From: a virus
Lineage: Duplodnaviria > Caudoviricetes
Direction: 5' to 3' (one strand)
Virus record (IMG/VR): IMGVR_UViG_3300031885_000017
Location: 1 to 56,227 of that record
Length of the DNA stretch: 56,227 bases
Made by a program: the position numbers and the translations under genes. How positions within the stretch are numbered: position 1 is the first letter of the stretch; every line of letters starts with the position of its first letter. The notes under the pieces were generated by a model. That model ran no database searches and was not told where the DNA came from. It was given only the letters and a program-made list of their open reading frames with translations. This document shows, piece after piece, positions 1-56,227 of the stretch.

Positions 1-14
1 AAGACGAACAGAAA

Positions 15-461
15 GTGCTCAAAGAGAAGTGGGCCTACGATGATCGTAAGGCCGAACTGGACGAGTACGCCAAGACGCTTGAGGGTTACGACCAGGATCT
101 AATGATCGCCTCCCTCGTCTTGAAGTTTGGACAGTACGGCGTTACGGAGGCGGGTCTCGCAGACAAGTCCGTGGCTGAAATGGAGTTGTTCTGTGCGGAG
201 ACGAAAGCCTCTCACTTCGAGAAATTGGCCCAGGGCGGCATCCATGCCGCGGCGCCGCAGAAGCCACCTGCTAATGTAGCGCCACCCGCTCCGGCGCAGC
301 CTGCGCCGGTTGTTCCGGCAGGCCTAACGGCCCCGTCGGATGTGGGCAGTGGAACTCCTGCCCCCAAGGAACACGAGTTCAACCCGAAGCAGGGCAGAGA
401 TGCCATGCTTGAGAACTTACGCAACCTCCCAATGGAGTCGATCCAAGTCCGAAAGGCTTAA
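15..461 (+). CDS. Putative capsid scaffolding protein (5' truncated by window edge)
   Basis: Helical N-part and Pro/Ala-rich C-tail; directly upstream of the major capsid gene. Confidence 0.55.
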   Translation: MLKEKWAYDDRKAELDEYAKTLEGYDQDLMIASLVLKFGQYGVTEAGLADKSVAEMELFCAETKASHFEKLAQGGIHAAAPQKPPANVAPPAPAQPAPVVPAGLTAPSDVGSGTPAPKEHEFNPKQGRDAMLENLRNLPMESIQVRKA

Positions 462-506
462 TCGTCGCCTCCGTTGGGGCCATAACCTCGCGGAGGAATA
501 GTTAAC

Positions 507-1709
507 ATGGCTGGAACAATTCTACTCGAACGCATCGCCGGTATGGAAACCCCTGGGGTTCCTACCGAGTTCGATACCGTTCTGACCAGCAAGGTGCGTT
601 TCGTCGCGCCTCTGCTGATCAATATGTCGGAGCGGAGCGCCGACCTCCTGAAGTACATCGGGGGCCCGGAGGGCTTCGACTTCCGTACCACTAAGGTCGA
701 GTGGCAGGAAGATGACGTTTGGAACCGTCGTCTGGATGGGGCTACCCTAGCCCACAGCGCCGGTGCGACGGACACCCTGACCTTCACGGGCGGGGTTCAC
801 CGCTACCCCATCGGCACCATCCTTTACCACCCGTCAGACGGGGAGTACGTGCGGGTTGAGGCGCACTTGACCGCCGACACCATGACCGTGCGCCGTGACA
901 TCTACACCGGCGGTACGCACGTTATCTGGAATACCGGAACGGACGAGATCATCGTCGCTGGCTTCTCGATGGACGAGAACGACGACTACGTGTTCCGACC
1001 GACCGCTCTCTTCAACTTCCCGTACAACTACCCGCAGGTTCACCAGTCTGGTGTGCAGGCCAGCTTCCGGCGCCAGGAGACCGCGCTCTGGAACATGCGC
1101 GGCACCGACCTGGACTACCGGGCGTTGGATCTGGTCGCCGAGCAGTTCGTGGCGATGGAGCAGAGCGCGGTCGTGGGAGTGCGGTACTACGGCGATGCCA
1201 ATGTGCCCGCGTCCCTCGGCGGCTTGAAGTTCTTTGTCACGTCGGTCAACGGCGCCCAGGTTACTGCCCTGGGGGGCGCCGCCCTGACCCGCAAGGACAT
1301 CGACGACAAACTCCAGGCCCTCTTCTACAAGGTCGGCGCCGACAAGATGGCGAAGACCCTTCTTGTTAGTGCCTGGGCGAAGAGAAAGGTCAGTTCGTTC
1401 TGGTCCTCGGCCGAGAGGCTGGGCCCCGGCACGACCGATGCCGGTGTGGTCGTTGACCGCATCAACACCGACTTCGGCGTGGTCGAGATCCTGCTCCACA
1501 CGACCCTGGCCAAGGACGACCTGTACTTCATCAACCGCGACCAGATCAAGATGGGCTACCACGGGCAGCGCGGACGCCCCCACCTGGAGGAGTTGCCGCC
1601 TTCCACCGTCGGCCCTCGCTCGCAGAAGGTGTTCTACGGGGACGTGAGTCTCATCGTTTCTGGTGTGCAGTCGATGGGTCGCTTGTCCGGCTTCAGCGTC
1701 GCGGCCTAG
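507..1709 (+). CDS. Major capsid protein, SU10/DUF5309-like (HK97 fold)
   Basis: 400 aa; SD GGAGGA; KVEWQEDD motif, YNYPQV, LGGLKFF and INTDFGVVEI segments typical of this MCP family. Confidence 0.8.
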   Translation: MAGTILLERIAGMETPGVPTEFDTVLTSKVRFVAPLLINMSERSADLLKYIGGPEGFDFRTTKVEWQEDDVWNRRLDGATLAHSAGATDTLTFTGGVHRYPIGTILYHPSDGEYVRVEAHLTADTMTVRRDIYTGGTHVIWNTGTDEIIVAGFSMDENDDYVFRPTALFNFPYNYPQVHQSGVQASFRRQETALWNMRGTDLDYRALDLVAEQFVAMEQSAVVGVRYYGDANVPASLGGLKFFVTSVNGAQVTALGGAALTRKDIDDKLQALFYKVGADKMAKTLLVSAWAKRKVSSFWSSAERLGPGTTDAGVVVDRINTDFGVVEILLHTTLAKDDLYFINRDQIKMGYHGQRGRPHLEELPPSTVGPRSQKVFYGDVSLIVSGVQSMGRLSGFSVAA

Positions 1710-1725
1710 TCCTAAGAGATAGACG

Positions 1726-1750
1726 GGGGCGGGGATAACCTCCCCGCCCC
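1726..1750 (+). terminator. Stem-loop after capsid gene (attenuator or mRNA stabiliser)
   Basis: GGGGCGGGGA-TAACC-TCCCCGCCCC perfect 10-bp stem; no U-tract. Confidence 0.5.
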
Positions 1751-1763
1751 TGGAGGCAAACCA

Positions 1764-2030
1764 ATGCCGCAGAATCCAACTACGGGGGTTGAAGAGTCCG
1801 GGGGAGCGCAGCCCAGTGCCCCGCCCGGTGATGCCCCCAATCGCCCATCCACAATAGGTTACGCCGCCAATGGAGAACCCGTGGTGCTGGCAATCGGTAA
1901 CGCTACCGATGATGCCGGTATCGTCGCTGAGATTGGGCCCGACGCCAAGTTTGCCGACGGCTCCCTCTACCTGAGCACAGGTACGGGTCTTCTGTTCCAG
2001 AAGCGTAGCGACTTGTGGACCAGTATCTAA
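1764..2030 (+). CDS. Small virion protein, possible head-fibre base
   Basis: SD GGAGG; C-terminal GSLYLSTGTGLLFQKRSDLW motif resembles fibre-anchoring motifs. Confidence 0.5.
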   Translation: MPQNPTTGVEESGGAQPSAPPGDAPNRPSTIGYAANGEPVVLAIGNATDDAGIVAEIGPDAKFADGSLYLSTGTGLLFQKRSDLWTSI

Positions 2031-2042
2031 GAGGAAACAGAC

Positions 2043-4802
2043 ATGGCCCGAAACTACGTTACTGGGAGATGGGAGCTTCCCGACGGTCCCGTTCCCGGCG
2101 TCGGTGGGGTGGAACAGCTCGATATAGCTGACACCCAAAGTTTGAGGTTCGGGGACAACGAGGTTCTGTACTTCGGGGATGCCTTCGATGTCAGCATAAA
2201 GTGGGATGGGTCCAACCTGAAGATCCTCCCCGTGGCAGACGACACTGGTGCCATTCTCATCGGCAACGGCACCCTAGACATCGACCTCAAGGTGTTTTTG
2301 GGCACGGCTGGCTGCTACTTCCTCTGCGATGTAGGGAAGTCTGAGGCCAGTGTGGTCGTAGCCGGAACCGTACCAATCAATGAGGCTTCAGTTGGCGTCA
2401 CCAACGCCATCCGCGCACTCTACATCGGGTACAGCCCGACGTTCGACAGCGACCTTGAGTACGCCGCTGCTTCTGCATTGGTTGTCGAGATGTCGCCCAC
2501 GGCAGATGGGGCTACCGGGGGCAACAGGGCGAACGCCATCTACGCTCGAATTACCCACCCGACCACGAGTAAGGCCGTACAGGGCTGCTCCGCGGCTGGG
2601 GAGTTCGAGCAGGTCCACGCGGCTAGTGTCATAGTCCAGGCGAGTTATGGTGTCATCCGGCTTGTTGACCGCAACGACGGTGTTACGTGCTCGGCCAACA
2701 GGTCGTTCATCATGGTGCGGGATTACAGCATAACCGCGTACCAGAATCCCAACTTCATCAACTTCTGGAACTACCCGGCACTTACCCTCTCTGCTGGCAA
2801 GTTAATGACCCTGGCGGACGCCAACGGCGCCGGTGGGGAGGGATCCCCCTACAATGCAGCGATTCGTTGCATCTACGGTTCTGGCAGCACACCCATCTGG
2901 TTGATGGCGAGCACCATAGACCCAACAGGGAGACTCGACCTCAAGTTCTTTGGGTCTGCGTCTGGCAACTACCTCTGGTGGGACGCCGATGAGGACATTC
3001 TCAGTCTATACATAGGCGGCAGGACCGTTACCGGCGAAGAGCACGCCTTGGACATCCTGTTCGCGGGTACGGTCGCTGCGACCGCCGACCAGATGGTTGG
3101 CCTCAACGTGAGGGTGTTGCCCGCAGGGGCGCACAGCGATTGGGTCTCGGCCATCTATGCCAAGGTCACGATGCCTGCGACAACCAGGCCAGTCGATGGG
3201 TACGTGAGCGCGGCGGAACTCGAAGTGATACATACCGCCGGCGTTGCGGTTCAGTGTGCTTACTACATCCTGAACCTGAACGAGAACAACGGTGGTGTAA
3301 CAGTCTCCGCGGTCCGCGCCTACATTGGCCTGAACGACTACAGTGTGGCGGCCTACCGGCAACCTAACCTGTTCCACTTCAAGAGTGCTGCGGGGAGGGT
3401 GTCACCGGCTGACGACGACGTGATTCTGACCGAACCAGGAGTGGTCCGGGGTGGTACGTTCAACGTCGCGGTCAGGAACATGTTTGGCACAACGCCATTC
3501 TGGATACTGGGCACCACCACCGTCCCGGAGGCCTTCGCAGACCTCAAGGTGATGGGTAGTGTAGACACCAACTATCTGGAATGGGATGCCAGCGCGGACA
3601 AGTTTAGTCTGGTGACAACGAAGGCTACCGTCACTGGGACGGAGTATTGCGCTGTCATCAATAGCATCACGACACTGGATGCTGGCACCGAAGGGATAGT
3701 CGGTCTTCGGATAGATATGGCACCCACAGGCCCTCTAGCGATATTCGGGGGCGCCCTTCGCGCTGTCGGTCTCTGGTCTGTCGTGACCCTCGTTCAAGGC
3801 GGGGGTATCGGGGGCTACTCCTGCGCCGGAGAGTTTGATGTGATAAGTACGGGCGATTGTACCATCCTTGGTCTCGCCACGTACTACGTCATCAAGTTGG
3901 CCAGCCGGTGTACCCTCACTGGTGGTGCCGCGGTCATCTCCCCCAGAAGGGCGTTCATTGACCTGCGGGATACTGGCGTCGGCGAACTTGGAATGGAAAA
4001 CCTCTTCCTCTTCGAGAATGAAGCGGTTGCCTGTGCATACGGCGACGACCGTATGCTGGTCGCAAGCGGCGACACGCAGGCTGTGACCAACTCGGTCAAC
4101 GTTATGGTTCGCTGTATGGTCGGCGACCTGTCAACGCCTATCTGGTTGATGGCGACCACCATAGCACCGACCGCGATGCCCGACTGGAAGTTCGTTGGCA
4201 CCACAGCCAACAACTACATGTTGTGGGATGCCAGCGAGGACAAGCTCAATGTAGTCGTAACGAAGGCTGCCATCACTGCTGGGGTAGAGACGCCTGCCTC
4301 CATTGCCTTCACCGCGACGATGGATGCCTACACCGAGGGAATGGTGGGTCTCCTGGTCAATGTGACCCCCCTTGGTACTGGGGGCGTCTACGGTACGGGG
4401 GCTTTGCGGGCGGTTGGTATCTGGGGCTTGGTCACAGTGGCGAGCACCTCGATAAAGGGCTACGTCTGCGCTGCGGAGTTCGATGTCATCCAGACGGGAG
4501 CACCGGACGCCGGAGGGGATGCTCGGCCCGAATATCACATCCTGAAGTTGAGCAACAGGTACACCAGTACGTGTACTGTTTCCGGCAGTCGGTCGTTTAT
4601 CGGACTGCGCGATGCGAGTTCGTCCGGTTACGAGATGCCCAACCTGTTCAACTTCATGCAGGAGAGTGTGGCCTCTGCCTGGAACAGCGGACGGATGGTG
4701 CGGTTGAGTGGCACGCCGAAGGCGGCAACGCACGTTGTCCAGTGTCGGGTCGGTGGGACGGATTTCTACCTGATAGCAACCACGACGGCGCCGACCGACT
4801 AG
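2043..4802 (+). CDS. Large virion protein with four ~200-aa tandem repeats (head fibre/spike candidate)
   Basis: Repeats start DLKxxGxxxxYxxWD and contain AxEF(D/E), RSFIxxRD and TPIWLMA-like motifs; beta-rich. Confidence 0.65.
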   Translation: MARNYVTGRWELPDGPVPGVGGVEQLDIADTQSLRFGDNEVLYFGDAFDVSIKWDGSNLKILPVADDTGAILIGNGTLDIDLKVFLGTAGCYFLCDVGKSEASVVVAGTVPINEASVGVTNAIRALYIGYSPTFDSDLEYAAASALVVEMSPTADGATGGNRANAIYARITHPTTSKAVQGCSAAGEFEQVHAASVIVQASYGVIRLVDRNDGVTCSANRSFIMVRDYSITAYQNPNFINFWNYPALTLSAGKLMTLADANGAGGEGSPYNAAIRCIYGSGSTPIWLMASTIDPTGRLDLKFFGSASGNYLWWDADEDILSLYIGGRTVTGEEHALDILFAGTVAATADQMVGLNVRVLPAGAHSDWVSAIYAKVTMPATTRPVDGYVSAAELEVIHTAGVAVQCAYYILNLNENNGGVTVSAVRAYIGLNDYSVAAYRQPNLFHFKSAAGRVSPADDDVILTEPGVVRGGTFNVAVRNMFGTTPFWILGTTTVPEAFADLKVMGSVDTNYLEWDASADKFSLVTTKATVTGTEYCAVINSITTLDAGTEGIVGLRIDMAPTGPLAIFGGALRAVGLWSVVTLVQGGGIGGYSCAGEFDVISTGDCTILGLATYYVIKLASRCTLTGGAAVISPRRAFIDLRDTGVGELGMENLFLFENEAVACAYGDDRMLVASGDTQAVTNSVNVMVRCMVGDLSTPIWLMATTIAPTAMPDWKFVGTTANNYMLWDASEDKLNVVVTKAAITAGVETPASIAFTATMDAYTEGMVGLLVNVTPLGTGGVYGTGALRAVGIWGLVTVASTSIKGYVCAAEFDVIQTGAPDAGGDARPEYHILKLSNRYTSTCTVSGSRSFIGLRDASSSGYEMPNLFNFMQESVASAWNSGRMVRLSGTPKAATHVVQCRVGGTDFYLIATTTAPTD

Positions 4803-4870
4803 CGAATAGTACGCCTATGGGGGCCGGGCGCTGACAATACGGCCCCCACCGAATAGGAGGGAGAGACGAG

Positions 4871-5215
4871 ATGGAACTGAGAGTAGCTGAGAGGCTCATG
4901 CTGTTGAACCTCCTGGCTCCGATAGAGGGCGACATTACGGCACTGCGCCTTGTCCGTTCTCTACAGGGGCACTTGGGGTTCAACGACGAGGAGACCGCGG
5001 CCCTCGCCTTCAACCAGGAGCAGCAGGGGCGAATCGCATGGAAGCAGGAAGCCGATGTCCCGGTAGAGATCGAGATCGGCTCGGCTGCCAAGGCGATCAT
5101 CGCCACCCAGCTCAAGAAGGCGAGCGCGGCTAAGAGCCTGACACTACAACAGCTAGACCTTTACGAGAAGTTCGTGGGGGATGGGGTAGAGGAGGAGGGA
5201 ACCCCCAGCGAATAG
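4871..5215 (+). CDS. Hypothetical protein (possible fibre chaperone)
   Basis: 114 aa, strong RBS, follows fibre-like gene. Confidence 0.55.
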   Translation: MELRVAERLMLLNLLAPIEGDITALRLVRSLQGHLGFNDEETAALAFNQEQQGRIAWKQEADVPVEIEIGSAAKAIIATQLKKASAAKSLTLQQLDLYEKFVGDGVEEEGTPSE

Positions 5216-5216
5216 T

Positions 5217-5262
5217 GGAGGAGTAACCAGACGGCGAGGTAGTTTAAACATAACGCATCGGA
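5217..5262 (+). repeat. Intergenic direct repeat copy 1
   Basis: GGAGGA..GACGGCGAGGTAGTTTAA, with 18 nt identical to copy 2. Confidence 0.85.
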
Positions 5263-5324
5263 GGAGGCACCGTAATGCGAGAAGGTGAAAACCCCAATGT
5301 TGGCCTCATCTGGGATGAGGACCA

Positions 5325-5768
5325 ATGCCTGTAAACCCGATCACGGGACGAGAGGAACTTCCGGAAACTGTAGAGGATGGCATCGGTGTCAAGTCGGTGC
5401 CGATTGTCCGTGTGGCGAAGGCAACCTACGACTTTGCCGTAAAGGGCGGAGTCGTAGGGGACATCCCCCTGGATGACGTGGTTCCACTGGGCGCCGTCAT
5501 CGTGGGTGGATACCTGCGGGTGCTCACGGCCGTAACGGGTGGCGCTAATGCTACCGCTGCGGTCAAGGTGGAAGGTGCTGCGGACATCGTGGCTGCGGCC
5601 GTGGTTACTGGCGCTCCCTGGAGCACTACAGGCTTCAAGAGTGTCATCCCCGTTGCGACGGGCGCCACAATGCTCATCACTACGGCGAAGAGGAGAATCA
5701 CGGTAACTGTTGCGGTTGCCGATCTGACGGCAGGCAAGTTCGACGTGATGCTCTTCTACCACAAGTAA
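5325..5768 (+). CDS. Putative capsid decoration/cement protein
   Basis: 147 aa, all-beta pattern (ATYDFAVKGG, VPLGAVIVGG, LTAGKFDV), in head module. Confidence 0.55.
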   Translation: MPVNPITGREELPETVEDGIGVKSVPIVRVAKATYDFAVKGGVVGDIPLDDVVPLGAVIVGGYLRVLTAVTGGANATAAVKVEGAADIVAAAVVTGAPWSTTGFKSVIPVATGATMLITTAKRRITVTVAVADLTAGKFDVMLFYHK

Positions 5769-5773
5769 CCCTT

Positions 5774-5815
5774 GGAGGAACTGGACGGCGAGGTAGTTTA
5801 AGTACAGCGAATCGG
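5774..5815 (+). repeat. Intergenic direct repeat copy 2
   Basis: GGAGGA..GACGGCGAGGTAGTTTAA. Confidence 0.85.
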
Positions 5816-5893
5816 GGGCCGAGGGGCTTGACCTCCTCGCCTTCTCCTCCGGTCCCTTGGCCCCCTTCGCACGATGAGGAGGAGCAAATCCTA

Positions 5894-6550
5894 ATGGTGC
5901 AAGACGAGAGCGCTGCCCCCGTTGTGAGTATGACAGCAGAGCAGCGCAGAGAAGCCGCGGCTCAGGTAGAGGCCAGGAATGCGGCAACGGCAGCGGCAGC
6001 CGCGGGGATAGAGCAGGCAAAGAAGGCCGGTAAGGGGCCTCCACCGCTCCGTGGCGTCCGTGTCTTCATCTGCCCCCAACAGCCCAACAGCCTGTTCCTG
6101 GTCAAGGCAGGCACGGTGATCTCTTTCCGCGATCCCAATTCCCCAACCGGGAAGCGGGATGCCTCGCGGGAGGGAGACATCTGGGCCGAGTTCATCGAAG
6201 GTGTGCTCTCCAGCGATGACCCAGAGGTTATCGCCTGGTGTGAGGCGCACAGCGTCGATGAGGCACTCCATCAGGTTTATCACCGCGAGCGCGGCCAGAA
6301 GTCCTGCCCGATCAAGACAGGCCTGTGCTGCGATGCGGCCCACCCGATGGCTGAGATCTGGGCGGATATGAAGTCGGCCCAGATGCCGCTGGCCAACCGA
6401 GAGGCAACCATGCCGCCCGGAACCGAGGTGGACAAGCTACTGACAGGCGGCGTGCCTGCACACCAAGCCGGTGGCCCCGGCGACAAGCTGGTTACGGCTG
6501 CAAGGGCCAGGGCTAAGGCCGCCAAGGGTGTAGAGGGCGAGGAAGAGTAG
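5894..6550 (+). CDS. Hypothetical protein, Cys/His cluster
   Basis: ATG 5894 after GAGGAGGAG; ORF in operon. Confidence 0.6.
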   Translation: MVQDESAAPVVSMTAEQRREAAAQVEARNAATAAAAAGIEQAKKAGKGPPPLRGVRVFICPQQPNSLFLVKAGTVISFRDPNSPTGKRDASREGDIWAEFIEGVLSSDDPEVIAWCEAHSVDEALHQVYHRERGQKSCPIKTGLCCDAAHPMAEIWADMKSAQMPLANREATMPPGTEVDKLLTGGVPAHQAGGPGDKLVTAARARAKAAKGVEGEEE

Positions 6551-6559
6551 GAGGGGCGG

Positions 6560-6988
6560 ATGCCCTTTCCAGAGCTGAAATACTTTCGGGACACGACGTT
6601 CGACGACACGTCGAAGCTCATCTTTACCGTCCCGGACGGTGAGGTGTACGAGCTGCTCTGGGTCTTCGTCATATACGAGGCTTCCGTCGCCGTTGAAAAC
6701 AGGCAGCCTTGCATCATGGTGTGCGATACAGACACCTACCCCACCCTCATAGTTGGGATGGGAGACGTTGCTACGGCCGGTGAGAAGTGGTACGTCACCT
6801 TTGCCCCCGGCGCCGCTCTTGCCCAGAACGAAGCCACCACTGAGAGACAGGCTTTCGTACCCATCCCCCCGAAGTTGGTGCTGCCGTCTGGGTTCGCGCT
6901 CTACGCAGTCGTCGGCCTCTATTCGGGTGCCGGTGACGACATGACCGTTCACGCACTGGTGCAGCGCCACCAGCCAGGTGCGCCATAG
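6560..6988 (+). CDS. Hypothetical virion protein
   Basis: SD GGAGG, beta-rich 142 aa. Confidence 0.6.
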   Translation: MPFPELKYFRDTTFDDTSKLIFTVPDGEVYELLWVFVIYEASVAVENRQPCIMVCDTDTYPTLIVGMGDVATAGEKWYVTFAPGAALAQNEATTERQAFVPIPPKLVLPSGFALYAVVGLYSGAGDDMTVHALVQRHQPGAP

Positions 6989-6997
6989 GAGCCTACT

Positions 6998-7402
6998 ATG
7001 ACTGTTGCCTACAAGAAAGAAACCGTCGGCTACGGCGACAACCGCTACGTCGTTGAACGGTGGAGCCAGGCCAGCGGCGACAATGCCGCACAGACCTGTA
7101 CCACCGCCCCGGCTGCGGACGCACGGGCCCCTGTACAGCCGCGCCGCCTAATTGCGGTGCTGGTGAAGTACACGAACACAGTCACGAAGACCTGTACCGT
7201 GACGTTGAACAGCGGGATCGGCCCGACCTACGACGGCTTGCTGGGCTCCATTGCCCTTAACGTCGCGGCATCTGGTTCGTTCCTCCCGGCTGTGCCTATC
7301 GACCTGTTCTCGGATGACGTTATTGATGTGTACTGCCCGGCAGCGGGTGTGGGTGGCGAACTGTCACAGGTAGTCATCATAACGCAGGTCACGGAACTGT
7401 AG
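6998..7402 (+). CDS. Hypothetical virion protein
   Basis: SD AGGAG, beta-rich 134 aa. Confidence 0.6.
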   Translation: MTVAYKKETVGYGDNRYVVERWSQASGDNAAQTCTTAPAADARAPVQPRRLIAVLVKYTNTVTKTCTVTLNSGIGPTYDGLLGSIALNVAASGSFLPAVPIDLFSDDVIDVYCPAAGVGGELSQVVIITQVTEL

Positions 7403-7486
7403 TCGGGCGGCGACCCGTTGAACCTCCGGGGCGGCCGGGCCATCGGCCCGTAAAGGGCCGCCCCGAATTGTTAGAAGGGAGAGAGG

Positions 7487-8101
7487 ATGGCGACGTTTGC
7501 TGATCTAACGGCGGGGGTGGCTCTCCGTTGCCATGACTCCGGCAAGCTGGAGTTGACAGACACGCAGTATGGCTTGCTTGTGAATCAAGCAATCGACGAT
7601 CTTGCAGCCGAGCAAATCGTCACACCCCTGGCCGAGGATGAGTCTCTAACCCTCGCCGCCAATGTCTGGGATTACACGGTTCCGGCTGACTTCGCCTACA
7701 TAAAGGAACTGCGCCTGGAGTCGGCGGCTGCCTCCAGCAAGTACCCCAACGTCATCCACCCATCCCTCTGGCGTCTAACCATCGAGACCACCACTACCGC
7801 CATCATCAAGTTCGACGAGAACGAGTTTACGCCTACCGCCGGTCTGCACCTCAAGGTCATCGGCCAGAAGCGCGTGGCTCAGTTGAGTGGGGTTCTCGTT
7901 GCGGAACCCGGCCTGGAGTCCTTCATCCGCGAGCGGGCCATTGGCTACGCGGCGGACATCCTGGCTGGCGGCGTATCGGAACTGTCGGCCTGGCGGCGGG
8001 CCCTGGTCCAGGAGGCTTGGACGAGATCCAACCTCATACTTCAGAGGATTCCGCGGGAGTGGCGGCCCTTGCCTGATTCCAAGCGTGTTCCCGGTCGCTA
8101 A
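7487..8101 (+). CDS. Head-tail adaptor/ring protein, paralog 1
   Basis: MATFADL..VNQAIDDL..YTVPADF pattern typical of adaptor proteins; paralogous to 8819-9472. Confidence 0.65.
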   Translation: MATFADLTAGVALRCHDSGKLELTDTQYGLLVNQAIDDLAAEQIVTPLAEDESLTLAANVWDYTVPADFAYIKELRLESAAASSKYPNVIHPSLWRLTIETTTTAIIKFDENEFTPTAGLHLKVIGQKRVAQLSGVLVAEPGLESFIRERAIGYAADILAGGVSELSAWRRALVQEAWTRSNLILQRIPREWRPLPDSKRVPGR

Positions 8102-8113
8102 TGGGGGAGAGAG

Positions 8114-8818
8114 ATGCCTGAGACTGAGGAAGAACTGAAGGCGGCGCGTGGTCGCGCCATGATCAACAAGCTGGAGGCGGATGCGGAGAAGGCCCGCGCC
8201 GAAGCCAGCACTGCCCGCGCCCAGACCCGTTGCGCGGAGACCGCGGCCGAGATCGGCATGATTAGCCTGGAGCGTGAGCGCCGCAAGGAGAAAGAGGAGC
8301 TGGCCACCAACAAATACCACCACGTCTACCACTTCACCTCCTCGGTGGATGGCCGCTCGGTGGAGGTTTGTATGGATCGCTTGGCTTATTGGTCTAGGAC
8401 AGAGCCGGGGTGCGCCATCGAGATCGTCTTCACCTCGCCCGGTGGCGCCGTCATCGATGGACTGGCGCTCTTCGACTTCATCCAGGAGCTACGGCGGAAG
8501 GGCCACTGTGTCACCACCAAGGCTTTGGGGATGGCCGCGTCGATGGCTGGGATCCTACTCCAGGCGGGCACCAGGCGCGTGATGGCGACGGAGAGCTACG
8601 TCTTAATCCATGAGATCAGTGCCGGGGCCGTGGGCAAGATCGGCGAGATCGAGGATGAGGTGAAGTTCATCAAGAAGATACAGGGTCGGATCCTCGACAT
8701 CTTCGCCTCTCGCTCGAAGGTTCCCCGTGCCTACTATGCCAAGCGGTGGAACCGGACGGACTGGTGGTTGGATAGTTCCGAGTGTCTGAAGATCGGCTTT
8801 GTGGACGAGGTGGAATAG
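8114..8818 (+). CDS. clpP: ClpP-like (S14) serine protease with N-terminal coiled coil
   Basis: SPGG, AASMAG (catalytic Ser), LIHE (His), DWWLDSSECLKIGFVD (Asp). Confidence 0.92.
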   Translation: MPETEEELKAARGRAMINKLEADAEKARAEASTARAQTRCAETAAEIGMISLERERRKEKEELATNKYHHVYHFTSSVDGRSVEVCMDRLAYWSRTEPGCAIEIVFTSPGGAVIDGLALFDFIQELRRKGHCVTTKALGMAASMAGILLQAGTRRVMATESYVLIHEISAGAVGKIGEIEDEVKFIKKIQGRILDIFASRSKVPRAYYAKRWNRTDWWLDSSECLKIGFVDEVE

Positions 8819-9472
8819 ATGGCCACGACTTTGGGTAGCCTGAAGCGTCACATCGCTGCGAAGATACACGATCCACAGTTCATCTCTGTGGGCGAGGGGT
8901 TGATCGAGGGCTTCATCCAGGATGCCTACGACGACCTGAAACTGACCGGCTGGCTCTTGCCCGTAGAAGAGGATGAATCCATCACGATGGCGGCGGACAC
9001 CTACTCCTATGCGGTGCCTGCCAACTTTGCCTACATCTACATGCTCCTCGAAGAGGACTTCGCCACGCCCGGCCAGTACGACTACTTCATCCCGGATAAC
9101 TCTTGGCGTCTGGGCTACGATGCGGGTGTGCCTGTCTTCCTGTTCAACTCCTTGGCCTGGGGGCCGACCGCGGGTAAGAAGATCAAGATCGTCGGCCAGC
9201 AGCGCCCGACGGTGCCACTCGTAGACGCCACAGCCATCGAGGACGGCTTCGTGTCCTTCATCCGGATGAGGACTGAGGCCTACGCCATGCTCTACCTGGC
9301 GGCCGTCCCTGTGGAGGAATCCACCCCGGAGTTGCTGGAGAAGCGAATCGCAATCGCCAACGTGCGTATCGGCACGGCCAACGCTCTCATGGCGGCTTCC
9401 GAGCGGGCCCTGGCCCACCACCCGGCCGAGTATCGCGTAAGGCCCAGCTCAAGACACGTACCCACACGGTAG
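8819..9472 (+). CDS. Head-tail adaptor/ring protein, paralog 2
   Basis: EDESITMAADTYSYAVPANFAYI vs EDESLTLAANVWDYTVPADFAYI; similar C-termini. Confidence 0.65.
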   Translation: MATTLGSLKRHIAAKIHDPQFISVGEGLIEGFIQDAYDDLKLTGWLLPVEEDESITMAADTYSYAVPANFAYIYMLLEEDFATPGQYDYFIPDNSWRLGYDAGVPVFLFNSLAWGPTAGKKIKIVGQQRPTVPLVDATAIEDGFVSFIRMRTEAYAMLYLAAVPVEESTPELLEKRIAIANVRIGTANALMAASERALAHHPAEYRVRPSSRHVPTR

Positions 9473-9487
9473 GCGGGGAGGTGTGCG

Positions 9488-11419
9488 ATCCCTCACGAAG
9501 CTTTAACCCTCGCAGGACAGTCGTTCTACGTCTCTGGGCCCGTCCGCGTCAACTCAGTGGCCGAGTGGACCCAAGGCCTAAAGGTCGGACGTGCAACATA
9601 TGACGAGAGACTTCACGCCTTCTGGTTGTGCTTGGACGACTTTTCCGCAGGCATCGGCCACCGGCGCCTGGAGATCCGCGAGGAGCTGGGCACCTGCTGG
9701 GACAACAACGGCGGCGTAGACATCCGCCGGGCCCGGCACATCACCCTGCCGCCCACGGTTGACGCCGCGGCCATCACCGCCCCGGCTGCGTTAGACTACA
9801 CCGGCCGGAGCCCCGGTCGCCCTATCATGGGCACCACGACCGGGGGTGTCGCCCTCCTCGCTGGCTTGGGAGGTAGCATCTACCGCTCGACCGACAACGC
9901 CACCGGCTTCACCAAGGTCAAAGACATCGCCAGCGCCACCATGATCTCCACCATCCTGGAGTATTCTCCGCCCACACCCGCGGCAGCCACGGCGCTCTAT
10001 GCCTTTCCGGAAGGCGGCGGCGGAACCGCCCGCTACCAGCGTTCGACGGATGCCATCACCTGGGCCGACGGAGGAACCGGCACCCAGAAGGTCATCGAGG
10101 ATGGGATTGTCTGGAGGGAGATGCTCATTGGCACGCGGCCTATCGCCGAGATCATCTTCTCTGTGGACGGGCAGACCTGGAACATCGATGTTGCGTCCGA
10201 CGCCCAGCCTATCTGGAGGGCAGGTTATGGGCGTGTCATCTTCGTTGGCGCTTTTATGGCCCCCTGGGGCGAGGGTACAGTTCACTTCCTGGCCACCAAC
10301 CAAGAAGGTATCATCTCGCTCTTTGCTCTTGACTTTGACCCCCGCCAAGCCTACGAAATCCCTCTCGGTATCGGTTCCTCCATCCTACATGCCATCATCT
10401 ACCAAAACTACATCGCCCTCACCGATGGCTTTCAGGTCTATCTGTGGGATGGTCAGACCGTCCGCAACATCTCCTGGGGGCGCAAGGGGGCGGTGCCGCC
10501 CTGCCTTCAGTATGGGTGTGTGGCCAAACTTGCTGCCATCGGGGACTACCTATATGCGTTGTACGAGACCGCCGATGGTGCCCAGCAACTCATGTGCTAC
10601 AACGGCGCGGGATGGACAACGCTGGGGCCGAAGGTAGCGGCCATCAAAGCGCCCGCATTTGGGTCGGCGGCCCGCTGGAATCCACTTCAGTACACCACGG
10701 GCCGGAGACTGGTGGCCCTGGGCACCACGAGTTACAGCGGCGTCACCAGCCCGAAGCGCGTTCTCTGGACACTACCGGCACTCGCCGAGACCCCCAGTGT
10801 TGGCGTGGATAACTTCCAGGATGGCCCCCTCTACTTCACCACGGGTTGGATCGATGGTGGCTTCCGCGAATTGTCTGGTGCCCTCTACCGCCTCTACTGC
10901 GATGGCTACAACATTACAGCTAATGAGACGGTGAAGGTGGAGTACCAACTCGACAACAATGAGGCCGGGGCCTGGACCCTCGTGGGTACGGGCACCTTCA
11001 CGGCGGCCGGGACATACCTCAGCTTCGCAGGCAGTACCGGCCTACAGTTCCGCACCGTCCGATTTAGGATCACCCTGGACCGCGGCGGCACGGCAAACCT
11101 CAGTCCTGAGTTGATGTCCCTGGTGCTACTCTACGATAAGAAACCTACCTTCCGCTCGACCTGGATCTTCCAGATAGACGTAAGCCAGATGATTGCTGAG
11201 GGGGTTCATGTTGGCGGAGTAGACGCCACACTGAAGAACGTCTGGGAGGCGCTGGTCGCCATCTGGAACACGAAGACGCTGGTTCTGCTCGTGGTCCCGA
11301 ACGTGACCACTGGTACTTATGTGAAGATTGCTGATTGCCCTGCAACTTTTGACGACTTCAGGGACGCGGTTGCTGGACGTGGAACCGTGGACATCACCCT
11401 TATAGAGCCCATCACGTGA
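9488..11419 (+). CDS. Tail nozzle/stabilisation protein (beta-propeller; P22 gp10/T7 gp12-like role)
   Basis: About 640 aa, SxD..W Asp-box-like repeats, C-terminal TGWIDGG..RFRITL; start uncertain (ATC 9488 after GGAGGT, or GTG 9557). Confidence 0.6.
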   Translation: MPHEALTLAGQSFYVSGPVRVNSVAEWTQGLKVGRATYDERLHAFWLCLDDFSAGIGHRRLEIREELGTCWDNNGGVDIRRARHITLPPTVDAAAITAPAALDYTGRSPGRPIMGTTTGGVALLAGLGGSIYRSTDNATGFTKVKDIASATMISTILEYSPPTPAAATALYAFPEGGGGTARYQRSTDAITWADGGTGTQKVIEDGIVWREMLIGTRPIAEIIFSVDGQTWNIDVASDAQPIWRAGYGRVIFVGAFMAPWGEGTVHFLATNQEGIISLFALDFDPRQAYEIPLGIGSSILHAIIYQNYIALTDGFQVYLWDGQTVRNISWGRKGAVPPCLQYGCVAKLAAIGDYLYALYETADGAQQLMCYNGAGWTTLGPKVAAIKAPAFGSAARWNPLQYTTGRRLVALGTTSYSGVTSPKRVLWTLPALAETPSVGVDNFQDGPLYFTTGWIDGGFRELSGALYRLYCDGYNITANETVKVEYQLDNNEAGAWTLVGTGTFTAAGTYLSFAGSTGLQFRTVRFRITLDRGGTANLSPELMSLVLLYDKKPTFRSTWIFQIDVSQMIAEGVHVGGVDATLKNVWEALVAIWNTKTLVLLVVPNVTTGTYVKIADCPATFDDFRDAVAGRGTVDITLIEPIT

Positions 11420-11428
11420 GGATAATTC

Positions 11429-11974
11429 GTGGCACGTAGGATTTCCTTTGACCGCCCGGCTCCCTTCCGCGCCCCGCGCATCCCACAGGCGGGGCGCCTA
11501 CGCCGTGTCGCCGCGCGGAAGGGCCTGGAACTGCGCCCTCTCGCCGGTCCCGAAATCCCCATGCCTCCAGAACAAGACCAAGCCCTGGCAGACCGGGCCG
11601 CTGCATGGATGGCTGCGTACCACGGTTCTCTTCCGGAGTTCATCGTCTGGGACTGGTTGGTTGGCACCAAGAAGCAGCGGCCCGGCGTCGATTTCATCTA
11701 CCAGGATCCGTTCATGGGCGGTCGAACCTCCTTCGGAGGATTTGTGGTCGATTTCGCTTTCCCCGCCCAACAGATGGGGTGGAACGTCCAGGGACTCCGC
11801 TGGCACTGGACTAATCCCAATGACCGCGCCCGCGACATGATAGCCAAGCAGTTGCTCGCAAGCCAGGGCATCACCCTGCTTTTCCTTTGGGAGGATTCAC
11901 TCTTAACGCGCCCTGATCTCGTGTTGGAGAAAGCGTGGCGCGGGGAGCAGCTCAACACAGGCAGGGAGCACTAG
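11429..11974 (+). CDS. PD-(D/E)XK nuclease-fold protein, DUF559/Vsr-like
   Basis: LPE..YQ..VVDF..VQGLRWH..D..L..QGITLLFLWE pattern. Confidence 0.65.
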   Translation: MARRISFDRPAPFRAPRIPQAGRLRRVAARKGLELRPLAGPEIPMPPEQDQALADRAAAWMAAYHGSLPEFIVWDWLVGTKKQRPGVDFIYQDPFMGGRTSFGGFVVDFAFPAQQMGWNVQGLRWHWTNPNDRARDMIAKQLLASQGITLLFLWEDSLLTRPDLVLEKAWRGEQLNTGREH

Positions 11975-11976
11975 AC

Positions 11977-14900
11977 ATGGCCTGGGCAAGGATCGCTACT
12001 GTCAACGAGAACTTCCAGCCTCTTGCTGGCGTTGAGGTGGAGTGTTTTGATGTCGATACCCTGGAGGTCATCTCCGTTGTAGAAAGTGACCTTGGCGGGA
12101 TCGCTCTCTTCACAGGCCTACCGGAGAATCAACGCTACTTCTTTAAAGTCCGAGCTCGGCGCACAAGCACCCGCGTAGAGAGTACACTCGATCCCAGCCG
12201 CGGTCGTACCTACACGGGCCAGGTTCGCCTGCAAATCCTCTCCGCCAGTAGTTTCTGTTTTGATGCTGTGGTTGACCCTGCTGGGCAGTGGGGAAGTTCC
12301 AAAACAATTCAGGGGGCGATAAACGCTTTCGCCACCCGCATACTGGTTTTCCCCGGCACCTACAACGAAGCCCTCAGTGTCACCGATGGTCGCACACTCT
12401 ACATAGAGGGTTGTTCGCGTGTGTTGGTCAAGCCCTACAGGTTGGGAGCGGCCGATTCTCAATCTGTGGTCGTCACTGCCCGCTACGTGGCAGGGACTCC
12501 CCCGGCGCTGACAGTGAATTACGGGAGCGCCAATGTCACTGTCCGGGGGGTCACATTCAAGGCTGCCGCAGGCCAGAAGTGTATTTCCCTAATAAACAAG
12601 TCTCTAACACTACTCGACTGCACCGTGTACCCCGTAGATGCGGCCAATACGGTCGGCATTTACGTGGAAGGCTCGGCGTCCACAGAAGCACAAGTAGAAC
12701 TAGACCGGGTGGTAGTTTGTGTCCCCAGCGGTATAGCTTTCCAGGCCGGTGCCCCCAATACGAGCGTGGAGTACATTCGGATAAATCGAAGTTGCTTAAC
12801 CGGCCGCGTTCTAATAGGGGGCGCTTCGATCCACTCTCTGCGGATTATCGATACGGAACTACAGTCACCCACTTTGGGTGGGGTGAGTCTCCAGGTGGGA
12901 ACGGCCGGTACGGGAACCGTCATAGACTCGCTGCGGTTTATGGGAAACTCGTTCTTCTATGGTGGAGGCCAGGCCAACACCATCATGTCCCTGGCAATCG
13001 CGCCAGCCACCCCCCCATATGGGGTCACGATCATAGGCAACCACTTTACAGACTCTTCCACTACGAACGTCGATACCGGTCTACGAATCGAGGCAGTATG
13101 TGGGGCGGTATCGATTATCGTCGTTGGCAACCACTTTACTCGACTGTCCACACCCATCGATATAAATGTGGCTGCGACGGGTGTGATTGTCTGGGCCAAC
13201 GACTATATTGGTAGCGGAGCCATTACTGGCACCCCCACCCCAATCGGCGGCGGCGAACTTGCGGCCATTGCCCACAACCTCCTCAGCGCCACACACCCCG
13301 ACACCCTGGCAGGGGCGGTGCTCGACGGCGATCTCGTCATCGGGAACGTCACTCCCAAGTGGAGCAGACTAGCAATCAGCATCCCGGCGGCCAACGTCCG
13401 GAACGTCCTGGGCATCGACAATGGTGAGCTTCGTCCTTCCTGGAAGACGGCCCTGGACGGTACGACACCGGCCGACATTGCGGCGGCCGGGTCTGCGGGT
13501 ACTAGCCTCATCTTCTCCCACCGCGACCATGTTCACAAGCATCCGGTCTTCGCCAGCGGCGACCTTCATACAGAGTACGAGCTTGTCGGGACGGCAGCCG
13601 CACTCATCCTTATCCATGCGGGGCTCCCGGACATCCACCATGCCGGATTCATCGGCCTGACTATCGCCGGACCTGCCAACATCGACCCCAATGCCGGAGA
13701 CCGAATCACCATCGAGGACACGGCCTCCGTCACCTGGGCCTCCTCCGGTGCGGGGAAGATTGCAGCCACGGCCGTTGCTGGAGGAGTTGACCACGGCGGG
13801 CTGGCTGGTCTGGGTGATGACGACCATACGCAGTACCTCCTCCTGGCCGGACGTGCTGCGGCCCAGCAGGACATCGCCAAGAGCATCTCAGTTGCAACCT
13901 ACGCCCGCATCGGCTCGGCCGCGGCACCCACGAACGTGACGGCCGGAGACCTCACGGTGGGACGCCTGAACATCGGCAACGAGGCGTTCGCCCAGTACGA
14001 AGTGGTACGGGTTCTGGACAGCCAGACGGTTAATGCGGTGATGACCGGCGTTTACATCCGCGCCTCGAACTCCCCTACCGCGTCTGGGGGGTGGGAGTTT
14101 GGGGCCCTCCGCGTGAGGGGAGAGTACGGCGGGAGCTTCAACAACTCCACTGTGGTCACGGCAGCTACGTTCGAGTTTTTCGTCACTGGGACGGGAAAGC
14201 CCGACTACATTAGCGGCATCGATGTGTATGGACTGCGCCTCGCAACTGGCGCAGGGGCACCCATGTCCGTCGGTCAGTCCAGGGTGATTGCTGGCCTTAT
14301 GTTCACGGGTGCGGGTAGGGCCCCGGCGGAGACCGTCACCATCGACGGCCTGAGCGGACTCTGGGTCGAGTCTGGGTACGCTAACCTCATCGCCGGTGAT
14401 GCCGTCACGACGGCCAAGGGCATCTACATTGAGAACATGGGCAATGCCGCGGTTACGAACGCCTACGGCATCAGTATCAATGGTGTCACTGGGGCCGTTA
14501 CCACGAACATTGGCATCGACATCGGCGCCTGTGACGGACTTGACATCCGCTCTGCCGGTCACTCGGCCTTTGGCGGCCGGGTGGTGATAGGCAGTACGTC
14601 CCCTCCTTCCAGCACCATTGGTCTTAGCACACACCACACTTCGACTAGCACCGCCGGTTCCTTCTATGAGCTTCAAAGCCTCATGGACGCCAACCCCAGC
14701 GGGGCGTCGTCGGCAACTTACGTGGGCCAACGGGTGTTTGCCCAGTCCTTGGCGGGCAACGCCCAGAACTTTACAGGCTACCTCATAGGCCTCGACGCAA
14801 TTACACAACACGCCGGTTCAGGTACGATGGCGGCCCTATGGGGGGTGCATATCGCACCCTATGTCCAGTTGGGCGCGGGAAACTTGACGACGGTTTACGG

Positions 14901-15429
14901 TGCCTACATTCAGCCAATCGTCTTCCTTGCTAGCTCTGTGGCACGGGTGACGGGCGAAGTACGTGGCTTACAGATCGATGGCCCAGCTCTGGGGGCTGGC
15001 CCTGGCGTAGTTGCCAACTACTATGGCATCTACCTTAACAACTGCATTGTCGCCACGACGTTGAATGTTGGTATCCGAGTCGAGGGCATGAACACTGCCT
15101 GCCTTTGGCTGTCCTCTGACACAGCGAGCCGGAACGTCATCGCCTGGGGCTCCGCCCGCGACGTGAATCTCTACCGCTCGGCGGCGAACGAATTGGCGAC
15201 CGATGATAGTTTGGTCGTCACCCTTGACCTTGATGTGGTGCGGCGGGCTCTCTTCGGTGCCGCGGCTGCGACAGTGGCCGGACGGGTGGTGGAGATTCGA
15301 CAGTCCACCCCGGCCGCCAACGAAACGGAGTTATGGCTGGGTGAAGGAACCCCCGAAACCGTCCGACAAGTGCAGTGGAAGGATGCCTTGAACCTCGTGG
15401 CGGGGGATAAGGTGTTGGTGTTGGTCTAA
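11977..15429 (+). CDS. Tail fibre/spike with pectin-lyase-like beta-helix
   Basis: TIQGAINA..ILVFPGTYNE, repeated IxGNxF rungs, DHGGLAGLGDDDHTQY and NLYRSAAN fibre motifs. Confidence 0.8.
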   Translation: MAWARIATVNENFQPLAGVEVECFDVDTLEVISVVESDLGGIALFTGLPENQRYFFKVRARRTSTRVESTLDPSRGRTYTGQVRLQILSASSFCFDAVVDPAGQWGSSKTIQGAINAFATRILVFPGTYNEALSVTDGRTLYIEGCSRVLVKPYRLGAADSQSVVVTARYVAGTPPALTVNYGSANVTVRGVTFKAAAGQKCISLINKSLTLLDCTVYPVDAANTVGIYVEGSASTEAQVELDRVVVCVPSGIAFQAGAPNTSVEYIRINRSCLTGRVLIGGASIHSLRIIDTELQSPTLGGVSLQVGTAGTGTVIDSLRFMGNSFFYGGGQANTIMSLAIAPATPPYGVTIIGNHFTDSSTTNVDTGLRIEAVCGAVSIIVVGNHFTRLSTPIDINVAATGVIVWANDYIGSGAITGTPTPIGGGELAAIAHNLLSATHPDTLAGAVLDGDLVIGNVTPKWSRLAISIPAANVRNVLGIDNGELRPSWKTALDGTTPADIAAAGSAGTSLIFSHRDHVHKHPVFASGDLHTEYELVGTAAALILIHAGLPDIHHAGFIGLTIAGPANIDPNAGDRITIEDTASVTWASSGAGKIAATAVAGGVDHGGLAGLGDDDHTQYLLLAGRAAAQQDIAKSISVATYARIGSAAAPTNVTAGDLTVGRLNIGNEAFAQYEVVRVLDSQTVNAVMTGVYIRASNSPTASGGWEFGALRVRGEYGGSFNNSTVVTAATFEFFVTGTGKPDYISGIDVYGLRLATGAGAPMSVGQSRVIAGLMFTGAGRAPAETVTIDGLSGLWVESGYANLIAGDAVTTAKGIYIENMGNAAVTNAYGISINGVTGAVTTNIGIDIGACDGLDIRSAGHSAFGGRVVIGSTSPPSSTIGLSTHHTSTSTAGSFYELQSLMDANPSGASSATYVGQRVFAQSLAGNAQNFTGYLIGLDAITQHAGSGTMAALWGVHIAPYVQLGAGNLTTVYGAYIQPIVFLASSVARVTGEVRGLQIDGPALGAGPGVVANYYGIYLNNCIVATTLNVGIRVEGMNTACLWLSSDTASRNVIAWGSARDVNLYRSAANELATDDSLVVTLDLDVVRRALFGAAAATVAGRVVEIRQSTPAANETELWLGEGTPETVRQVQWKDALNLVAGDKVLVLV

Positions 15430-17096
15430 TGGCTCTAACAGAAAGACTGGGCGCCCAGTACACCGGCCTGCTCTCGGAACGTCCTCTAACAGCCCTTCTG
15501 GGGGACACGTTCTTCGCAACGGATACCCTCACTGCGTATGTATGGAGCGATAACACATGGGCCGTGCTTGGTGGTGGTAGTGGTGGCGGAGCCCCCCTTG
15601 GTGCCTCCTATGTCGTCATCAGTCCAAATGCTATCCTGACCGACGAGCGGCAACTGGCCGTGGTTGCCCCCATCACCCTCGCCGACAACGGGGCAGGTGA
15701 GACCGTTGAAATCGGGCTGAACATCTCTGGTATCGACCACGGCGGCCTGGCCGGTCTGGGTGATGACGACCACACCCAGTACCTCCGCCTGGCTGGGCGT
15801 GCGGGCGGACAGACGGCCTATGGCGGTACGGGTGCCGCAGAGACCCTAACTCTCGTCTCCACCGCTCACGCCACTAAGGGCAACATCATCCTCGGTGCGG
15901 CGGGGCTGTTTGACCTCACGCCAGCGGGCCAGTTGCAGTTGCCCGTTCAGGGAAGTGCGGGCGGGTTGCTCATCGGCACGGATGTCAACCTCTATCGTTC
16001 GGCGGCCAACGTGCTCAAGACAAACGACTCCTTCTTGGCACTGGGGCACATAGGCGTTGGCTCCGGGAGCATTATTGCGGCCCGCACTATTCTGTCGGCG
16101 GATGAGGAGATTACCCTTACGACCGGCCAGACGGCGACTGGCATTGGTGGTATGGTGACTGCGCGGGCGGCCAATACCGTCAGTGGCGCCAAGCTCTACG
16201 GCCTCTACTACATGGCGCAGAGTGCCGGTTCCGCGGGGACGTGGGGGAACTTCGCGGACGTTGCGTCCATATACGGCATAACTACACTGAGCAAGAACAC
16301 ACATGATGTTGCCCGTAGCCTCAAACTAGAACTCGGTAGCGCCGTGGCGGAGCCGCCCACCATCACCCTCTTTGAGGGAATCGGCTTCGTCAACACCCTG
16401 GAGGAGGGCGCGTTCACCACCTTCAAGGGCATCAACATCCCCGATATGTGCGCCGGGGCGGGCAGTGTTGGGACGTTCTACGGGTTGGACATAGCAGCCC
16501 AGACGGTGGTGACAGCGAGCATAGGCATCCGGCTCGGTGCCTTCGCCACCTCAGCCCTTTGGTTAAACACTAACACTCCCGCTAGCGGAGTTATTCACTG
16601 GGGCACGGCAAAGGACACCAACCTCTACCGAAGTGCGGCGAACGTACTCAAGACCGATGATGCCTTCCACGCAGGCGGGGGGTTGGCCGCTGACACCGTT
16701 GTTGAGATAACCGGCGCCGCCGGAGTGACCGTTGACGGCTGTCTCATCAAGGACGGCCGTGCAGCCCTGGCGCTGGGCCTTCGAGAGACAAGTGGGCCAA
16801 CCGACCTTGTGGTGGGGGCCGTGGCCGACGGTGAGTACCTGAAGCGCGTCGGGGCAACGATTGTAAGCGGCGTACCTGCTGGTGGCGGCGCTATGGCTAC
16901 CGACCCCCTCTGGGATGCCGCTGGCGACCTTGCAGTAGGTACGGGTGCGGACACGGGCGCGAGATTGGCAAAAGGCAACGACGATGAGGTACTCACGATG
17001 GTCGCAGGGGCAGTGGCGTGGGCTGCTGCGCCCGCCGGTGGCGGCGGTGGCGCCGGACTAGCAATTACATTCGCACTCGTTCTTGGAGGTGACTAA
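15429..17096 (+). CDS. Tail fibre protein
   Basis: Gly-rich; DHGGLAGLGDDDHTQY; two NLYRSAANVLKT motifs; TAATG coupling. Confidence 0.8.
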   Translation: MALTERLGAQYTGLLSERPLTALLGDTFFATDTLTAYVWSDNTWAVLGGGSGGGAPLGASYVVISPNAILTDERQLAVVAPITLADNGAGETVEIGLNISGIDHGGLAGLGDDDHTQYLRLAGRAGGQTAYGGTGAAETLTLVSTAHATKGNIILGAAGLFDLTPAGQLQLPVQGSAGGLLIGTDVNLYRSAANVLKTNDSFLALGHIGVGSGSIIAARTILSADEEITLTTGQTATGIGGMVTARAANTVSGAKLYGLYYMAQSAGSAGTWGNFADVASIYGITTLSKNTHDVARSLKLELGSAVAEPPTITLFEGIGFVNTLEEGAFTTFKGINIPDMCAGAGSVGTFYGLDIAAQTVVTASIGIRLGAFATSALWLNTNTPASGVIHWGTAKDTNLYRSAANVLKTDDAFHAGGGLAADTVVEITGAAGVTVDGCLIKDGRAALALGLRETSGPTDLVVGAVADGEYLKRVGATIVSGVPAGGGAMATDPLWDAAGDLAVGTGADTGARLAKGNDDEVLTMVAGAVAWAAAPAGGGGGAGLAITFALVLGGD

Positions 17097-17452
17097 TGGC
17101 CGCACCCACACAGTTTACACCTATGCCCCTCTTGGACGGTACGGCGGTTCCCGCTGCTGCTGCCGAGGCTTACGCCGCCCCCGCTGGCGGGGTCAACCAG
17201 GGCGTCATCATTGCCGGTCTGCGAGTAGTCAACATCGTGTTGGTAGCGACTCTTTTGACCCTTTGGGTTGTGCCCAGCGGGGGGGCAAGGACCGACGCCA
17301 ACAAGATAGTGGTGGCCTCGATTCCCGCTAATGGCCTTGACTACGTGTTCCTCAAGGCCGTCATGCTCGAACCAGGAGATGCTGTACACTGGCTGGCTGG
17401 AGCCGCGACCTCGCTTTCAGGCCGCATAGACGGCGTGAAGATGGAGACCTAG
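17096..17452 (+). CDS. Small tail-fibre-associated protein
   Basis: Translationally coupled, beta-rich 118 aa. Confidence 0.65.
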   Translation: MAAPTQFTPMPLLDGTAVPAAAAEAYAAPAGGVNQGVIIAGLRVVNIVLVATLLTLWVVPSGGARTDANKIVVASIPANGLDYVFLKAVMLEPGDAVHWLAGAATSLSGRIDGVKMET

Positions 17453-17453
17453 A

Positions 17454-18833
17454 ATGGCGCGACTTGACGCTGACGGTTGGGTGAAGCGCGATGGGCTAGA
17501 GGGCATCTACCCGCGTAATGTCGAGGCGCCGTCCTTTGTGTCAGCCACCGAGCCGGTGCTGACAACCTACGCCTCGGCCAACGTGGACACGGACAAGCTC
17601 GTGGGCAACGTGGCGGCAAATACCCGCCGCGCTCAGGGGTTCAAGATTGCCGGAGACGCCAGCGTTGCCCAACTCCGCATCTGGGCCAAGAAGGTAGGGC
17701 TTCCTGGTGATAACCTGACCGTGCGGATATACACGGATGACGGCACAGGCAAGCCTAGCGGAACGGCGGTCGGCACCGCATTGACTTTCAATGGGTCACT
17801 CCTAACGACGAGCTATGCGTGGCGGGCCTTCGGGTACACCACTCTGCCCAGTTTGACGGCGGGCGTGCAATACCACCTGGTCGCCTATCGGTCGGGTGCC
17901 GTGGACGCCGCTAACTACTACGTGTGGGGCGTTGACGCTTCCGCGCCGTCCTATGCTGACGGCCAAGGCGCGGTATATGATGGTGCGACCTGGACTTCGG
18001 AGGCGACCGACCATGCCTTCGAGATCTACGGCACTAGCGCCTGGGCCTGGCCAGCCAGCTACACGCAACTTGTGGCGGCGACGGTAACGCCTTTCGTGCC
18101 GGTCTCGGCGCACGTCGCCATGCGGTTCGACTGCTACGTGACTGGCGTTATCCCCACCATGATAGAACTGGAAATAGCAACTGGGGCGGCTGGCAGCGAG
18201 GTGCTACTGGGTCGATTCTCGGAGGCGCTACTGGCCTACCAGTCGGTTGCTGGCGGTAGCACCGGCATCAAGATAAACAAAACCTATCCGCTGAGTCCGG
18301 CCCTGATAGCATCCGGGGCCCGCATCGCAGCCCGCATTAGGGTGTCCGTCAGCGACTCGAACGCCCGCGTCCGGGCAGCCTGCTACCTGAGCGGCTATGA
18401 CGGCGGCAACGTGCCCATCATGTACCCTCTCTACCCCTTCCGGCAGCACCTGTCCGGCATTGAGGCCGGTATCTCCAAGACTGCGCCGATGGGAGCACCC
18501 GTCACCGTGACCCCAGCCGCCTTCCCCAATTACGGGTCATACGTCCAGATTTGGGCAGCAGCGGACTATGACTGCATCGTGCATGGGGCCACGAGGTCAA
18601 CCCCATCCTCTATCTCCGACTACGGACTCTACCTAGGGTTCGCCACGGGCGCGGCGGGAGTGGAGGTGCCCAGGGCCATCCTGCCATTCCCAGCCGTGGG
18701 CACTACGATGCTTAGTGAGGTAGGTACACAACTGCTGCGGATACCCTTCATCGTCAAGAAGGGTGAGCGGCTGGCTATTGCGGCGACAGGGGGTGCCCCC
18801 ACCACGTTTGAAGTGCTGTCTGAGGAATTGTGA
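17454..18833 (+). CDS. Putative receptor-binding/tail tip protein
   Basis: Internal duplication (ATGAAGSEV/ATGAAGVEV) plus jelly-roll-like insert (AQGF..LTVRIYTDDGTGKP). Confidence 0.6.
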   Translation: MARLDADGWVKRDGLEGIYPRNVEAPSFVSATEPVLTTYASANVDTDKLVGNVAANTRRAQGFKIAGDASVAQLRIWAKKVGLPGDNLTVRIYTDDGTGKPSGTAVGTALTFNGSLLTTSYAWRAFGYTTLPSLTAGVQYHLVAYRSGAVDAANYYVWGVDASAPSYADGQGAVYDGATWTSEATDHAFEIYGTSAWAWPASYTQLVAATVTPFVPVSAHVAMRFDCYVTGVIPTMIELEIATGAAGSEVLLGRFSEALLAYQSVAGGSTGIKINKTYPLSPALIASGARIAARIRVSVSDSNARVRAACYLSGYDGGNVPIMYPLYPFRQHLSGIEAGISKTAPMGAPVTVTPAAFPNYGSYVQIWAAADYDCIVHGATRSTPSSISDYGLYLGFATGAAGVEVPRAILPFPAVGTTMLSEVGTQLLRIPFIVKKGERLAIAATGGAPTTFEVLSEEL

Positions 18834-18924
18834 GCAAGTCTAAGAAACGACAACAGGCCGAACGCAAGCAACGGCGCCAGCCTGCTGTTCCCACCAAGGG
18901 CAAGAAGCAGAAGAAGCCTGGGCG

Positions 18925-19329
18925 TTAGTCCGCGGACGGCTTCGCCTCAGCCTGCGCCTTCGGCAACCCCGCCCTCTGGATCTCCTCTAGTGCGCCCTGC
19001 ACACGCTCCACCTCATCGGCCAGGTGTGCTACCAGAAGCTCCTGGAGCCGTAGGCCTTCCCGCGCCTGCTCGACGATGGATCGCTGTGTTGGGGTATCCG
19101 CGGTCTTGAGGGCTTCTTCGTGCCGCGCCACCAGGCGCCGCTGGTTCTCCATCCCAAAGAAGGAGTCCACGAGCCTCTGCTCCAGCTCCTTCTGCTGCGC
19201 CAGGAGCCGTTCCTGGCGTACCGTCGGGTTGATCTTCTCCAGGATCGCCCGGATTCTCTCGTCTGCGGTTGGCATGTTCTTCACCTTCCTAAACTTGATA
19301 GCTCTGCGCTGGGCCCTATTCACGGCCAC
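18925..19329 (-). CDS. Coiled-coil hypothetical protein
   Basis: NRAQRR N-terminus, heptad pattern. Confidence 0.6.
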   Translation of the reverse strand: MAVNRAQRRAIKFRKVKNMPTADERIRAILEKINPTVRQERLLAQQKELEQRLVDSFFGMENQRRLVARHEEALKTADTPTQRSIVEQAREGLRLQELLVAHLADEVERVQGALEEIQRAGLPKAQAEAKPSAD

Positions 19330-19520
19330 TCATTCTTAGCTGCTTCAGAGGCCATGTAACCGAGGCCGACGGCCATGAAGAATGGCCCCAGGATGTTCCT
19401 GTAGTCCCGCTGGCCCCACTCGCGCCGGAAGTGGAGAAACTCCATCACCGAGGCGAACGCAAGGATGATCGTCCAGGTGACGCCCCACCACTGCGGCCAG
19501 TGGTCTCCGTTCTTAGGCAT
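19320..19520 (-). CDS. Small membrane protein (holin candidate)
   Basis: Two hydrophobic segments in 66 aa. Confidence 0.45.
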   Translation of the reverse strand: MPKNGDHWPQWWGVTWTIILAFASVMEFLHFRREWGQRDYRNILGPFFMAVGLGYMASEAAKNEWP

Positions 19521-19538
19521 GCCTCACCTCACCTCACC

Positions 19539-20009
19539 TCACCTGACACTCTTCCTGGCTGGTTGTTTGGCCGTACCTTTTGTGTTCGGGACGCCGCTGG
19601 AGTGGTAGCCATACTTGGGGCGGCGCCGCTCTAGGTAATGGGATACAAGATCTACGATTCGTTCCTGCTGCTCGTTGTAGGTTTCCAGCTCCTTCTTCGT
19701 GCGGCACTTCCGAAGGAACGCATCAAGAGGAGCAAACAGGAGGACATGCAGCGCCTCATGGACAGCAAGTTGCTCTAGGGTTTCGGCATCTGCTTGGTCT
19801 ACGACATCCCTACGACAGGTAAGGTTCGCCCAGGCATAAGGGTAGCCATGAGTTACACGGCAGTCTGGTTGGTCGGAGTCCGTACTTGGGTCGTCGAACT
19901 GATCCACGAATGAGACACGGAGGGCATATTGCTGGAGGAAGCCCAGCCAGCGCAGGACACCCTCGGTGGCCTCCTCAACCTTCTTGGCCCGGCTCTTGTC
20001 GCTTGGCAA
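19539..20009 (-). CDS. HExxH metallopeptidase-like protein
   Basis: AVHEALHVLL with downstream E. Confidence 0.6.
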   Translation of the reverse strand: MPSDKSRAKKVEEATEGVLRWLGFLQQYALRVSFVDQFDDPSTDSDQPDCRVTHGYPYAWANLTCRRDVVDQADAETLEQLAVHEALHVLLFAPLDAFLRKCRTKKELETYNEQQERIVDLVSHYLERRRPKYGYHSSGVPNTKGTAKQPARKSVR

Positions 20010-20011
20010 GG

Positions 20012-20410
20012 CTATCTCCCCAGTAGTATCAAGCCACCGGGCGTCCGCTTCTCAGCGTCCGGTCCCACCGCCAGTGTGTTGTAGAGCCGAACCAGATCCA
20101 CCATGAGGTACTCGTCTCGGCGCTGGACCATCACGCCGAGTCCCTGGATGATCCCGGCGGCAAAGGCCACCCGTGCCTCATCCGGGAAGCGGTTGAGGAA
20201 GTCGATGAGAAGTCCCACCAGCATCTCGCCATCAGTCCAGCCGAGACCCTGCATGATGGCCCCCACCGCGGCTGAGAACAGCCCGGTGCGACTATCCGCC
20301 GTGGCATCAACCATCTTGAACGTCGTCTTGTCCGGTCGCCAGATGTCGGCGGGCAGTGAGAGACTTCCGGCAAACTTGAACTTGGCCGGGGCCTTGTTTT
20401 TCTGGCTCAT
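20012..20410 (-). CDS. Hypothetical protein
   Basis: ATGA-coupled ORF, C-terminal TPGGLIL motif. Confidence 0.6.
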   Translation of the reverse strand: MSQKNKAPAKFKFAGSLSLPADIWRPDKTTFKMVDATADSRTGLFSAAVGAIMQGLGWTDGEMLVGLLIDFLNRFPDEARVAFAAGIIQGLGVMVQRRDEYLMVDLVRLYNTLAVGPDAEKRTPGGLILLGR

Positions 20411-20610
20411 GTCTCTGTGGTGTCCACGTGGCAGGAGCAGGCGCACCCCAGACGGCCAATGATCTGTTTGGCCCTGTACCCATCCTTGCACCCGCACCGT
20501 GGGCAGGCGGGGGTATGCGCCCCTATCCTTGTGGGCTTCTCGTGCTCGTGTACGCCCCGTTCGTGGAGCCGCCGGTCTCGATATGGGTCTGCGTAGTCTA
20601 TCTGGCTCAT
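20407..20610 (-). CDS. Small Cys-rich protein
   Basis: CPRCGC..CACSCH. Confidence 0.5.
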   Translation of the reverse strand: MSQIDYADPYRDRRLHERGVHEHEKPTRIGAHTPACPRCGCKDGYRAKQIIGRLGCACSCHVDTTET

Positions 20611-20614
20611 TTCT

Positions 20615-21049
20615 TCACCTTCCCAGTGTTCTTGGACGCCGGTTCCGGTTCTGCTCACTCCGAGTCGCCCAACGGCAGTTCCCAGGTTCGTAGTTGCCGT
20701 CGTTGTCAATTCGGTCTATGGTGAGCCCCTCCGGTTTCACACCCATGTCCTCTAAGAAGGCCGCAAAGGAACGCCACCGCTCACAGACGGTGATGCCCCT
20801 GCCACCGTAGTAGATATAGGCTTTGTTGTTGGGGTTGAGGCAACATTGGATTATGCCCTTCCAACAATAGTAGGTTAGCGAGGGTCCACTATGCCTGCCG
20901 TGACCATGACGTATGTGGCGGAGACTCATCCTGGCGCGGGTTTCAGTAGAGTGTTTGTTGCCTCGCGCATTCTGGTTGCCCATCGCACCCGCACTTATTT
21001 TGGCACGGGAGAGGACACTATGTTTGAAACCTAGCCAGGGCATCGTCAT
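20615..21049 (-). CDS. HNH homing endonuclease with NUMOD3-like N-terminus
   Basis: [32 protein letters not shown]; [11 protein letters not shown]. Confidence 0.88.
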
Positions 21050-21052
21050 ATC

Positions 21053-21274
21053 CTACCCGACAGACTCCCCGATCACAGACTGGATGATGAAGCGGATCGT
21101 CTCAGCACGGTTCTTGAAGCCCATCTTCTGGGTTAGGGTGTCAAGGGCCTCCGACTCTTCGGGCGTCAGGCGGGTGGCCACAGCAATCCCTAAACCAGCG
21201 CCGTTTCCCGGTGGACGCCCGCGCCGCCGTCCAGAGACGGGCGCAGTTGGCGTAACATTAACTTGTGGGCACAC
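21053..21274 (-). CDS. Ribbon-helix-helix DNA-binding protein
   Basis: RGRPP hook then VATRLTPEESEALD..GFKNRAETIR. Confidence 0.75.
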   Translation of the reverse strand: MCPQVNVTPTAPVSGRRRGRPPGNGAGLGIAVATRLTPEESEALDTLTQKMGFKNRAETIRFIIQSVIGESVG

Positions 21275-21277
21275 GGG

Positions 21278-21757
21278 TCACACCCTGCCTAGCGTCCGGC
21301 GTCTGAGATCCCGCAGGAACCGTCCGGGAATCTGGATCCGCCTGTCACACTGCGGACAGCAGACCAGGAAAATGTCGTCTGTGTTGACCTTTGCTCTGTC
21401 CACCTTCTCCCCCAATCGGATCACGTCCGAGGTCTCAATGATCTCGGTTGGCTTCTTCTTGGCGACGATTCGCATAATGGCCCCACAGCGGTCACAGGGG
21501 AAGGCTTCGGGGCCACCGACGACTTCCTTGATCTGGTTCGGCGGCGTTTCGGTGTACGGATCCCAGTTGATGAAGCGCCAGGGGCTTTCCGGGGTGGCGT
21601 CGGGGTCGTTGGGGTCGTGGCCAAATCTCCACTTGAAATGGAAGTCAACGCCTCTTTTGCCTGGCCCGCGGGGGGTGCCTCGACTACGGTTACTTTCAGT
21701 GGCTCCAGCCCCAGGGGGTTGGCTAGGGTCGCCAGGTCGGTCAGTGCTTCTATCCAC
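21278..21757 (-). CDS. Zn-ribbon protein
   Basis: CDRC..CPQC; GTG start 8 nt after GAGGAG; overlaps upstream gene by 337 nt. Confidence 0.6.
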   Translation of the reverse strand: MDRSTDRPGDPSQPPGAGATESNRSRGTPRGPGKRGVDFHFKWRFGHDPNDPDATPESPWRFINWDPYTETPPNQIKEVVGGPEAFPCDRCGAIMRIVAKKKPTEIIETSDVIRLGEKVDRAKVNTDDIFLVCCPQCDRRIQIPGRFLRDLRRRTLGRV

Positions 21758-22854
21758 CGGGTACTCTCCTCGGTATTCTTGGGCCCTGTGCCATAAACAC
21801 GGAGCAGATCCGACAGGGGATCGGTCTCAATGTCTCGTATCATCACCGTCGGGCCCGGTCTGTTATTCCAGAAGGTACAGGCGGCCACCTCCATAATGTC
21901 CTGGACGGTGCCCAGGATGGTGTGGGCGCTGGCCACGCCGGGGTGGAGACCGCCATGCAGTTTGCGGCCGTAGAGTGTCCTCGCCAGGCGGTCGCGCTGG
22001 TAGGACTGCATGAGAGTGATGATGCCGAGCCACAGGCTGGGGAGACGTTTGTTCCACTGGTCTCCGACCGCCGGGAGGTTGTCCGGCAGCCGATCAACCA
22101 AGGACGCATCCACTCCGGCCATCACGTCCACCGACCGGCCGCAGATGTGCCACAGTAGGACTGCCTTCGTCACGTCGGGCGGCCACTCGAAGAGTCCAGC
22201 CAGTCCGGTCAGTGGATCGTGGCCGCCGGTGAAGAGCCACTCTAGGGTTGGGTCGCCGGTGTAACGCCGAAGGACATGGAGCCAGAGATCGGAGTAGGAC
22301 ACCCACCAGTCCGGCGGTGCATCCAGTCCGAACAGACGCCACTCCGCCCGGAGCCGAGCCAGCGGTAGCGAGACGGCGAAATAATACGAAGGTGCCTCCC
22401 ACTGTAGTTGGGGCTCTAGGAGCCGGGCGGTGAACGCCTGATCCTGGAGGGAGATGCCGGTCGGTGCCGGTGCCCCGCCGGTGTTGTAGGCGCAGGCCCG
22501 AAGGTCGCCCAACATGCACATCGACAGCCGGAGGAAGAACTCCCCGGCTGGATATGGTGCAGAGAGGGCGTGCATCAATCCCACCAGTGTCTCCGCCGCA
22601 TCGAGTGCTACCAGGCGGGGCGGGGAGGCGCCCATGATCGCGGCAGCCAGCGCAAATCGGGCATAGTCCCCGCCCCCGTCGCGTGGGAGAATGAAGACAT
22701 CCTTCTCCTGGGCCAGGATGATCTGTTCGTCGTCTACCGCCACGCCGACAGGATCCGCATCGTGGAATCCCATCGCCTTCAGCCTCTCCATGAAGTCTGT
22801 GGTTCCGGCCGGGTCGATGAGGCGGTGAATGCCGTAGGGACGGTTGTCGCTCAC
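21421..22854 (-). CDS. Degenerate (likely inactive) family A DNA polymerase paralog
   Basis: Collinear remnants of PolA motifs: VSYSDLWLHVLRRYTGDPTL (motif A), TKAVLLWHICG (B), RTLYGRK, ILGTVQDIM, PLKV. Confidence 0.65.
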   Translation of the reverse strand: MSDNRPYGIHRLIDPAGTTDFMERLKAMGFHDADPVGVAVDDEQIILAQEKDVFILPRDGGGDYARFALAAAIMGASPPRLVALDAAETLVGLMHALSAPYPAGEFFLRLSMCMLGDLRACAYNTGGAPAPTGISLQDQAFTARLLEPQLQWEAPSYYFAVSLPLARLRAEWRLFGLDAPPDWWVSYSDLWLHVLRRYTGDPTLEWLFTGGHDPLTGLAGLFEWPPDVTKAVLLWHICGRSVDVMAGVDASLVDRLPDNLPAVGDQWNKRLPSLWLGIITLMQSYQRDRLARTLYGRKLHGGLHPGVASAHTILGTVQDIMEVAACTFWNNRPGPTVMIRDIETDPLSDLLRVYGTGPKNTEESTRWIEALTDLATLANPLGLEPLKVTVVEAPPAGQAKEALTSISSGDLATTPTTPTPPRKAPGASSTGIRTPKRRRTRSRKSSVAPKPSPVTAVGPLCESSPRRSQPRSLRPRT

Positions 22855-22937
22855 GACCTGATCACCCTCCACCACCAGCGTAACGCCCAGAGCGTGAGTG
22901 TCAGATAAGCCACCAGCGCAATGTCGTACCCACTCAT
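22851..22937 (-). CDS. 28-aa hydrophobic peptide
   Basis: MSGYDIALVAYLTLTLWALRWWWRVIRS, coupled by ATGA/GTGA overlaps on both sides. Confidence 0.5.
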   Translation of the reverse strand: MSGYDIALVAYLTLTLWALRWWWRVIRS

Positions 22938-23179
22938 AGTGCCCCCACTAGGAGTTTGACTATGCCGCGTCCGCTCGGACTGAGTATGGGGCGGCCAAAC
23001 CGCTTCAACAGCACCTCATCCACGGCTAGAAGCCGGTTGGCTAGGCGGCGCCCGTGCTCCTCTAACTTCTCCTCCGTCCAGTCGGCATACCATCGGTCTA
23101 TGAGTTCCTGCCGACTGCCGGTACGAGTGCGCCGTCTTCGTCCGCCGCGGACTCGGTAGGTGATCTTCTCCTCACTCAC
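22934..23179 (-). CDS. Hypothetical basic protein
   Basis: Coupled ORF. Confidence 0.55.
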   Translation of the reverse strand: MSEEKITYRVRGGRRRRTRTGSRQELIDRWYADWTEEKLEEHGRRLANRLLAVDEVLLKRFGRPILSPSGRGIVKLLVGAL

Positions 23180-23797
23180 CTAAACCTCGATCCCCTTGGC
23201 CCGCAACTTGGCCCGCGCCGCCTCCGGCACCGGCTTCCCGGCTCTGATGGCAAGCAACGCTATCGCCTCATCGCCGGTCAGGTGAATGTCGAAGATGGTG
23301 CCCTTGATCTCCTTGGTCTCCTGGAGAATCTTGGATGCCCGCAGGATCGTGTCACCCGCCCGGAGACGTATCCGCCAGTCCGGTACTGTGTAACCGACCT
23401 CGAACTCCTTGCCGCAGTCAGGGCACGCGGCCTTGATCTTGCGGCCGCGCTCGGCATCCAGCGCCTCGTCATACATACCCGCCGCCCGTCCCGACATTAC
23501 TTCCATCTCACGCTTGGTGAACTTGGTATCGTCCGGGCTGATGAGGTTGTCGTAGGCTGCGTTGAAGGCGGTGTCCCGATCCAGCCAGCCGCGTACCCTG
23601 CGCTCCTTGATTTGCAGGACGGTGCAGGCCTTCCGCCAGCTCCCGTGAACCAGAAGTTCCTGGAGCCACTGGCGCTGGACGAGCATGAGGCCATCCGGCC
23701 CGCGGCGCTGGAGCCCACGCTCATCGCCGAGGTAGTCCTCGACCGTCGAGACGACCTCTCCCTCTAGTGGCACTAGGGCCTTGTTATCGTCGATCAC
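23180..23797 (-). CDS. HTH protein, terminase small subunit-like, with CxxC insert
   Basis: GSWRKACTVLQIKERRVRGWLDRDTAFNAA; RLRAGDTIL; GTGA overlap at 23797. Confidence 0.5.
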   Translation of the reverse strand: MIDDNKALVPLEGEVVSTVEDYLGDERGLQRRGPDGLMLVQRQWLQELLVHGSWRKACTVLQIKERRVRGWLDRDTAFNAAYDNLISPDDTKFTKREMEVMSGRAAGMYDEALDAERGRKIKAACPDCGKEFEVGYTVPDWRIRLRAGDTILRASKILQETKEIKGTIFDIHLTGDEAIALLAIRAGKPVPEAARAKLRAKGIEV

Positions 23798-24174
23798 AGG
23801 ATGGGTAGACCTTTCGCCTTCCGGTCGTTGAACCAGGCGATGAAGGCATCGATCCCGAAGAACACCCGCTTGGCGCAGCCCAATAGGAATGCGTCCGGGA
23901 CCGGATCTTCGGTGATCAGTAGAATCCGTTTCCCCAGGGCTGCCGCGAAGCCGATTTCGGCAGATGTTCCCAAACAACGGGTCGGCGGCGCTGGAATGAG
24001 GGCTATCACGCCAATGCAATCAGGAGACCTAATGGTATGGAAGTCACCTGTGACGAATGCGAACACGGCATCCTGGTTGTTTCCTTGCGGGTCGTAGACA
24101 CGTATCCCACACTCGTCTGCAATCCTCTTCCGCCAGTTGGTGTAGAAGCCACCGGCGCCATAGTAGTAGCTCAT
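23794..24174 (-). CDS. Nucleoside 2-deoxyribosyltransferase/dNMP N-glycosidase fold
   Basis: YxAGGF..VYDP..D...I..GTSAEIGFAAALGK. Confidence 0.8.
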   Translation of the reverse strand: MSYYYGAGGFYTNWRKRIADECGIRVYDPQGNNQDAVFAFVTGDFHTIRSPDCIGVIALIPAPPTRCLGTSAEIGFAAALGKRILLITEDPVPDAFLLGCAKRVFFGIDAFIAWFNDRKAKGLPIL

Positions 24175-25049
24175 ACCGTCGGCCTCGTATCAAAGACGCG
24201 AGCCGCCGCGTTCACCACCCGCTGTAGCGAGTCGGGCTGGAAGGCCAGAAGTTCAGATGCCAGCCCCATGTAGGCTTTTCGCAGGGCGGCCTCATCCACC
24301 AGGGGCGGGTGGCTGCTGGCGTGAACCAACTTGCAGACCTCATCCCACTCGGCGTCCGTGGCGTGGTGGATGGTGTAGAAGCTGATACCCTCCGGGAAGT
24401 AGATACCTGCGCCCGTCGCTTGGAGGCGGATACCCTCCGGTCCCATCGTGCGGATCTGGCCAGAGTTTTTCGGCCACTCCCAGGGGTAAGACTGGAGCGT
24501 AGGAAAGACCGGCAGGCCGCCGAAGCTCTTGCCCTGGAGACAGTCCACGATAGCCAGTGTGATGTACCCATCTGGCTGCGACGGGCGGAAGGCTCCGGGG
24601 TAGATCATGGGCATTACGCCATCGCACCGATGCAACATGACCTGCTGGTAGGGATGACTCAAGCGGTCGCTCCGTGTGTCGATGGAGGCGTAGAGCAGAA
24701 CCCTGGGATGGCGGGTGCGGAAAGTATTGATGAGAGTCGTCATCGCTGGGCCAGTGTCCGCAAGTGGACCCCAACCTCCGCCTTCTTCAGCGTTGATGAC
24801 GGCAAAGGCGGCCCCCGCATCTACAGCGTCAGCCAGTTTGTTGCCTTCACTAATAGGATTGTTGGCGGAGGCAAACCGCTCCGTCGCCCACCGGATGCCG
24901 CCCGCAGTGTAGGCTTTCTCCGTCGCGGGCATCCCGTACTTGACGATGACGCCCTCGATCTTGGCCCGCTGCGCCCGCTCGACGCACTTCGCCAGGGGCA
25001 GGGTGCTGTAGTTGTTGTGCCACGCCCAGATGCCTGCGGCTGTTGTCAT
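24171..25049 (-). CDS. TIM-barrel glycoside hydrolase (GH25-like), putative endolysin
   Basis: GIWAW, GVIVK, VINAE, DGVMPMIY, GISFY strand pattern. Confidence 0.6.
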   Translation of the reverse strand: MTTAAGIWAWHNNYSTLPLAKCVERAQRAKIEGVIVKYGMPATEKAYTAGGIRWATERFASANNPISEGNKLADAVDAGAAFAVINAEEGGGWGPLADTGPAMTTLINTFRTRHPRVLLYASIDTRSDRLSHPYQQVMLHRCDGVMPMIYPGAFRPSQPDGYITLAIVDCLQGKSFGGLPVFPTLQSYPWEWPKNSGQIRTMGPEGIRLQATGAGIYFPEGISFYTIHHATDAEWDEVCKLVHASSHPPLVDEAALRKAYMGLASELLAFQPDSLQRVVNAAARVFDTRPTV

Positions 25050-25429
25050 CAGATGACCTCCCGTAGTAAGGACGTTCCTTCTGGTAGTTCATCGGCGCGG
25101 CTGACGCGGATGAGTCCGAACTCCCCGGCCCACCGCCACTCCCGGTCGGCGCCGAAAGAACGGTCATAGCGGAGGATGGCATCGCAGCGTCGCAGAATCT
25201 CTTTGTCCCATTGGTAGTAGAGATTGGAGGCCTGCGGCAGCGATGTCCGCATCCCAAATCCATACGTGTGGGTATGTGGGATCATAGGGATGTGCCCACG
25301 TAGGATTATCTCTTCGGCGACCTCGACTGCCCGGCGGAGGTTGTGTTCCACCTCCCGCATCTGGGCGTCAATGTCCCCGCCACCTCTCGGTGTGTATGGT
25401 CCCGCGACGTAAACGAGTAGTCGCTTCAT
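25049..25429 (-). CDS. DUF1937/DUF4406-like NDT-fold protein
   Basis: VYVAGPYT..PH..CDAILR..SFGADRE. Confidence 0.8.
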   Translation of the reverse strand: MKRLLVYVAGPYTPRGGGDIDAQMREVEHNLRRAVEVAEEIILRGHIPMIPHTHTYGFGMRTSLPQASNLYYQWDKEILRRCDAILRYDRSFGADREWRWAGEFGLIRVSRADELPEGTSLLREVI

Positions 25430-25442
25430 GGTTGGTGTTCCT

Positions 25443-25808
25443 TTAGGGTCTCCAACGTGCCACCTGTTCGGGTGACAAAGAGCCTATGTGCACCAACTCT
25501 TTGGGCAGTCGGTCATCATAGCCAATGCCAAGGCGCTCGAACTCCATGAGGGTGAAACAGCACCAGATGACCGAGGCCAGGGGGTGTTGGCCATCTTCGG
25601 GATCGACGGTACGTCCCTGCCGCCAGGCCTCAAGGTGGCGGAAGAGGGCGGCAATGATACGCCCCCAGGCCATTCCCTTGCGCCAGTTGTGATCCCCGTA
25701 CTTGTTGGCACCCAGGGTATAAACCTCGGCCAACTTCTCTAGGGGATATGGCGGGAGGAGATCGTAGCGGAGTTTCCCCCGGTCGCTCTTGTTGGCTTCG
25801 TCAGACAT
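25443..25808 (-). CDS. DUF5664 dATP/dGTP diphosphohydrolase-like protein
   Basis: KLRYDLLP..GANKYGDHNWRKG..RHL..DPEDGQHPLA. Confidence 0.9.
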   Translation of the reverse strand: MSDEANKSDRGKLRYDLLPPYPLEKLAEVYTLGANKYGDHNWRKGMAWGRIIAALFRHLEAWRQGRTVDPEDGQHPLASVIWCCFTLMEFERLGIGYDDRLPKELVHIGSLSPEQVARWRP

Positions 25809-25812
25809 CGGC

Positions 25813-25998
25813 CTACGGTATGGGGGACTCCCCGACCTTCCGGCCCAGGAAACTGACCGTCCAGCCCCAGCCCTTGGCGGTCCAGATGTTCAGGGGACCG
25901 AGCTGAAGCTCGAAACCAGCGTCGTCCTGCGTCCAGTCGAGAGTGAGCCCCAGGCCGAGGACGTTGTAGCCCAGGGTAAAGAACAGTGAGAACCTCAT
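25813..25998 (-). CDS. Small hypothetical protein
   Basis: ATGA-coupled ORF. Confidence 0.45.
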   Translation of the reverse strand: MRFSLFFTLGYNVLGLGLTLDWTQDDAGFELQLGPLNIWTAKGWGWTVSFLGRKVGESPIP

Positions 25999-27170
25999 TC
26001 CTTCTCCTCCCCAATCCACCGCACCTGCCGGACTTCCTCAGCCGTGGCGAGATGGATGGTGTGCTGATGCGTCTTGCCGTACCGCGGATGGAACAGCATG
26101 AACTCCTGGCTTGGCAGGGTTGCCGCCGCCCGCGATCTTTCCAGGGTTAGCAGTGACGGGCCCACGAAAGAGCCATTCTGGATCACCTCGCCGCCGATCT
26201 CTGACTCGGCGGACTGGCGCTCGTGCAGGTGGCCCTTGAAGTAGTAGTGGATGATTTCGCCCAGGACAGAGTTGAGGCGCAACTTATTGTCGAGTGCCCC
26301 AACATACGTTGAATCAAGGCCCCTGATGCCATGCCCGTGCCGCCCGACGCAGCGCCAACCAAGGATGTCCACCTTGGCCAAGAAACTGCGGTGGAGGTGG
26401 AAGTCGATGGAGCCGCCGGTCAGGGCGTGTACCCCATCCGCCGTCTCCTGCCAAGTGCCGCCACAGGCACCGCGGATACGCTCGGCGATGATCTCCCAGG
26501 CAAACAGCTCGGCGTTGTCAGGGCCGTAGGAATCCCGCGCCCGCTCTGCCGTCCGCCCGTGGTTGCCCACGACCTTGTAGATGACGACCTTCCTGTAGCG
26601 GCGCAGGAAGGAAAGTAGCACGTCGGTCATGTCCTCAACGAACCCCATGACCTGGAAGAGCAGGGACTCGGACATCTGGAGTGCCTGCGTTGGGAACATA
26701 CGGCCGTGACCCTCCAATTCGTCCCCCAAGGCGAATATGTGGAGGGTATCCAGGGGCACCCAGAGCTGATTCATCTGGGTGAACCGGAGGAGACCGTCCC
26801 GCCAGCGGGCCATACGGTCTCTGGCGATGTCGATGTTGTATTCGCAGATGCCGGTCACACGGCGATCTATTTGGCTGTAGTAATGGAGGTCCGAGAAGAG
26901 GGCCACGCCTTCCTGGGGGGTATCGAAGCCCATCTCCTCGATACGGGTGGCAAAGATCTTGGGGGGAATGGGCAGTAGCGGCGCCCTCTCCCGGAGAAAT
27001 CCAGATAGGCGGTCCAGTTGTTCCGCAGATAGATCGGTTTGCGGTTCGGCAGGCTTGTCGGCTATGCGGCCGCCTGGGTGCTTGGGACAATACTTGCTGT
27101 TGGAGTTGGGGTTTGGCGGGGCGAAGATCTCGCCGCAGCCAGGGAACTGGCAGGGTCGTTCCCCACGCAC
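25995..27170 (-). CDS. Calcineurin-like metallophosphoesterase with N-terminal Zn finger
   Basis: SDLH, GD, GNHG, HGH, GHLH motifs; CQFPGC..YCPKH. Confidence 0.88.
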   Translation of the reverse strand: MRGERPCQFPGCGEIFAPPNPNSNSKYCPKHPGGRIADKPAEPQTDLSAEQLDRLSGFLRERAPLLPIPPKIFATRIEEMGFDTPQEGVALFSDLHYYSQIDRRVTGICEYNIDIARDRMARWRDGLLRFTQMNQLWVPLDTLHIFALGDELEGHGRMFPTQALQMSESLLFQVMGFVEDMTDVLLSFLRRYRKVVIYKVVGNHGRTAERARDSYGPDNAELFAWEIIAERIRGACGGTWQETADGVHALTGGSIDFHLHRSFLAKVDILGWRCVGRHGHGIRGLDSTYVGALDNKLRLNSVLGEIIHYYFKGHLHERQSAESEIGGEVIQNGSFVGPSLLTLERSRAAATLPSQEFMLFHPRYGKTHQHTIHLATAEEVRQVRWIGEEKE

Positions 27171-27259
27171 GGGCTCTCTCCCTTCGGGGTAACAGGCCTA
27201 CGGCGGCTCGCCGCCCACCGTGGGCCCTTCTCACACTTTCAGGGTAACATATTTCGCTG

Positions 27260-30040
27260 CTATTGGTCTTCTTTCCGCAGGTCGAGGATGTCTCCCCGCG
27301 CCGTCAACTTGTACTCCGGATCGCCCCACGTCTTTCCCCAGTCCAATTCGACCGGGATGGACCAGCCCAACCTAGATCCATTAGGCAAGATTAGGCTTTG
27401 TGCTGTCTGTTCCCATAGACTCTTGACAACGCGGGCGGTCTCCTCCGCGTAGGCGTGGTCCGGCCAGTAGAACTCGAACGTGATGGAGTCGTGGACTGAG
27501 ATCACGGGGTAACACTGGCGCTTCTTCAGGGCGGGCGCCGTCTCAGTGAGATAGTGTGCCGCGCTGTGCAGCGTCGAGCAACCTGACTGGATGGGATAGT
27601 TGATTGCCTCTCTTATAAGTCCCTCCAAATCGTTGAACCGCCGCATGGCCTTGAGTAGGGACGCCGCCGGGAAGTGGCGCCGCTGGCCGAAGATGTTGTC
27701 GCGGTGGCCTAATTCGATCACGTCCCTCCGCGCCTGGGCGAAGTAGGTAGGCAGGCTGGACACGACCTGCATGTACCGGATCCGGATCTCCTGCGCCTCT
27801 TCCAGACTGCAACCGAGCCGGTCGGCGATTCCTTCGTCGGTGAGGCCGTACCCGATGCCGAATACTAGCGTCTTCGCATGGCGCCGGAGTTCGGGGTGCG
27901 CTTCCTTCCACTCGAAGTCCGTCATCTCCGGGTCCACCGGCCAGATGGCACGACCGATGTAGCAGTGGACATCCTGGCCGCTGGCGAGCACCTTCAACAG
28001 GCCGTCGTCCCCGGCCATGTACGCCAGCCCCCAGACCTCCGCTTGGCCCCAGTCGGCGGTCATAAGGCCAAAGCCCTCCGGTGCCGTGAATGTCCTATGG
28101 AAGGCGTCCTTGGTCCCCAACTCTGGGATCTCCACATTGGCCGGGACGTTCTGCATGTTTGGCTCGGCTGAGGATAGGCGGGTGGTCTCGGCACCGCCCG
28201 GCCGGTAGGTACTGCGGATACGGTTGTCTGACTCGATGTAGCGGGCAACGCCCCCCGCGCCGTTGCTGCCATCAAGATAGGTGCCCTTCGCCTTCCGCAA
28301 CTCCTTGAGTTCCATCAGGATGGGTAGGATTGGATGGTCAGCCTGGGCACGGACGGCGGCTAGGGCGTCTGCCCCGGTCTGCTCATGCTCGAAGCAGAGG
28401 CCCACGTCACAGGCCTCACACCCGCGGCCACCGTCGGTCTTGAAGCCGCTCCTTGGCAACCCCAGTTCCTCGAAGAGGATGCGCTGGAGGTTCTTGTGGT
28501 ACATGTAATTCCAGGGCGGCTTGGTCTCCGGCAGGGGAATGGCCCAAAGCCGTGCCTCCGCGTCCGCGATGCGCTGCGCGTAGTGGGCACAGAGCTTCTC
28601 AAAGTAGTCCACGTCCACCAGGACGCCGCGTTTCTCCATCTCCCAGCAGCAGCGGATGAGTGGCTGGATGATCGCCTCTGATGCCCAACGTGTACCTTCG
28701 GCATCGGCCTTTGCCCGAAGGACGGGAACCACACGCTCCACGGCGTCAGCATCGGCGGCACTGTATTTCCAGAGTACGTCGTCCGGGGCCGCCGACATCT
28801 TCCGCTTGTTGCTGCTGACGGCGTTGACCTCTGCCTCGTAGTAGGGCATATCGGTGTAGAGAGCCGTCAGGATGGTGAGGCTACTGCGCTTGGTCTTCCG
28901 TGCCTCCGGCGGCATGGCGGTCTCTGCGACCGCGTGGTGCAGGAGCATGGTGTCTTCAATCTGGCCCTTGATCTCGATGCCGAAAGCGGTGGCGGCCGTC
29001 ACGAATGGCCACTCCGGTCGCCTCTCAAGGAATCTGAGGTCAAAAATCGCGTTCTGACCCACCTTCTTCTTGTCACTGCCAAAGATCTCCTTCAGGATGG
29101 CGATGACCTGGGGCCATTCGTCGTCCGCCCAGTGGGAGTCAACCTCGGACTTCGGTACTTCCACAAGGTAGGGAGGATCGGATGGCAGTGCGGACATGAA
29201 GATGATCTCCGCCGGTGTCTTCGGTGGGCGCCTGTTCTCCAGTAGGTTCTTGGCCACCCGCGGGCTGATCTCCACGATGTCTGCTGCCACCCGCTGGTGC
29301 GATAGGAGCGGGACCACAAATCCCTCTCCCGGCTCGGTTGAGAAACTGATGCAGAGTACCTCATCGTGCCGCCAATCGAGTCCCGTGGTCTCGGTATCAA
29401 AGGCGATCTCCTTGGTGGACGGATGGAGTAGGTAGTCTCTAAGGTCGGTGAGCTGGGCCAGCGTGGTGATGGCGGAGTAATCACCAAGGCGGGGCTGACC
29501 CAGCTCTCCCGACGCTATGCGGAGGGCCTTCTCGAAGTGGGCCTGCACGGTGTCGGCCACGTGCCATTGGCCGCGCAACAAAAAGGCCGGATGGTAGCTG
29601 GGAATGAATGGGGTGCCTGTTTCTGGCTGAGTGAGCGTCTGGCCAAGAACCGAACTCAAAGTCACGGTCTGGCCATAGATGCTTTGGAGCGCAACGTCTC
29701 CGAGTGTGACGATGATCGCCGGTTTGACTGATTGCAACTCTTCCAGCAAGTACGGTCGGCAGGCCCGGATCTCGGCCACGGTCGGGCGCCGGTTGCCGGG
29801 CGGGTGACAACGGACGGCGTTGGTCAAGTAGACGGTCTGTGGAGAGATGCTGGCCATCTCGCAGAGTAGACGGAGGAGATGCCCACTGGGGCCCACAAAC
29901 GCCTTGCCTTGGAGATCCTCCTCCTCACCCGGACTCTGCCCGACGAACATGATGTAGCCAGGCGTTCCGCGGCCACCGACGACGTTACGTCGGCACTTAA
30001 CTAGGGCGGGGCACCGTTGGCAGTCCGGCGGGGGAGGCAT
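27260..30040 (-). CDS. polA: DNA polymerase A with N-terminal family-4 uracil-DNA glycosylase domain (SPO1-like)
   Basis: UDG CxxC/GQSPG/HPA; exo FDTETTG; pol ADWGQAE, RRHAKTLVFGIGYG, VHDS. Confidence 0.95.
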   Translation of the reverse strand: MPPPPDCQRCPALVKCRRNVVGGRGTPGYIMFVGQSPGEEEDLQGKAFVGPSGHLLRLLCEMASISPQTVYLTNAVRCHPPGNRRPTVAEIRACRPYLLEELQSVKPAIIVTLGDVALQSIYGQTVTLSSVLGQTLTQPETGTPFIPSYHPAFLLRGQWHVADTVQAHFEKALRIASGELGQPRLGDYSAITTLAQLTDLRDYLLHPSTKEIAFDTETTGLDWRHDEVLCISFSTEPGEGFVVPLLSHQRVAADIVEISPRVAKNLLENRRPPKTPAEIIFMSALPSDPPYLVEVPKSEVDSHWADDEWPQVIAILKEIFGSDKKKVGQNAIFDLRFLERRPEWPFVTAATAFGIEIKGQIEDTMLLHHAVAETAMPPEARKTKRSSLTILTALYTDMPYYEAEVNAVSSNKRKMSAAPDDVLWKYSAADADAVERVVPVLRAKADAEGTRWASEAIIQPLIRCCWEMEKRGVLVDVDYFEKLCAHYAQRIADAEARLWAIPLPETKPPWNYMYHKNLQRILFEELGLPRSGFKTDGGRGCEACDVGLCFEHEQTGADALAAVRAQADHPILPILMELKELRKAKGTYLDGSNGAGGVARYIESDNRIRSTYRPGGAETTRLSSAEPNMQNVPANVEIPELGTKDAFHRTFTAPEGFGLMTADWGQAEVWGLAYMAGDDGLLKVLASGQDVHCYIGRAIWPVDPEMTDFEWKEAHPELRRHAKTLVFGIGYGLTDEGIADRLGCSLEEAQEIRIRYMQVVSSLPTYFAQARRDVIELGHRDNIFGQRRHFPAASLLKAMRRFNDLEGLIREAINYPIQSGCSTLHSAAHYLTETAPALKKRQCYPVISVHDSITFEFYWPDHAYAEETARVVKSLWEQTAQSLILPNGSRLGWSIPVELDWGKTWGDPEYKLTARGDILDLRKEDQ

Positions 30041-30043
30041 CGG

Positions 30044-30274
30044 CTATTCCTCCGCCTCCACCATAACCTTGGCCTTGTGCATCGGGTCGATCACCATGCC
30101 GTCCACCCATGACTCCAGCACCAGTGGACACAGGTTGTCCCGCTTTGCGTCACAGTGGAGGCAGGTCTGGTGCGTCAACTCCATGTACTTCCCATCCTGC
30201 CAGACGTACTCCGGATCGCTCAGGAGCCAGTGGTGCGGGAGTCCATTAGGACAGTGGCCGTTATTGGTGTCCAC
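30044..30274 (-). CDS. Small Zn-binding protein
   Basis: C..HHW..CLHC. Confidence 0.55.
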   Translation of the reverse strand: MDTNNGHCPNGLPHHWLLSDPEYVWQDGKYMELTHQTCLHCDAKRDNLCPLVLESWVDGMVIDPMHKAKVMVEAEE

Positions 30275-30746
30275 CTGTCAACCTCGTTAGGCCAAAGGCG
30301 GCTATTACGGATGCGTCGTACACGTCTTGAACCAGATTGTCGGGAAGACCGAACCGGGCCATCGCCCAGGCCTTGATGTCTTCCTTACTCACCCGGTTGG
30401 TGCCGAGCATGGCACTCTTCCAGGTTGAGGGGTCTACTAGTGTGTGTGGAACTCCCAACCGATCTATCGCGTAGCGTAGGGCCCCCACCACCATCCCCAG
30501 ATCGATGGCGGCCTTCCGGTTGGGGCCGACGAACGGACGCTCGACCCAGATGAAGTTGCACCCCTGGAGAAGACTGTTGGGCAGAAGTTCTTGCATCTGG
30601 TGAACGAGCCCCAGGAAACGATCCTCTGCCCGCTGTCCCTTCGCCTCCAGGCGCAGACGGTCTACCAGCGTGTCGTCGTGGCCATTGTTGTCAACGACGA
30701 AGATGGTTACGGCATGGGAGTCAGGATCGATTCCCGCCACTCTCAA
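30261..30746 (-). CDS. ruvC: RuvC-like Holliday junction resolvase
   Basis: GIDP, VERPF, PSTWK, SKE, DVYDA. Confidence 0.88.
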   Translation of the reverse strand: MRVAGIDPDSHAVTIFVVDNNGHDDTLVDRLRLEAKGQRAEDRFLGLVHQMQELLPNSLLQGCNFIWVERPFVGPNRKAAIDLGMVVGALRYAIDRLGVPHTLVDPSTWKSAMLGTNRVSKEDIKAWAMARFGLPDNLVQDVYDASVIAAFGLTRLTGGHQ

Positions 30747-30967
30747 GACACGATCTCCGCAATGGGCTCGACCGTCAGCACCTCGATCTCGCCGCCGGTG
30801 ATCGGGCGCCGGGCGTTCTTGATCTGCACCCGGCGGCTCTTGTTGATGGCTTCCCTAGCCGCGAAATCAATGCGGTGGTTCTCATCGTATCCGTAGACGG
30901 CAACATCTACCTCTCCGATGATGGTGGCGCGTACACGGACACGATACTTGCGGGTATTACTGGACAT
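30743..30967 (-). CDS. Hypothetical protein
   Basis: Coupled ORF. Confidence 0.55.
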   Translation of the reverse strand: MSSNTRKYRVRVRATIIGEVDVAVYGYDENHRIDFAAREAINKSRRVQIKNARRPITGGEIEVLTVEPIAEIVS

Positions 30968-30972
30968 CGTTC

Positions 30973-31695
30973 TTAGCTCCTCGGCCGGGGCGGGGCGAGG
31001 TCTCTTGACCCACCGGCGGCCACTACCTGCTCCGGTACAGCCCGTACACCCGGATAATCGAGGGCGCTCTTCAGGGCGCGGGCCTGGGCGTTCAGGACTA
31101 TCATGTTGGGTAGGAGTACGGCCTCTGGCACATGACCTTCGGCCACGGCCCGGATGAGGGCCGTCCAGTCAACGATCTCGGCGTGCCAGGTCTGCCGTGT
31201 CGATAGTCCGGAGATCCGGGGCGTGTCAGACACGACGATAGGGGCTGTGATCATGGCCGCCTGGTTCTCCAGGGTTTCGGCCATCTCCTCCTTACCTGCG
31301 GAAGCGGCCCGCTGTGACCGCGCCAACAGGCGTTCTTGCTCCTTGCGGGCCAGTTCACGCAACCGTGCCTCTTCCTCGGCCCGGAGACGTTCTTGTTCTC
31401 TCTGGTAGCCAAGGATGCCGTGCTTGATGGCCGCCTCAGCATTGACCAGCAGGGACATAGGTCGCTCAAAGAGGGCCATAATCCTTCTCTTGGTCTCATC
31501 GATGGGGCGTGTCAAGGAGCGGCGTAGCTCGTCCAGCTCCTTACTCCGACCCTTGATGCGCTGAAGGATGGCCGCTGCGTCCTCGTAGTCATCGGCCGTT
31601 ACGATATGAACCTCGGTAGGGATGGCCGTAAGCATCTTCTCGGTGTCGGCCGTGAAGGTCTGAACCTTCATGTTGTCGTTGGGATCAAGTGTCAT
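30973..31695 (-). CDS. Coiled-coil protein associated with exonuclease
   Basis: Long heptads, C-terminal PGVR; ATGA coupling. Confidence 0.65.
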   Translation of the reverse strand: MTLDPNDNMKVQTFTADTEKMLTAIPTEVHIVTADDYEDAAAILQRIKGRSKELDELRRSLTRPIDETKRRIMALFERPMSLLVNAEAAIKHGILGYQREQERLRAEEEARLRELARKEQERLLARSQRAASAGKEEMAETLENQAAMITAPIVVSDTPRISGLSTRQTWHAEIVDWTALIRAVAEGHVPEAVLLPNMIVLNAQARALKSALDYPGVRAVPEQVVAAGGSRDLAPPRPRS

Positions 31696-32297
31696 TTTGT
31701 GTTTCTCCTCCGCCAGTTGTATAGGGTTAGCGCCGACAGGAACGCGGACCAATCACCGGCGTCATCCTTGTATTGGTAAAGGCGGTACTTGCCATCGGCG
31801 CCGAGCTGGACGGCCCACCGCTCCTTGACTTTTGCCTTGGGATAGAGTTCGTTGTAGGCGACCTGATAAGCCGCCAGTTGGAGTGCCGTTACCGGGTTGA
31901 GTGCGGCGCCCGTCTTGATGTCCAGGACCACGGGCACCCCGCGGAGTTTGCCGATGCGGTCAATGGTTCCGGCGTAGCGATGCCGGGTCGAGTAGACCTG
32001 AACCTCGATACCTTCCGGGATGAACAGGACATCATCCCGGAACTTTACCCAGGCGCGGACGTAGGGTTCGAGGAGCGGATCGGCTTGCATCTCTTCCAGC
32101 GTCAGGGCGTCCCGGTCATAGAGTGCGGTAGCTGTGTGAACCAGGGTGCCCCGCTCTTGGGCCGCGTCCATGATGTCCTTGTCGATCCCCAGGAAGTCAT
32201 TGATGCCGACCATAACCTGGGTGACGCCGGGGATGCGGAGTCCCTTCAGGTAGTAGGAGTGGGTTTGGCTGTCGTAGCGGAAGTCGTCTCTAGGCAT
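31692..32297 (-). CDS. PD-(D/E)XK exonuclease (lambda-exo/Cas4-like)
   Basis: PGVTQV, RGTLVH, YAGTID, LDIKTG, QLAAY. Confidence 0.9.
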   Translation of the reverse strand: MPRDDFRYDSQTHSYYLKGLRIPGVTQVMVGINDFLGIDKDIMDAAQERGTLVHTATALYDRDALTLEEMQADPLLEPYVRAWVKFRDDVLFIPEGIEVQVYSTRHRYAGTIDRIGKLRGVPVVLDIKTGAALNPVTALQLAAYQVAYNELYPKAKVKERWAVQLGADGKYRLYQYKDDAGDWSAFLSALTLYNWRRRNTK

Positions 32298-32784
32298 CTG
32301 TACCCATCTCCGGCAGCCATAACGGAAGATGACGTTGGCCATTCCTTCTGCCCTTGCGAGAATTGCAGGAGTTACAAAGCGTCTCTAAGTTTTCTAGTAC
32401 CGTGGGGCCACCGTTGGATTCGGAAATGATATGGTCCGCCCTCAGTTGATTTTGCGAACCGCAGTGGCAGCAACGAAAACCGTCTCGTTGGAATACTGCT
32501 CGACGTAGCCCTGGGGAAATTGGGCGCTTTTTGTAGGCCCCACTAGCGGTAGACTTAGAAGGCCAATTGTCATCTTCGATCGTCCGTATGATGAATCGAA
32601 CCCTTTGGGCCTTCTCCAAGACTTCCATTAACGTTCTGCACTCGACCTCATCGAGCCGAACAGTTTTCCCCAGCCACTCCAGAAATTGTTGCAAAGTCCA
32701 GTTGTAGATCTCATGACTCCACTCATACGCGTGGTCGTCTAGGTACTGACGATCTACCTCATCAAGCAGCCCACCACTAACCAT
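32290..32784 (-). CDS. HNH endonuclease
   Basis: RDGFRCCHCG..DHII..GG..NL..LCNSCNSRKG. Confidence 0.9.
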   Translation of the reverse strand: MVSGGLLDEVDRQYLDDHAYEWSHEIYNWTLQQFLEWLGKTVRLDEVECRTLMEVLEKAQRVRFIIRTIEDDNWPSKSTASGAYKKRPISPGLRRAVFQRDGFRCCHCGSQNQLRADHIISESNGGPTVLENLETLCNSCNSRKGRRNGQRHLPLWLPEMGTDA

Positions 32785-33007
32785 CAGCCATTTCCTTCAG
32801 TACCGCACGGGCGGCCTCTACGCCCTGTTCCGCTGTCCCCTGGCGAAGATCACGGGCAGTAATGTAGTGGACGGCCAGCCTGCCCCCGAATCTAATGTGG
32901 ATTACCGCCCCTGGGTGGTCACGCTGGAAGTGCATAGTAATATCCTCTGCACCTGCTTGAGTCAGAGTCGTGTGATAGGACGCCAGGAAACCTTTAGGCT
33001 CAGACAT
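32777..33007 (-). CDS. Hypothetical protein
   Basis: ORF overlapping neighbours. Confidence 0.5.
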   Translation of the reverse strand: MSEPKGFLASYHTTLTQAGAEDITMHFQRDHPGAVIHIRFGGRLAVHYITARDLRQGTAEQGVEAARAVLKEMADG

Positions 33008-34070
33008 CCGCGGTCTCCTCCGCCTTCTCATTCGGGTCCGGCCGCCACAACAAAGGCGCTTCTTGTATCTTCTGGAGCAATTCCGGCCGTTCCGCCAAGA
33101 CAGTAGGAAATTGTTTTCGCTGAAACTTGACGCCATCGAGCGAGTACCAAGATCCGGCCTGTGTGACGAGCCCCAGTCGCTCCAGTAGGTCTAGTTGACT
33201 GCTCACGTTGTCCACGCCGTCGATGGCGTAGATGTCAAACAGCCCTTGCTTTCCCTCTGGGGCGATGCTGCTCTTGCGGATCTCGGCCCGCACCGAAATG
33301 CCGACCGGATCATCCCCCTCTTTGATGACGCCGGTGCTCGTGAAGTACACAAGCAGCGAGCCCCAGAAGACCAGGGCACCTTCTCCAGCCATCGTGTTAC
33401 GTTTCATGGCCTTCCGACGCTCCCGGCTCCGCGGATCACCCATGATGTCTAGGTGCTGGCGGAGTTGGTTCACGATGACCAGCGCGATTCTGTACTGGGC
33501 CAGCATCGGCCCCAACCGCTGCATCTCTCGGCTTATCGTTCGGGCCGAGAGTCCCGGTTGAGGTTGGTCTTCAATGGTGGCTTCCAGTTGCTTCTGTGCG
33601 GGCAGCGCCGAGAGCGAATCAATGACGATGGACACCAGACGGGCGGGGTCTTCCTCGCGGACCCACTTTATGATCTCCTCGATGTCCTTAAAGCAGGCCT
33701 CTAAGGTTGTGGGCGTCGGCATGACCAGCCGGGCGGGGATGAGGCCGAGGCGTACACCCCGGTCTCGGCTGTACCGATGCTCGGCGTCGATGAGGATCGC
33801 CAACCCGTCTCGGCGCTGCGTTTCCGCCAAGATGTGATATGCGACGGAGCTTTTCCCGGCCCCCTCCTTGCCGTAGAACACGGTGACACGGCCGACGGGG
33901 ATACCCGGTTGCCCGATGATGTAGTCCAGCATCGCGCATTGGGTACTGATGTAGTCAGCTATGTCCGAGGTGAGGGGTTGAGAAGCGAGCTTTAGCTGAA
34001 ACTTGGCAGCGAGACGCTCCTCAAATGTGCCTGGTGCGTCCTCTGGCGGGGACGCCTTCCTCCGCGCCAT
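33000..34070 (-). CDS. recA: RecA/UvsX-like recombinase
   Basis: GIPVGR, GKEGAGKS, IDAEH, VIDS, NQLR. Confidence 0.93.
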   Translation of the reverse strand: MARRKASPPEDAPGTFEERLAAKFQLKLASQPLTSDIADYISTQCAMLDYIIGQPGIPVGRVTVFYGKEGAGKSSVAYHILAETQRRDGLAILIDAEHRYSRDRGVRLGLIPARLVMPTPTTLEACFKDIEEIIKWVREEDPARLVSIVIDSLSALPAQKQLEATIEDQPQPGLSARTISREMQRLGPMLAQYRIALVIVNQLRQHLDIMGDPRSRERRKAMKRNTMAGEGALVFWGSLLVYFTSTGVIKEGDDPVGISVRAEIRKSSIAPEGKQGLFDIYAIDGVDNVSSQLDLLERLGLVTQAGSWYSLDGVKFQRKQFPTVLAERPELLQKIQEAPLLWRPDPNEKAEETADV

Positions 34071-34194
34071 CTCTCTCCCTCCGAAGGTCGGGGTTCGCCG
34101 CCCCTATGTTATGGTCTGCGGCAGGTAGGCCTACGCGCACGTGCAGCCTGGGCCAACCCACCCTACCGTCCTCGGTCCACCTGCCGCGAGAACC

Positions 34195-35097
34195 CTATTC
34201 GGTCGCTGCCGTATCCTTCTGCGCTCTCCGCAGTTTCTCTCGGAGCGAGGTTCTGCTCGCTTCCTCTTCTGCGGTCGGGGTCTTCACCACCGGCGCCTTC
34301 GGTGCGCGAGGGGCCGGTGCGCTTTCCTCTTGCTCCGGTGCCAATTCGCGGACCTCACCCTCCACCACATCGTCGGGCGGAGGAGGCAGGCCGGTGCCCA
34401 ACCGAGGCCGGGCCGCCGGTCCAGCGGCCACTGCAAAGGGATCGGCCGGGCCCGCTAGGAGTTCGATCATCCGCTCTGCGGTCAGCACTTCGTAGTTAGC
34501 CACGAGGTCGTTCATGTTCTCCAGGAGATCCGGTGCCTCAAGAGGCATCGCGTTCGGGGCCAGGAGTACCTGATAGCGGGTGTCCTGTACCCCTGTGCCC
34601 TTGCGCCGAATGAGCACCGGCCGCCCCGTGTCCGGGTCGGTGATGTCCCGTTCGTCTTCGGGCAGTTCCTCGATGGCCTGCACCAGATCATCCAGTGTCG
34701 TTCGCGGACACGGCCAGATGCGGACAAGGTTCTCCTTGGGGGTGCCGTCATCCTTCAACTCAACGACGTTCATGGCCGCGTACCACCGCGGCCCCTTGCC
34801 GTCACCTTGTTCCCTCGCCTGGGCGCAGGCAGGGCAGGGTTCGTCATACATCTTCCGAAGGCAGACGAACGGCGCCCTGTTCGCCCCGTAGAAGTGGACG
34901 GCCACCGGGTAGTAGAACAGGGTCTTGCCGGTGTCGGGATCGGGGCCCATGTCCTCCCTGGGCGGGAGGATCCTGATCCAGTTGTCTGCCCACTTGCCGC
35001 CGGGACCAGACTGCGGTTTGAACAATGGGGTGCCCTCCGCCAGGGCCTTGGCCCTCTCGGTCGAGGCGGCAATATCAGGGCGTTTCCAAGTAGCCAT
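34195..35097 (-). CDS. Single-stranded DNA-binding protein (T4 gp32-like)
   Basis: IRILPP, H..C..CPAC, DITDPDTGR, G..TRY; between recA and primase. Confidence 0.8.
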   Translation of the reverse strand: MATWKRPDIAASTERAKALAEGTPLFKPQSGPGGKWADNWIRILPPREDMGPDPDTGKTLFYYPVAVHFYGANRAPFVCLRKMYDEPCPACAQAREQGDGKGPRWYAAMNVVELKDDGTPKENLVRIWPCPRTTLDDLVQAIEELPEDERDITDPDTGRPVLIRRKGTGVQDTRYQVLLAPNAMPLEAPDLLENMNDLVANYEVLTAERMIELLAGPADPFAVAAGPAARPRLGTGLPPPPDDVVEGEVRELAPEQEESAPAPRAPKAPVVKTPTAEEEASRTSLREKLRRAQKDTAATE

Positions 35098-35493
35098 CTA
35101 GTTCTCCTCCGTTGTGGGCGGGGCTGCCGTGGTGTCGGCACGGAACACCTCACGGAACGCCTCATAGATGGAATCCACGTCAGCCTCCGATGGGACAAAG
35201 GATCCATGTGGAATCGTTGTGGGCTCTCCGTCCTCGCTGGTCGTACCCTCTGCCGCCTCCGCCGCCGGAGGCATCTCCTCCTGCGCCGCTTCGTTGGTGT
35301 AGCCGGGAACCGGCGCCAGCTCTGCGATCTTCTCCCTCAGATCGTCGATGACGTTGGCAGTGAAGCGGTACTGGTTGACCAGGGTGATGTTGCCCGCGGC
35401 CTTCCGTTCCTCGATGGCCGCCGCCGCCCGCAGCCCCTCAGCCCTGTCGGTGAGGAGCGTCTCTACGGGCTCCAGGTAGACGCACTTCGACAT
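35098..35493 (-). CDS. Acidic hypothetical protein
   Basis: Coupled ORF. Confidence 0.6.
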   Translation of the reverse strand: MSKCVYLEPVETLLTDRAEGLRAAAAIEERKAAGNITLVNQYRFTANVIDDLREKIAELAPVPGYTNEAAQEEMPPAAEAAEGTTSEDGEPTTIPHGSFVPSEADVDSIYEAFREVFRADTTAAPPTTEEN

Positions 35494-35494
35494 T

Positions 35495-35668
35495 CTAGCC
35501 CTCCACCTTCGCCAGGTAGTCCTTTACCAGTTGACCGGCGCCGATGATGACGACAACCAGGAACGCGGTGGTGCTGGCGCTGAAGCCCAGCAGCCCCACG
35601 ACTGTCGCCGCCTTCGCCAGCCCACCGGCTAGGGCCGCCAGCCCTACGATGATCGCGTACTTCTTCAC
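35495..35668 (-). CDS. 57-aa two-helix membrane protein (not in ORF track)
   Basis: MKKYAIIVGLAALAGG..FLVVVIIGAG..; preceded by GAAGGGAGAGAGC. Confidence 0.65.
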   Translation of the reverse strand: MKKYAIIVGLAALAGGLAKAATVVGLLGFSASTTAFLVVVIIGAGQLVKDYLAKVEG

Positions 35669-35687
35669 GCTCTCTCCCTTCCTTTAG

Positions 35688-35969
35688 CTACTGCCAAGCG
35701 ATAATCGCCGCAATGGTGGTGCCGGTACATACGGCACCCACCAGATTGACCACTTCCAGGACGCGGGAATGGGCCTTTAGGCTAGTGCCTATGAGCCCCA
35801 TGCATCCTATGAACAAGGCAATGAAGGCGGGTAAACTGAGACCTGTTACCTCGCGCTTGGCGAAGATAGAGATACTCTGGGTCGTGTAGAAGACCAAGAG
35901 TCCGCCGACACCAGCGAGGTTGATTAGTGCCCCAGTCAAGGGGGGAAGTCGCCGCCTTCTCATCTCCAT
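35688..35969 (-). CDS. SemiSWEET/PQ-loop-like 3-TM membrane protein
   Basis: TM1-TQ..IF.KR..TGLSL-TM2..VVN-TM3 pattern. Confidence 0.6.
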   Translation of the reverse strand: MEMRRRRLPPLTGALINLAGVGGLLVFYTTQSISIFAKREVTGLSLPAFIALFIGCMGLIGTSLKAHSRVLEVVNLVGAVCTGTTIAAIIAWQ

Positions 35970-35984
35970 CCTCAGTATGGCAGA

Positions 35985-36935
35985 TCACCCCGCGAAATTG
36001 TCAAGTGCGTCTCGGATTGCCTTTTCGAGCGCATCGCTGGGTGCATCGCTTGGGTCTGTTCCCTCCGGCAGCCGGGCTTCGACATGCGGCAGGCCGTGTG
36101 ACCACAGGGCCCGGTGTATCTGGAGGCTGGCGTTCCGCCCGGCCTTATCGCCGTCCATTAGGATGATGAACGGGCGCCACCCCACTGGTAGGCGGCCGAG
36201 TAGTGTTATCTGCTGGGCCGACATCTGGCTGCCCAGGATGGCTACTGCTTGGTTGGGCAGGCGTAAGGCATCGAAGACGCCCTCTGTGATGATGAGCGGG
36301 CGCGGGTGTTGCAGTCGCTCCAGCCTGTCCAGGTTGAACACCACATCGCTCCGGCGGCTCCCGGCCGGGTAGAGCACCTTGGGTTCAGCAGCCGGGTCGA
36401 GGGAGCGGGCAACAAACGTGTAGAGCTGATGGCGGTACTCGACTGGGATGATGAGGCGCCCGGCGTAGTGGCCTTCTGGACAGTATTGCATCCCATACGC
36501 CACCGCCCGGTCGAGTGAAATCCCTCGCTGTTTGAGGTACGCAATAGGGCCTTGTACCCGTGCCCGATGGCCGTCAATCGGGGAGTATGCCTCGGATAAG
36601 AGGATACCCTCCTCCGGCAATGTCACCCCAGGCACCGGCGCCGGGACGCCCCCTCCGAACCGGAACTTGGGCTCTGCCCGGAACCGTAACTTGCGCCGGA
36701 CCTCGAATGCCTCTGCGGGTTCCATGCCCAGGGCCCGGTGGAACAGGTCGAACAGGTCTCCCCGCTCCTGGCACCTGAAGCAGATCCACACCCCGGTCTC
36801 CGCCTCAATGTAGAGACGGCTACGGTCGTCGCCACACAGAGGGCAAGGAATCCGGATCTCGGTGCCGTCCTCTACCAGCTCGGCCTCGATGCCGCCGTCG
36901 ATGAAGAACTCTATAAGGGCGTCAGGATCGATCAC
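35985..36935 (-). CDS. dnaG: DNA primase (Zn finger + TOPRIM)
   Basis: CPLC..CFRC, EGVFD, DGDKAG, DP. Confidence 0.92.
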   Translation of the reverse strand: MIDPDALIEFFIDGGIEAELVEDGTEIRIPCPLCGDDRSRLYIEAETGVWICFRCQERGDLFDLFHRALGMEPAEAFEVRRKLRFRAEPKFRFGGGVPAPVPGVTLPEEGILLSEAYSPIDGHRARVQGPIAYLKQRGISLDRAVAYGMQYCPEGHYAGRLIIPVEYRHQLYTFVARSLDPAAEPKVLYPAGSRRSDVVFNLDRLERLQHPRPLIITEGVFDALRLPNQAVAILGSQMSAQQITLLGRLPVGWRPFIILMDGDKAGRNASLQIHRALWSHGLPHVEARLPEGTDPSDAPSDALEKAIRDALDNFAG

Positions 36936-37228
36936 TGGCCACCTCCTACTATGTCATCTTCTTTCCAGGCGACGAATCGCGGGAACTGTTGCATCCCCAT
37001 TGATAGTGTGATGTTCCGCAGTAGGCGGCGCGTTTGGTGCGCCACCCGTGGGTCAACCAGGAAACGGTAGGGTCCGGCGGCCTGATAGTGGCGGCGCATC
37101 TTCATGGCCGCCCGCATGACGCGCCGGTGCCTCCAACCCAGTGGCATCTGGTGGAAGACCCAACTCTTGATGGTTGCCATCTTCTCCGTCAACCAGCAGC
37201 GATAGCAGGTGTGTTCGCAGTCGCTCAT
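36932..37228 (-). CDS. Hypothetical protein
   Basis: SD GGAGG, coupled. Confidence 0.5.
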   Translation of the reverse strand: MSDCEHTCYRCWLTEKMATIKSWVFHQMPLGWRHRRVMRAAMKMRRHYQAAGPYRFLVDPRVAHQTRRLLRNITLSMGMQQFPRFVAWKEDDIVGGGQ

Positions 37229-37415
37229 CGTTTCCTCCACGCCTTCGCTATCTTCCGGGCTTTCACCTCCTGAGATGAGGCACAGTAGCGCTTGTGTTCT
37301 ACCAGGCAGAAGTGGCCGCATACCTTCTGCCCGCAGGGACGGCAAGTAAGGGTTGGTGGATCACCCGGAACGCCAAGGATGAACCCACACTCGGCGCAGT
37401 ATTCTGGTTCGTTCG

Positions 37416-38771
37416 TCATGGTTCCTCTCCTACCAGCACAGGGAGGCCCTTCGTGCTGTGTACCTCTAATCCAGGGAAGCCGTTATCCCCCCGGCCGAAT
37501 GTTGCTGTACAGCGCAACCAACCGCCGGTGGTGCCGTGGTGTGTGTCCTTCAACACAAACACGTTCATCCACGGCCCCTCCACGTCGTCCCGTTCCTGGT
37601 CGGTCTGAGCCAGTCCCAAGACAAAGTGCGCCTTCTGCGCCTTGGCAAAGGAGGCCCCCACGTGCTTGAGGCTTATCCGTGCCTTGTCCACCGCCTCCCT
37701 TGTGGCTTGGCCTGTGGTCCAGATGGGTACTTCCCGCCCCTGGGCCACCTCGCCGCGGAGAGTGGTGAAGATCTCCTTCAATTCTTCCCAGCCCTGCCGC
37801 TTCTGGCGCTCTGGGACAAGTTCATCCGCTGAGTCGAGCACCACCAGTCCGGGAGGTTGTCCCGTTTCGGCAATGTACTGATCGATGTCGTGGATGAGGT
37901 CGCGGATGGTCATCAGTCCCGTCCGCACGTCGATGTCGGCGGTCGGCGGCTCCTTCATGTGTCGCCCCTTGCTGGCCCGGAGCAACTCCGCCTGCCATAA
38001 GGTGGTGTTCAGCGCCTCGTTCCTACCCCACTTCAAGGAGCGGGCGCCTTTCTGGAGGATGCCCGTTACGGCACGGCGCAATATCTGATTGGGCGTCAAC
38101 TCGAAGGTGTAGTAGAGGACGTTCCTGTTCTTCCAGTACGCCTCCACTGCCAGAGCGACGGCCATCATGCTCTTGCCTGTGCCGGTCGGCCCCAGTATGA
38201 TCCCCAACTCTCCGGGGTGGATTCCGCCTTCCCAGAGTTTGTCCAGGTCATAGAGGCCTGTGGGGATAGCGCCACCGGAGAAGCCACGGGGAGGCTGCCC
38301 GATGAATGCGGACAACTGCACGTTGTCTTCGGCATCCGCACCACTGGAAGTCAGGGCCGTGCTCAGTTTCTCTCTGGCCTTCTCCACGTCGCCTCTATCC
38401 AGGGCGGCGCCCGCCTGCTCGACATAGGCACCGAGGGCATACTGAGCCAGCCATGCCGCGCAGACCTCACGGGCGCAGGGCAGTGTGGGGGCATCCGGAG
38501 CGTAGGTGTCCAGCTCGAAGTAGAGGCGGATGACCGCTTCCTCCGTCGCCCGTGCCTTCCGGAGCTGGGTGTACTCCACTTCGAGGGCCTGGCTCAGAAC
38601 CGAGGCCGTGACTGTGTTTCGGTAACGCGCCCACTGCCGGAGGGCGAGGTCGGCGAGGTAGCGCATGGGTCCAGGAGGAAACACGTTTGGGTCCAGGCTC
38701 TTGTGTGCCCGCAGGAAATCCTCGTCATGGAGAAGAAGATAAACCGCGCGGTAGGCCACGTCATCAGTCAT
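37416..38771 (-). CDS. dnaB: DnaB-like replicative helicase
   Basis: GPTGTGKS, YTFE, VVLDSAD, WTTGQ. Confidence 0.9.
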   Translation of the reverse strand: MTDDVAYRAVYLLLHDEDFLRAHKSLDPNVFPPGPMRYLADLALRQWARYRNTVTASVLSQALEVEYTQLRKARATEEAVIRLYFELDTYAPDAPTLPCAREVCAAWLAQYALGAYVEQAGAALDRGDVEKAREKLSTALTSSGADAEDNVQLSAFIGQPPRGFSGGAIPTGLYDLDKLWEGGIHPGELGIILGPTGTGKSMMAVALAVEAYWKNRNVLYYTFELTPNQILRRAVTGILQKGARSLKWGRNEALNTTLWQAELLRASKGRHMKEPPTADIDVRTGLMTIRDLIHDIDQYIAETGQPPGLVVLDSADELVPERQKRQGWEELKEIFTTLRGEVAQGREVPIWTTGQATREAVDKARISLKHVGASFAKAQKAHFVLGLAQTDQERDDVEGPWMNVFVLKDTHHGTTGGWLRCTATFGRGDNGFPGLEVHSTKGLPVLVGEEP

Positions 38772-39115
38772 TGCAGTGCTGTCTCCAACTCCGGTATCTT
38801 ATGGGCGAAGATCCTCATGGTGTGGGTGTAGGTTCCATCCTTCAGCGGGTCGGAGTGCCACAGCCAGAAGAACTCGGCCAGCTCCTTCAGCCGCGCCTCG
38901 CCGTGCTTGAGGAGCAGGCGCTTCGCTATCCCGGCGTCCTCGGCATCAAATGGAGGGCAGGAGGAACGGCACTCTATCCCGCGCTGGCGGAACCAGTGCA
39001 GGAACTCGCCGACTGTGTTGGCTGGCACCGCCTCACTCCCAGGGGTCGGGCTCCACTCGGATCTCCGGACGTACACGGAATACCTTTGGTTCCCGTCCGT
39101 CAGTGTCGTCCGCAT
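38768..39115 (-). CDS. Hypothetical protein (helicase-associated)
   Basis: ATGA coupled to helicase; GAAGGGAGAGAG RBS. Confidence 0.6.
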   Translation of the reverse strand: MRTTLTDGNQRYSVYVRRSEWSPTPGSEAVPANTVGEFLHWFRQRGIECRSSCPPFDAEDAGIAKRLLLKHGEARLKELAEFFWLWHSDPLKDGTYTHTMRIFAHKIPELETALQ

Positions 39116-39542
39116 CTCTCTCCCTTCGCCTTGCGTTGTGTTCCTGTAGGTGTTTGGCGCGTGTCCTCCACGCCAAGTTGGTGTCGCAGTTGTGGGCGGG
39201 GTTCAGATCATTGTGGTGGATGATCTGCCGCGGGTCTTTCCACCGAGCATCCGGCGTCGGCTGCTTCGACCACGCCGCCATCACCAGCCGTTGCACGGCA
39301 ATAAACAAGGCTTTGGGCCGCACCTTGTCGGTGTTCCGCAACCTGTCGCCGTTACCCGGCGGCATATAGACGTAGAGGTGGCCGTCCGGCCTCAGTACAG
39401 GTTTGATGATCCGGCCCGCGTAGGTGCCCTTGCCCGCCGTGTCCCGCCGCACCCTGCCCAGGTTGGAGGCAACGTAATCCGGGACGCCCGGTATCCGTTT
39501 GAACTCCTCCGGCCGTTGGCAGCAGGGGCCGAAAATAGCCAC
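39033..39542 (-). CDS. NUMOD4-HNH homing endonuclease
   Basis: FKRIPG..YVASNLGRVR; VQRLVMAAW; IHHNDLNPAHN...NL. Confidence 0.85.
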   Translation of the reverse strand: MAIFGPCCQRPEEFKRIPGVPDYVASNLGRVRRDTAGKGTYAGRIIKPVLRPDGHLYVYMPPGNGDRLRNTDKVRPKALFIAVQRLVMAAWSKQPTPDARWKDPRQIIHHNDLNPAHNCDTNLAWRTRAKHLQEHNARRRERDADDTDGREPKVFRVRPEIRVEPDPWE

Positions 39543-39970
39543 TACCTATTTCCTTGCTGTAGTGTCTTCTCCACCGCCTCTGCGATAGTCTGTGCCCGCT
39601 GGTCGGCAGCAATCTTAATGGCGTGCCCCTCATCCTTGGCCAGGACGCAGATCCCGAATCGCCCGTCAGGACAGAACGGATATTGGTCCGGGCTGCTAAG
39701 GTCGGTGGCCTCTCCGAACTCTATTTGTTCGGCCGATCCGAGGTCGCCATTGGGGGCGAACCACACACTATACCGCCGGTAGCCGCGGGCAAGGGGGGCA
39801 GCTAGAACATCCAGCGGCCACTCTTCTACTTCAGGAGGATCGCCCCGTATATTGGGTGGGGCGGCGGCACAGTGGGCATCCGCCCGCTTGCGGGTACTGT
39901 AGGCTGCCTCAATGTGGTAGGACGAGTAACTCCCGGAGGTGACGATGTAGACGATTCTCTGTGCAGCCAT
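39542..39970 (-). CDS. Hypothetical protein, first gene of replication operon
   Basis: VYIVTSGSYSSYHIEAAYST motif common in phage small proteins. Confidence 0.65.
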   Translation of the reverse strand: MAAQRIVYIVTSGSYSSYHIEAAYSTRKRADAHCAAAPPNIRGDPPEVEEWPLDVLAAPLARGYRRYSVWFAPNGDLGSAEQIEFGEATDLSSPDQYPFCPDGRFGICVLAKDEGHAIKIAADQRAQTIAEAVEKTLQQGNR

Positions 39971-40026
39971 CTTCCCCCTTTATTTAGGTGTGATGTACTT
40001 TACTCAAGAGACCTATGCCCAAACCA

Positions 40027-40216
40027 CTAGCATTAGTAGGGAGGCGCCCCCTACGCGTGCCATTCTAAGCCTAGCGTTATTAGGGGCTGAAGCTGGACTC
40101 TAAGGGATGACCCCTTCTCCTCGGTTCTAGTCTACCTCTATTAGGATGACCTGTCAATCCCTAATAAAGCAAAAGTGCGGCTTCGGAAAGGCTAACCATT
40201 GTGATCATTATTAGGG
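40027..40216. promoter_or_regulatory. Operator-like motif cluster (5 copies)
   Basis: Consensus CTAGCNYTATTAGGR at 40027, 40071, 40132, 40159(-), 40202. Confidence 0.7.
40129..40157 (-). promoter_or_regulatory. Sigma70-type promoter of replication operon
   Basis: TTGACA-17-TAGACT. Confidence 0.75.
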
Positions 40217-41132
40217 ATGCCCCCCGCCGTCAGCGGCAGGGATGGCCTAGCGGGCCTCCTCGCCTACTTCGGTCTCTGGTCCCACTGACGGCTCAAAGAA
40301 GTCGATTAGTGCCATGCCAACACCCGGCCAGTCAGCGAAGACCAGTACGCGGCGCGGTCTGAGTAACCCGCCCCCAGCATCGTCTAGTTCCTCAACCGAG
40401 TAGCCATTAGCGACCTGAACGACTACCGCCACCCGACTTACAGGCAATAACATCTTTCTCACTCCTTCTCCCCTTCAGCGGGGGACAGCAGGGCCGCGAG
40501 GCGGGCAGCCACTTCTTCCCAGTGGGCTTCGGTTCCGCCCTGCCCGTGCGCCAAGCCGTAGGCGTCGTCGAGCACCGCATGGCCGAAGGCGAGGGCGGCG
40601 GCCACATCGTCATGGCAGGTATGTGGTGTTCCGGCACGAGCAGCCATTTGTGTTATCAGGCCATCCCCACAGCGGGGGCAATGACTCTGAGCAACGCGCT
40701 TGACGTTGGCTACTGTGTCCTCAATCGTCATGGCTGGCCTCCTATAAACTGAGCTACTTTCGCTTTATAGCGGAGAACGGCGACGGCAATCCGCACTTTC
40801 GCTAGTGCTAGTGCGCCTTCATACGGAATCAACGGCTTCCACCCTCCGGGGGCTCCGCAGTCTGCGGAGCGAGCAGGGCACGTACCATTGCCTTCCAGTC
40901 CACCCAGCCCAGATGGTTCACGACGATGCCCATCTGTACCGGCCAAGCTATGAGCTTCTCCAACGCCCCCACCCGCTGCTCCGCCGCCGCGAGGTCGGCA
41001 AGGAGGGCAAGGACATGAACCCGTGCCTGAATGAGACGAGCGGGCGTCACAGGTTGGGTGCCGTGTTCCCAGTAGGCCCCAATCGCCTCCCGTTCCTCAG
41101 CCGTCATCCGTACCCGGTCGCCTACCTTCAGG

Positions 41133-41390
41133 TCAGGAGTAGACATCGCCGTTCTCCTTGATCTTCATGTCCTCATACGGGGCCACCATACGCCTGTAGA
41201 GTTCCTGCTTGATGCACTCCAAGGCTCCGATGGCCTCATTGAAGTCCCGGTAGTGGGGGTGCGGTCCTAGGAAGGATAGGATCATGCTCGTGATGTTGAA
41301 GTTCAGTTGTCCTACCGTAACAGCCGCAACCCCCAGGCGCCGGGCTGGGGTGCCGAATGGCTCTCGCTCTTCGTGTGGAATATAAGGCAT
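41133..41390 (-). CDS. Conserved phage protein (DUF6899-like)
   Basis: MPYI..GQLNF.IT..GALECIKQELYRRMVAPYEDMKIKENGDV. Confidence 0.75.
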   Translation of the reverse strand: MPYIPHEEREPFGTPARRLGVAAVTVGQLNFNITSMILSFLGPHPHYRDFNEAIGALECIKQELYRRMVAPYEDMKIKENGDVYS

Positions 41391-41567
41391 GGTCTTCTCC
41401 TCCTATCGCTTCCAGAAGCGTACCTTGAAGTACAGAACCCAATGATCGGTTAGGTTGATGCCTAGGTATCGGGAATCGCCGGTCCAGAAAATGTGGCCAC
41501 GGTCCTTCCTTCGTGGGGGCATGTACCTGGCGAGCACAATCCAATTCTGGTGAAGCATCTCCCCCTC

Positions 41568-41774
41568 CTATCGTATGATGATGTGGGCCGGGCTGGACGG
41601 AACCGGGATGCGCCTGGCCGGGGCCCGGCACGGCGCCACCAGTGGACGTTCGAGATCCGGCGGCCCGGCTACAACCAGCTTGCCGGGGCACGACTGATAT
41701 TCGTCCATCTGAGCGATGGGTACGATCTTGTCGAACTTGTGGCCGCGTGGACACTCGTACTCGAAGATGGGCAT
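41568..41774 (-). CDS. FmdB-family Zn-ribbon protein
   Basis: MPIFEYECPRGHKFD..CP. Confidence 0.75.
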   Translation of the reverse strand: MPIFEYECPRGHKFDKIVPIAQMDEYQSCPGKLVVAGPPDLERPLVAPCRAPARRIPVPSSPAHIIIR

Positions 41775-41930
41775 GGCTATTCCTCTATAGCCTCTTCTTG
41801 GCGGTGCGACACTCGCACCGGGGACACCATTCTGTACCGTCCGCCAAGGTGCCCACCTTAACTGCGAGGGCCCCCGACCAACCGCAGTTCACGCAGTCGT
41901 AGCGGATCTCATAGAAAGAATCGTATGCAG

Positions 41931-42494
41931 TCAACTTGTCTTCTCTCCCTTTGGCCAGACCCGGATGCCGGTGGCCATGTCCGAATAGATCGGGGTGGTG
42001 TACCAGACCATCCAGGCACAGGTCACGGAATCTGTGTGTCCATCGCCGGTGAAGCTCATCCTGGGTAACACGATGATCAGGTCCGGCGGGTGCTCCGCCA
42101 GCCATGCCCCGCGCTCATAGGTGGGCTCCAGGAACGATAGCCTGAGCAGCAGGGCAACGCCCCCATGCGCCAGGGGAAGCATCTGCTTCAGGATCTCGAA
42201 TGCCTTGGAGAATGGCGGGTTAGTTACAACCCAGTCGAAGCCACCCTTCTGAGCATTCAGCCACACCGCCGCCGACTCGCTGGCTATGTCTAGGTGGTAG
42301 TGGGCGTCCACCTCCTGGTCGATGTCGTTGGTGGTGATCAGGTGACGCCCCCAGCCATCCTTCATGGCCTCAATCAGGTTCCCTTTCCCAACGCACGGCT
42401 CGAAGATATGGCCACCGACTGGCACGAGCCCAAAGAGCGCATCGATGGCGGTCTGCGCTTGGAGTGTGTAGTAGGTGTCGTTGTCTCTACGCAT
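41931..42494 (-). CDS. DNA amino-methyltransferase (N6-A/N4-C), orphan
   Basis: FEPCVGKG (motif I), TNPPF (motif IV), LLRLSFLE. Confidence 0.85.
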   Translation of the reverse strand: MRRDNDTYYTLQAQTAIDALFGLVPVGGHIFEPCVGKGNLIEAMKDGWGRHLITTNDIDQEVDAHYHLDIASESAAVWLNAQKGGFDWVVTNPPFSKAFEILKQMLPLAHGGVALLLRLSFLEPTYERGAWLAEHPPDLIIVLPRMSFTGDGHTDSVTCAWMVWYTTPIYSDMATGIRVWPKGEKTS

Positions 42495-42796
42495 GGAACG
42501 TCAACGTGCTCCCCATCGCCCGCTTACCGCAGACCGGGCACTCATAGACTGTGGTGCCCGCGATCCGGCGGTAGGGGTGGTTCGGGCCCCACAGGAAATA
42601 GCACCAGAGGCGCCGGAGTACGCGGTGTAAGGCCCCTCTCATTGATACCCCCTCCGGTTCTGCCGGTCCCGCTTCCGCCACTGGCGCATCTGGCGGCGGG
42701 CTCGGTAGATATGATCCTGCTCCGCCTGCGACAGGTCCGGCCAGCAAATGAGCATCGGCGATGAGAGGATGCTACGAAGGGTATGCAGCTTCACGT

Positions 42797-43135
42797 TTAA
42801 ACGCCCTCCGGCTCCTCGTCACACTGCTGTATTTCACTGAGCTTTTCCAACAGGGTGTGCGCCAAGAGAACCTGCCACCGGAAGTCACCGGCAAGCGCTA
42901 TGAGGGAGCTGGCCTTTGCTCCGTTTGGCACCGTCACCTGGGCGCCCTCCTCCATCATAATCCCGAACACCACCCCGGCTACCTTCGCAGGGTGCGTCAG
43001 GGCCTCGGTGAGAGCGGCCTGGATGTGCTCCATCGCCCGTTGTTCATCGATACCTTTGTCGTCCAGAGGGATGTGCGTCTTGGCCTCGTGGTACACCATC
43101 CCCTTGTCGCCGCCACCGTTGCCTACGTTAGCCAC
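42797..43135 (-). CDS. Hypothetical protein
   Basis: ORF with RBS GAGGAG. Confidence 0.5.
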   Translation of the reverse strand: MANVGNGGGDKGMVYHEAKTHIPLDDKGIDEQRAMEHIQAALTEALTHPAKVAGVVFGIMMEEGAQVTVPNGAKASSLIALAGDFRWQVLLAHTLLEKLSEIQQCDEEPEGV

Positions 43136-44592
43136 TGTTCAATCTCCTCCGGCCGCACTTCGGCCGTCGTGTAGGCCTTCTCCTTTTTATAGGTGCGGAG
43201 GCGCGACCGATATTGCCTCCCCAGGTAGAATCCGGTGTCGGCAAAGTCGAAGACCATCAGTCTGTCCTTTCCCGGCGCCGTCCGCATACCTCTCCCGATC
43301 CGCTGAATCTGACGGTGGGGAGCCCGGCCGCCACCGGCCAGGATCAGGTGTTCGATGTTGTAGATGTCTAGGCCCTCGTCGGCTATTACCGAAGCTACGA
43401 CGCAATCTAGGCGCCCCTGCCTCATGTCCCCCCAAATGTCCACACGTTTGTCGCCGGGCGTGGAGCCGGATGCAAAAGGGACTCCGAGAGTATCGGCCAG
43501 CAGTTGCCCGTGCTCAATCCTCTCCACGAGGATGAGCGTTGGGCCTAACTTACGGAGGGCCTGGGTGATGAGAATGATCGTATCATTGCGGCCCCTATGT
43601 TTCGTGATGCCGGTTTCGTAGGCGGTCTGGTAATCGAAGTCGATGGCCTTCCGTCCGGGCAGGGGGCCAATTAGGAATACATCCGCAGGTACAAGGCGCC
43701 CAGCCTCTATCCCCTTCTCACTGGGCAGGTGTGACACCACCGGCCCGGTCCACCCCACCACGGTCAGGTAGGTGCCTTTGTCCCCGCTCTTCGTGGGCGT
43801 GGCTGAGTAGCCAAAGCGGTAGTACGCATTGGGGAGGTGCTGCATCACGTACCCATAGGTCTCCGCCTCGACATGGTGAACCTCATCCACATGGACAGCT
43901 TGGAATTGTTGGAGCCAAGCCGCCGTTTCTCTCGCCTTCTCCTTCAACTCCGCAATCCTATCCGGTGGTTCTCTGCCAGCAGCGGCAATAATGGCGCCCT
44001 TGAGCCGTGTGTAGATGGTCTGGAACGTGGCGACGGTCAGCCCCTCTCCCTCTTCCCACCGGCCGTCGCCAACGATCCCAGCCTTGATCTTGTAGATGTC
44101 CCGCGCCCGCTCTGCGAGCTGGTAGAGCAAGTCCTTCCTGTGGACCAGCGCAATCGCAGGCACCCCCAGCCTCTTCACTATCTCCAGGAGCACATGGGTC
44201 TTGCCTGACCCAACAGGATGGTGGACAATGCCCCGGCCCGCAGCGCAGGCCGCAGTCACCGCCTGCTCCTGGTAGCCCTTGAGCTTGAGGGTGGGCTCCT
44301 CGGTAAACAGACCCCCATTGCTCGCCGGGCGGATGCGCCGGTCTTCAATACTGGCCTGGATGTCGCTGACCTTTAGGGCCTCTACCACGTGGGCCACCAG
44401 CCCGGCGGGGAACCGGCCATCCTTCTTGACTAGGCAGATGTCTCCTGACCAGTAACCAAGGCGATACGCACTCGTGTAAACGTAGCCCTTTGGCCTATAG
44501 GTGAGGGCATCCCGGACTAGCGCCTGGACTCCCGGCGTGTCGCTTTTGGCGACGGCCCAGAGGTTGTCCTTGATGACGATGGTGCAGTCCAC
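43123..44592 (-). CDS. SF2 helicase (UvsW/Res-III-like)
   Basis: PVGSGKT, DEVHH, SATP, EGLD, QRIGRGMR; start inferred at GTG 44592. Confidence 0.92.
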   Translation of the reverse strand: MDCTIVIKDNLWAVAKSDTPGVQALVRDALTYRPKGYVYTSAYRLGYWSGDICLVKKDGRFPAGLVAHVVEALKVSDIQASIEDRRIRPASNGGLFTEEPTLKLKGYQEQAVTAACAAGRGIVHHPVGSGKTHVLLEIVKRLGVPAIALVHRKDLLYQLAERARDIYKIKAGIVGDGRWEEGEGLTVATFQTIYTRLKGAIIAAAGREPPDRIAELKEKARETAAWLQQFQAVHVDEVHHVEAETYGYVMQHLPNAYYRFGYSATPTKSGDKGTYLTVVGWTGPVVSHLPSEKGIEAGRLVPADVFLIGPLPGRKAIDFDYQTAYETGITKHRGRNDTIILITQALRKLGPTLILVERIEHGQLLADTLGVPFASGSTPGDKRVDIWGDMRQGRLDCVVASVIADEGLDIYNIEHLILAGGGRAPHRQIQRIGRGMRTAPGKDRLMVFDFADTGFYLGRQYRSRLRTYKKEKAYTTAEVRPEEIEQWLT

Positions 44593-44681
44593 TACCTGCG
44601 CCAAGCCTCGATGCAGGATTCTATGATGAAGCCACTGACGATCAGCAGTCCCATGATTTCCCAGAATAAATGGGCGTCCAT

Positions 44682-44849
44682 TTAGTCCTCCTCCTCCGCT
44701 ATCACGATGCAGCCCACCTCTTCCAGCGCCGTGAGTGCCCGCCAGATGGCGGTCTTGCTCGCGTGGAGGGTGGCCTTCAACTCGTCCATCGTCCAGTTGC
44801 GGCAGGGTCCGGCCAGCAGCCGGAGTAGCCGCGCTTCTAGGGGCTCCAT
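44682..44849 (-). CDS. Winged HTH protein
   Basis: TMDELKATLHASKTAIWRALTALEEVGCI. Confidence 0.75.
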   Translation of the reverse strand: MEPLEARLLRLLAGPCRNWTMDELKATLHASKTAIWRALTALEEVGCIVIAEEED

Positions 44850-44955
44850 ACGATCCCACCAAACCAGACCTGGCTCACCAGCATCCAGACCCATGTGCCG
44901 ATGGCAGCTCCGACCACGAGGCAAGCTAGGACTAGGCCGATGATCTCCTCTTGCT

Positions 44956-45387
44956 TCACAGCAGCCACCTTTCGGCCCAACTCAATTCGGCAAGGGTGAG
45001 GTTGCTAGGGTCAAGGTAGTACCACGCGCATACCCAGGCGGCGTCTTCAAGTGGACTCTCCCTGACCGGCTCTCCGAGTTTCAGGTAGTCTTGGCCTTCC
45101 GCCGTCAGATACCAAGTCCGCAATGTGTTGTCCGGTTCCTTGTGAAGACCCTCAAGTACGACCTGGTGCTGGTGGGCATGGCAAAGCTCATGGGCCAGCA
45201 CAGCCACGGGCGCATCCGGGGAGAGTAGGATTGTCCTGGTCTCTGCGTTGTAGCCATTGGTTCCGGCGCCCATGCAGTCGCCGTTCGCTAGGCACCCATT
45301 GGGGTCTACGCGGATAACCAGGCCGGGGAGGAAACAGCCGGTCAGGAGCAGAGGGAGTAGGGCCAGGAGCCCGCGCAGGCATGTCAT
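44956..45387 (-). CDS. Lipoprotein with HExxH motif
   Basis: Lipobox LLTGC; VLAHELCHAHQ; LED. Confidence 0.65.
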   Translation of the reverse strand: MTCLRGLLALLPLLLTGCFLPGLVIRVDPNGCLANGDCMGAGTNGYNAETRTILLSPDAPVAVLAHELCHAHQHQVVLEGLHKEPDNTLRTWYLTAEGQDYLKLGEPVRESPLEDAAWVCAWYYLDPSNLTLAELSWAERWLL

Positions 45388-45519
45388 AGCGTTGCCCCCA
45401 TGAGCGACGGCTCCTTGCACCTGCGCCCTCCGACCGGCCGGGTCGTTATCAGCGGCAGGGTGCTAATCACATCCAACACCCAGCCACAGCACAGGCAGGT
45501 CCACGTCTCGCCCCAGCGG

Positions 45520-45837
45520 TCACGGTCGTACCAGAAGTTCTCTTCCCCTTCTCGGCCGCAGTGTCCGCACTGGCTGGGCCTGGACTTCATGGCCGCCTTC
45601 GATGGTCTGTAGGCTCCTATGCGGGGCATGGCGGGGTCTCTCTCCCTTCAGCCGGTAGGCTGTCAGAATCGTCTCGTCTCTAACGACGACGGCCAGCCCA
45701 CCGCGGCAAAGCACTAGCTTCCCGTCCGGCCGCTGGCCGCTCCACTCAGGGTCTTCGACTACGGCATCCGCCTCGCCGGGTAAGATGTCGTGGTCAGCCA
45801 TTCTCGAAAAAGCGTGGGCGCTAATACGGAGTCCCGT
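45520..45837 (-). CDS. DUF4258/BrnT-like RNase-fold protein
   Basis: ISAHAFSRM..I..V..P..VVV..ILTAY; inferred ACG start. Confidence 0.6.
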   Translation of the reverse strand, partial: TGLRISAHAFSRMADHDILPGEADAVVEDPEWSGQRPDGKLVLCRGGLAVVVRDETILTAYRLKGERPRHAPHRSLQTIEGGHEVQAQPVRTLRPRRGRELLVRP

Positions 45838-45901
45838 GGCCCTCTCCCTTCAAGTGGCAGTGGAGGCTGCTTGTCACCCGCCTCGCCGGTCGGGTGGGCA
45901 G

Positions 45902-46126
45902 TTAGTCCTCCACTCTAAGGAAATTATACGTCTCAGGGTGGGTTCTGATCAAGCGATGGAAAGCCGATCCTACCGAATCGGCTCCGATCAGCGCCGCGTG
46001 GGTCTCCGGCTCGACGTTCAAGTAGTCGTAAGTTGCCCCGCTCTTGAACGTCACCCGGAGCCTCTTGTCCTCGGCGTCGTAGCCGATGGCTGCGATGTTG
46101 GAGGATTCAACTGCTTTCATGTCCAT
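45902..46126 (-). CDS. KTSC domain protein
   Basis: VESSNIAAIGYD..L.VTFKSGATYDYLNV..ADSVG. Confidence 0.92.
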   Translation of the reverse strand: MDMKAVESSNIAAIGYDAEDKRLRVTFKSGATYDYLNVEPETHAALIGADSVGSAFHRLIRTHPETYNFLRVED

Positions 46127-48434
46127 CGTTGCTCTCTCCCTTCCTGCTGAATCCCCGCCGGTCACTTGCCGACAGTCCCCGCCGTCGGGCAACGCGGGCG
46201 GGCTTCTCATGCTGCGCTATCGGGTGGCTCATGCGCCCGTATTCCTTAGTCCCCGGTTTGGTCTTCAATCTCTGCCTTCTTCTTTGCCAGGTGCCAGCCG
46301 CCACAGGACAGACACTCGACCTGTAACCCATCAGTACCGCACCGGGCGCCAGCTAAGTCTCTCCCGGTTCCGCCACAGTCGGCACAACAGAGCGGCGGGC
46401 GCGGCCCGATGTTGATGGTTGGGTTCGCCGGTTTTGCCTGCCGGGGCACCGGCTTGACCTGCCAGGGCGCGGTGTCGTACTCCACTTCTCGGACGCGACT
46501 GATTCCTGTTCGGTATCGAACTGGGTCGGTGCTCCGTAGGTGGTGGCCACCACCGCCAGTTGACGTTCGGGGAGGGATGCCCCTAAGCATTGGCCCCCTT
46601 CTCCTTTTGGTAGCGTCTCACTTTCAGGATGGCCCGGCGGTGGGGCCAGCATCGGTCGCAGAACAGGAGGCCGCCGGGTTCGTTCGGGTAGCGGTAGACT
46701 AGACGCAGCCCGCCTGGGCACCGGCGGCTCCTGCCCTGGCAGAAGTCTATGATCCCCTCACCCTTGCCGTTCTCGGTCACTCCGGATCCTCAACAAGCTC
46801 GTCTCCAACCAGTTGCAAGGCCGATATGATCTCTTCAGCCTTAATGGTCTCGGAGGCGGTGGTGACGGCCTCTAGGTAGGCTTCGGGGTCGTCTGCCACG
46901 TCGATGGCAAGGCCTTCGACCTCAACCTCTACCTCAGCGTGATAGGTCAATCTGATCTTCATGTCTCTCCTCTCACGCCCAGAGCCCGTAGGCTTCGAGC
47001 CAGTCCCAATGCCAGAAGAACGTGAGTCCGCCCCGGTGCTGGTTCAGCATCGCCTCACCACATGGGATGCAGACCCGCGCCCCGTAGTATCGGACCTCGT
47101 TCGGGCCGACGTGCGGTGAGCCGCAGAGGTAGCACTTCACCCCTGATCCTCCTCCGTCTTGATGAAGTCCAGGGCCATCCGCTCCCCGGCGGTCGCCTTC
47201 CGCACCCGTGTCTTGTTGGTGCGGAGTTCCAGGTCGGCGGCCACCATCTCTATGTTGTCGGCGATGGCTTCCGCTTGCCCTGGGGTGTCTGCCTCGACGT
47301 AGCAGGTCTCCTCCCACACGTAGGTTACGACGTACTTGGTCACGACTTGGCCTCCTCTTTATCCTCCGGCTGCAACACGTCGATGTGGTGGCCCTCGAAG
47401 ATGGCGACGGCCAACCCCTCCTCCCTATCCTGGGCATAGGTGATTGAGGCGGCAATGGCCCCCGCTATACAGGTTGCCTCCACCCAATCGACCGCTGACT
47501 GCTTGTCTTCCCAGACTGTAACGACTGTGTACTTCATGTCCCTCGTTCCCTTCTGCCCTTGCGGGCCGCTATATCCCGACAGAATGGGCAGATGTCGGCG
47601 TATGCTTCCGGCGGCCCCATGTGGGCCACCTCGTAGTAGTGGGCTAGGGCCTGTTTCACTTCTTCGACGTTCCGGGCGTTGGCTGGTCGATAGTCGCCGG
47701 TGGAGATTCTGTAGCCGTTGCCCCGGTGGTAGACTTTGAACATCACTTGACCTCCAATCCGGCGGCCTCCATGCCGTCTACGATGTCCTGGACGTAGCGG
47801 CGCTCTGCTACCACGGTCGGGTAGTAGGGCCGATAGCCGTTGTCTTTGCCGATGTGCTGGTCTATCCAGTTGCGCCCGGCCTGGGTTGCGGGTGCCAGCA
47901 GGAAGACGCTCCCGCCGCCCGTAACATTAATGTCTGCCGTTTTTCCGGTCATGCTCTGCCCCTTCCTCCCACCGCCCGCCCGCTGTTGAAGGCCTCTGCC
48001 CCGTCGCCGATGTCGGCTTGCAGCCTTCCCTTCAGGTCATTCAGGCGGGCGATTGCCTGCTCTACGTTCCGGTTGTGATTGATCGCTTCGTCTTCACACG
48101 CCCTGTTGAGCTGACTGAGTGCCGAGTCAACAAAGCGCAGAAGCTCACGCGCCCTCGTTAGACCCACGTCTTGGCCTCCTCTATCGCCGTCTTCGCCAGT
48201 CCTGCCGCCCGCTGTATGGCCTCCTGTACGTCAACAGAGAGGCCCTTCCAGGATCGCAAGTAGGGCAATGCTGCTTCGAGCGCCGCCAGGAGTTTGGTGT
48301 TGCGATCCCGTAGACGATCCCGTTCCTCTTCGATTGTGACTGGCCCCTTGATCAGTCCACCCATAACTTACCTCCCTTCTGTTTCAGATTCTGGCGCTGC
48401 CACGTCCTGGGATGTGTTTGGGGCCATCCTGGGT

Positions 48435-48779
48435 CTATTCACACGCTCCTCTCAGTGCATCCAAGAGCCGTAGGGCTTCGTCACGCTCTATGCCTTCAAT
48501 GGCGACATCCTCTGTCCCATTCTCCTTTAGCGTCGCGCACGCCGTCGCCCAGATAGCCGGATCAAGCGCCATTGCTTCGCGGAAAGGTGCCGCCAATTCA
48601 TCGTCAGCAACCGCTTCAGGAATTGCTGTGGCCTCTAGGGTAGGTGTAGGCGTGCTAGCCGCCTGGGTTGCTGTGGCTGCTTCCTGTGTAGGGGCAACCT
48701 CTGGTGTCATTGGTGCTCCCCTTGAGGAGCACGCTGCCAGGATTAAGGGAATGATGGCTGCCAGCCAGAGTCGTTTCAT
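48435..48779 (-). CDS. Lipoprotein
   Basis: MKRLWLAAIIPLILAAC lipobox, Pro/Thr linker, two further Cys. Confidence 0.7.
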   Translation of the reverse strand: MKRLWLAAIIPLILAACSSRGAPMTPEVAPTQEAATATQAASTPTPTLEATAIPEAVADDELAAPFREAMALDPAIWATACATLKENGTEDVAIEGIERDEALRLLDALRGACE

Positions 48780-50032
48780 GCTACCTTCTCCTTCCTATCT
48801 CCCTTCTGCTTCAGTGCCGGTTAGGTCCAGGTGCCGAAGGGCAGACCGGCGCCGCCCCTCGTTGTCAACGTCTGCGCCGGGCACCCACCCACAGATGAAA
48901 CACCACCCGGCTTTCGCCCAGGTCGCGTCTTCAGTGGGGATGTCGTTCTCCTTGGCGCACTGCGTACAGACGTGTTGCACTACGTTGCCGTCAACTATTC
49001 TGATTAGCATGGTTTCCGCCTTACGCTACGGGGATGTTCTCTATCTCCCCCAGGTCGTACCACTCAGCCGTCTCGTCTAAATCCGGCTCGAAGATTGACC
49101 CGCCCTGTGCTATCCGATCCGCCGGGTCTATGTCCGGCGGCTCTCCGTCCGTGGTCCGGGTTGGGAAGAGGTCTACCCCATGCTTGTGCTCGTGTACGAG
49201 AATCCAGAGTTTCATTTCCTTCTCCTTGCAACTTCCTTCTCTAGCTGCTTGCTGCACCACAAGAAGCGGTGCTGGTAGGGAATGATTGAGCCGCAGATGT
49301 GGCACGGTGCGGGTTCCCGCCGTGCGAACCGGGCCGCCAGACCGTCGAAGCCCACGGGCGCGGTGTAGTTGTCCGGCGCTAGGTGGGTGCTCGCCGGGTC
49401 CGGGTAGTCCGGCCCCAGGACAAGTCTTCTCAGCGGCTCAACGATTCTCACTTCTCTTAGGCCTTCGCTCCCGGCCCGGAGGCTCTGTATCCGGGCCGGA
49501 GTGCCAGGGTCGAAGACTGGACCCGGTGAAGCCGACAATCTTATGCCGCTCGCCCTAGCGCACGCCTACCCCCTTTCCTAACTCTGGTAGGAGGCGGGCC
49601 AGCGCTTCGTACTCTAGCTTTGCCTCCCGGTCGCCGCGTTCAGCCTGTTCCTTCGCGTGATCCCTGCGGTGGGCTATCGCCTCAGTTGGACTTTCCCCAA
49701 CATGCTGTCGGGCCACTAACTCGCCAGCCAACCGATTCAGCCGCCAGGCCGCCATGTATGCCTCACTCTTCGCTTGGCCCTCTACTTCCTTCGCGGCCTG
49801 TTCGAGCCGCCACTGCCACAGGGTGCATTCGATTGTCATTGGGCAGCCTCCTTGGTGATCGCCACATGGAGGGCGGCACGGCACTCTCGGACGGTATGCC
49901 GGAGCGTACCGATCCGCTTCTCACTGTTAGCCGCCTGATGTAGCTCGTCTGCTACGATCTTCGCCACGTCTAGGAGCGTGGCATTAGGTGGTATGCGCTC
50001 ACAGAGCGGGCCAAACCCGAATCCTAGTGCGT

Positions 50033-50443
50033 TCATCCCGGCCCCCTCGCCTGAGCTTCCTTGACCGTCTCAACGATCTCCGGGACGCCGCTCTCTATGT
50101 AGCCCAGGCGGGCGTCTAGCTCCGGCCAGCCGGAGGGCTTCAGGGCAACCCAAACGTCCGGCGTGAAGTTGTAGGGCACGAAATGGGAGATGATCTGCCC
50201 GCCCCACCTTACGATGCTGAATGAGAACGCCCCCTGCCCTTTGGCATCGTCGCCATCAAACGCTTCGCCGTCCTCTAGCATTAGAGACAGGTCGATAGCG
50301 TCCTCGCCCTCGCCTACTGCTAGGTGGAAGCCGTAGTCGTCGGCGTTGTCTTCCCAGTCCTCCCCGCCCAGCTCGGCCTTCAGTGCCTTGATTGCCTGCT
50401 GGAGCCGTGGGCGGAAGTGCTTATAGGTGCTCAGGTACGTCAT
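50033..50443 (-). CDS. Acidic hypothetical protein
   Basis: RBS GAGGGGAGAG; ORF. Confidence 0.6.
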   Translation of the reverse strand: MTYLSTYKHFRPRLQQAIKALKAELGGEDWEDNADDYGFHLAVGEGEDAIDLSLMLEDGEAFDGDDAKGQGAFSFSIVRWGGQIISHFVPYNFTPDVWVALKPSGWPELDARLGYIESGVPEIVETVKEAQARGPG

Positions 50444-50668
50444 TTGCTTCTCTCCCCTCTGTGCGCTCGCCGCGCACGTTGCCGCTGGCCTACAGGTGGA
50501 AGCGCCGGGCGCTGTCGCCCGTTCTCCCATGCCGACAGGCCACGGGCTTTGCATTATTAGGATTAGCTACCCTACACCCGCATATCAGACAGGCCACCAT
50601 GCCCATGACCTCGCGCATGATGGGCCGCTGACAGCGGCAGTAGGCGGTAAAGCCCGGACTGCCCGCTC

Positions 50669-51139
50669 TCACTGCGCCACCCCTACCACTAGAGCTGCGA
50701 GCCGGTGTCCGGGTGGGTGTCCCCATACCCGGCGGGTTCCGTGATCGTAGTCCACAACGTAGCCGTGGCCTGTGTCTGCGCCGCTGATTGCGGCGGCCAG
50801 CGGCACAAGGCGGTTGCTATTCCACCGGCGTAAGAAGCCCAAGATTCGCCAGTCTGAGTAGGTGAATCCGCTGGGGCCATCACTCCGATTGCTCACGTCG
50901 CCGTCCGGGGTAAGGCTGTAGACCGTGCCATCCCGTAGGCGCATGGTGATCTGACTTGCCGCCGCTGGCCCCTTGCCATCCGCCCATGAGCCGCTGACAG
51001 CGGCAAGGTAGGCGGCACCGTTCCGGGGCGCTCCCAGACATGCACAAGTAGGGCATTGCGCCACTTGCACGATGCTCTGACAGAGCCCCCGGCAGGTGTA
51101 GAAACACCCGCAGCTTGGGCAATAGTGAACCTTGATCAC
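50669..51139 (-). CDS. Cys-rich hypothetical protein
   Basis: CPSC/CRGLC/CPTC; start-associated motif upstream. Confidence 0.5.
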   Translation of the reverse strand: MIKVHYCPSCGCFYTCRGLCQSIVQVAQCPTCACLGAPRNGAAYLAAVSGSWADGKGPAAASQITMRLRDGTVYSLTPDGDVSNRSDGPSGFTYSDWRILGFLRRWNSNRLVPLAAAISGADTGHGYVVDYDHGTRRVWGHPPGHRLAALVVGVAQ

Positions 51140-52210
51140 GGTGTCCCTCTCCCTTCAGGTGGCCGGGTTAGCAGATTCGCCGTCTGCTAGTGGCCTCTAT
51201 AGTATCGGCACGTGGGCCGGATTCTTGAATCCTCCCCCAAGACCAACAGGCCACCCTCCCCCGTGCTATACGACCTTTGCTCCTAAGCACCCCCGGCGAT
51301 AATTGTTGCCTTGATTGCCTGGGCGTGGGATATGAACTCGTCCAGGATGGCAAGCGTAAAGTCACGGGGCGAGTCTGCTACGTCTTCCTCGCAGCCGTCC
51401 AGAGCATCGACTAGGGTTTCGTAGATGGCCGCGTATTCAGACGCCCCCACCATCTTGGGGTCTGTCAGTCCGAAATCTTCCGGGTGTGCCACTGTACCTT
51501 CCCTCTTTTCTGTTTACGTTCTGGCTCGTCGTTTGTTGCTCTTGGGGTCAAACCCCACGAGCAAGCAACAAGCAAACCCAAGAGGAACCTTCTACCCCTT
51601 CTTAGCTTCCAACCGGGGCTCTAGGTAGTAGGTCACTGCCCGAACGAGCGGCTTCGACAGTCCCCCGGCAGCTCTCGCCTTCAGTGAGTACCTGGACTTG
51701 AGTGCCTTGTTGTCAACTTTGTCTTTTGGCATGGGTCAGGGCTCCTATTCAGCCTCATCCGGTTCGTACTCAGACCAATCGAAGAGGCCGATGCATCCGT
51801 ACTCGGCACCGATCTCGTCCGGGCTCTTCCAGGCGTCCGGGAACACTGGCAGGCGGTACTCCTGGTGATCGATGTCGAATACTAGTGTCTCTTGTCGGAT
51901 GCTACTCCCACCGAATCCGATGAAGTGAGCGCCGGGCGGTGCTGTCTTCTGTAACTTGGCGATCCGGCGGGTCCGATAGCCGCCTTTTCCTCTCGGCATG
52001 TTGGCTTCTCCCTCCTGCTTTGATCCTTGCCTCTGCCGCCCAGAGCCATCATTCTGGGTTTCCGCGCTCCTGGTGTCCTACTCTTGGCGCATACGGCAAT
52101 CGGCAGAGGCAAGGGCCAAAGGCCCGTATTCTGTTGTGAAGGAGGGGGGCATCCCTGCCCCTGTATGCGGCTTTTCCTTGTCGCTCTTAGTATCGGCCCG
52201 GTTGCCCCAT

Positions 52211-52384
52211 TCCTAATAGGGCTAGGGTGACGGTTGAGTGACATCCCTAATAGAGATAGCACATCCGGGGCCGCTTGTCAAGGGGGTAGGCCGGGAAACT
52301 TTCAGGAAGGCATACCACCTTAGGGCTCAGGTTCAGCCCCTAATAGAGCTAGCGCCCATTGCCTTGTGTCCCTAATAGTGCTAG
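52211..52384 (-). promoter_or_regulatory. Early promoter with 4 operator-like sites
   Basis: TTGACA (52276-52281)-17-TATCTC; motif copies at 52211, 52245, 52338, 52370. Confidence 0.65.
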
Positions 52385-53071
52385 GCCCATTGCGCCACCC
52401 TACCCCATGCCCAAAGCACCAGGACAACAGCCAACAGCCAACAGCCACCGAACCAGAGACAAGGGGTATGCCCTATCCTGTGTTGCGTTGCACGCTACGC
52501 AAGGGCCAGGTTCCTCCGGTCCATCCGCCTATGCCCCTTATCCTTTGGCTGCCAGCCCCTTGCCTCTTGCTCTGAGGTTCTTTGGTCTAGTTCTGGTATG
52601 ACATGGCTTTGGTATCTCTACGGTGTCGTTTGGTTTCTGCTTCTGTTTCGCTTCTGTATCTGATGTCTCATGCAAAAAGTTACAATTTTCGGCTTAGGGG
52701 CCCCGGAGCCTCCGTACCTTCGCTGTGGGTACAAGAATACTCAGCCAACGAACTTGTACCCTTTGTGTGGGGCCCCGACCAAAGCAAGAGACCATTAGCC
52801 CCTAGGCTAAAATTAGCTTCCAGGCTAAATATCGCCCAGGGGCCCCAGCCGGTTAAGGGAGAAATCGCACACTCTCTTACCCTACGCGATTACTCTCGCA
52901 ACCGTGAGCTGCTGCTGGCCTCAGTTCCTACAGTAGAAGTCGGTCTTTGATGAGGAAGTAGACCGCGGCACCGTTGAGGAGAAGCCATGTACCGGCGCCG
53001 ATGAGGAGGCAGCGGATGAGGAGGTAGGCGGAGGCGGGTACGCTGTGGGGCATGGGATCCTCCTGCCTCTA

Positions 53072-53332
53072 TTATCGGCGGGATTGCTGGTAGATGCAGG
53101 AGGGGCAGGTTCCGAGGTGTTCTCGGTAGTGGATGGGGCAGTAGTAGACGCGCTTGATGTCTGCGGGGATTGGCGGTAGGCCCTCCGCCACCGACTGTCC
53201 ATCCTTCACAGTGAAGAAGACGCCGCACGGGTAGCAGTGCCACTCGCCGGAGCGCGTGAGCGGGGAACTTACGTCCCGCTTGAGGCCGCACTTGGGGCAG
53301 CGGGGATAGGTGGCTAGGTTGCGGCCGCCCAT
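53072..53332 (-). CDS. Zn-finger protein
   Basis: CPKC, CYPC, CPIH, CPSC. Confidence 0.6.
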   Translation of the reverse strand: MGGRNLATYPRCPKCGLKRDVSSPLTRSGEWHCYPCGVFFTVKDGQSVAEGLPPIPADIKRVYYCPIHYREHLGTCPSCIYQQSRR

Positions 53333-53800
53333 CTAGTCGTCTCCTTGTGTGCAGATGGGTGAAGTTTCTTCGGGCCTCTGCACACCCCACGATTCGGGGA
53401 ACTCCCACAGAGGCCTCTCGGCGCCGTCGGTGAAGATAAGGGGTACATCCGGACGGAGTTTCATCAGTACGTGGCCGAGCAGGACGCGATGGCAATAGAG
53501 TTTGGTATGGGGCTGCTGGCGGGCCGTGGTACACCAGCAGCAAAGGGTAAGGTCAACGGCAGGGTCCAGGGTGTCGGCCCAAGCCGTAAGCCGCGTCCAG
53601 ACCTCTTCGCTGGCCAGGTAGTCGAGGTAGCGGGCCCTGAAGGTATCGGGGTCGAGGTGGCGGAGGGCGTTGCCCTGGGTGTCGCGGGCGCCGAGGAAGG
53701 ATAGGGTGCGCTTGTCGCCGGTGAAGGAGTCGGGCGCCCAGCGTGCGATGGAGTAGCGGGGCCCCTTACCGGGGCCGAAGAAGGAGGAAAGGTAGATCAT
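53333..53800 (-). CDS. DUF488-like protein
   Basis: IYLSSF, SIARWAP, F.ARY, TLCCW, CHR.LL. Confidence 0.7.
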   Translation of the reverse strand: MIYLSSFFGPGKGPRYSIARWAPDSFTGDKRTLSFLGARDTQGNALRHLDPDTFRARYLDYLASEEVWTRLTAWADTLDPAVDLTLCCWCTTARQQPHTKLYCHRVLLGHVLMKLRPDVPLIFTDGAERPLWEFPESWGVQRPEETSPICTQGDD

Positions 53801-54117
53801 TTCTCTGGGATCCTCTGTAGGCCTGCCTCCCGCAGGTCGTTGTCGTTCAGGGCACGGAGCCCTTCGGGGCTGATGGCCCACTCGCGGATGTAGTCATCCC
53901 ACACCGGGCGGATGAGGCCGCGCTTCCAGAGCTTGCCGAGGTATCCTCCCCCTGCCATTGCCATCATCACGCCCTTGGAGGCCCCGTTGGGACCGCACTT
54001 GTGTATCCGGTTGTGTCCGGGGCTATCGGGCCACATGAGGTCGGCGAAGCGACCCGGCGTGATGCGGCCGTGGTCGCGGATGATCTCAAGGGCTCTTCGC
54101 TGAGGTTGCGTTAGCAC
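53797..54117 (-). CDS. Winged-helix-like protein
   Basis: LTQPQRRALEII..ITP..FA..LGKLWKRGLI. Confidence 0.55.
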   Translation of the reverse strand: MLTQPQRRALEIIRDHGRITPGRFADLMWPDSPGHNRIHKCGPNGASKGVMMAMAGGGYLGKLWKRGLIRPVWDDYIREWAISPEGLRALNDNDLREAGLQRIPEK

Positions 54118-54122
54118 TCGTC

Positions 54123-54401
54123 CTACCCTCCAGAATGTGGGCAGCCGCCGGATCGCTGGTTCTCGGCCAGGGTAGTGAGGGTGTCAATTAGACAGAGGTA
54201 GCACTCCCACCACCAAGTTCCTGAACCCACAGGGTTCCCTTGCTCCTGACACCCGCGGCAGTTGGCGATGTGCTCCGCGTCCCGTTCTCCGTAGACCTCG
54301 AAGTAGGGGGCGAAGAGACGGCGCCGGTGGCAACGGTCACAGCGGGCCAGGAGACGGAAGGTAGGGTCTACGACCCAGGAACGGATGGGTGGAAGTGGCA
54401 T
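54123..54401 (-). CDS. Cys-rich hypothetical protein
   Basis: Three CxxC motifs. Confidence 0.5.
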   Translation of the reverse strand: MPLPPIRSWVVDPTFRLLARCDRCHRRRLFAPYFEVYGERDAEHIANCRGCQEQGNPVGSGTWWWECYLCLIDTLTTLAENQRSGGCPHSGG

Positions 54402-54904
54402 GTTCCTATCCGCCGGGGGTCAATATGGGGTGGTAGAAGAAGATGGGCTTGTTGTCGGGGCGCCGGATCACGATCTCCGTTCGGGAGGGGTCAATGCTGA
54501 TCTGAAACCGGGCTGCCAACACTGCACTCCGGGCGCTTTTGTGTCCAACACCCCCGGCGTATCCGGTGGGGAACAGCGTGTATTCGTCGTAGGTGTAGGT
54601 CATTGCCTTCTCCTCGATGGATGGAGGATCCGCCCCGTCAACGGAGCAAACCCTCCACCACCGCACATCTGGAGTCTCACCCCATAACCCCATGTCCCAG
54701 GTGCGTGCCCGAAGGCCGCTTCTCATTTCTCCCCGACTGGCCTGGCCGGGGCTACCAGCCGCTAGCAGGCTGGCCCGATAATTCGCCTGGGCTTTCCACC
54801 TTGATTGTACCAAGGCGACTTCGCCATTTGCAACATCGCTTCTTGTATCAGCCATTTGGCCGATACTAGAAGGGGAGATGGCTGTGAACCAGGGAGGGTT
54901 GATG

Positions 54905-55040
54905 AAATTACCGAAGGCACCGGATTTTGGGGTCCGGTGCCTTCGACTCTCTGAAGACGCAGGGTGTATTGTGGCGGAGAAGGCGGCGACCTTCAGACGC
55001 CACCACCCCGGCCTTTGAAGGGAGAGAGCTACATCACGGC
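54905..55040 (-). ncRNA. Candidate structured small RNA with anti-RBS seed
   Basis: Downstream of TTGCAT-17-TAACAT; rod-like fold with G-U pairs valid only on the minus strand; 13-bp hairpin 54912-54945. Confidence 0.55.
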
Positions 55041-55044
55041 ATTT

Positions 55045-55073
55045 ATGTTACCAAATGTTCACTGGGGATGCAA
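55045..55073 (-). promoter_or_regulatory. Sigma70-type promoter
   Basis: TTGCAT-CCCCAGTGAACATTTGG(17)-TAACAT. Confidence 0.65.
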
Positions 55074-55096
55074 GCCCCATTTCTGTAAACATTTTC

Positions 55097-55927
55097 CTAG
55101 AGATTATCGGCGGGGGAGTAGAGATCGTGAGCCCGCTGCGCCAGTTCCTCGGCGTAGGCGGCGGTGTAGCGCCGGAGCATCACCACACTCTTCCATCCGC
55201 AGATTTCCATTATATCTGAGTCCTGAGCGCCGAGGCGTTTCATCTGACAAGCGGCCGCCCGGCGGAAGGCATGGACTCCCTTGTGCTCAACCCCGGCCCG
55301 TCGGCAGAGGCGCCGGACGAGCTGGAGGACGCCCGACTCCGTTAGGGGGCCGCGTTCACCCCGCCAGAGGGTGCCGTTGTTGGTGCCCCAAGAGCGGATA
55401 TACTGGCGGAGGGCCTGGAGGGTGGTGGCGCCCAGCGGTACACTCCGGGTGCCGGTCTTACCCGTAACCTGGACCTTTCTGCACTCCCAGTGTATCTCTC
55501 CCATCGAGATCAACTCCCCCTCGCGGACGCCCGTATCATAGAGCGTGAGGATGAGGGCCCGATCCCGGATGTTGGTGCAGGCGGCGAGGAGTTGCCGGAT
55601 CTCTTTGTCTGTGTAGGTGGGCTGGGGCTCGGTGCGAAAGGCGGCCAGCCGGATGCCGGTCGTGGGATCGGAGGCCAGTTGGCCCTCGGCTACCAACCAG
55701 CGGAAGAAGCGCCGGAGGGCGATCTGGGCCTCCCGTAGGGTCTTGGCCTTGCGGCCGTTCTGGAAGACGATGAGGTACTCGCGCAGCAGGCCGGGTGTGG
55801 TCCCCGACAGCTCCCGGCCCCGCAGGTAGAGGCAGAAACGCCGGGCGTCCCGGACATAGTGGTAGATGGTGGAGGGACGGAGCCCCTCTAGTTGCAGTGT
55901 GCGGCCAAAGTCCTCTGTCAGCTCCAT
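55097..55927 (-). CDS. int: Tyrosine integrase
   Basis: TGVREGE (R), GKTG (K), HAFRR, GW, RRY; SAM-like N-domain. Confidence 0.93.
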   Translation of the reverse strand: MELTEDFGRTLQLEGLRPSTIYHYVRDARRFCLYLRGRELSGTTPGLLREYLIVFQNGRKAKTLREAQIALRRFFRWLVAEGQLASDPTTGIRLAAFRTEPQPTYTDKEIRQLLAACTNIRDRALILTLYDTGVREGELISMGEIHWECRKVQVTGKTGTRSVPLGATTLQALRQYIRSWGTNNGTLWRGERGPLTESGVLQLVRRLCRRAGVEHKGVHAFRRAAACQMKRLGAQDSDIMEICGWKSVVMLRRYTAAYAEELAQRAHDLYSPADNL

Positions 55928-55942
55928 CTCAGACTCAAAGTC

Positions 55943-55996
55943 AGCGGGCGGCTGTTAACCGCTAGGTTCCAGGTTCGAATCCTGGTCGGGGAGCCA
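55943..55996 (+). other. 3' part of tRNA-Asn(GTT), putative att core
   Basis: Anticodon arm GGCGG-CTGTTAA-CCGCT, T-arm CCAGG-TTCGAAT-CCTGG, ends GCCA; 5' acceptor strand and D-loop absent; 15 nt from int start. Confidence 0.85.
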
Positions 55997-56069
55997 ACGA
56001 AAAGCCCCGTCATGTGGCTGCACGGCGGCAGAACCGGGAAATGCAGCCGGATGGCGGGGAACCAGCCCC

Positions 56070-56098
56070 AGCCTAATCTCCTTCCCCCCACCTGTCAA
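56070..56098 (-). promoter_or_regulatory. Putative integrase promoter
   Basis: TTGACA-17-TAGGCT. Confidence 0.6.
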
Positions 56099-56122
56099 CC
56101 CCCAAACAAATACTCATTGGTA

Positions 56123-56153
56123 TTGACAATTCCTCCGCCCCTTCCTCTACACT
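56123..56153 (+). promoter_or_regulatory. Possible divergent rightward promoter
   Basis: TTGACA-19-TACACT (long spacer). Confidence 0.35.
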
Positions 56154-56227
56154 GAGAGTGTAAGGGATGCCTGCTGTTCGAGGGAGGGCCGCGGCGGTGT
56201 AACCACCGTCAACAGTGGGGGCGGCGA

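Follow-up and report, generated by a model that had tools for sequence, protein, structure and literature searches.

A purine-only start-associated sequence recurs before unrelated genes of a phage and its relatives and is linked to conserved-loop stem-loops

Unrelated genes on both strands of a 56-kb phage contig are preceded by the same short purine sequence, which raises the question of whether this sequence is merely a common form of ribosome-binding site (RBS) or a start-associated sequence (SAS) with a role of its own. The whole stretch of DNA analysed, 56,227 nucleotides in length, is referred to below as the window.

Repetition and boundaries of the motif

The 12-mer GAAGGGAGAGAG, which consists of the purines G and A only, is found exactly at seven sites in the window, compared to 0.00 expected from 100 shuffles (Table 1). 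Allowing up to one mismatch gives 11 sites against 0.43 expected, and allowing up to two mismatches gives 25 against 6.27. The repetition of GAAGGGAGAGAG is far above chance, so that the claim of the initial annotation, a repeated start-associated sequence before unrelated genes on both strands, stands with seven exact sites and 11 at up to one mismatch. Among its listed sites, that given as 45842-45853 lies at 45840-45851, with no start within 20 nt, that given as 51147-51157 lies at 51145-51156, and the exact copy at 55017-55028 as well as the site at 48795-48806 had been missed. The weaker variants that it reported at 4856, 8103, 41941 and the recA site are present, as is a further one at 50448.

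The motif is sharply bounded, with a flank information content of about zero outside the 12 positions among 22 distinct loci; as these loci were picked at up to one mismatch to GAAGGGAGAGAG, the flanks alone are informative in this comparison. Four related metagenomic phage contigs (G001, G002, G003 and L023) also contain the motif, which is retained there before unrelated genes and oriented with the gene; nine of the 21 genes that it precedes in the relatives lack a homologue in the window. Orthologous sites keep it while flanks and spacer change. The best cultured-phage matches to this phage share at most 25% identity, and a search for a host or prophage relative found none. Judged by eye, a TTGACA-N18-TATGGT sequence is located just upstream of the motif at the inserted gene 47496 of G003.

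Table 1. Motif copies, weaker variants and associated structures in the window (exact, identical to GAAGGGAGAGAG; one mismatch, sites added at up to one mismatch)
Position	Strand	Sequence or structure	Start codon (distance)	Gene or context	Related phages
4819..4847	+	GC-rich stem-loop		upstream of 4856 variant	compensatory change in G003
4856..4867	+	variant GGAGGGAGAGAC	ATG 4871 (3 nt)	114 aa	
7404..7465	+	two stem-loops: CGGG-CGGCGA-CCCG (7404-7417) and long GC-rich hairpin (7427-7465)		upstream of 7474 site	
7474..7485	+	exact	ATG 7487 (1 nt)	204 aa, without family hit	identical in G003
8103..8113	+	variant GGGGGAGAGAG	ATG 8114 (0 nt)	ClpP-like prohead protease	
27174..27185	-	exact	GTG 27170 (3 nt)	391-aa exonuclease, phrog_284	identical in G001, G002, G003 despite diverged upstream flank
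27200..27221	-	stem-loop ACGGTGG-GCGGCGAG-CCGCCGT		upstream of exonuclease site	G002, G003: different stem, loop CGGCGAA
34071..34082	-	one mismatch, GGAGGGAGAGAG	ATG 34070 (0 nt)	RecA/UvsX-like	G003 orthologue is GAAGGGAGAGAG
34090..34104	-	stem-loop GGGG-CGGCGAA-CCCC		upstream of recA site	found in 5/5 genomes
35670..35681	-	exact	GTG 35668 (1 nt)	57 aa	motif retained as GAAGGGAGAGAA, start spacer 2 or 5 nt
39116..39127	-	exact	ATG 39115 (0 nt)	115 aa; motif within 3' end of HNH endonuclease ORF 39033-39542	ATG 39115 conserved in 5/5 genomes
41941..41952	-	variant AAAGGGAGAGAA	TTG 41934 (6 nt)	49-aa ORF, uncertain gene	
45638..45649	-	exact	ATG 45629 (8 nt)	81 aa	
45840..45851	-	one mismatch, GAAGGGAGAGGG	none within 20 nt	orphan here	G003: same hairpin and motif, then 68-aa gene missing from window
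45874..45896	-	stem-loop, loop CGGCGAG		upstream of orphan 45840 site	
46132..46143	-	exact	ATG 46126 (5 nt)	KTSC-domain protein, 74 aa	
48795..48806	-	one mismatch, GAAGGGAGATAG	ATG 48779 (15 nt)	second ordinary Shine-Dalgarno GAAGGAGAAGG between; doubtful member of the motif set	
50448..50459	-	variant GAGGGGAGAGAA	ATG 50443 (4 nt)	136 aa	
50461..50477	-	stem-loop GTGCGC-GGCGA-GCGCAC		immediately upstream of 50448 variant	
51145..51156	-	one mismatch, GAAGGGAGAGGG	GTG 51139 (5 nt)	156 aa	G003: hairpin and motif retained, different gene downstream
51169..51189	-	stem-loop TAGCAGA-CGGCGAA-TCTGCTA		upstream of 51145 site	G003 orthologue: compensatory stem changes, same loop
54900..55096	.	strongly structured non-coding region (z -6.79, z -4.47); long hairpin 54912-54947, nested hairpin with CGGCGA loop 54973-55003		beside integrase	conserved
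55017..55028	+	exact		no convincing gene; opposite to flanking minus-strand genes, beside integrase	conserved in G003

Association with start codons and ribosome-binding sites

A start codon lies 0-8 nt downstream on the same strand at eight of the 11 window sites (binomial P=1.4e-5, given a background chance of 0.137 for such a start after any 12-mer); the 0-8 nt range stated in the initial annotation applies to these eight and fails for the remaining three. Across four genomes the same spacing is seen at 29 of 33 sites, and at all three sites in L023, and two or three motif copies precede no gene start. The exact 12-mer is common to 6 of 84 gene upstreams, compared to a maximum of two in 1000 composition-preserving shuffles, where the list of 84 starts was compiled by hand and a few of them (41934, 45629, 46126 and 50443) were favoured for following the motif; the position test is independent of this list. 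For the 47 RBSs that bear GGAG, six occurrences were seen against 0.048 expected with independent columns around GGAG. The enrichment proposed initially is thus borne out, and a purine-rich RBS background fails to account for GAAGGGAGAGAG.

Most phage genes use ordinary GGAGG sites, and GAAGGGAGAGAG replaces the usual RBS at about 10-13 of roughly 84 genes, in the structural as well as the replication and early parts of the genome. Three sites (4856, 7474 and 8103) lie before capsid-module genes; this module contains the major capsid protein (507-1709) and the protease (8114). Positions 1-8 of the motif (GAAGGGAG) pair with an assumed canonical 16S tail, including one G-U pair, and positions 9-12 are unpaired. 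Assuming the same canonical tail, the median predicted duplex energy is -12.65 kcal/mol for the motif versus -12.25 kcal/mol for 20 ordinary GGAGG sites, and the spacing from GGAG to the start is 4-12 nt versus 5-13 nt. As the predicted 16S binding is no better than at ordinary GGAGG sites, the extra conservation would need another cause. Exposure of the motif in local folding is inconsistent, with mean unpaired probabilities of 0.21-0.69.

Upstream stem-loops and the orphan copy

A stem-loop is located upstream of many motif copies, at about half of the loci, and possesses a conserved (C)GGCGA(R) loop on stems that differ from copy to copy; this linked structure is a new observation here. In the five genomes, GGCGA that precedes a motif-like site by 5-55 nt is enclosed by a stem of at least 4 bp in 11 of 22 cases, compared to 45 of 692 elsewhere (Fisher P=9e-8, with orthologues not collapsed). 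Superposition of nine paralogous hairpins, the rows being chosen for a visible stem, revealed differing stems around the same loop, with 60% of cells pairing; none of 500 shuffles matches their pairing percentage or covariation score. Compensatory changes are also present in orthologous hairpins. The combination of a conserved loop and a variable stem points to an element that is structured as RNA (or as single-stranded DNA). The distance from hairpin to motif varies from 7 to 27 nt, and no comparable hairpin is present where the two gene arms converge (z 0.66). Upstream of the motif, no positional conservation was seen, including at -35/-10, and promoter-like matches in 40000-56227 number 3 versus 3.9 in shuffles. 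An Rfam search returned no family match, and no RNA run was found to contain the phage.

The structured region next to the integrase contains the orphan copy at 55017, the 3' half of which pairs with an upstream CUCUCU. On the minus strand, this copy reads as the motif's exact complement, located in the 3' region of the integrase. A search for complements of the motif, with G-U pairs allowed, retrieved only the opposite strands of motif copies or weak one-mismatch matches.

Proposed function and alternative explanations

We give about an even chance to the proposal that GAAGGGAGAGAG is a lineage-specific SAS, which acts on mRNA and is probably read by an additional factor; the action at the mRNA level we infer from two properties, its orientation and its position. 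GAAGGGAG is able to form pairs with the usual 16S 3' tail and would therefore serve as the Shine-Dalgarno (SD) sequence. The invariant G4 and the invariant AGAG tail would add nothing to this pairing, so the simplest account is that a second partner reads the whole 12-mer, by which translation of the gene set would be co-regulated. This partner, for which the initial annotation suggested its candidate sRNA or an RNA-binding protein, may be an RNA or else a protein with RNA-binding ability, encoded by the phage or by its host, and the stem-loop would be a likely second contact of the same factor; known RNA-binding families were not found among the 60 proteins scanned. Several observations speak against the proposal: two or three copies lack a gene start, exposure in local folding is inconsistent, and motif genes do not differ significantly from others in upstream gap (P=0.09). 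More tentatively, the stem-loop and the 12-mer might together constitute a two-part RNA operator for a translational regulon of a temperate phage, with members in its early, replication and structural modules; the operator might be read by a candidate phage protein or by an RNA from the orphan copy beside the integrase.

The motif could instead be only a strong SD sequence followed by a non-folding purine spacer, its identity arising from copying, either by recombination of new genes at the RBS or by gene conversion. We consider this rather unlikely. Simple copying should keep the flanks, yet those adjoining the 12-mer are randomised whereas the 12-mer is kept. The pairing of GAAGGGAG with the assumed 16S tail is about that of the GGAGG class and a G/A-only sequence is incapable of self-pairing, as this explanation expects; however, G4 forms a weaker G-U pair and is nevertheless invariant in the 22 loci, which were selected at up to one mismatch. 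Indel genes do bring the motif with them (4273 in G001, 47496 in G003 and an 82-aa gene between two copies in G002), and at the KTSC gene of G003 an ordinary GGAGAAGGAGA site substitutes for the motif, which is thus dispensable for that gene. Against copying, only seven of the 28 genes with an upstream gap of at least 40 nt carry the motif and the other 21, despite free upstream space, use other sites. Moreover, copying gives no role to the linked conserved-loop hairpin.

It is improbable that the motif serves a phage regulator as its DNA site, in the manner of the asymmetric, one-orientation stoperators of cluster A mycobacteriophages, which block transcription. The site is indeed asymmetric, genome-wide and oriented with transcription, the phage carries an integrase, and the orphan copy beside it could be an operator; but a transcription block needs no spacing as tight as that seen between motif and start codon, and the motif contains an SD sequence and replaces the usual RBS. 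In the hairpins it is the loop that is conserved and the arms that vary, contrary to a DNA inverted repeat bound by protein, and Pope et al. contrast SAS with stoperators likewise (PMC3203893).

Gene junctions bear on another possibility, which we hold to be just as improbable, namely that hairpin and motif form a mobile regulatory cassette whose main role would be that of a linker at which recombination shuffles genes, as has been suggested for the PeSLs of T4-type phages. For the genes 51139 and 50443, homology between the window and G003 stops at the motif, and it does so too at the orphan sites, 45840 and 48795; two motif copies flank the G002 insertion, the nine motif-led genes of the relatives without a homologue in the window (of 21) are accessory, and PeSLs join a stem-loop with an expression signal (PMC2839356). 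Nevertheless, one-sided homology is found for 3 of 12 motif genes versus 29 of 70 others, so that no enrichment at junctions was seen, a comparison that is weakened because G003 is without most of the structural arm. In addition, 12 bp is short for homologous exchange, and the motif has no accompanying promoter consensus.

An RNA processing site, at which an endoribonuclease cuts at or near GGAG or after the hairpin and thereby makes or destroys an mRNA 5' end, is very improbable: it would suit a hairpin upstream of a single-stranded purine tract with GGAG, and phage T4 RegB cleaves the GGAG of early SD sites, but a nuclease candidate was not found and the variable hairpin-motif distance speaks against a ruler-type cut.

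Comparison with known systems

The motif is best read as a new variant of the SASs of cluster K and EF actinobacteriophages. The cluster K analogy drawn in the initial annotation fits in the features tested here, namely copy number, RBS position, orientation, rare orphans, conservation and association with unrelated genes (Pope et al. 2011; PMC3203893). The mycobacteriophage SAS (consensus GGGATAGGAGCCC) is, like the motif here, a short asymmetric repeat, with 11-19 copies per genome, located a few nucleotides before starts at the RBS. They both have an SD core, hold to one orientation except for a single copy, reverse or orphan, that is untied to a gene start, and are retained across relatives before different gene families. 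The cluster K SAS is conserved beyond 16S pairing, and the motif here would be so as well if the host has the canonical 16S tail. They differ in consensus, which is GAAGGGAGAGAG here, and in distribution: the cluster K SAS is found in the non-structural arm only, and three of the sites here lie before structural genes. This phage is also unrelated to the cluster K phages. The cluster K ESAS is a 17-bp imperfect inverted repeat with conserved arms and no support for RNA pairing, and its current interpretation is a SigA-like promoter combined with an operator (PMC11373665); by contrast, the upstream partner here takes the form of a stem-loop whose loop is conserved and whose stem covaries. Assignment to a homologous cluster K SAS/ESAS family was rejected, as the consensus, the arm restriction and the 17-bp promoter-bearing ESAS are all absent.

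PeSL cassettes of T4-type phages (Arbiol et al. 2010; PMC2839356) are about 100 bp long and contain a sigma-70 early promoter. They share with the repeats here a composite intergenic architecture, in which a stem-loop is combined with an expression signal beside variable genes and indel boundaries; however, no promoter consensus was seen here, and it is the RBS itself that is conserved. The 13-bp cluster A stoperators are similarly asymmetric, genome-wide and in one orientation relative to transcription, but their position is independent of start codons and they affect transcription by way of the phage repressor, which binds them as double-stranded DNA (PMC3203893).

The SAS/ESAS of cluster EF Microbacterium phages (consensus GGGAAAGGACCCC; Jacobs-Sera et al. 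2020; PMC7302621) resembles the present arrangement in having ten copies of a 13-bp motif at the RBS with a weakly conserved element directly upstream, although that element has GTAGAG at its centre and forms no hairpin. The cluster EF SAS indicates that unrelated phages show the same phenomenon with sequences that differ. As late as 2024-2025, the function of SAS was termed unknown (PMC11373665, PMC12699233). If the two-part operator proposed here is correct, it would point to an answer on the role of start-associated sequences, and the parallel with the reverse, gene-less SAS copy of cluster K would suggest a general anti-SAS or decoy mechanism.

The 12-mer at gene starts in the window

The 12-mer GAAGGGAGAGAG, which consists of G and A only, is present in seven exact copies in the window, compared to 0.00 in shuffled sequences. 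Sites with at most one mismatch number 11 (0.43 expected), and those with at most two mismatches 25 (6.27 expected). In 8 of the 11 sites with at most one mismatch, a same-strand ATG or GTG lies 0-8 nt downstream (P=1.4e-5); only start codons opening an ORF of 45 codons or more were counted, a condition that a random 12-mer position satisfies with a chance of 0.137. The repetition near starts and the 0-8 nt distance proposed in the initial annotation were thus both confirmed. Its coordinates are correct overall, apart from two small offsets (45840-45851 instead of 45842-45853, and 51145-51156 instead of 51147-51157), but its list overlooked an exact copy at 55017-55028 (plus) and a near copy at 48795-48806 (minus), and the copy at 45840, taken there as start-associated, has no start codon nearby. 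The weaker variants at 4856, 8103 and 41941 are indeed present, and another one sits at 50448.

Genes led by the motif do not differ from the others in the use of ATG as start codon (8/12 versus 43/70), and the upstream gap gave no signal between the two groups (P=0.09). Only 7 of the 28 genes with an upstream gap of at least 40 nt possess the motif, which argues that it is not merely a product of free non-coding space.

Several start regions have peculiarities of their own. The HNH endonuclease ORF and the gene after it share 83 nt (39033-39115), and a public gene call in a protein atlas begins the latter at residue 30; the ATG directly after the motif at 39115 is conserved in 5/5 genomes (the window and four relatives), but the alternative GTG is not. 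Two neighbouring small genes on the minus strand, at 47343 and 48167, have a near-identical ribosome-site stretch, AGAGGAGGCCAAG-N-C-GTG, which suggests a local duplication. A tandem AGGTG repeat at 19521-19544, aggtgaggtgaggtgaggtgaggc, stands before the minus-strand ATG at 19520 and forms an unusual repeated Shine-Dalgarno (SD)-like leader.

Two classes of ribosome sites

Most genes of the window are served by ordinary ribosome sites (TAGGAGG, GGAGGTG and the like) located 5-13 nt from the start. The exact 12-mer is common to 6 of 84 gene upstreams (-26 to -1), and no 12-mer was common to more than two upstreams in 1000 composition-preserving shuffles; the 84 starts were listed by hand, a few of them because the motif precedes them, which leaves the position test unaffected. 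The 12-mer is therefore enriched over the purine-rich background of ribosome sites that the initial annotation had named as a possible refutation. A column-independent model, in which 47 GGAG-containing upstreams were aligned on the core and eight flanking columns taken as independent, predicts 0.048 exact copies against the six seen. Together with the shuffle maximum of two, this indicates two discrete classes of ribosome sites rather than a single fuzzy one. The motif class comprises a subset of genes whose ribosome site is a discrete, conserved 12-mer oriented like the gene itself.

For the pairing analysis, we assumed the usual bacterial 16S 3' tail, which may not be that of the host. Bases 1-8 of the motif (GAAGGGAG) pair with this assumed tail, including one G-U pair at position 4, and bases 9-12 (AGAG) stay unpaired. 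The median duplex energy with the assumed tail is -12.65 kcal/mol for 12 motif-class sites, compared to -12.25 kcal/mol for 20 GGAGG-class sites, and the GGAG core lies 4-12 nt and 5-13 nt from the start, respectively. Under the assumed tail, the motif is predicted to be an adequate SD, no better than the ordinary sites. No pattern emerged in how accessible the motif is locally. Position 4 is an invariant G among 22 loci chosen at one mismatch or less, though A would pair better with the assumed tail. The profile of these loci, all distinct and drawn from four genomes, falls to an information content of about zero directly outside the 12 positions; only the flanks are informative here, because of the mismatch limit by which the loci were chosen.

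The minus-strand gene 53797-54117 is followed, just past its stop codon, by an anti-SD-like pyrimidine tract, CTTTCCTCCTTC (53780-53791, minus), and then by a GGCCCC/GGGGCC hairpin.

Conservation and turnover among related phages

The record is linear (56,227 bp), about 77% complete by CheckV estimate, and has a GC content of 0.60-0.62 along its entire length. In addition to the genes in the table, it encodes exonucleases, a primase, DnaB-like and UvsW-like helicases, HNH and NUMOD3 endonucleases and a KTSC-domain protein; no tRNA or tmRNA was found, and no Rfam family reached its gathering score. At its N-terminus, the polymerase is extended by about 190 aa; this extension matches by itself in viral contig L014 (residues 10-190, 38%) and carries motifs that we take to be reminiscent of family 4 uracil-DNA glycosylases.

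A megablast search with 20 kb of the window gave no match among cultured phages, and the best tblastn identity for the polymerase and capsid protein queries was ~25% or less. Two scans of 185,579 bacterial and archaeal species genomes yielded no relative. With a 10-kb stretch as query, the runs listed as containing the phage were two DNA metagenomes, both from sediment, and no RNA run; the protein atlas gave no lead on host or function. Four metagenomic contigs, G001, G002, G003 and L023, encode polymerases with 88-91% protein identity to that of the window, and their DNA is 68-92% identical within aligned blocks, giving five related genomes in total, all of similar sediment origin.

Genes, stem-loops, inserted motif-led genes and related contigs
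Feature	Location or size	Strand	Detail
SU10-type major capsid protein	507-1709		
ClpP-like prohead protease	8114-8818		
Family A DNA polymerase	27260-30040	minus	
RecA/UvsX-like protein	33000-34070		
Tyrosine integrase	55097-55927	minus	
Stem-loop	before recA		stem GGGG/CCCC
Stem-loop	before start codon 51139	minus	stem TAGCAGA/TCTGCTA
Stem-loop	before start codon 50443	minus	stem GTGCGC/GCGCAC
Stem-loop	before exonuclease gene		stem ACGGTGG/CCGCCGT
Stem-loop	at the orphan copy (without gene start)		stem GAAGG/CCTTC
234-aa motif-led gene	inserted in G001		no window homologue
202-aa motif-led gene	G003, adjoining capsid gene	opposite	no window homologue
82-aa motif-led gene	G002, between recA hairpin and recA		no window homologue; motif copy on each side
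G001	24.9 kb		IMG/VR contig
G002	20.6 kb		IMG/VR contig
G003	53.0 kb		IMG/VR contig
L023			further metagenome contig

The 12-mer recurs before unrelated genes in these related phages. Sites with at most one mismatch number 5 in G001, 5 in G002, 12 in G003 and 3 in L023, and a reversed-pattern control has no site in any of the four. Across four genomes, a start codon lies 0-8 nt downstream in 29 of 33 sites. Orthologous genes retain the 12-mer between changing flanks: at the exonuclease gene, it is identical in four genomes despite about a dozen differing positions within the 30 nt ahead of it. The spacer between motif and GTG of a 57-aa gene measures 1, 2 or 5 nt among orthologues. Turnover occurs as well: in G003, an ordinary GGAGAAGGAGA site replaces the motif at the KTSC gene. 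Moreover, 9 of the 21 motif-led genes of the relatives have no homologue in the window. More distant polymerase relatives (L011-L016 and L024, 24-42% identity) contain no motif copy. A scan of IMG/VR with a loose pattern of hairpin loop plus motif returned 117 mostly unrelated loci with one match each, and outside the lineage the 12-mer occurs at most once in any of these 117 viral contigs.

Inspection by eye of the minus strand of G003 (L006) at about 7496-7540 revealed a promoter-like TTGACA-N18-TATGGT that ends 6 nt before the motif of the inserted 202-aa gene, so the transcript of this gene could start at or just before the 12-mer.

A stem-loop with a conserved loop precedes many motif copies

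The 12-mer is linked to a stem-loop: many copies have, 7-27 nt upstream, a GC-rich stem-loop with the loop (C)GGCGA(A/G). The stem sequence varies between loci, and further stem-loops exist in G003 and L023. In an unselected count over five genomes with orthologues not collapsed, a flanking stem of at least 4 bp accompanies 11 of the 22 GGCGA occurrences located 5-55 nt upstream of a motif-like site, compared to 45 of 692 elsewhere (Fisher P=9e-8). Alignment of 12 hairpins from nine paralogous loci showed that 60% of cells pair and that all eight pairs vary on both sides; none of 500 shuffles matches the pairing percentage or the covariation score, and only the register slid by -1 comes close, because the loops are of 6 or 7 nt. 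As the alignment rows were picked for a visible stem, the unselected count is the fairer test. Compensatory changes with an unchanged loop also distinguish orthologous hairpins, at 51139 compared with G003 28247, at the exonuclease site and at the 4856 site.

Where the two gene arms converge (18820-18940), no hairpin of this kind exists (z 0.66), which argues against the stem-loops simply being the general terminators of the phage. None of the stem-loops is followed by a T run. The conserved loop on a variable stem fits a structure read as single-stranded nucleic acid, the opposite of a DNA inverted repeat bound by protein. By their consensus features, CsrA-type sites were rejected because the hairpin loop has no GGA, and lambda-type nut/boxB sites because the order of the elements and the number of copies are different.

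A gene-less motif copy next to the integrase

Two minus-strand genes, the integrase and ORF 54406-54855, are separated by a 241-nt gap in which the exact plus-strand copy at 55017-55028 (the orphan copy) lies, accompanied by a nested hairpin of its own whose loop is CGGCGA. The sole downstream ATG is 16 nt away and opens a frame that is antisense to the integrase and not retained in G003. From ~54958 to 55035, few differences from G003 are seen, but the flanks diverge; pairing in a long hairpin at 54912-54947 is mostly retained relative to G003 through changes on both arms. The 197-nt region 54900-55096 folds far better than its shuffles (z -6.79 for the minus and -4.47 for the plus strand). 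On either strand, a conserved CUCUCU/AGAGAG partner about 70 nt away is paired with the 3' half of the motif or with the complement of that half.

The minus strand of this region is the strand of the neighbouring genes and would include the exact motif complement. In a G-U-tolerant search for complements in the window, only the opposite strands of motif copies and weak one-mismatch matches were found. An anti-motif could be made nowhere else in the window than in the orphan region, and such use would need opening of the predicted internal pairing. Possible identities of this conserved non-coding region are attP, an origin and a gene for a small RNA; no tRNA was detected there by ARAGORN.

At 52212-52384, within a gene-poor stretch of ~0.9 kb (52080-52950) that has the minus-strand early genes on one side and short plus-strand ORFs on the other, four CC(C)TAATAG-N-G(C/A)TAG repeats were noticed by eye, followed by three tandem CAACAGC at ~52423-52447. 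Both look like operator or iteron sites.

A proposed role of the motif

We propose, with about even confidence, that the motif acts at the mRNA level: bases 1-8 would serve as the SD, and the entire 12-mer would be read by a putative second partner, such that translation of the whole gene set would be set jointly. The main rival, which we consider rather unlikely, is a plain SD whose identity is kept by copying and recombination; it agrees with the cassette-like insertions in the relatives, but fits neither the randomised flanks, nor the invariant G-U position, nor the hairpin. It is improbable that the 12-mer is a DNA-level site similar to the stoperators of cluster A mycobacteriophages, as this would leave the tie to the start codon unexplained. 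We see an equally small chance for a recombination linker resembling the PeSL cassettes of T4-type phages: such a role may be a side effect, and junctions at the motif do exist but are not enriched there (3/12 motif genes versus 29/70 others). An RNA processing site is the least probable of all, and we give it very little weight.

Comparison with known start-associated sequences

Start-associated sequences (SAS) were described for cluster K mycobacteriophages in 2011 (PMC3203893) and for cluster EF Microbacterium phages in 2020 (PMC7302621). The cluster K phages have a 13-bp SAS, GGGATAGGAGCCC, whose 11-19 copies typically stand 3-7 bp ahead of starts; its conservation is argued to exceed rRNA pairing, and one reverse copy has no link to a gene start (PMC3203893). 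The cluster EF phages have ten copies of GGGAAAGGACCCC, each with an upstream element (PMC7302621). The upstream partner in cluster K, termed ESAS, is now interpreted as a SigA-like promoter plus an inverted repeat, and the role of SAS was still termed unknown in 2024 and 2025 (PMC11373665; PMC12699233). A full-text literature search for the term returned papers on clusters K, EF and O only, none outside actinobacteriophages.

The analogy drawn in the initial annotation holds insofar as the window element is SAS-like on every behavioural criterion tested. It too has a gene-less copy, the orphan at 55017-55028, resembling the reverse copy of the cluster K phages. It differs in its consensus, in belonging to a phage unrelated to those of clusters K and EF, in its placement also before structural genes, and in its partner, a covarying stem-loop instead of a conserved inverted repeat; on these four grounds, we consider it not homologous to the known SAS. 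That a third case, unrelated to the other two, comes from an uncultivated sediment phage without cultured relative suggests a general phage strategy, and SAS would then not be peculiar to actinobacteriophage collections. A reader of the motif, should there be one, would allow the phage to tag part of its messages for joint control of translation. Compared to the known SAS, two features are new: the motif stands before structural as well as early genes, and its partner stem-loop, with a conserved loop and a covarying stem, points to recognition at the RNA level.

Follow-up and report, generated by a model that had tools for sequence, protein, structure and literature searches.

We identified a new phage RNA family, supported by covariation, just downstream of the integrase gene int in a linear viral sequence of 56,227 b (an entire IMG/VR virus record, hereafter the window; CheckV completeness estimate, 77%). 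The element is very probably a structured RNA read from the minus strand, and we refer to the predicted transcript as RNA1. We propose, at a probability of about 0.45, that RNA1 is a new phage small RNA that may pair with ribosome-binding sites and repress translation, as suggested by the complementarity between its 5′ end and a motif that recurs at the phage's own ribosome-binding sites. A sequence-only reading of the window had postulated a folded sRNA encoded on the minus strand immediately downstream of int, and conservation and covariation support a non-coding RNA gene of its own at this place.

The window encodes an SU10-type major capsid protein, a ClpP-like head protease, a family A DNA polymerase, DnaB-like and UvsW-like helicases, a Toprim primase, an exonuclease, and a RecA/UvsX-like recombinase. 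Comparison of the PolA protein with cultured phages gave no match above 30% identity, indicating that this phage has no close cultured relative. The tyrosine integrase gene (55097..55927, minus strand; Pfam Phage_integrase, E 9e-23) adjoins the 3′ part of a tRNA-Asn(GUU) gene (55943..55997, plus strand), which constitutes the phage attachment site. A second IMG/VR phage, G001 (IMGVR_UViG_3300031885_000019; 52,984 b), is syntenic with the window and circularly permuted relative to it; its integrase is 75-77% identical, and it carries the same element in the same place. Since G001 runs on for ~13 kb past the window's end point, we interpret the tRNA piece as the attachment site in a free genome fragment rather than as a prophage-host junction. 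Searches with int returned no relative among genome contigs and G001 alone among viral contigs. A 54-nt stretch of the tRNA-Asn piece is 100% identical in genome G225, and the piece was matched in 287 of 301 sampled genomes of the same phylum (that of G002, Chloroflexia), compared with 78-79% identity or no match in four other lineages represented by one genome each. This distribution makes a Chloroflexota host likely, phyla beyond it having been sampled barely. The earlier impression that no CI-like repressor sits beside int was sound, insofar as Pfam and PHROGs revealed no repressor-like or other regulator domain in the 10 adjoining ORFs of the window or in six G001 ORFs past the attachment site.

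The whole element occupies 55073-54903 on the minus strand and opens with the promoter-like pair TTGCAT-17-TGgTAACAT, which is followed by the seed GCUCUCUCCCUUC, the 84-nt rod, and finally the 13-bp hairpin. The putative promoter, P1, begins 23 nt beyond the int stop codon. Its -35-like hexamer TTGCAT (55068..55073, minus strand) agrees with the consensus at 3/6 positions, and its extended -10 (55045..55053, minus strand) consists of TGG and TAACAT, the latter at 55050-55045; the 17-nt spacer ends in TGG, and a TG precedes the -10. The promoter hexamers named in the sequence-only reading are present, and they persist in 9 of the 10 relatives with upstream sequence, where the TTGC of the -35 is kept despite a varying spacer and the -10 TAACAT is identical, contig L026 being the exception for the -10. 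P1 nevertheless matches the sigma-70 consensus at only 7/12 positions, below the 9/12 rule of our promoter scan, which left it uncalled. RNA1 would span 54903..55038 on the minus strand (~125-135 nt, both ends being predicted), with transcription starting near 55038 and the seed, as originally described, shortly after the start, ~9 nt downstream. The seed lies at 55017..55029 and, with two further letters, reads GCTCTCTCCCTTCAA at 55029-55015. In the L008 and L012 groups, the seed follows the -10 at a distance of just 6 nt, which would put it right at the RNA's 5′ end. The hairpin at the other end (54912..54945, minus strand; 13 bp by RNAfold with an 8-nt loop) is followed by GUAAUUUCAUC and is presumed to form the 3′ end or a terminator. 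The post-hairpin tail GUAAUUUC contains 4 U in 8, and because the hairpin lacks a U-rich tail, our terminator scan makes no call there. No Rho-independent terminator was found between int and the element.

Folding of 54900-55040 on the minus strand with RNAfold recovered the rod-like structure and the closing 13-bp hairpin that had been drawn by eye from the letters (-69 kcal/mol; z -6.37; 0/200 shuffles as stable). By RNAfold and pair counts, the rod (54946..55029, minus strand) is an 84-nt stem of 30 pairs in 4 helices, with the pairings GCUCUCU/AGAGAGU, AAGGC/GUCUU, CGGGGUG/CACCCUG, GUGGCG/CGCCAC, and GAAGGU/GCCUUC. CCCUUCA (55022-55016) was predicted to be left free, as claimed, with an unpaired probability of 0.97-1.00. 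The neighboring GCUCUCU (55029-55023) lies in the basal helix, with an unpaired probability of 0.01-0.16; 7 of the 13 seed letters are thus paired, in a helix that is invariant among the variants.

We examined covariation across six full-length variants and 43 pairs. Of the resulting cells, 98.1% (252/257) were paired, compared with 42-53% when partners were slid by 1-3 columns. Compensatory double changes were present at five pairs, four of them among the 13 pairs of the hairpin and one in the rod (C-G to U-A), the rod showing many G-U/G-C switches in addition. Two-sided changes occupied 11 cells, a number that 0/500 shuffles reached; the count of five doubly changed pairs was reached by 33/500 shuffles. 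Contigs from four further sediment DNA runs carried the same paired change in the hairpin, 54943 T>C with 54914 A>G. With regard to the strand, three G-U pairs had been said to work only in the minus orientation. The rod in the window has four, and 252 of the 257 cells pair on the minus strand vs. 229 on the plus strand (25 cells are G-U or U-G), but the fold of the plus strand is of almost equal stability (-67.7 kcal/mol; z -5.1), and the strand call consequently rests on the promoter and the comparative G-U evidence and not on energy. One-nucleotide indels occur within the rod and loop among the variants, and the ORF that follows the motif copy on the plus strand ranges from 7 to 140 aa across nine variants with a shifting frame, indicating that neither strand codes and largely ruling out a plus-strand gene behind the motif copy.

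Apart from G001, which was the only other IMG/VR phage with the element, we found it in 15 further metagenome contigs. The metagenome scan used the 18-nt seed as its pattern and yielded 30 loci, 16 of which carried the element (one being G001); the remaining 14 were chance occurrences without the subsequent CCGGGGTG. Logan runs were found via shared 31-mers (13 runs, all sediment DNA). Because the relatives were collected by the seed pattern and the runs by shared 31-mers, the invariance of the seed is largely by construction, and this also bears on the observation that contigs of four DNA runs chosen by shared words showed no difference from the window at 55000-55035 among the differences listed. 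A covariance model, R1, scored 144.7 bits on RNA1 and found no second copy in the window, and it returned nothing from 27 genomes of G225's order. When a seed-free pattern (GGGGTG-N8-16-GGTCGCCGCCTTCT) was used, viral contigs yielded G001 alone; genome contigs gave >120 matches, of which 80 were checked with R1 and none reached E <0.1. Rfam (4227 models) produced 0 matches at gathering score across the whole window, and at E up to 10 in 54000-56227 nothing overlapped RNA1 except a chance snoRNA match on the other strand (16.5 bits); the Rfam comparison that the sequence-only reading had proposed thus assigns RNA1 to no family. In L026, the most divergent contig, the RNA lies in a different gene context, followed by a NUMOD4-type gene and then a tRNA fragment, with neither int nor P1 in the 346 nt available upstream.

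The seed is the exact complement of GAAGGGAGAGAG(C), as read directly in the sequence. This 12-mer is the most frequent in both phages, with seven copies in the window and six in G001, and the 13-mer that includes the C has four copies in each genome, in agreement with its earlier description as a ribosome-binding motif shared by many phage genes. All six exact sense copies in the window sit 0-8 nt before a start codon, the ORFs being 57-391 aa long. One precedes a 204-aa gene upstream of the ClpP-like head protease (7474..7485, plus strand). The others, on the minus strand, precede the exonuclease gene (copy at 27174..27185, gene at 25995-27170; the same motif and flanks occur in G001), a 57-aa gene (35670..35681), a 115-aa gene whose ATG the motif abuts (39116..39127), an 81-aa gene (45638..45649), and a KTSC-domain gene (copy at 46132..46143, gene at 45902-46126). 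The seventh exact copy is the antisense one at 55017-55028 on the plus strand, inside the RNA1 gene, and G001 similarly has five further exact copies and one within its RNA1 gene. With up to two mismatches allowed, 25 matches were found vs. 6.3 expected, and 0/100 shuffles reached 25. The related phage fragments G318 and G319 have five copies each at no more than one mismatch, all on one strand. Between the window and G001, the motif is kept in the orthologues of the exonuclease, the RecA-like gene, and the 57-aa gene. The genes that carry it are functionally mixed (exonuclease, RecA-like recombinase, KTSC protein, head-region gene), and the other sites in these phages are, by crude gene calls, ordinary GGAGG or AGGAG. 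The motif was also considered as a phage-specific promoter, which was ruled out since the sequences upstream of the copies appeared unrelated by eye.

How much of this motif reflects ordinary initiation signals can be judged from the 16S rRNA. A Chloroflexota 16S, that of genome G293, ends in GGAUCACCUCCUUUCU, its tail being given as CCUCCUUUC; the G225 locus did not read as a canonical tail. The first eight letters of the motif, GAAGGGAG, pair with CUCCUUUC of the canonical 16S tail over 8 bp, including one G-U, and this part of the motif is therefore a very strong, if ordinary, Shine-Dalgarno site. The sequence-only reading had noted that its proposal would fail if the host 16S fully explained the motif: the 16S tail does explain 8 of the 12-13 letters but not the AGAG(C) remainder, which is phage-private and unaccounted for by 16S pairing. 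The four letters after GGGAG were AGAG at 7/20 and AGGG at 2/20 window sites, and AGAG at 4/20 and AGGG at 3/20 G001 sites; the AGGG variant still pairs with the seed via G-U.

We compared the first 16 nt of RNA1 with the called ribosome sites using RNAduplex, with 2000 same-strand windows inside genes as background. Energies of -20 kcal/mol or below were obtained for 11/83 sites in the window vs. 3/2000 internal windows, and for 10/72 sites vs. 1/2000 in G001. At -17 kcal/mol or below, the real seed matched 17 sites, while 200 shuffled seeds matched a mean of 2.3 and a maximum of 10. These values have to be read with the caution that, GAAGGGAG being in itself a strong Shine-Dalgarno sequence, any CU-rich strand will appear "anti-RBS"; seed and anti-Shine-Dalgarno energies do correlate across sites (Spearman 0.40). 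From base composition, the exact antisense 12-mer is expected by arithmetic ~0.004 times per window strand. On these computed comparisons, the complementarity of seed and motif is non-random and striking, and the earlier assertion that the seed is the exact complement of a motif otherwise found only in the sense orientation just before start codons stands.

Beyond 12 nt, most copies offer no added complementarity (mean extension score 4.8 vs. 4.3 for the null), and a few sites stand out. The site of the RecA/UvsX-like gene (33000-34070), CCCCGACCUUCGGAGGGAGAGAG, lies directly before the AUG at 34071..34093 on the minus strand and is a candidate target: it agrees with the complement of RNA1 nt 2-24 at 20/23 positions, or 21/23 pairs with G-U, and the corresponding agreement is 20/23 in G001 and L180 and 15/16 in L181. 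Part of its CCCC lies, by eye, in a small upstream hairpin. In G001, the site of a 67-aa gene, CCCCGGCCUUUAAAGGGAGAGAG, matches RNA nt 2-24 at 22/23 positions. Both the 22/23 and the 20/23 extended matches are at or above the 99th percentile of the null. The site of a 156-aa gene (50669-51139), CCCGGCC..CUGAAGGGAGAGGG at 51145..51170 on the minus strand, shows a two-part match to RNA1 with an extension score of 7, at or above the 95th percentile. The first site of the neighboring operon is UUUGGAGGGAGAGGGC in L014, L025, L030, L010, and L001, where it forms 16 pairs, counted by eye, with the first 16 nt of the RNA; the window's own copy of this site matches the RNA 5′ end weakly.

Based on these observations, we envisage the following mechanism. 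An RNA of ~125-135 nt would be made from its own sigma-70-type promoter just 3′ of int and would end at the 13-bp hairpin. The stable rod would form the body of the RNA, and its 5′ end would offer CCCUUCA as a single-stranded toehold beside the helix-held GCUCUCU. The toehold would pair with (U)GAAGGG of the Shine-Dalgarno region, after which AGAGAG(C) of the target, which is iso-sequential with the RNA's own AGAGAGU, could displace that strand to give a 12-13-bp duplex, the match reaching ~22/23 nt at a few ribosome sites. Such a duplex would extend over the ribosome-binding site, stopping 0-8 nt short of the start codon, and thereby block initiation. The targets would be ~10 phage genes with the extended site GAAGGGAGAG, among which the RecA-like recombinase, the G001 67-aa gene, and the first gene of the neighboring operon are the strongest candidates. 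We consider a broad regulon no more likely than a narrow set of targets, made up of the recombinase, the neighboring operon, and a small number of other genes. The sequences themselves show the structure, its conservation and strand, the lack of coding, and the complementarity; that the RNA is transcribed with these ends, works in trans, represses its targets, or has a part in lysogeny or timing is inferred.

The main competing explanation is a structured RNA that serves a different purpose, for instance binding a protein, acting as a decoy, or conferring stability, and whose CU-rich 5′ strand serves only to build the basal helix. The full pairing and invariance of GCUCUCU would be expected of such an RNA, as would the motif-like AGAGAGU/C of its own 3′ strand; the match to the motif would then be a side effect of simple pyrimidine and purine runs akin to an anti-Shine-Dalgarno/Shine-Dalgarno pair, consistent with a 16S tail that accounts for the motif's first eight letters and with motif genes that form no coherent functional set. 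We consider this less likely, given that an exact 12-13-nt complement of the commonest 12-mer should arise by chance ~0.004 times per strand, that this complement begins the RNA (in the L008 and L012 groups, the -10 is only 6 nt away) and has its CCCUUCA single-stranded, and that the 22/23 and 20/23 extended matches reach at least the 99th percentile of the null. Alternatively, the element could act in cis, either by ending or insulating the int transcript or as the start of a long leader whose transcription continues past the hairpin into the next operon, in which case the CU-rich 5′ end might fold back on that operon's first ribosome site as a long-range anti-Shine-Dalgarno sequence. The lack of a terminator between int and the element and of a U tract after the hairpin would fit a cis-acting element, and so would the structured leader that follows directly and the 16-nt complementarity of the downstream operon's first site in several variants. 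We nevertheless judge it unlikely: a second conserved promoter, TTGCAA-18-TACAAT (9/12, with TG), lies between the hairpin and the downstream operon, the operon's first site in the window matches weakly, the L026 RNA has neither int upstream nor that operon downstream, and the motif copies are dispersed 4-48 kb away.

A role for the DNA itself (as a recombination arm site, an origin, or a cruciform), or for the plus strand as the ribosome site of a gene antisense to int, appears highly improbable. The plus strand does fold nearly as well, and in variants with a short leader the motif stands 7 nt before a plus-strand ATG. The variable length and shifting frame of the ORF behind that ATG (7-140 aa across nine variants) largely refute the plus-strand gene, and on the opposite strand the 25 G-U cells turn into A-C mismatches. 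An attachment-arm site was ruled out by position, since the attachment core lies 900 nt off, on the far side of int.

If RNA1 does repress translation by pairing with ribosome sites, it might further serve as a lysogeny switch, as the sequence-only reading had speculated, or as an immunity switch, with the RNA imitating the anti-Shine-Dalgarno tail of the 16S and reading the private AGAG extension as well. RNA made in a lysogen would outcompete ribosomes simultaneously at some ten scattered genes for lytic growth and recombination and would silence the same genes of incoming relatives, so that Chloroflexota phages could maintain lysogeny and immunity either with no protein repressor or in addition to one. 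We regard this extension as improbable. Repeated DNA motifs occur near RNA1, and they suggest that a protein regulator may also exist. A TGTAAAC operator was considered and dropped (3 matches vs. 1.1 expected; 11/100 shuffles reach 3). The neighboring DNA also contains a second covarying RNA domain, and a structured leader lies directly after RNA1. Together, the second RNA domain and the repeated motifs make the 3-kb stretch by int look like a phage control region.

To our knowledge, RNA regulation in Chloroflexota is almost unstudied. If our proposal is correct, RNA1 would be the first regulatory RNA described for Chloroflexota phages, and a single small RNA would address a whole gene set whose ribosome-binding sites share an extension private to the phage, a logic unlike that of the antisense RNAs of P1, P4, and P22, which confer immunity by way of one target. 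Whatever its function, the RNA family is new and has covariation support. In the portions of the literature reached by our searches, nothing specific was found on a Chloroflexota or phage RNA of this kind.

Biologically, the nearest known system is c4 of P1 and P7, although RNA1 is not a member of that family; the c4 family gave no Rfam model match to RNA1 at E up to 10. The c4 RNA is processed out of a longer transcript and uses its loops to pair with a single target, ant, which belongs to the same operon. According to a review, this antisense RNA blocks the ant ribosome site and is part of immunity (PMC12197685). RNA1 resembles it in being a small structured phage RNA with predicted complementarity to the ribosome-binding region of phage mRNAs, which is exact over 12-13 nt at six ribosome sites and extends to 22/23 in G001. 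Unlike c4, which shares an operon with its target, RNA1 has its own conserved promoter-like hexamers, a pairing region at its 5′ end, and about ten dispersed matching sites, most of them 4-48 kb away.

In mechanism, RsaE/RoxS of Firmicutes would come closest, without RNA1 being a member of that family, to which neither sequence nor Rfam models gave a match. RsaE/RoxS carry unpaired C-rich motifs that are reported to stop initiation on several mRNAs by binding their G-rich Shine-Dalgarno sequences (PMC6158497). The single-stranded CCCUUCA of RNA1 is likewise complementary to the Shine-Dalgarno core and is computed to pair with UGAAGGG in the sites. Whereas RsaE/RoxS are chromosomal metabolic regulators with duplicated loop motifs, RNA1 is phage-encoded, has a single 5′-terminal seed of 12-13 nt, and finds its best matches in the phage's own genes.

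The P4 CI RNA, P22 sar, and lambda OOP are small RNAs of phages whose base pairing determines the state of lysis-lysogeny or immunity, and they act on one neighboring transcript, through termination or cis-antisense overlap. RNA1 differs from them in not overlapping any gene and in having its matches dispersed. DicF and other multi-target prophage small RNAs act in trans and occlude the ribosome sites of several mRNAs, their known targets being host genes. RNA1 would share with DicF a prophage-borne origin and the occlusion of ribosome sites; its evident matches, in a phage whose host is uncultured, are the phage's own sites.

Between the hairpin of the small structured RNA predicted beside int and the neighbouring operon, we found a second, conserved promoter, TTGCAA-18-TACAAT (54833-54804, minus strand), which matches the consensus at 9 of 12 positions and carries a TG. 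It is predicted to drive a second structured RNA domain on the same strand at 54797-54669, the whole unit spanning 54669-54833. When seven variants of this domain were compared, compensatory double changes were observed in 12 of its 31 consensus pairs, and the loop sequence UAUGGGGUGAG was conserved. A search of the domain against Rfam returned only sub-threshold rows, namely Betaproteobacteria-1 at 21.5 bits and sul1 at 27.2 bits in the related locus L001. The domain looks like a long cis-regulatory leader of the small variable ORFs downstream. In the window and in three relatives' loci (L012, L015, and L022), a GGUGGAGGAU/AUCCUCCAUC helix comes after the domain and could hide or expose the ribosome site that lies next. 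A Cys-rich 92-aa protein is encoded at 54123-54401 of the window; in G001, a related syntenic phage record, the start codon of its homologue appears to be ATT rather than ATG, immediately past GGAGGGAGAGGGCA (~31710-31735 in G001, ~4412-4440 in L001).

The only two copies of TAGTATCGGCC in the window are inverted relative to each other (52188-52198, plus strand, and 54858-54868, minus strand) and flank a segment of 2.7 kb, within which lie the second promoter, its structured leader, and the small ORFs that vary. One copy is included in a palindrome, TATCGGCCAAATGGCTGATA (54865-54846), directly upstream of the second promoter. TAGTATCGGCC/TATCGGCCAAATGGCTGATA may serve some protein as an operator or as a site of recombination. 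We also identified a conserved stretch of ~500 nt at 52170-52700 (plus strand; counterpart at 30133-30634 of G001) that is non-coding: all six frames hold stops, mismatches with G001 are distributed evenly among codon phases, and the indels are not multiples of three. The repeat CCTAATAGNGNTAG occurs six times, compared to 0.11 matches expected, with four copies at 52212-52384 and two more at 40071-40145, and the stretch also contains CAACAGC repeated in tandem and a tract rich in A+T. The stretch as a whole has the look of an origin or a control region, with iterons or operators.

The window represents part of a free phage genome in permuted order, and G001 carries ~13 kb between what are the window's two ends. 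The tRNA-Asn fragment at 55943-55997 (plus strand) is the phage attachment site; in L012, a full-length tRNA (69.6 bits) adjoins int. A 54-nt stretch of the window's tRNA-Asn fragment is identical in G225, a sampled genome whose phylum is that of a Chloroflexia MAG, and the host is therefore probably a member of the Chloroflexota. Among the copies of the small RNA, the most divergent lies on a 1266-b metagenome contig (L026) in a context different from that of the others: downstream come a gene homologous to the NUMOD4-type gene at 39033-39542 of the window and, after it, the tRNA-Asn fragment, and the 346 nt upstream of the small RNA hold neither int nor a recognisable promoter.

Directly past the start of the second promoter, a module of ~65 nt is inserted in L001 (4152-4215, plus strand), as well as in L008, L012, and L015, and is missing from the window. 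It matched the model of the CPEB3 (HDV-like) self-cleaving ribozyme at 25.9 bits, below the gathering score of 35 (E 7e-5 in a 351-nt search), with a poor fit in the P4 region. The first helix of the module, GGAGGCC/GGCCUCU, is 7 bp long and has a G-U as its basal pair, and we regard a possible CPEB3-like ribozyme identity as a lead only.
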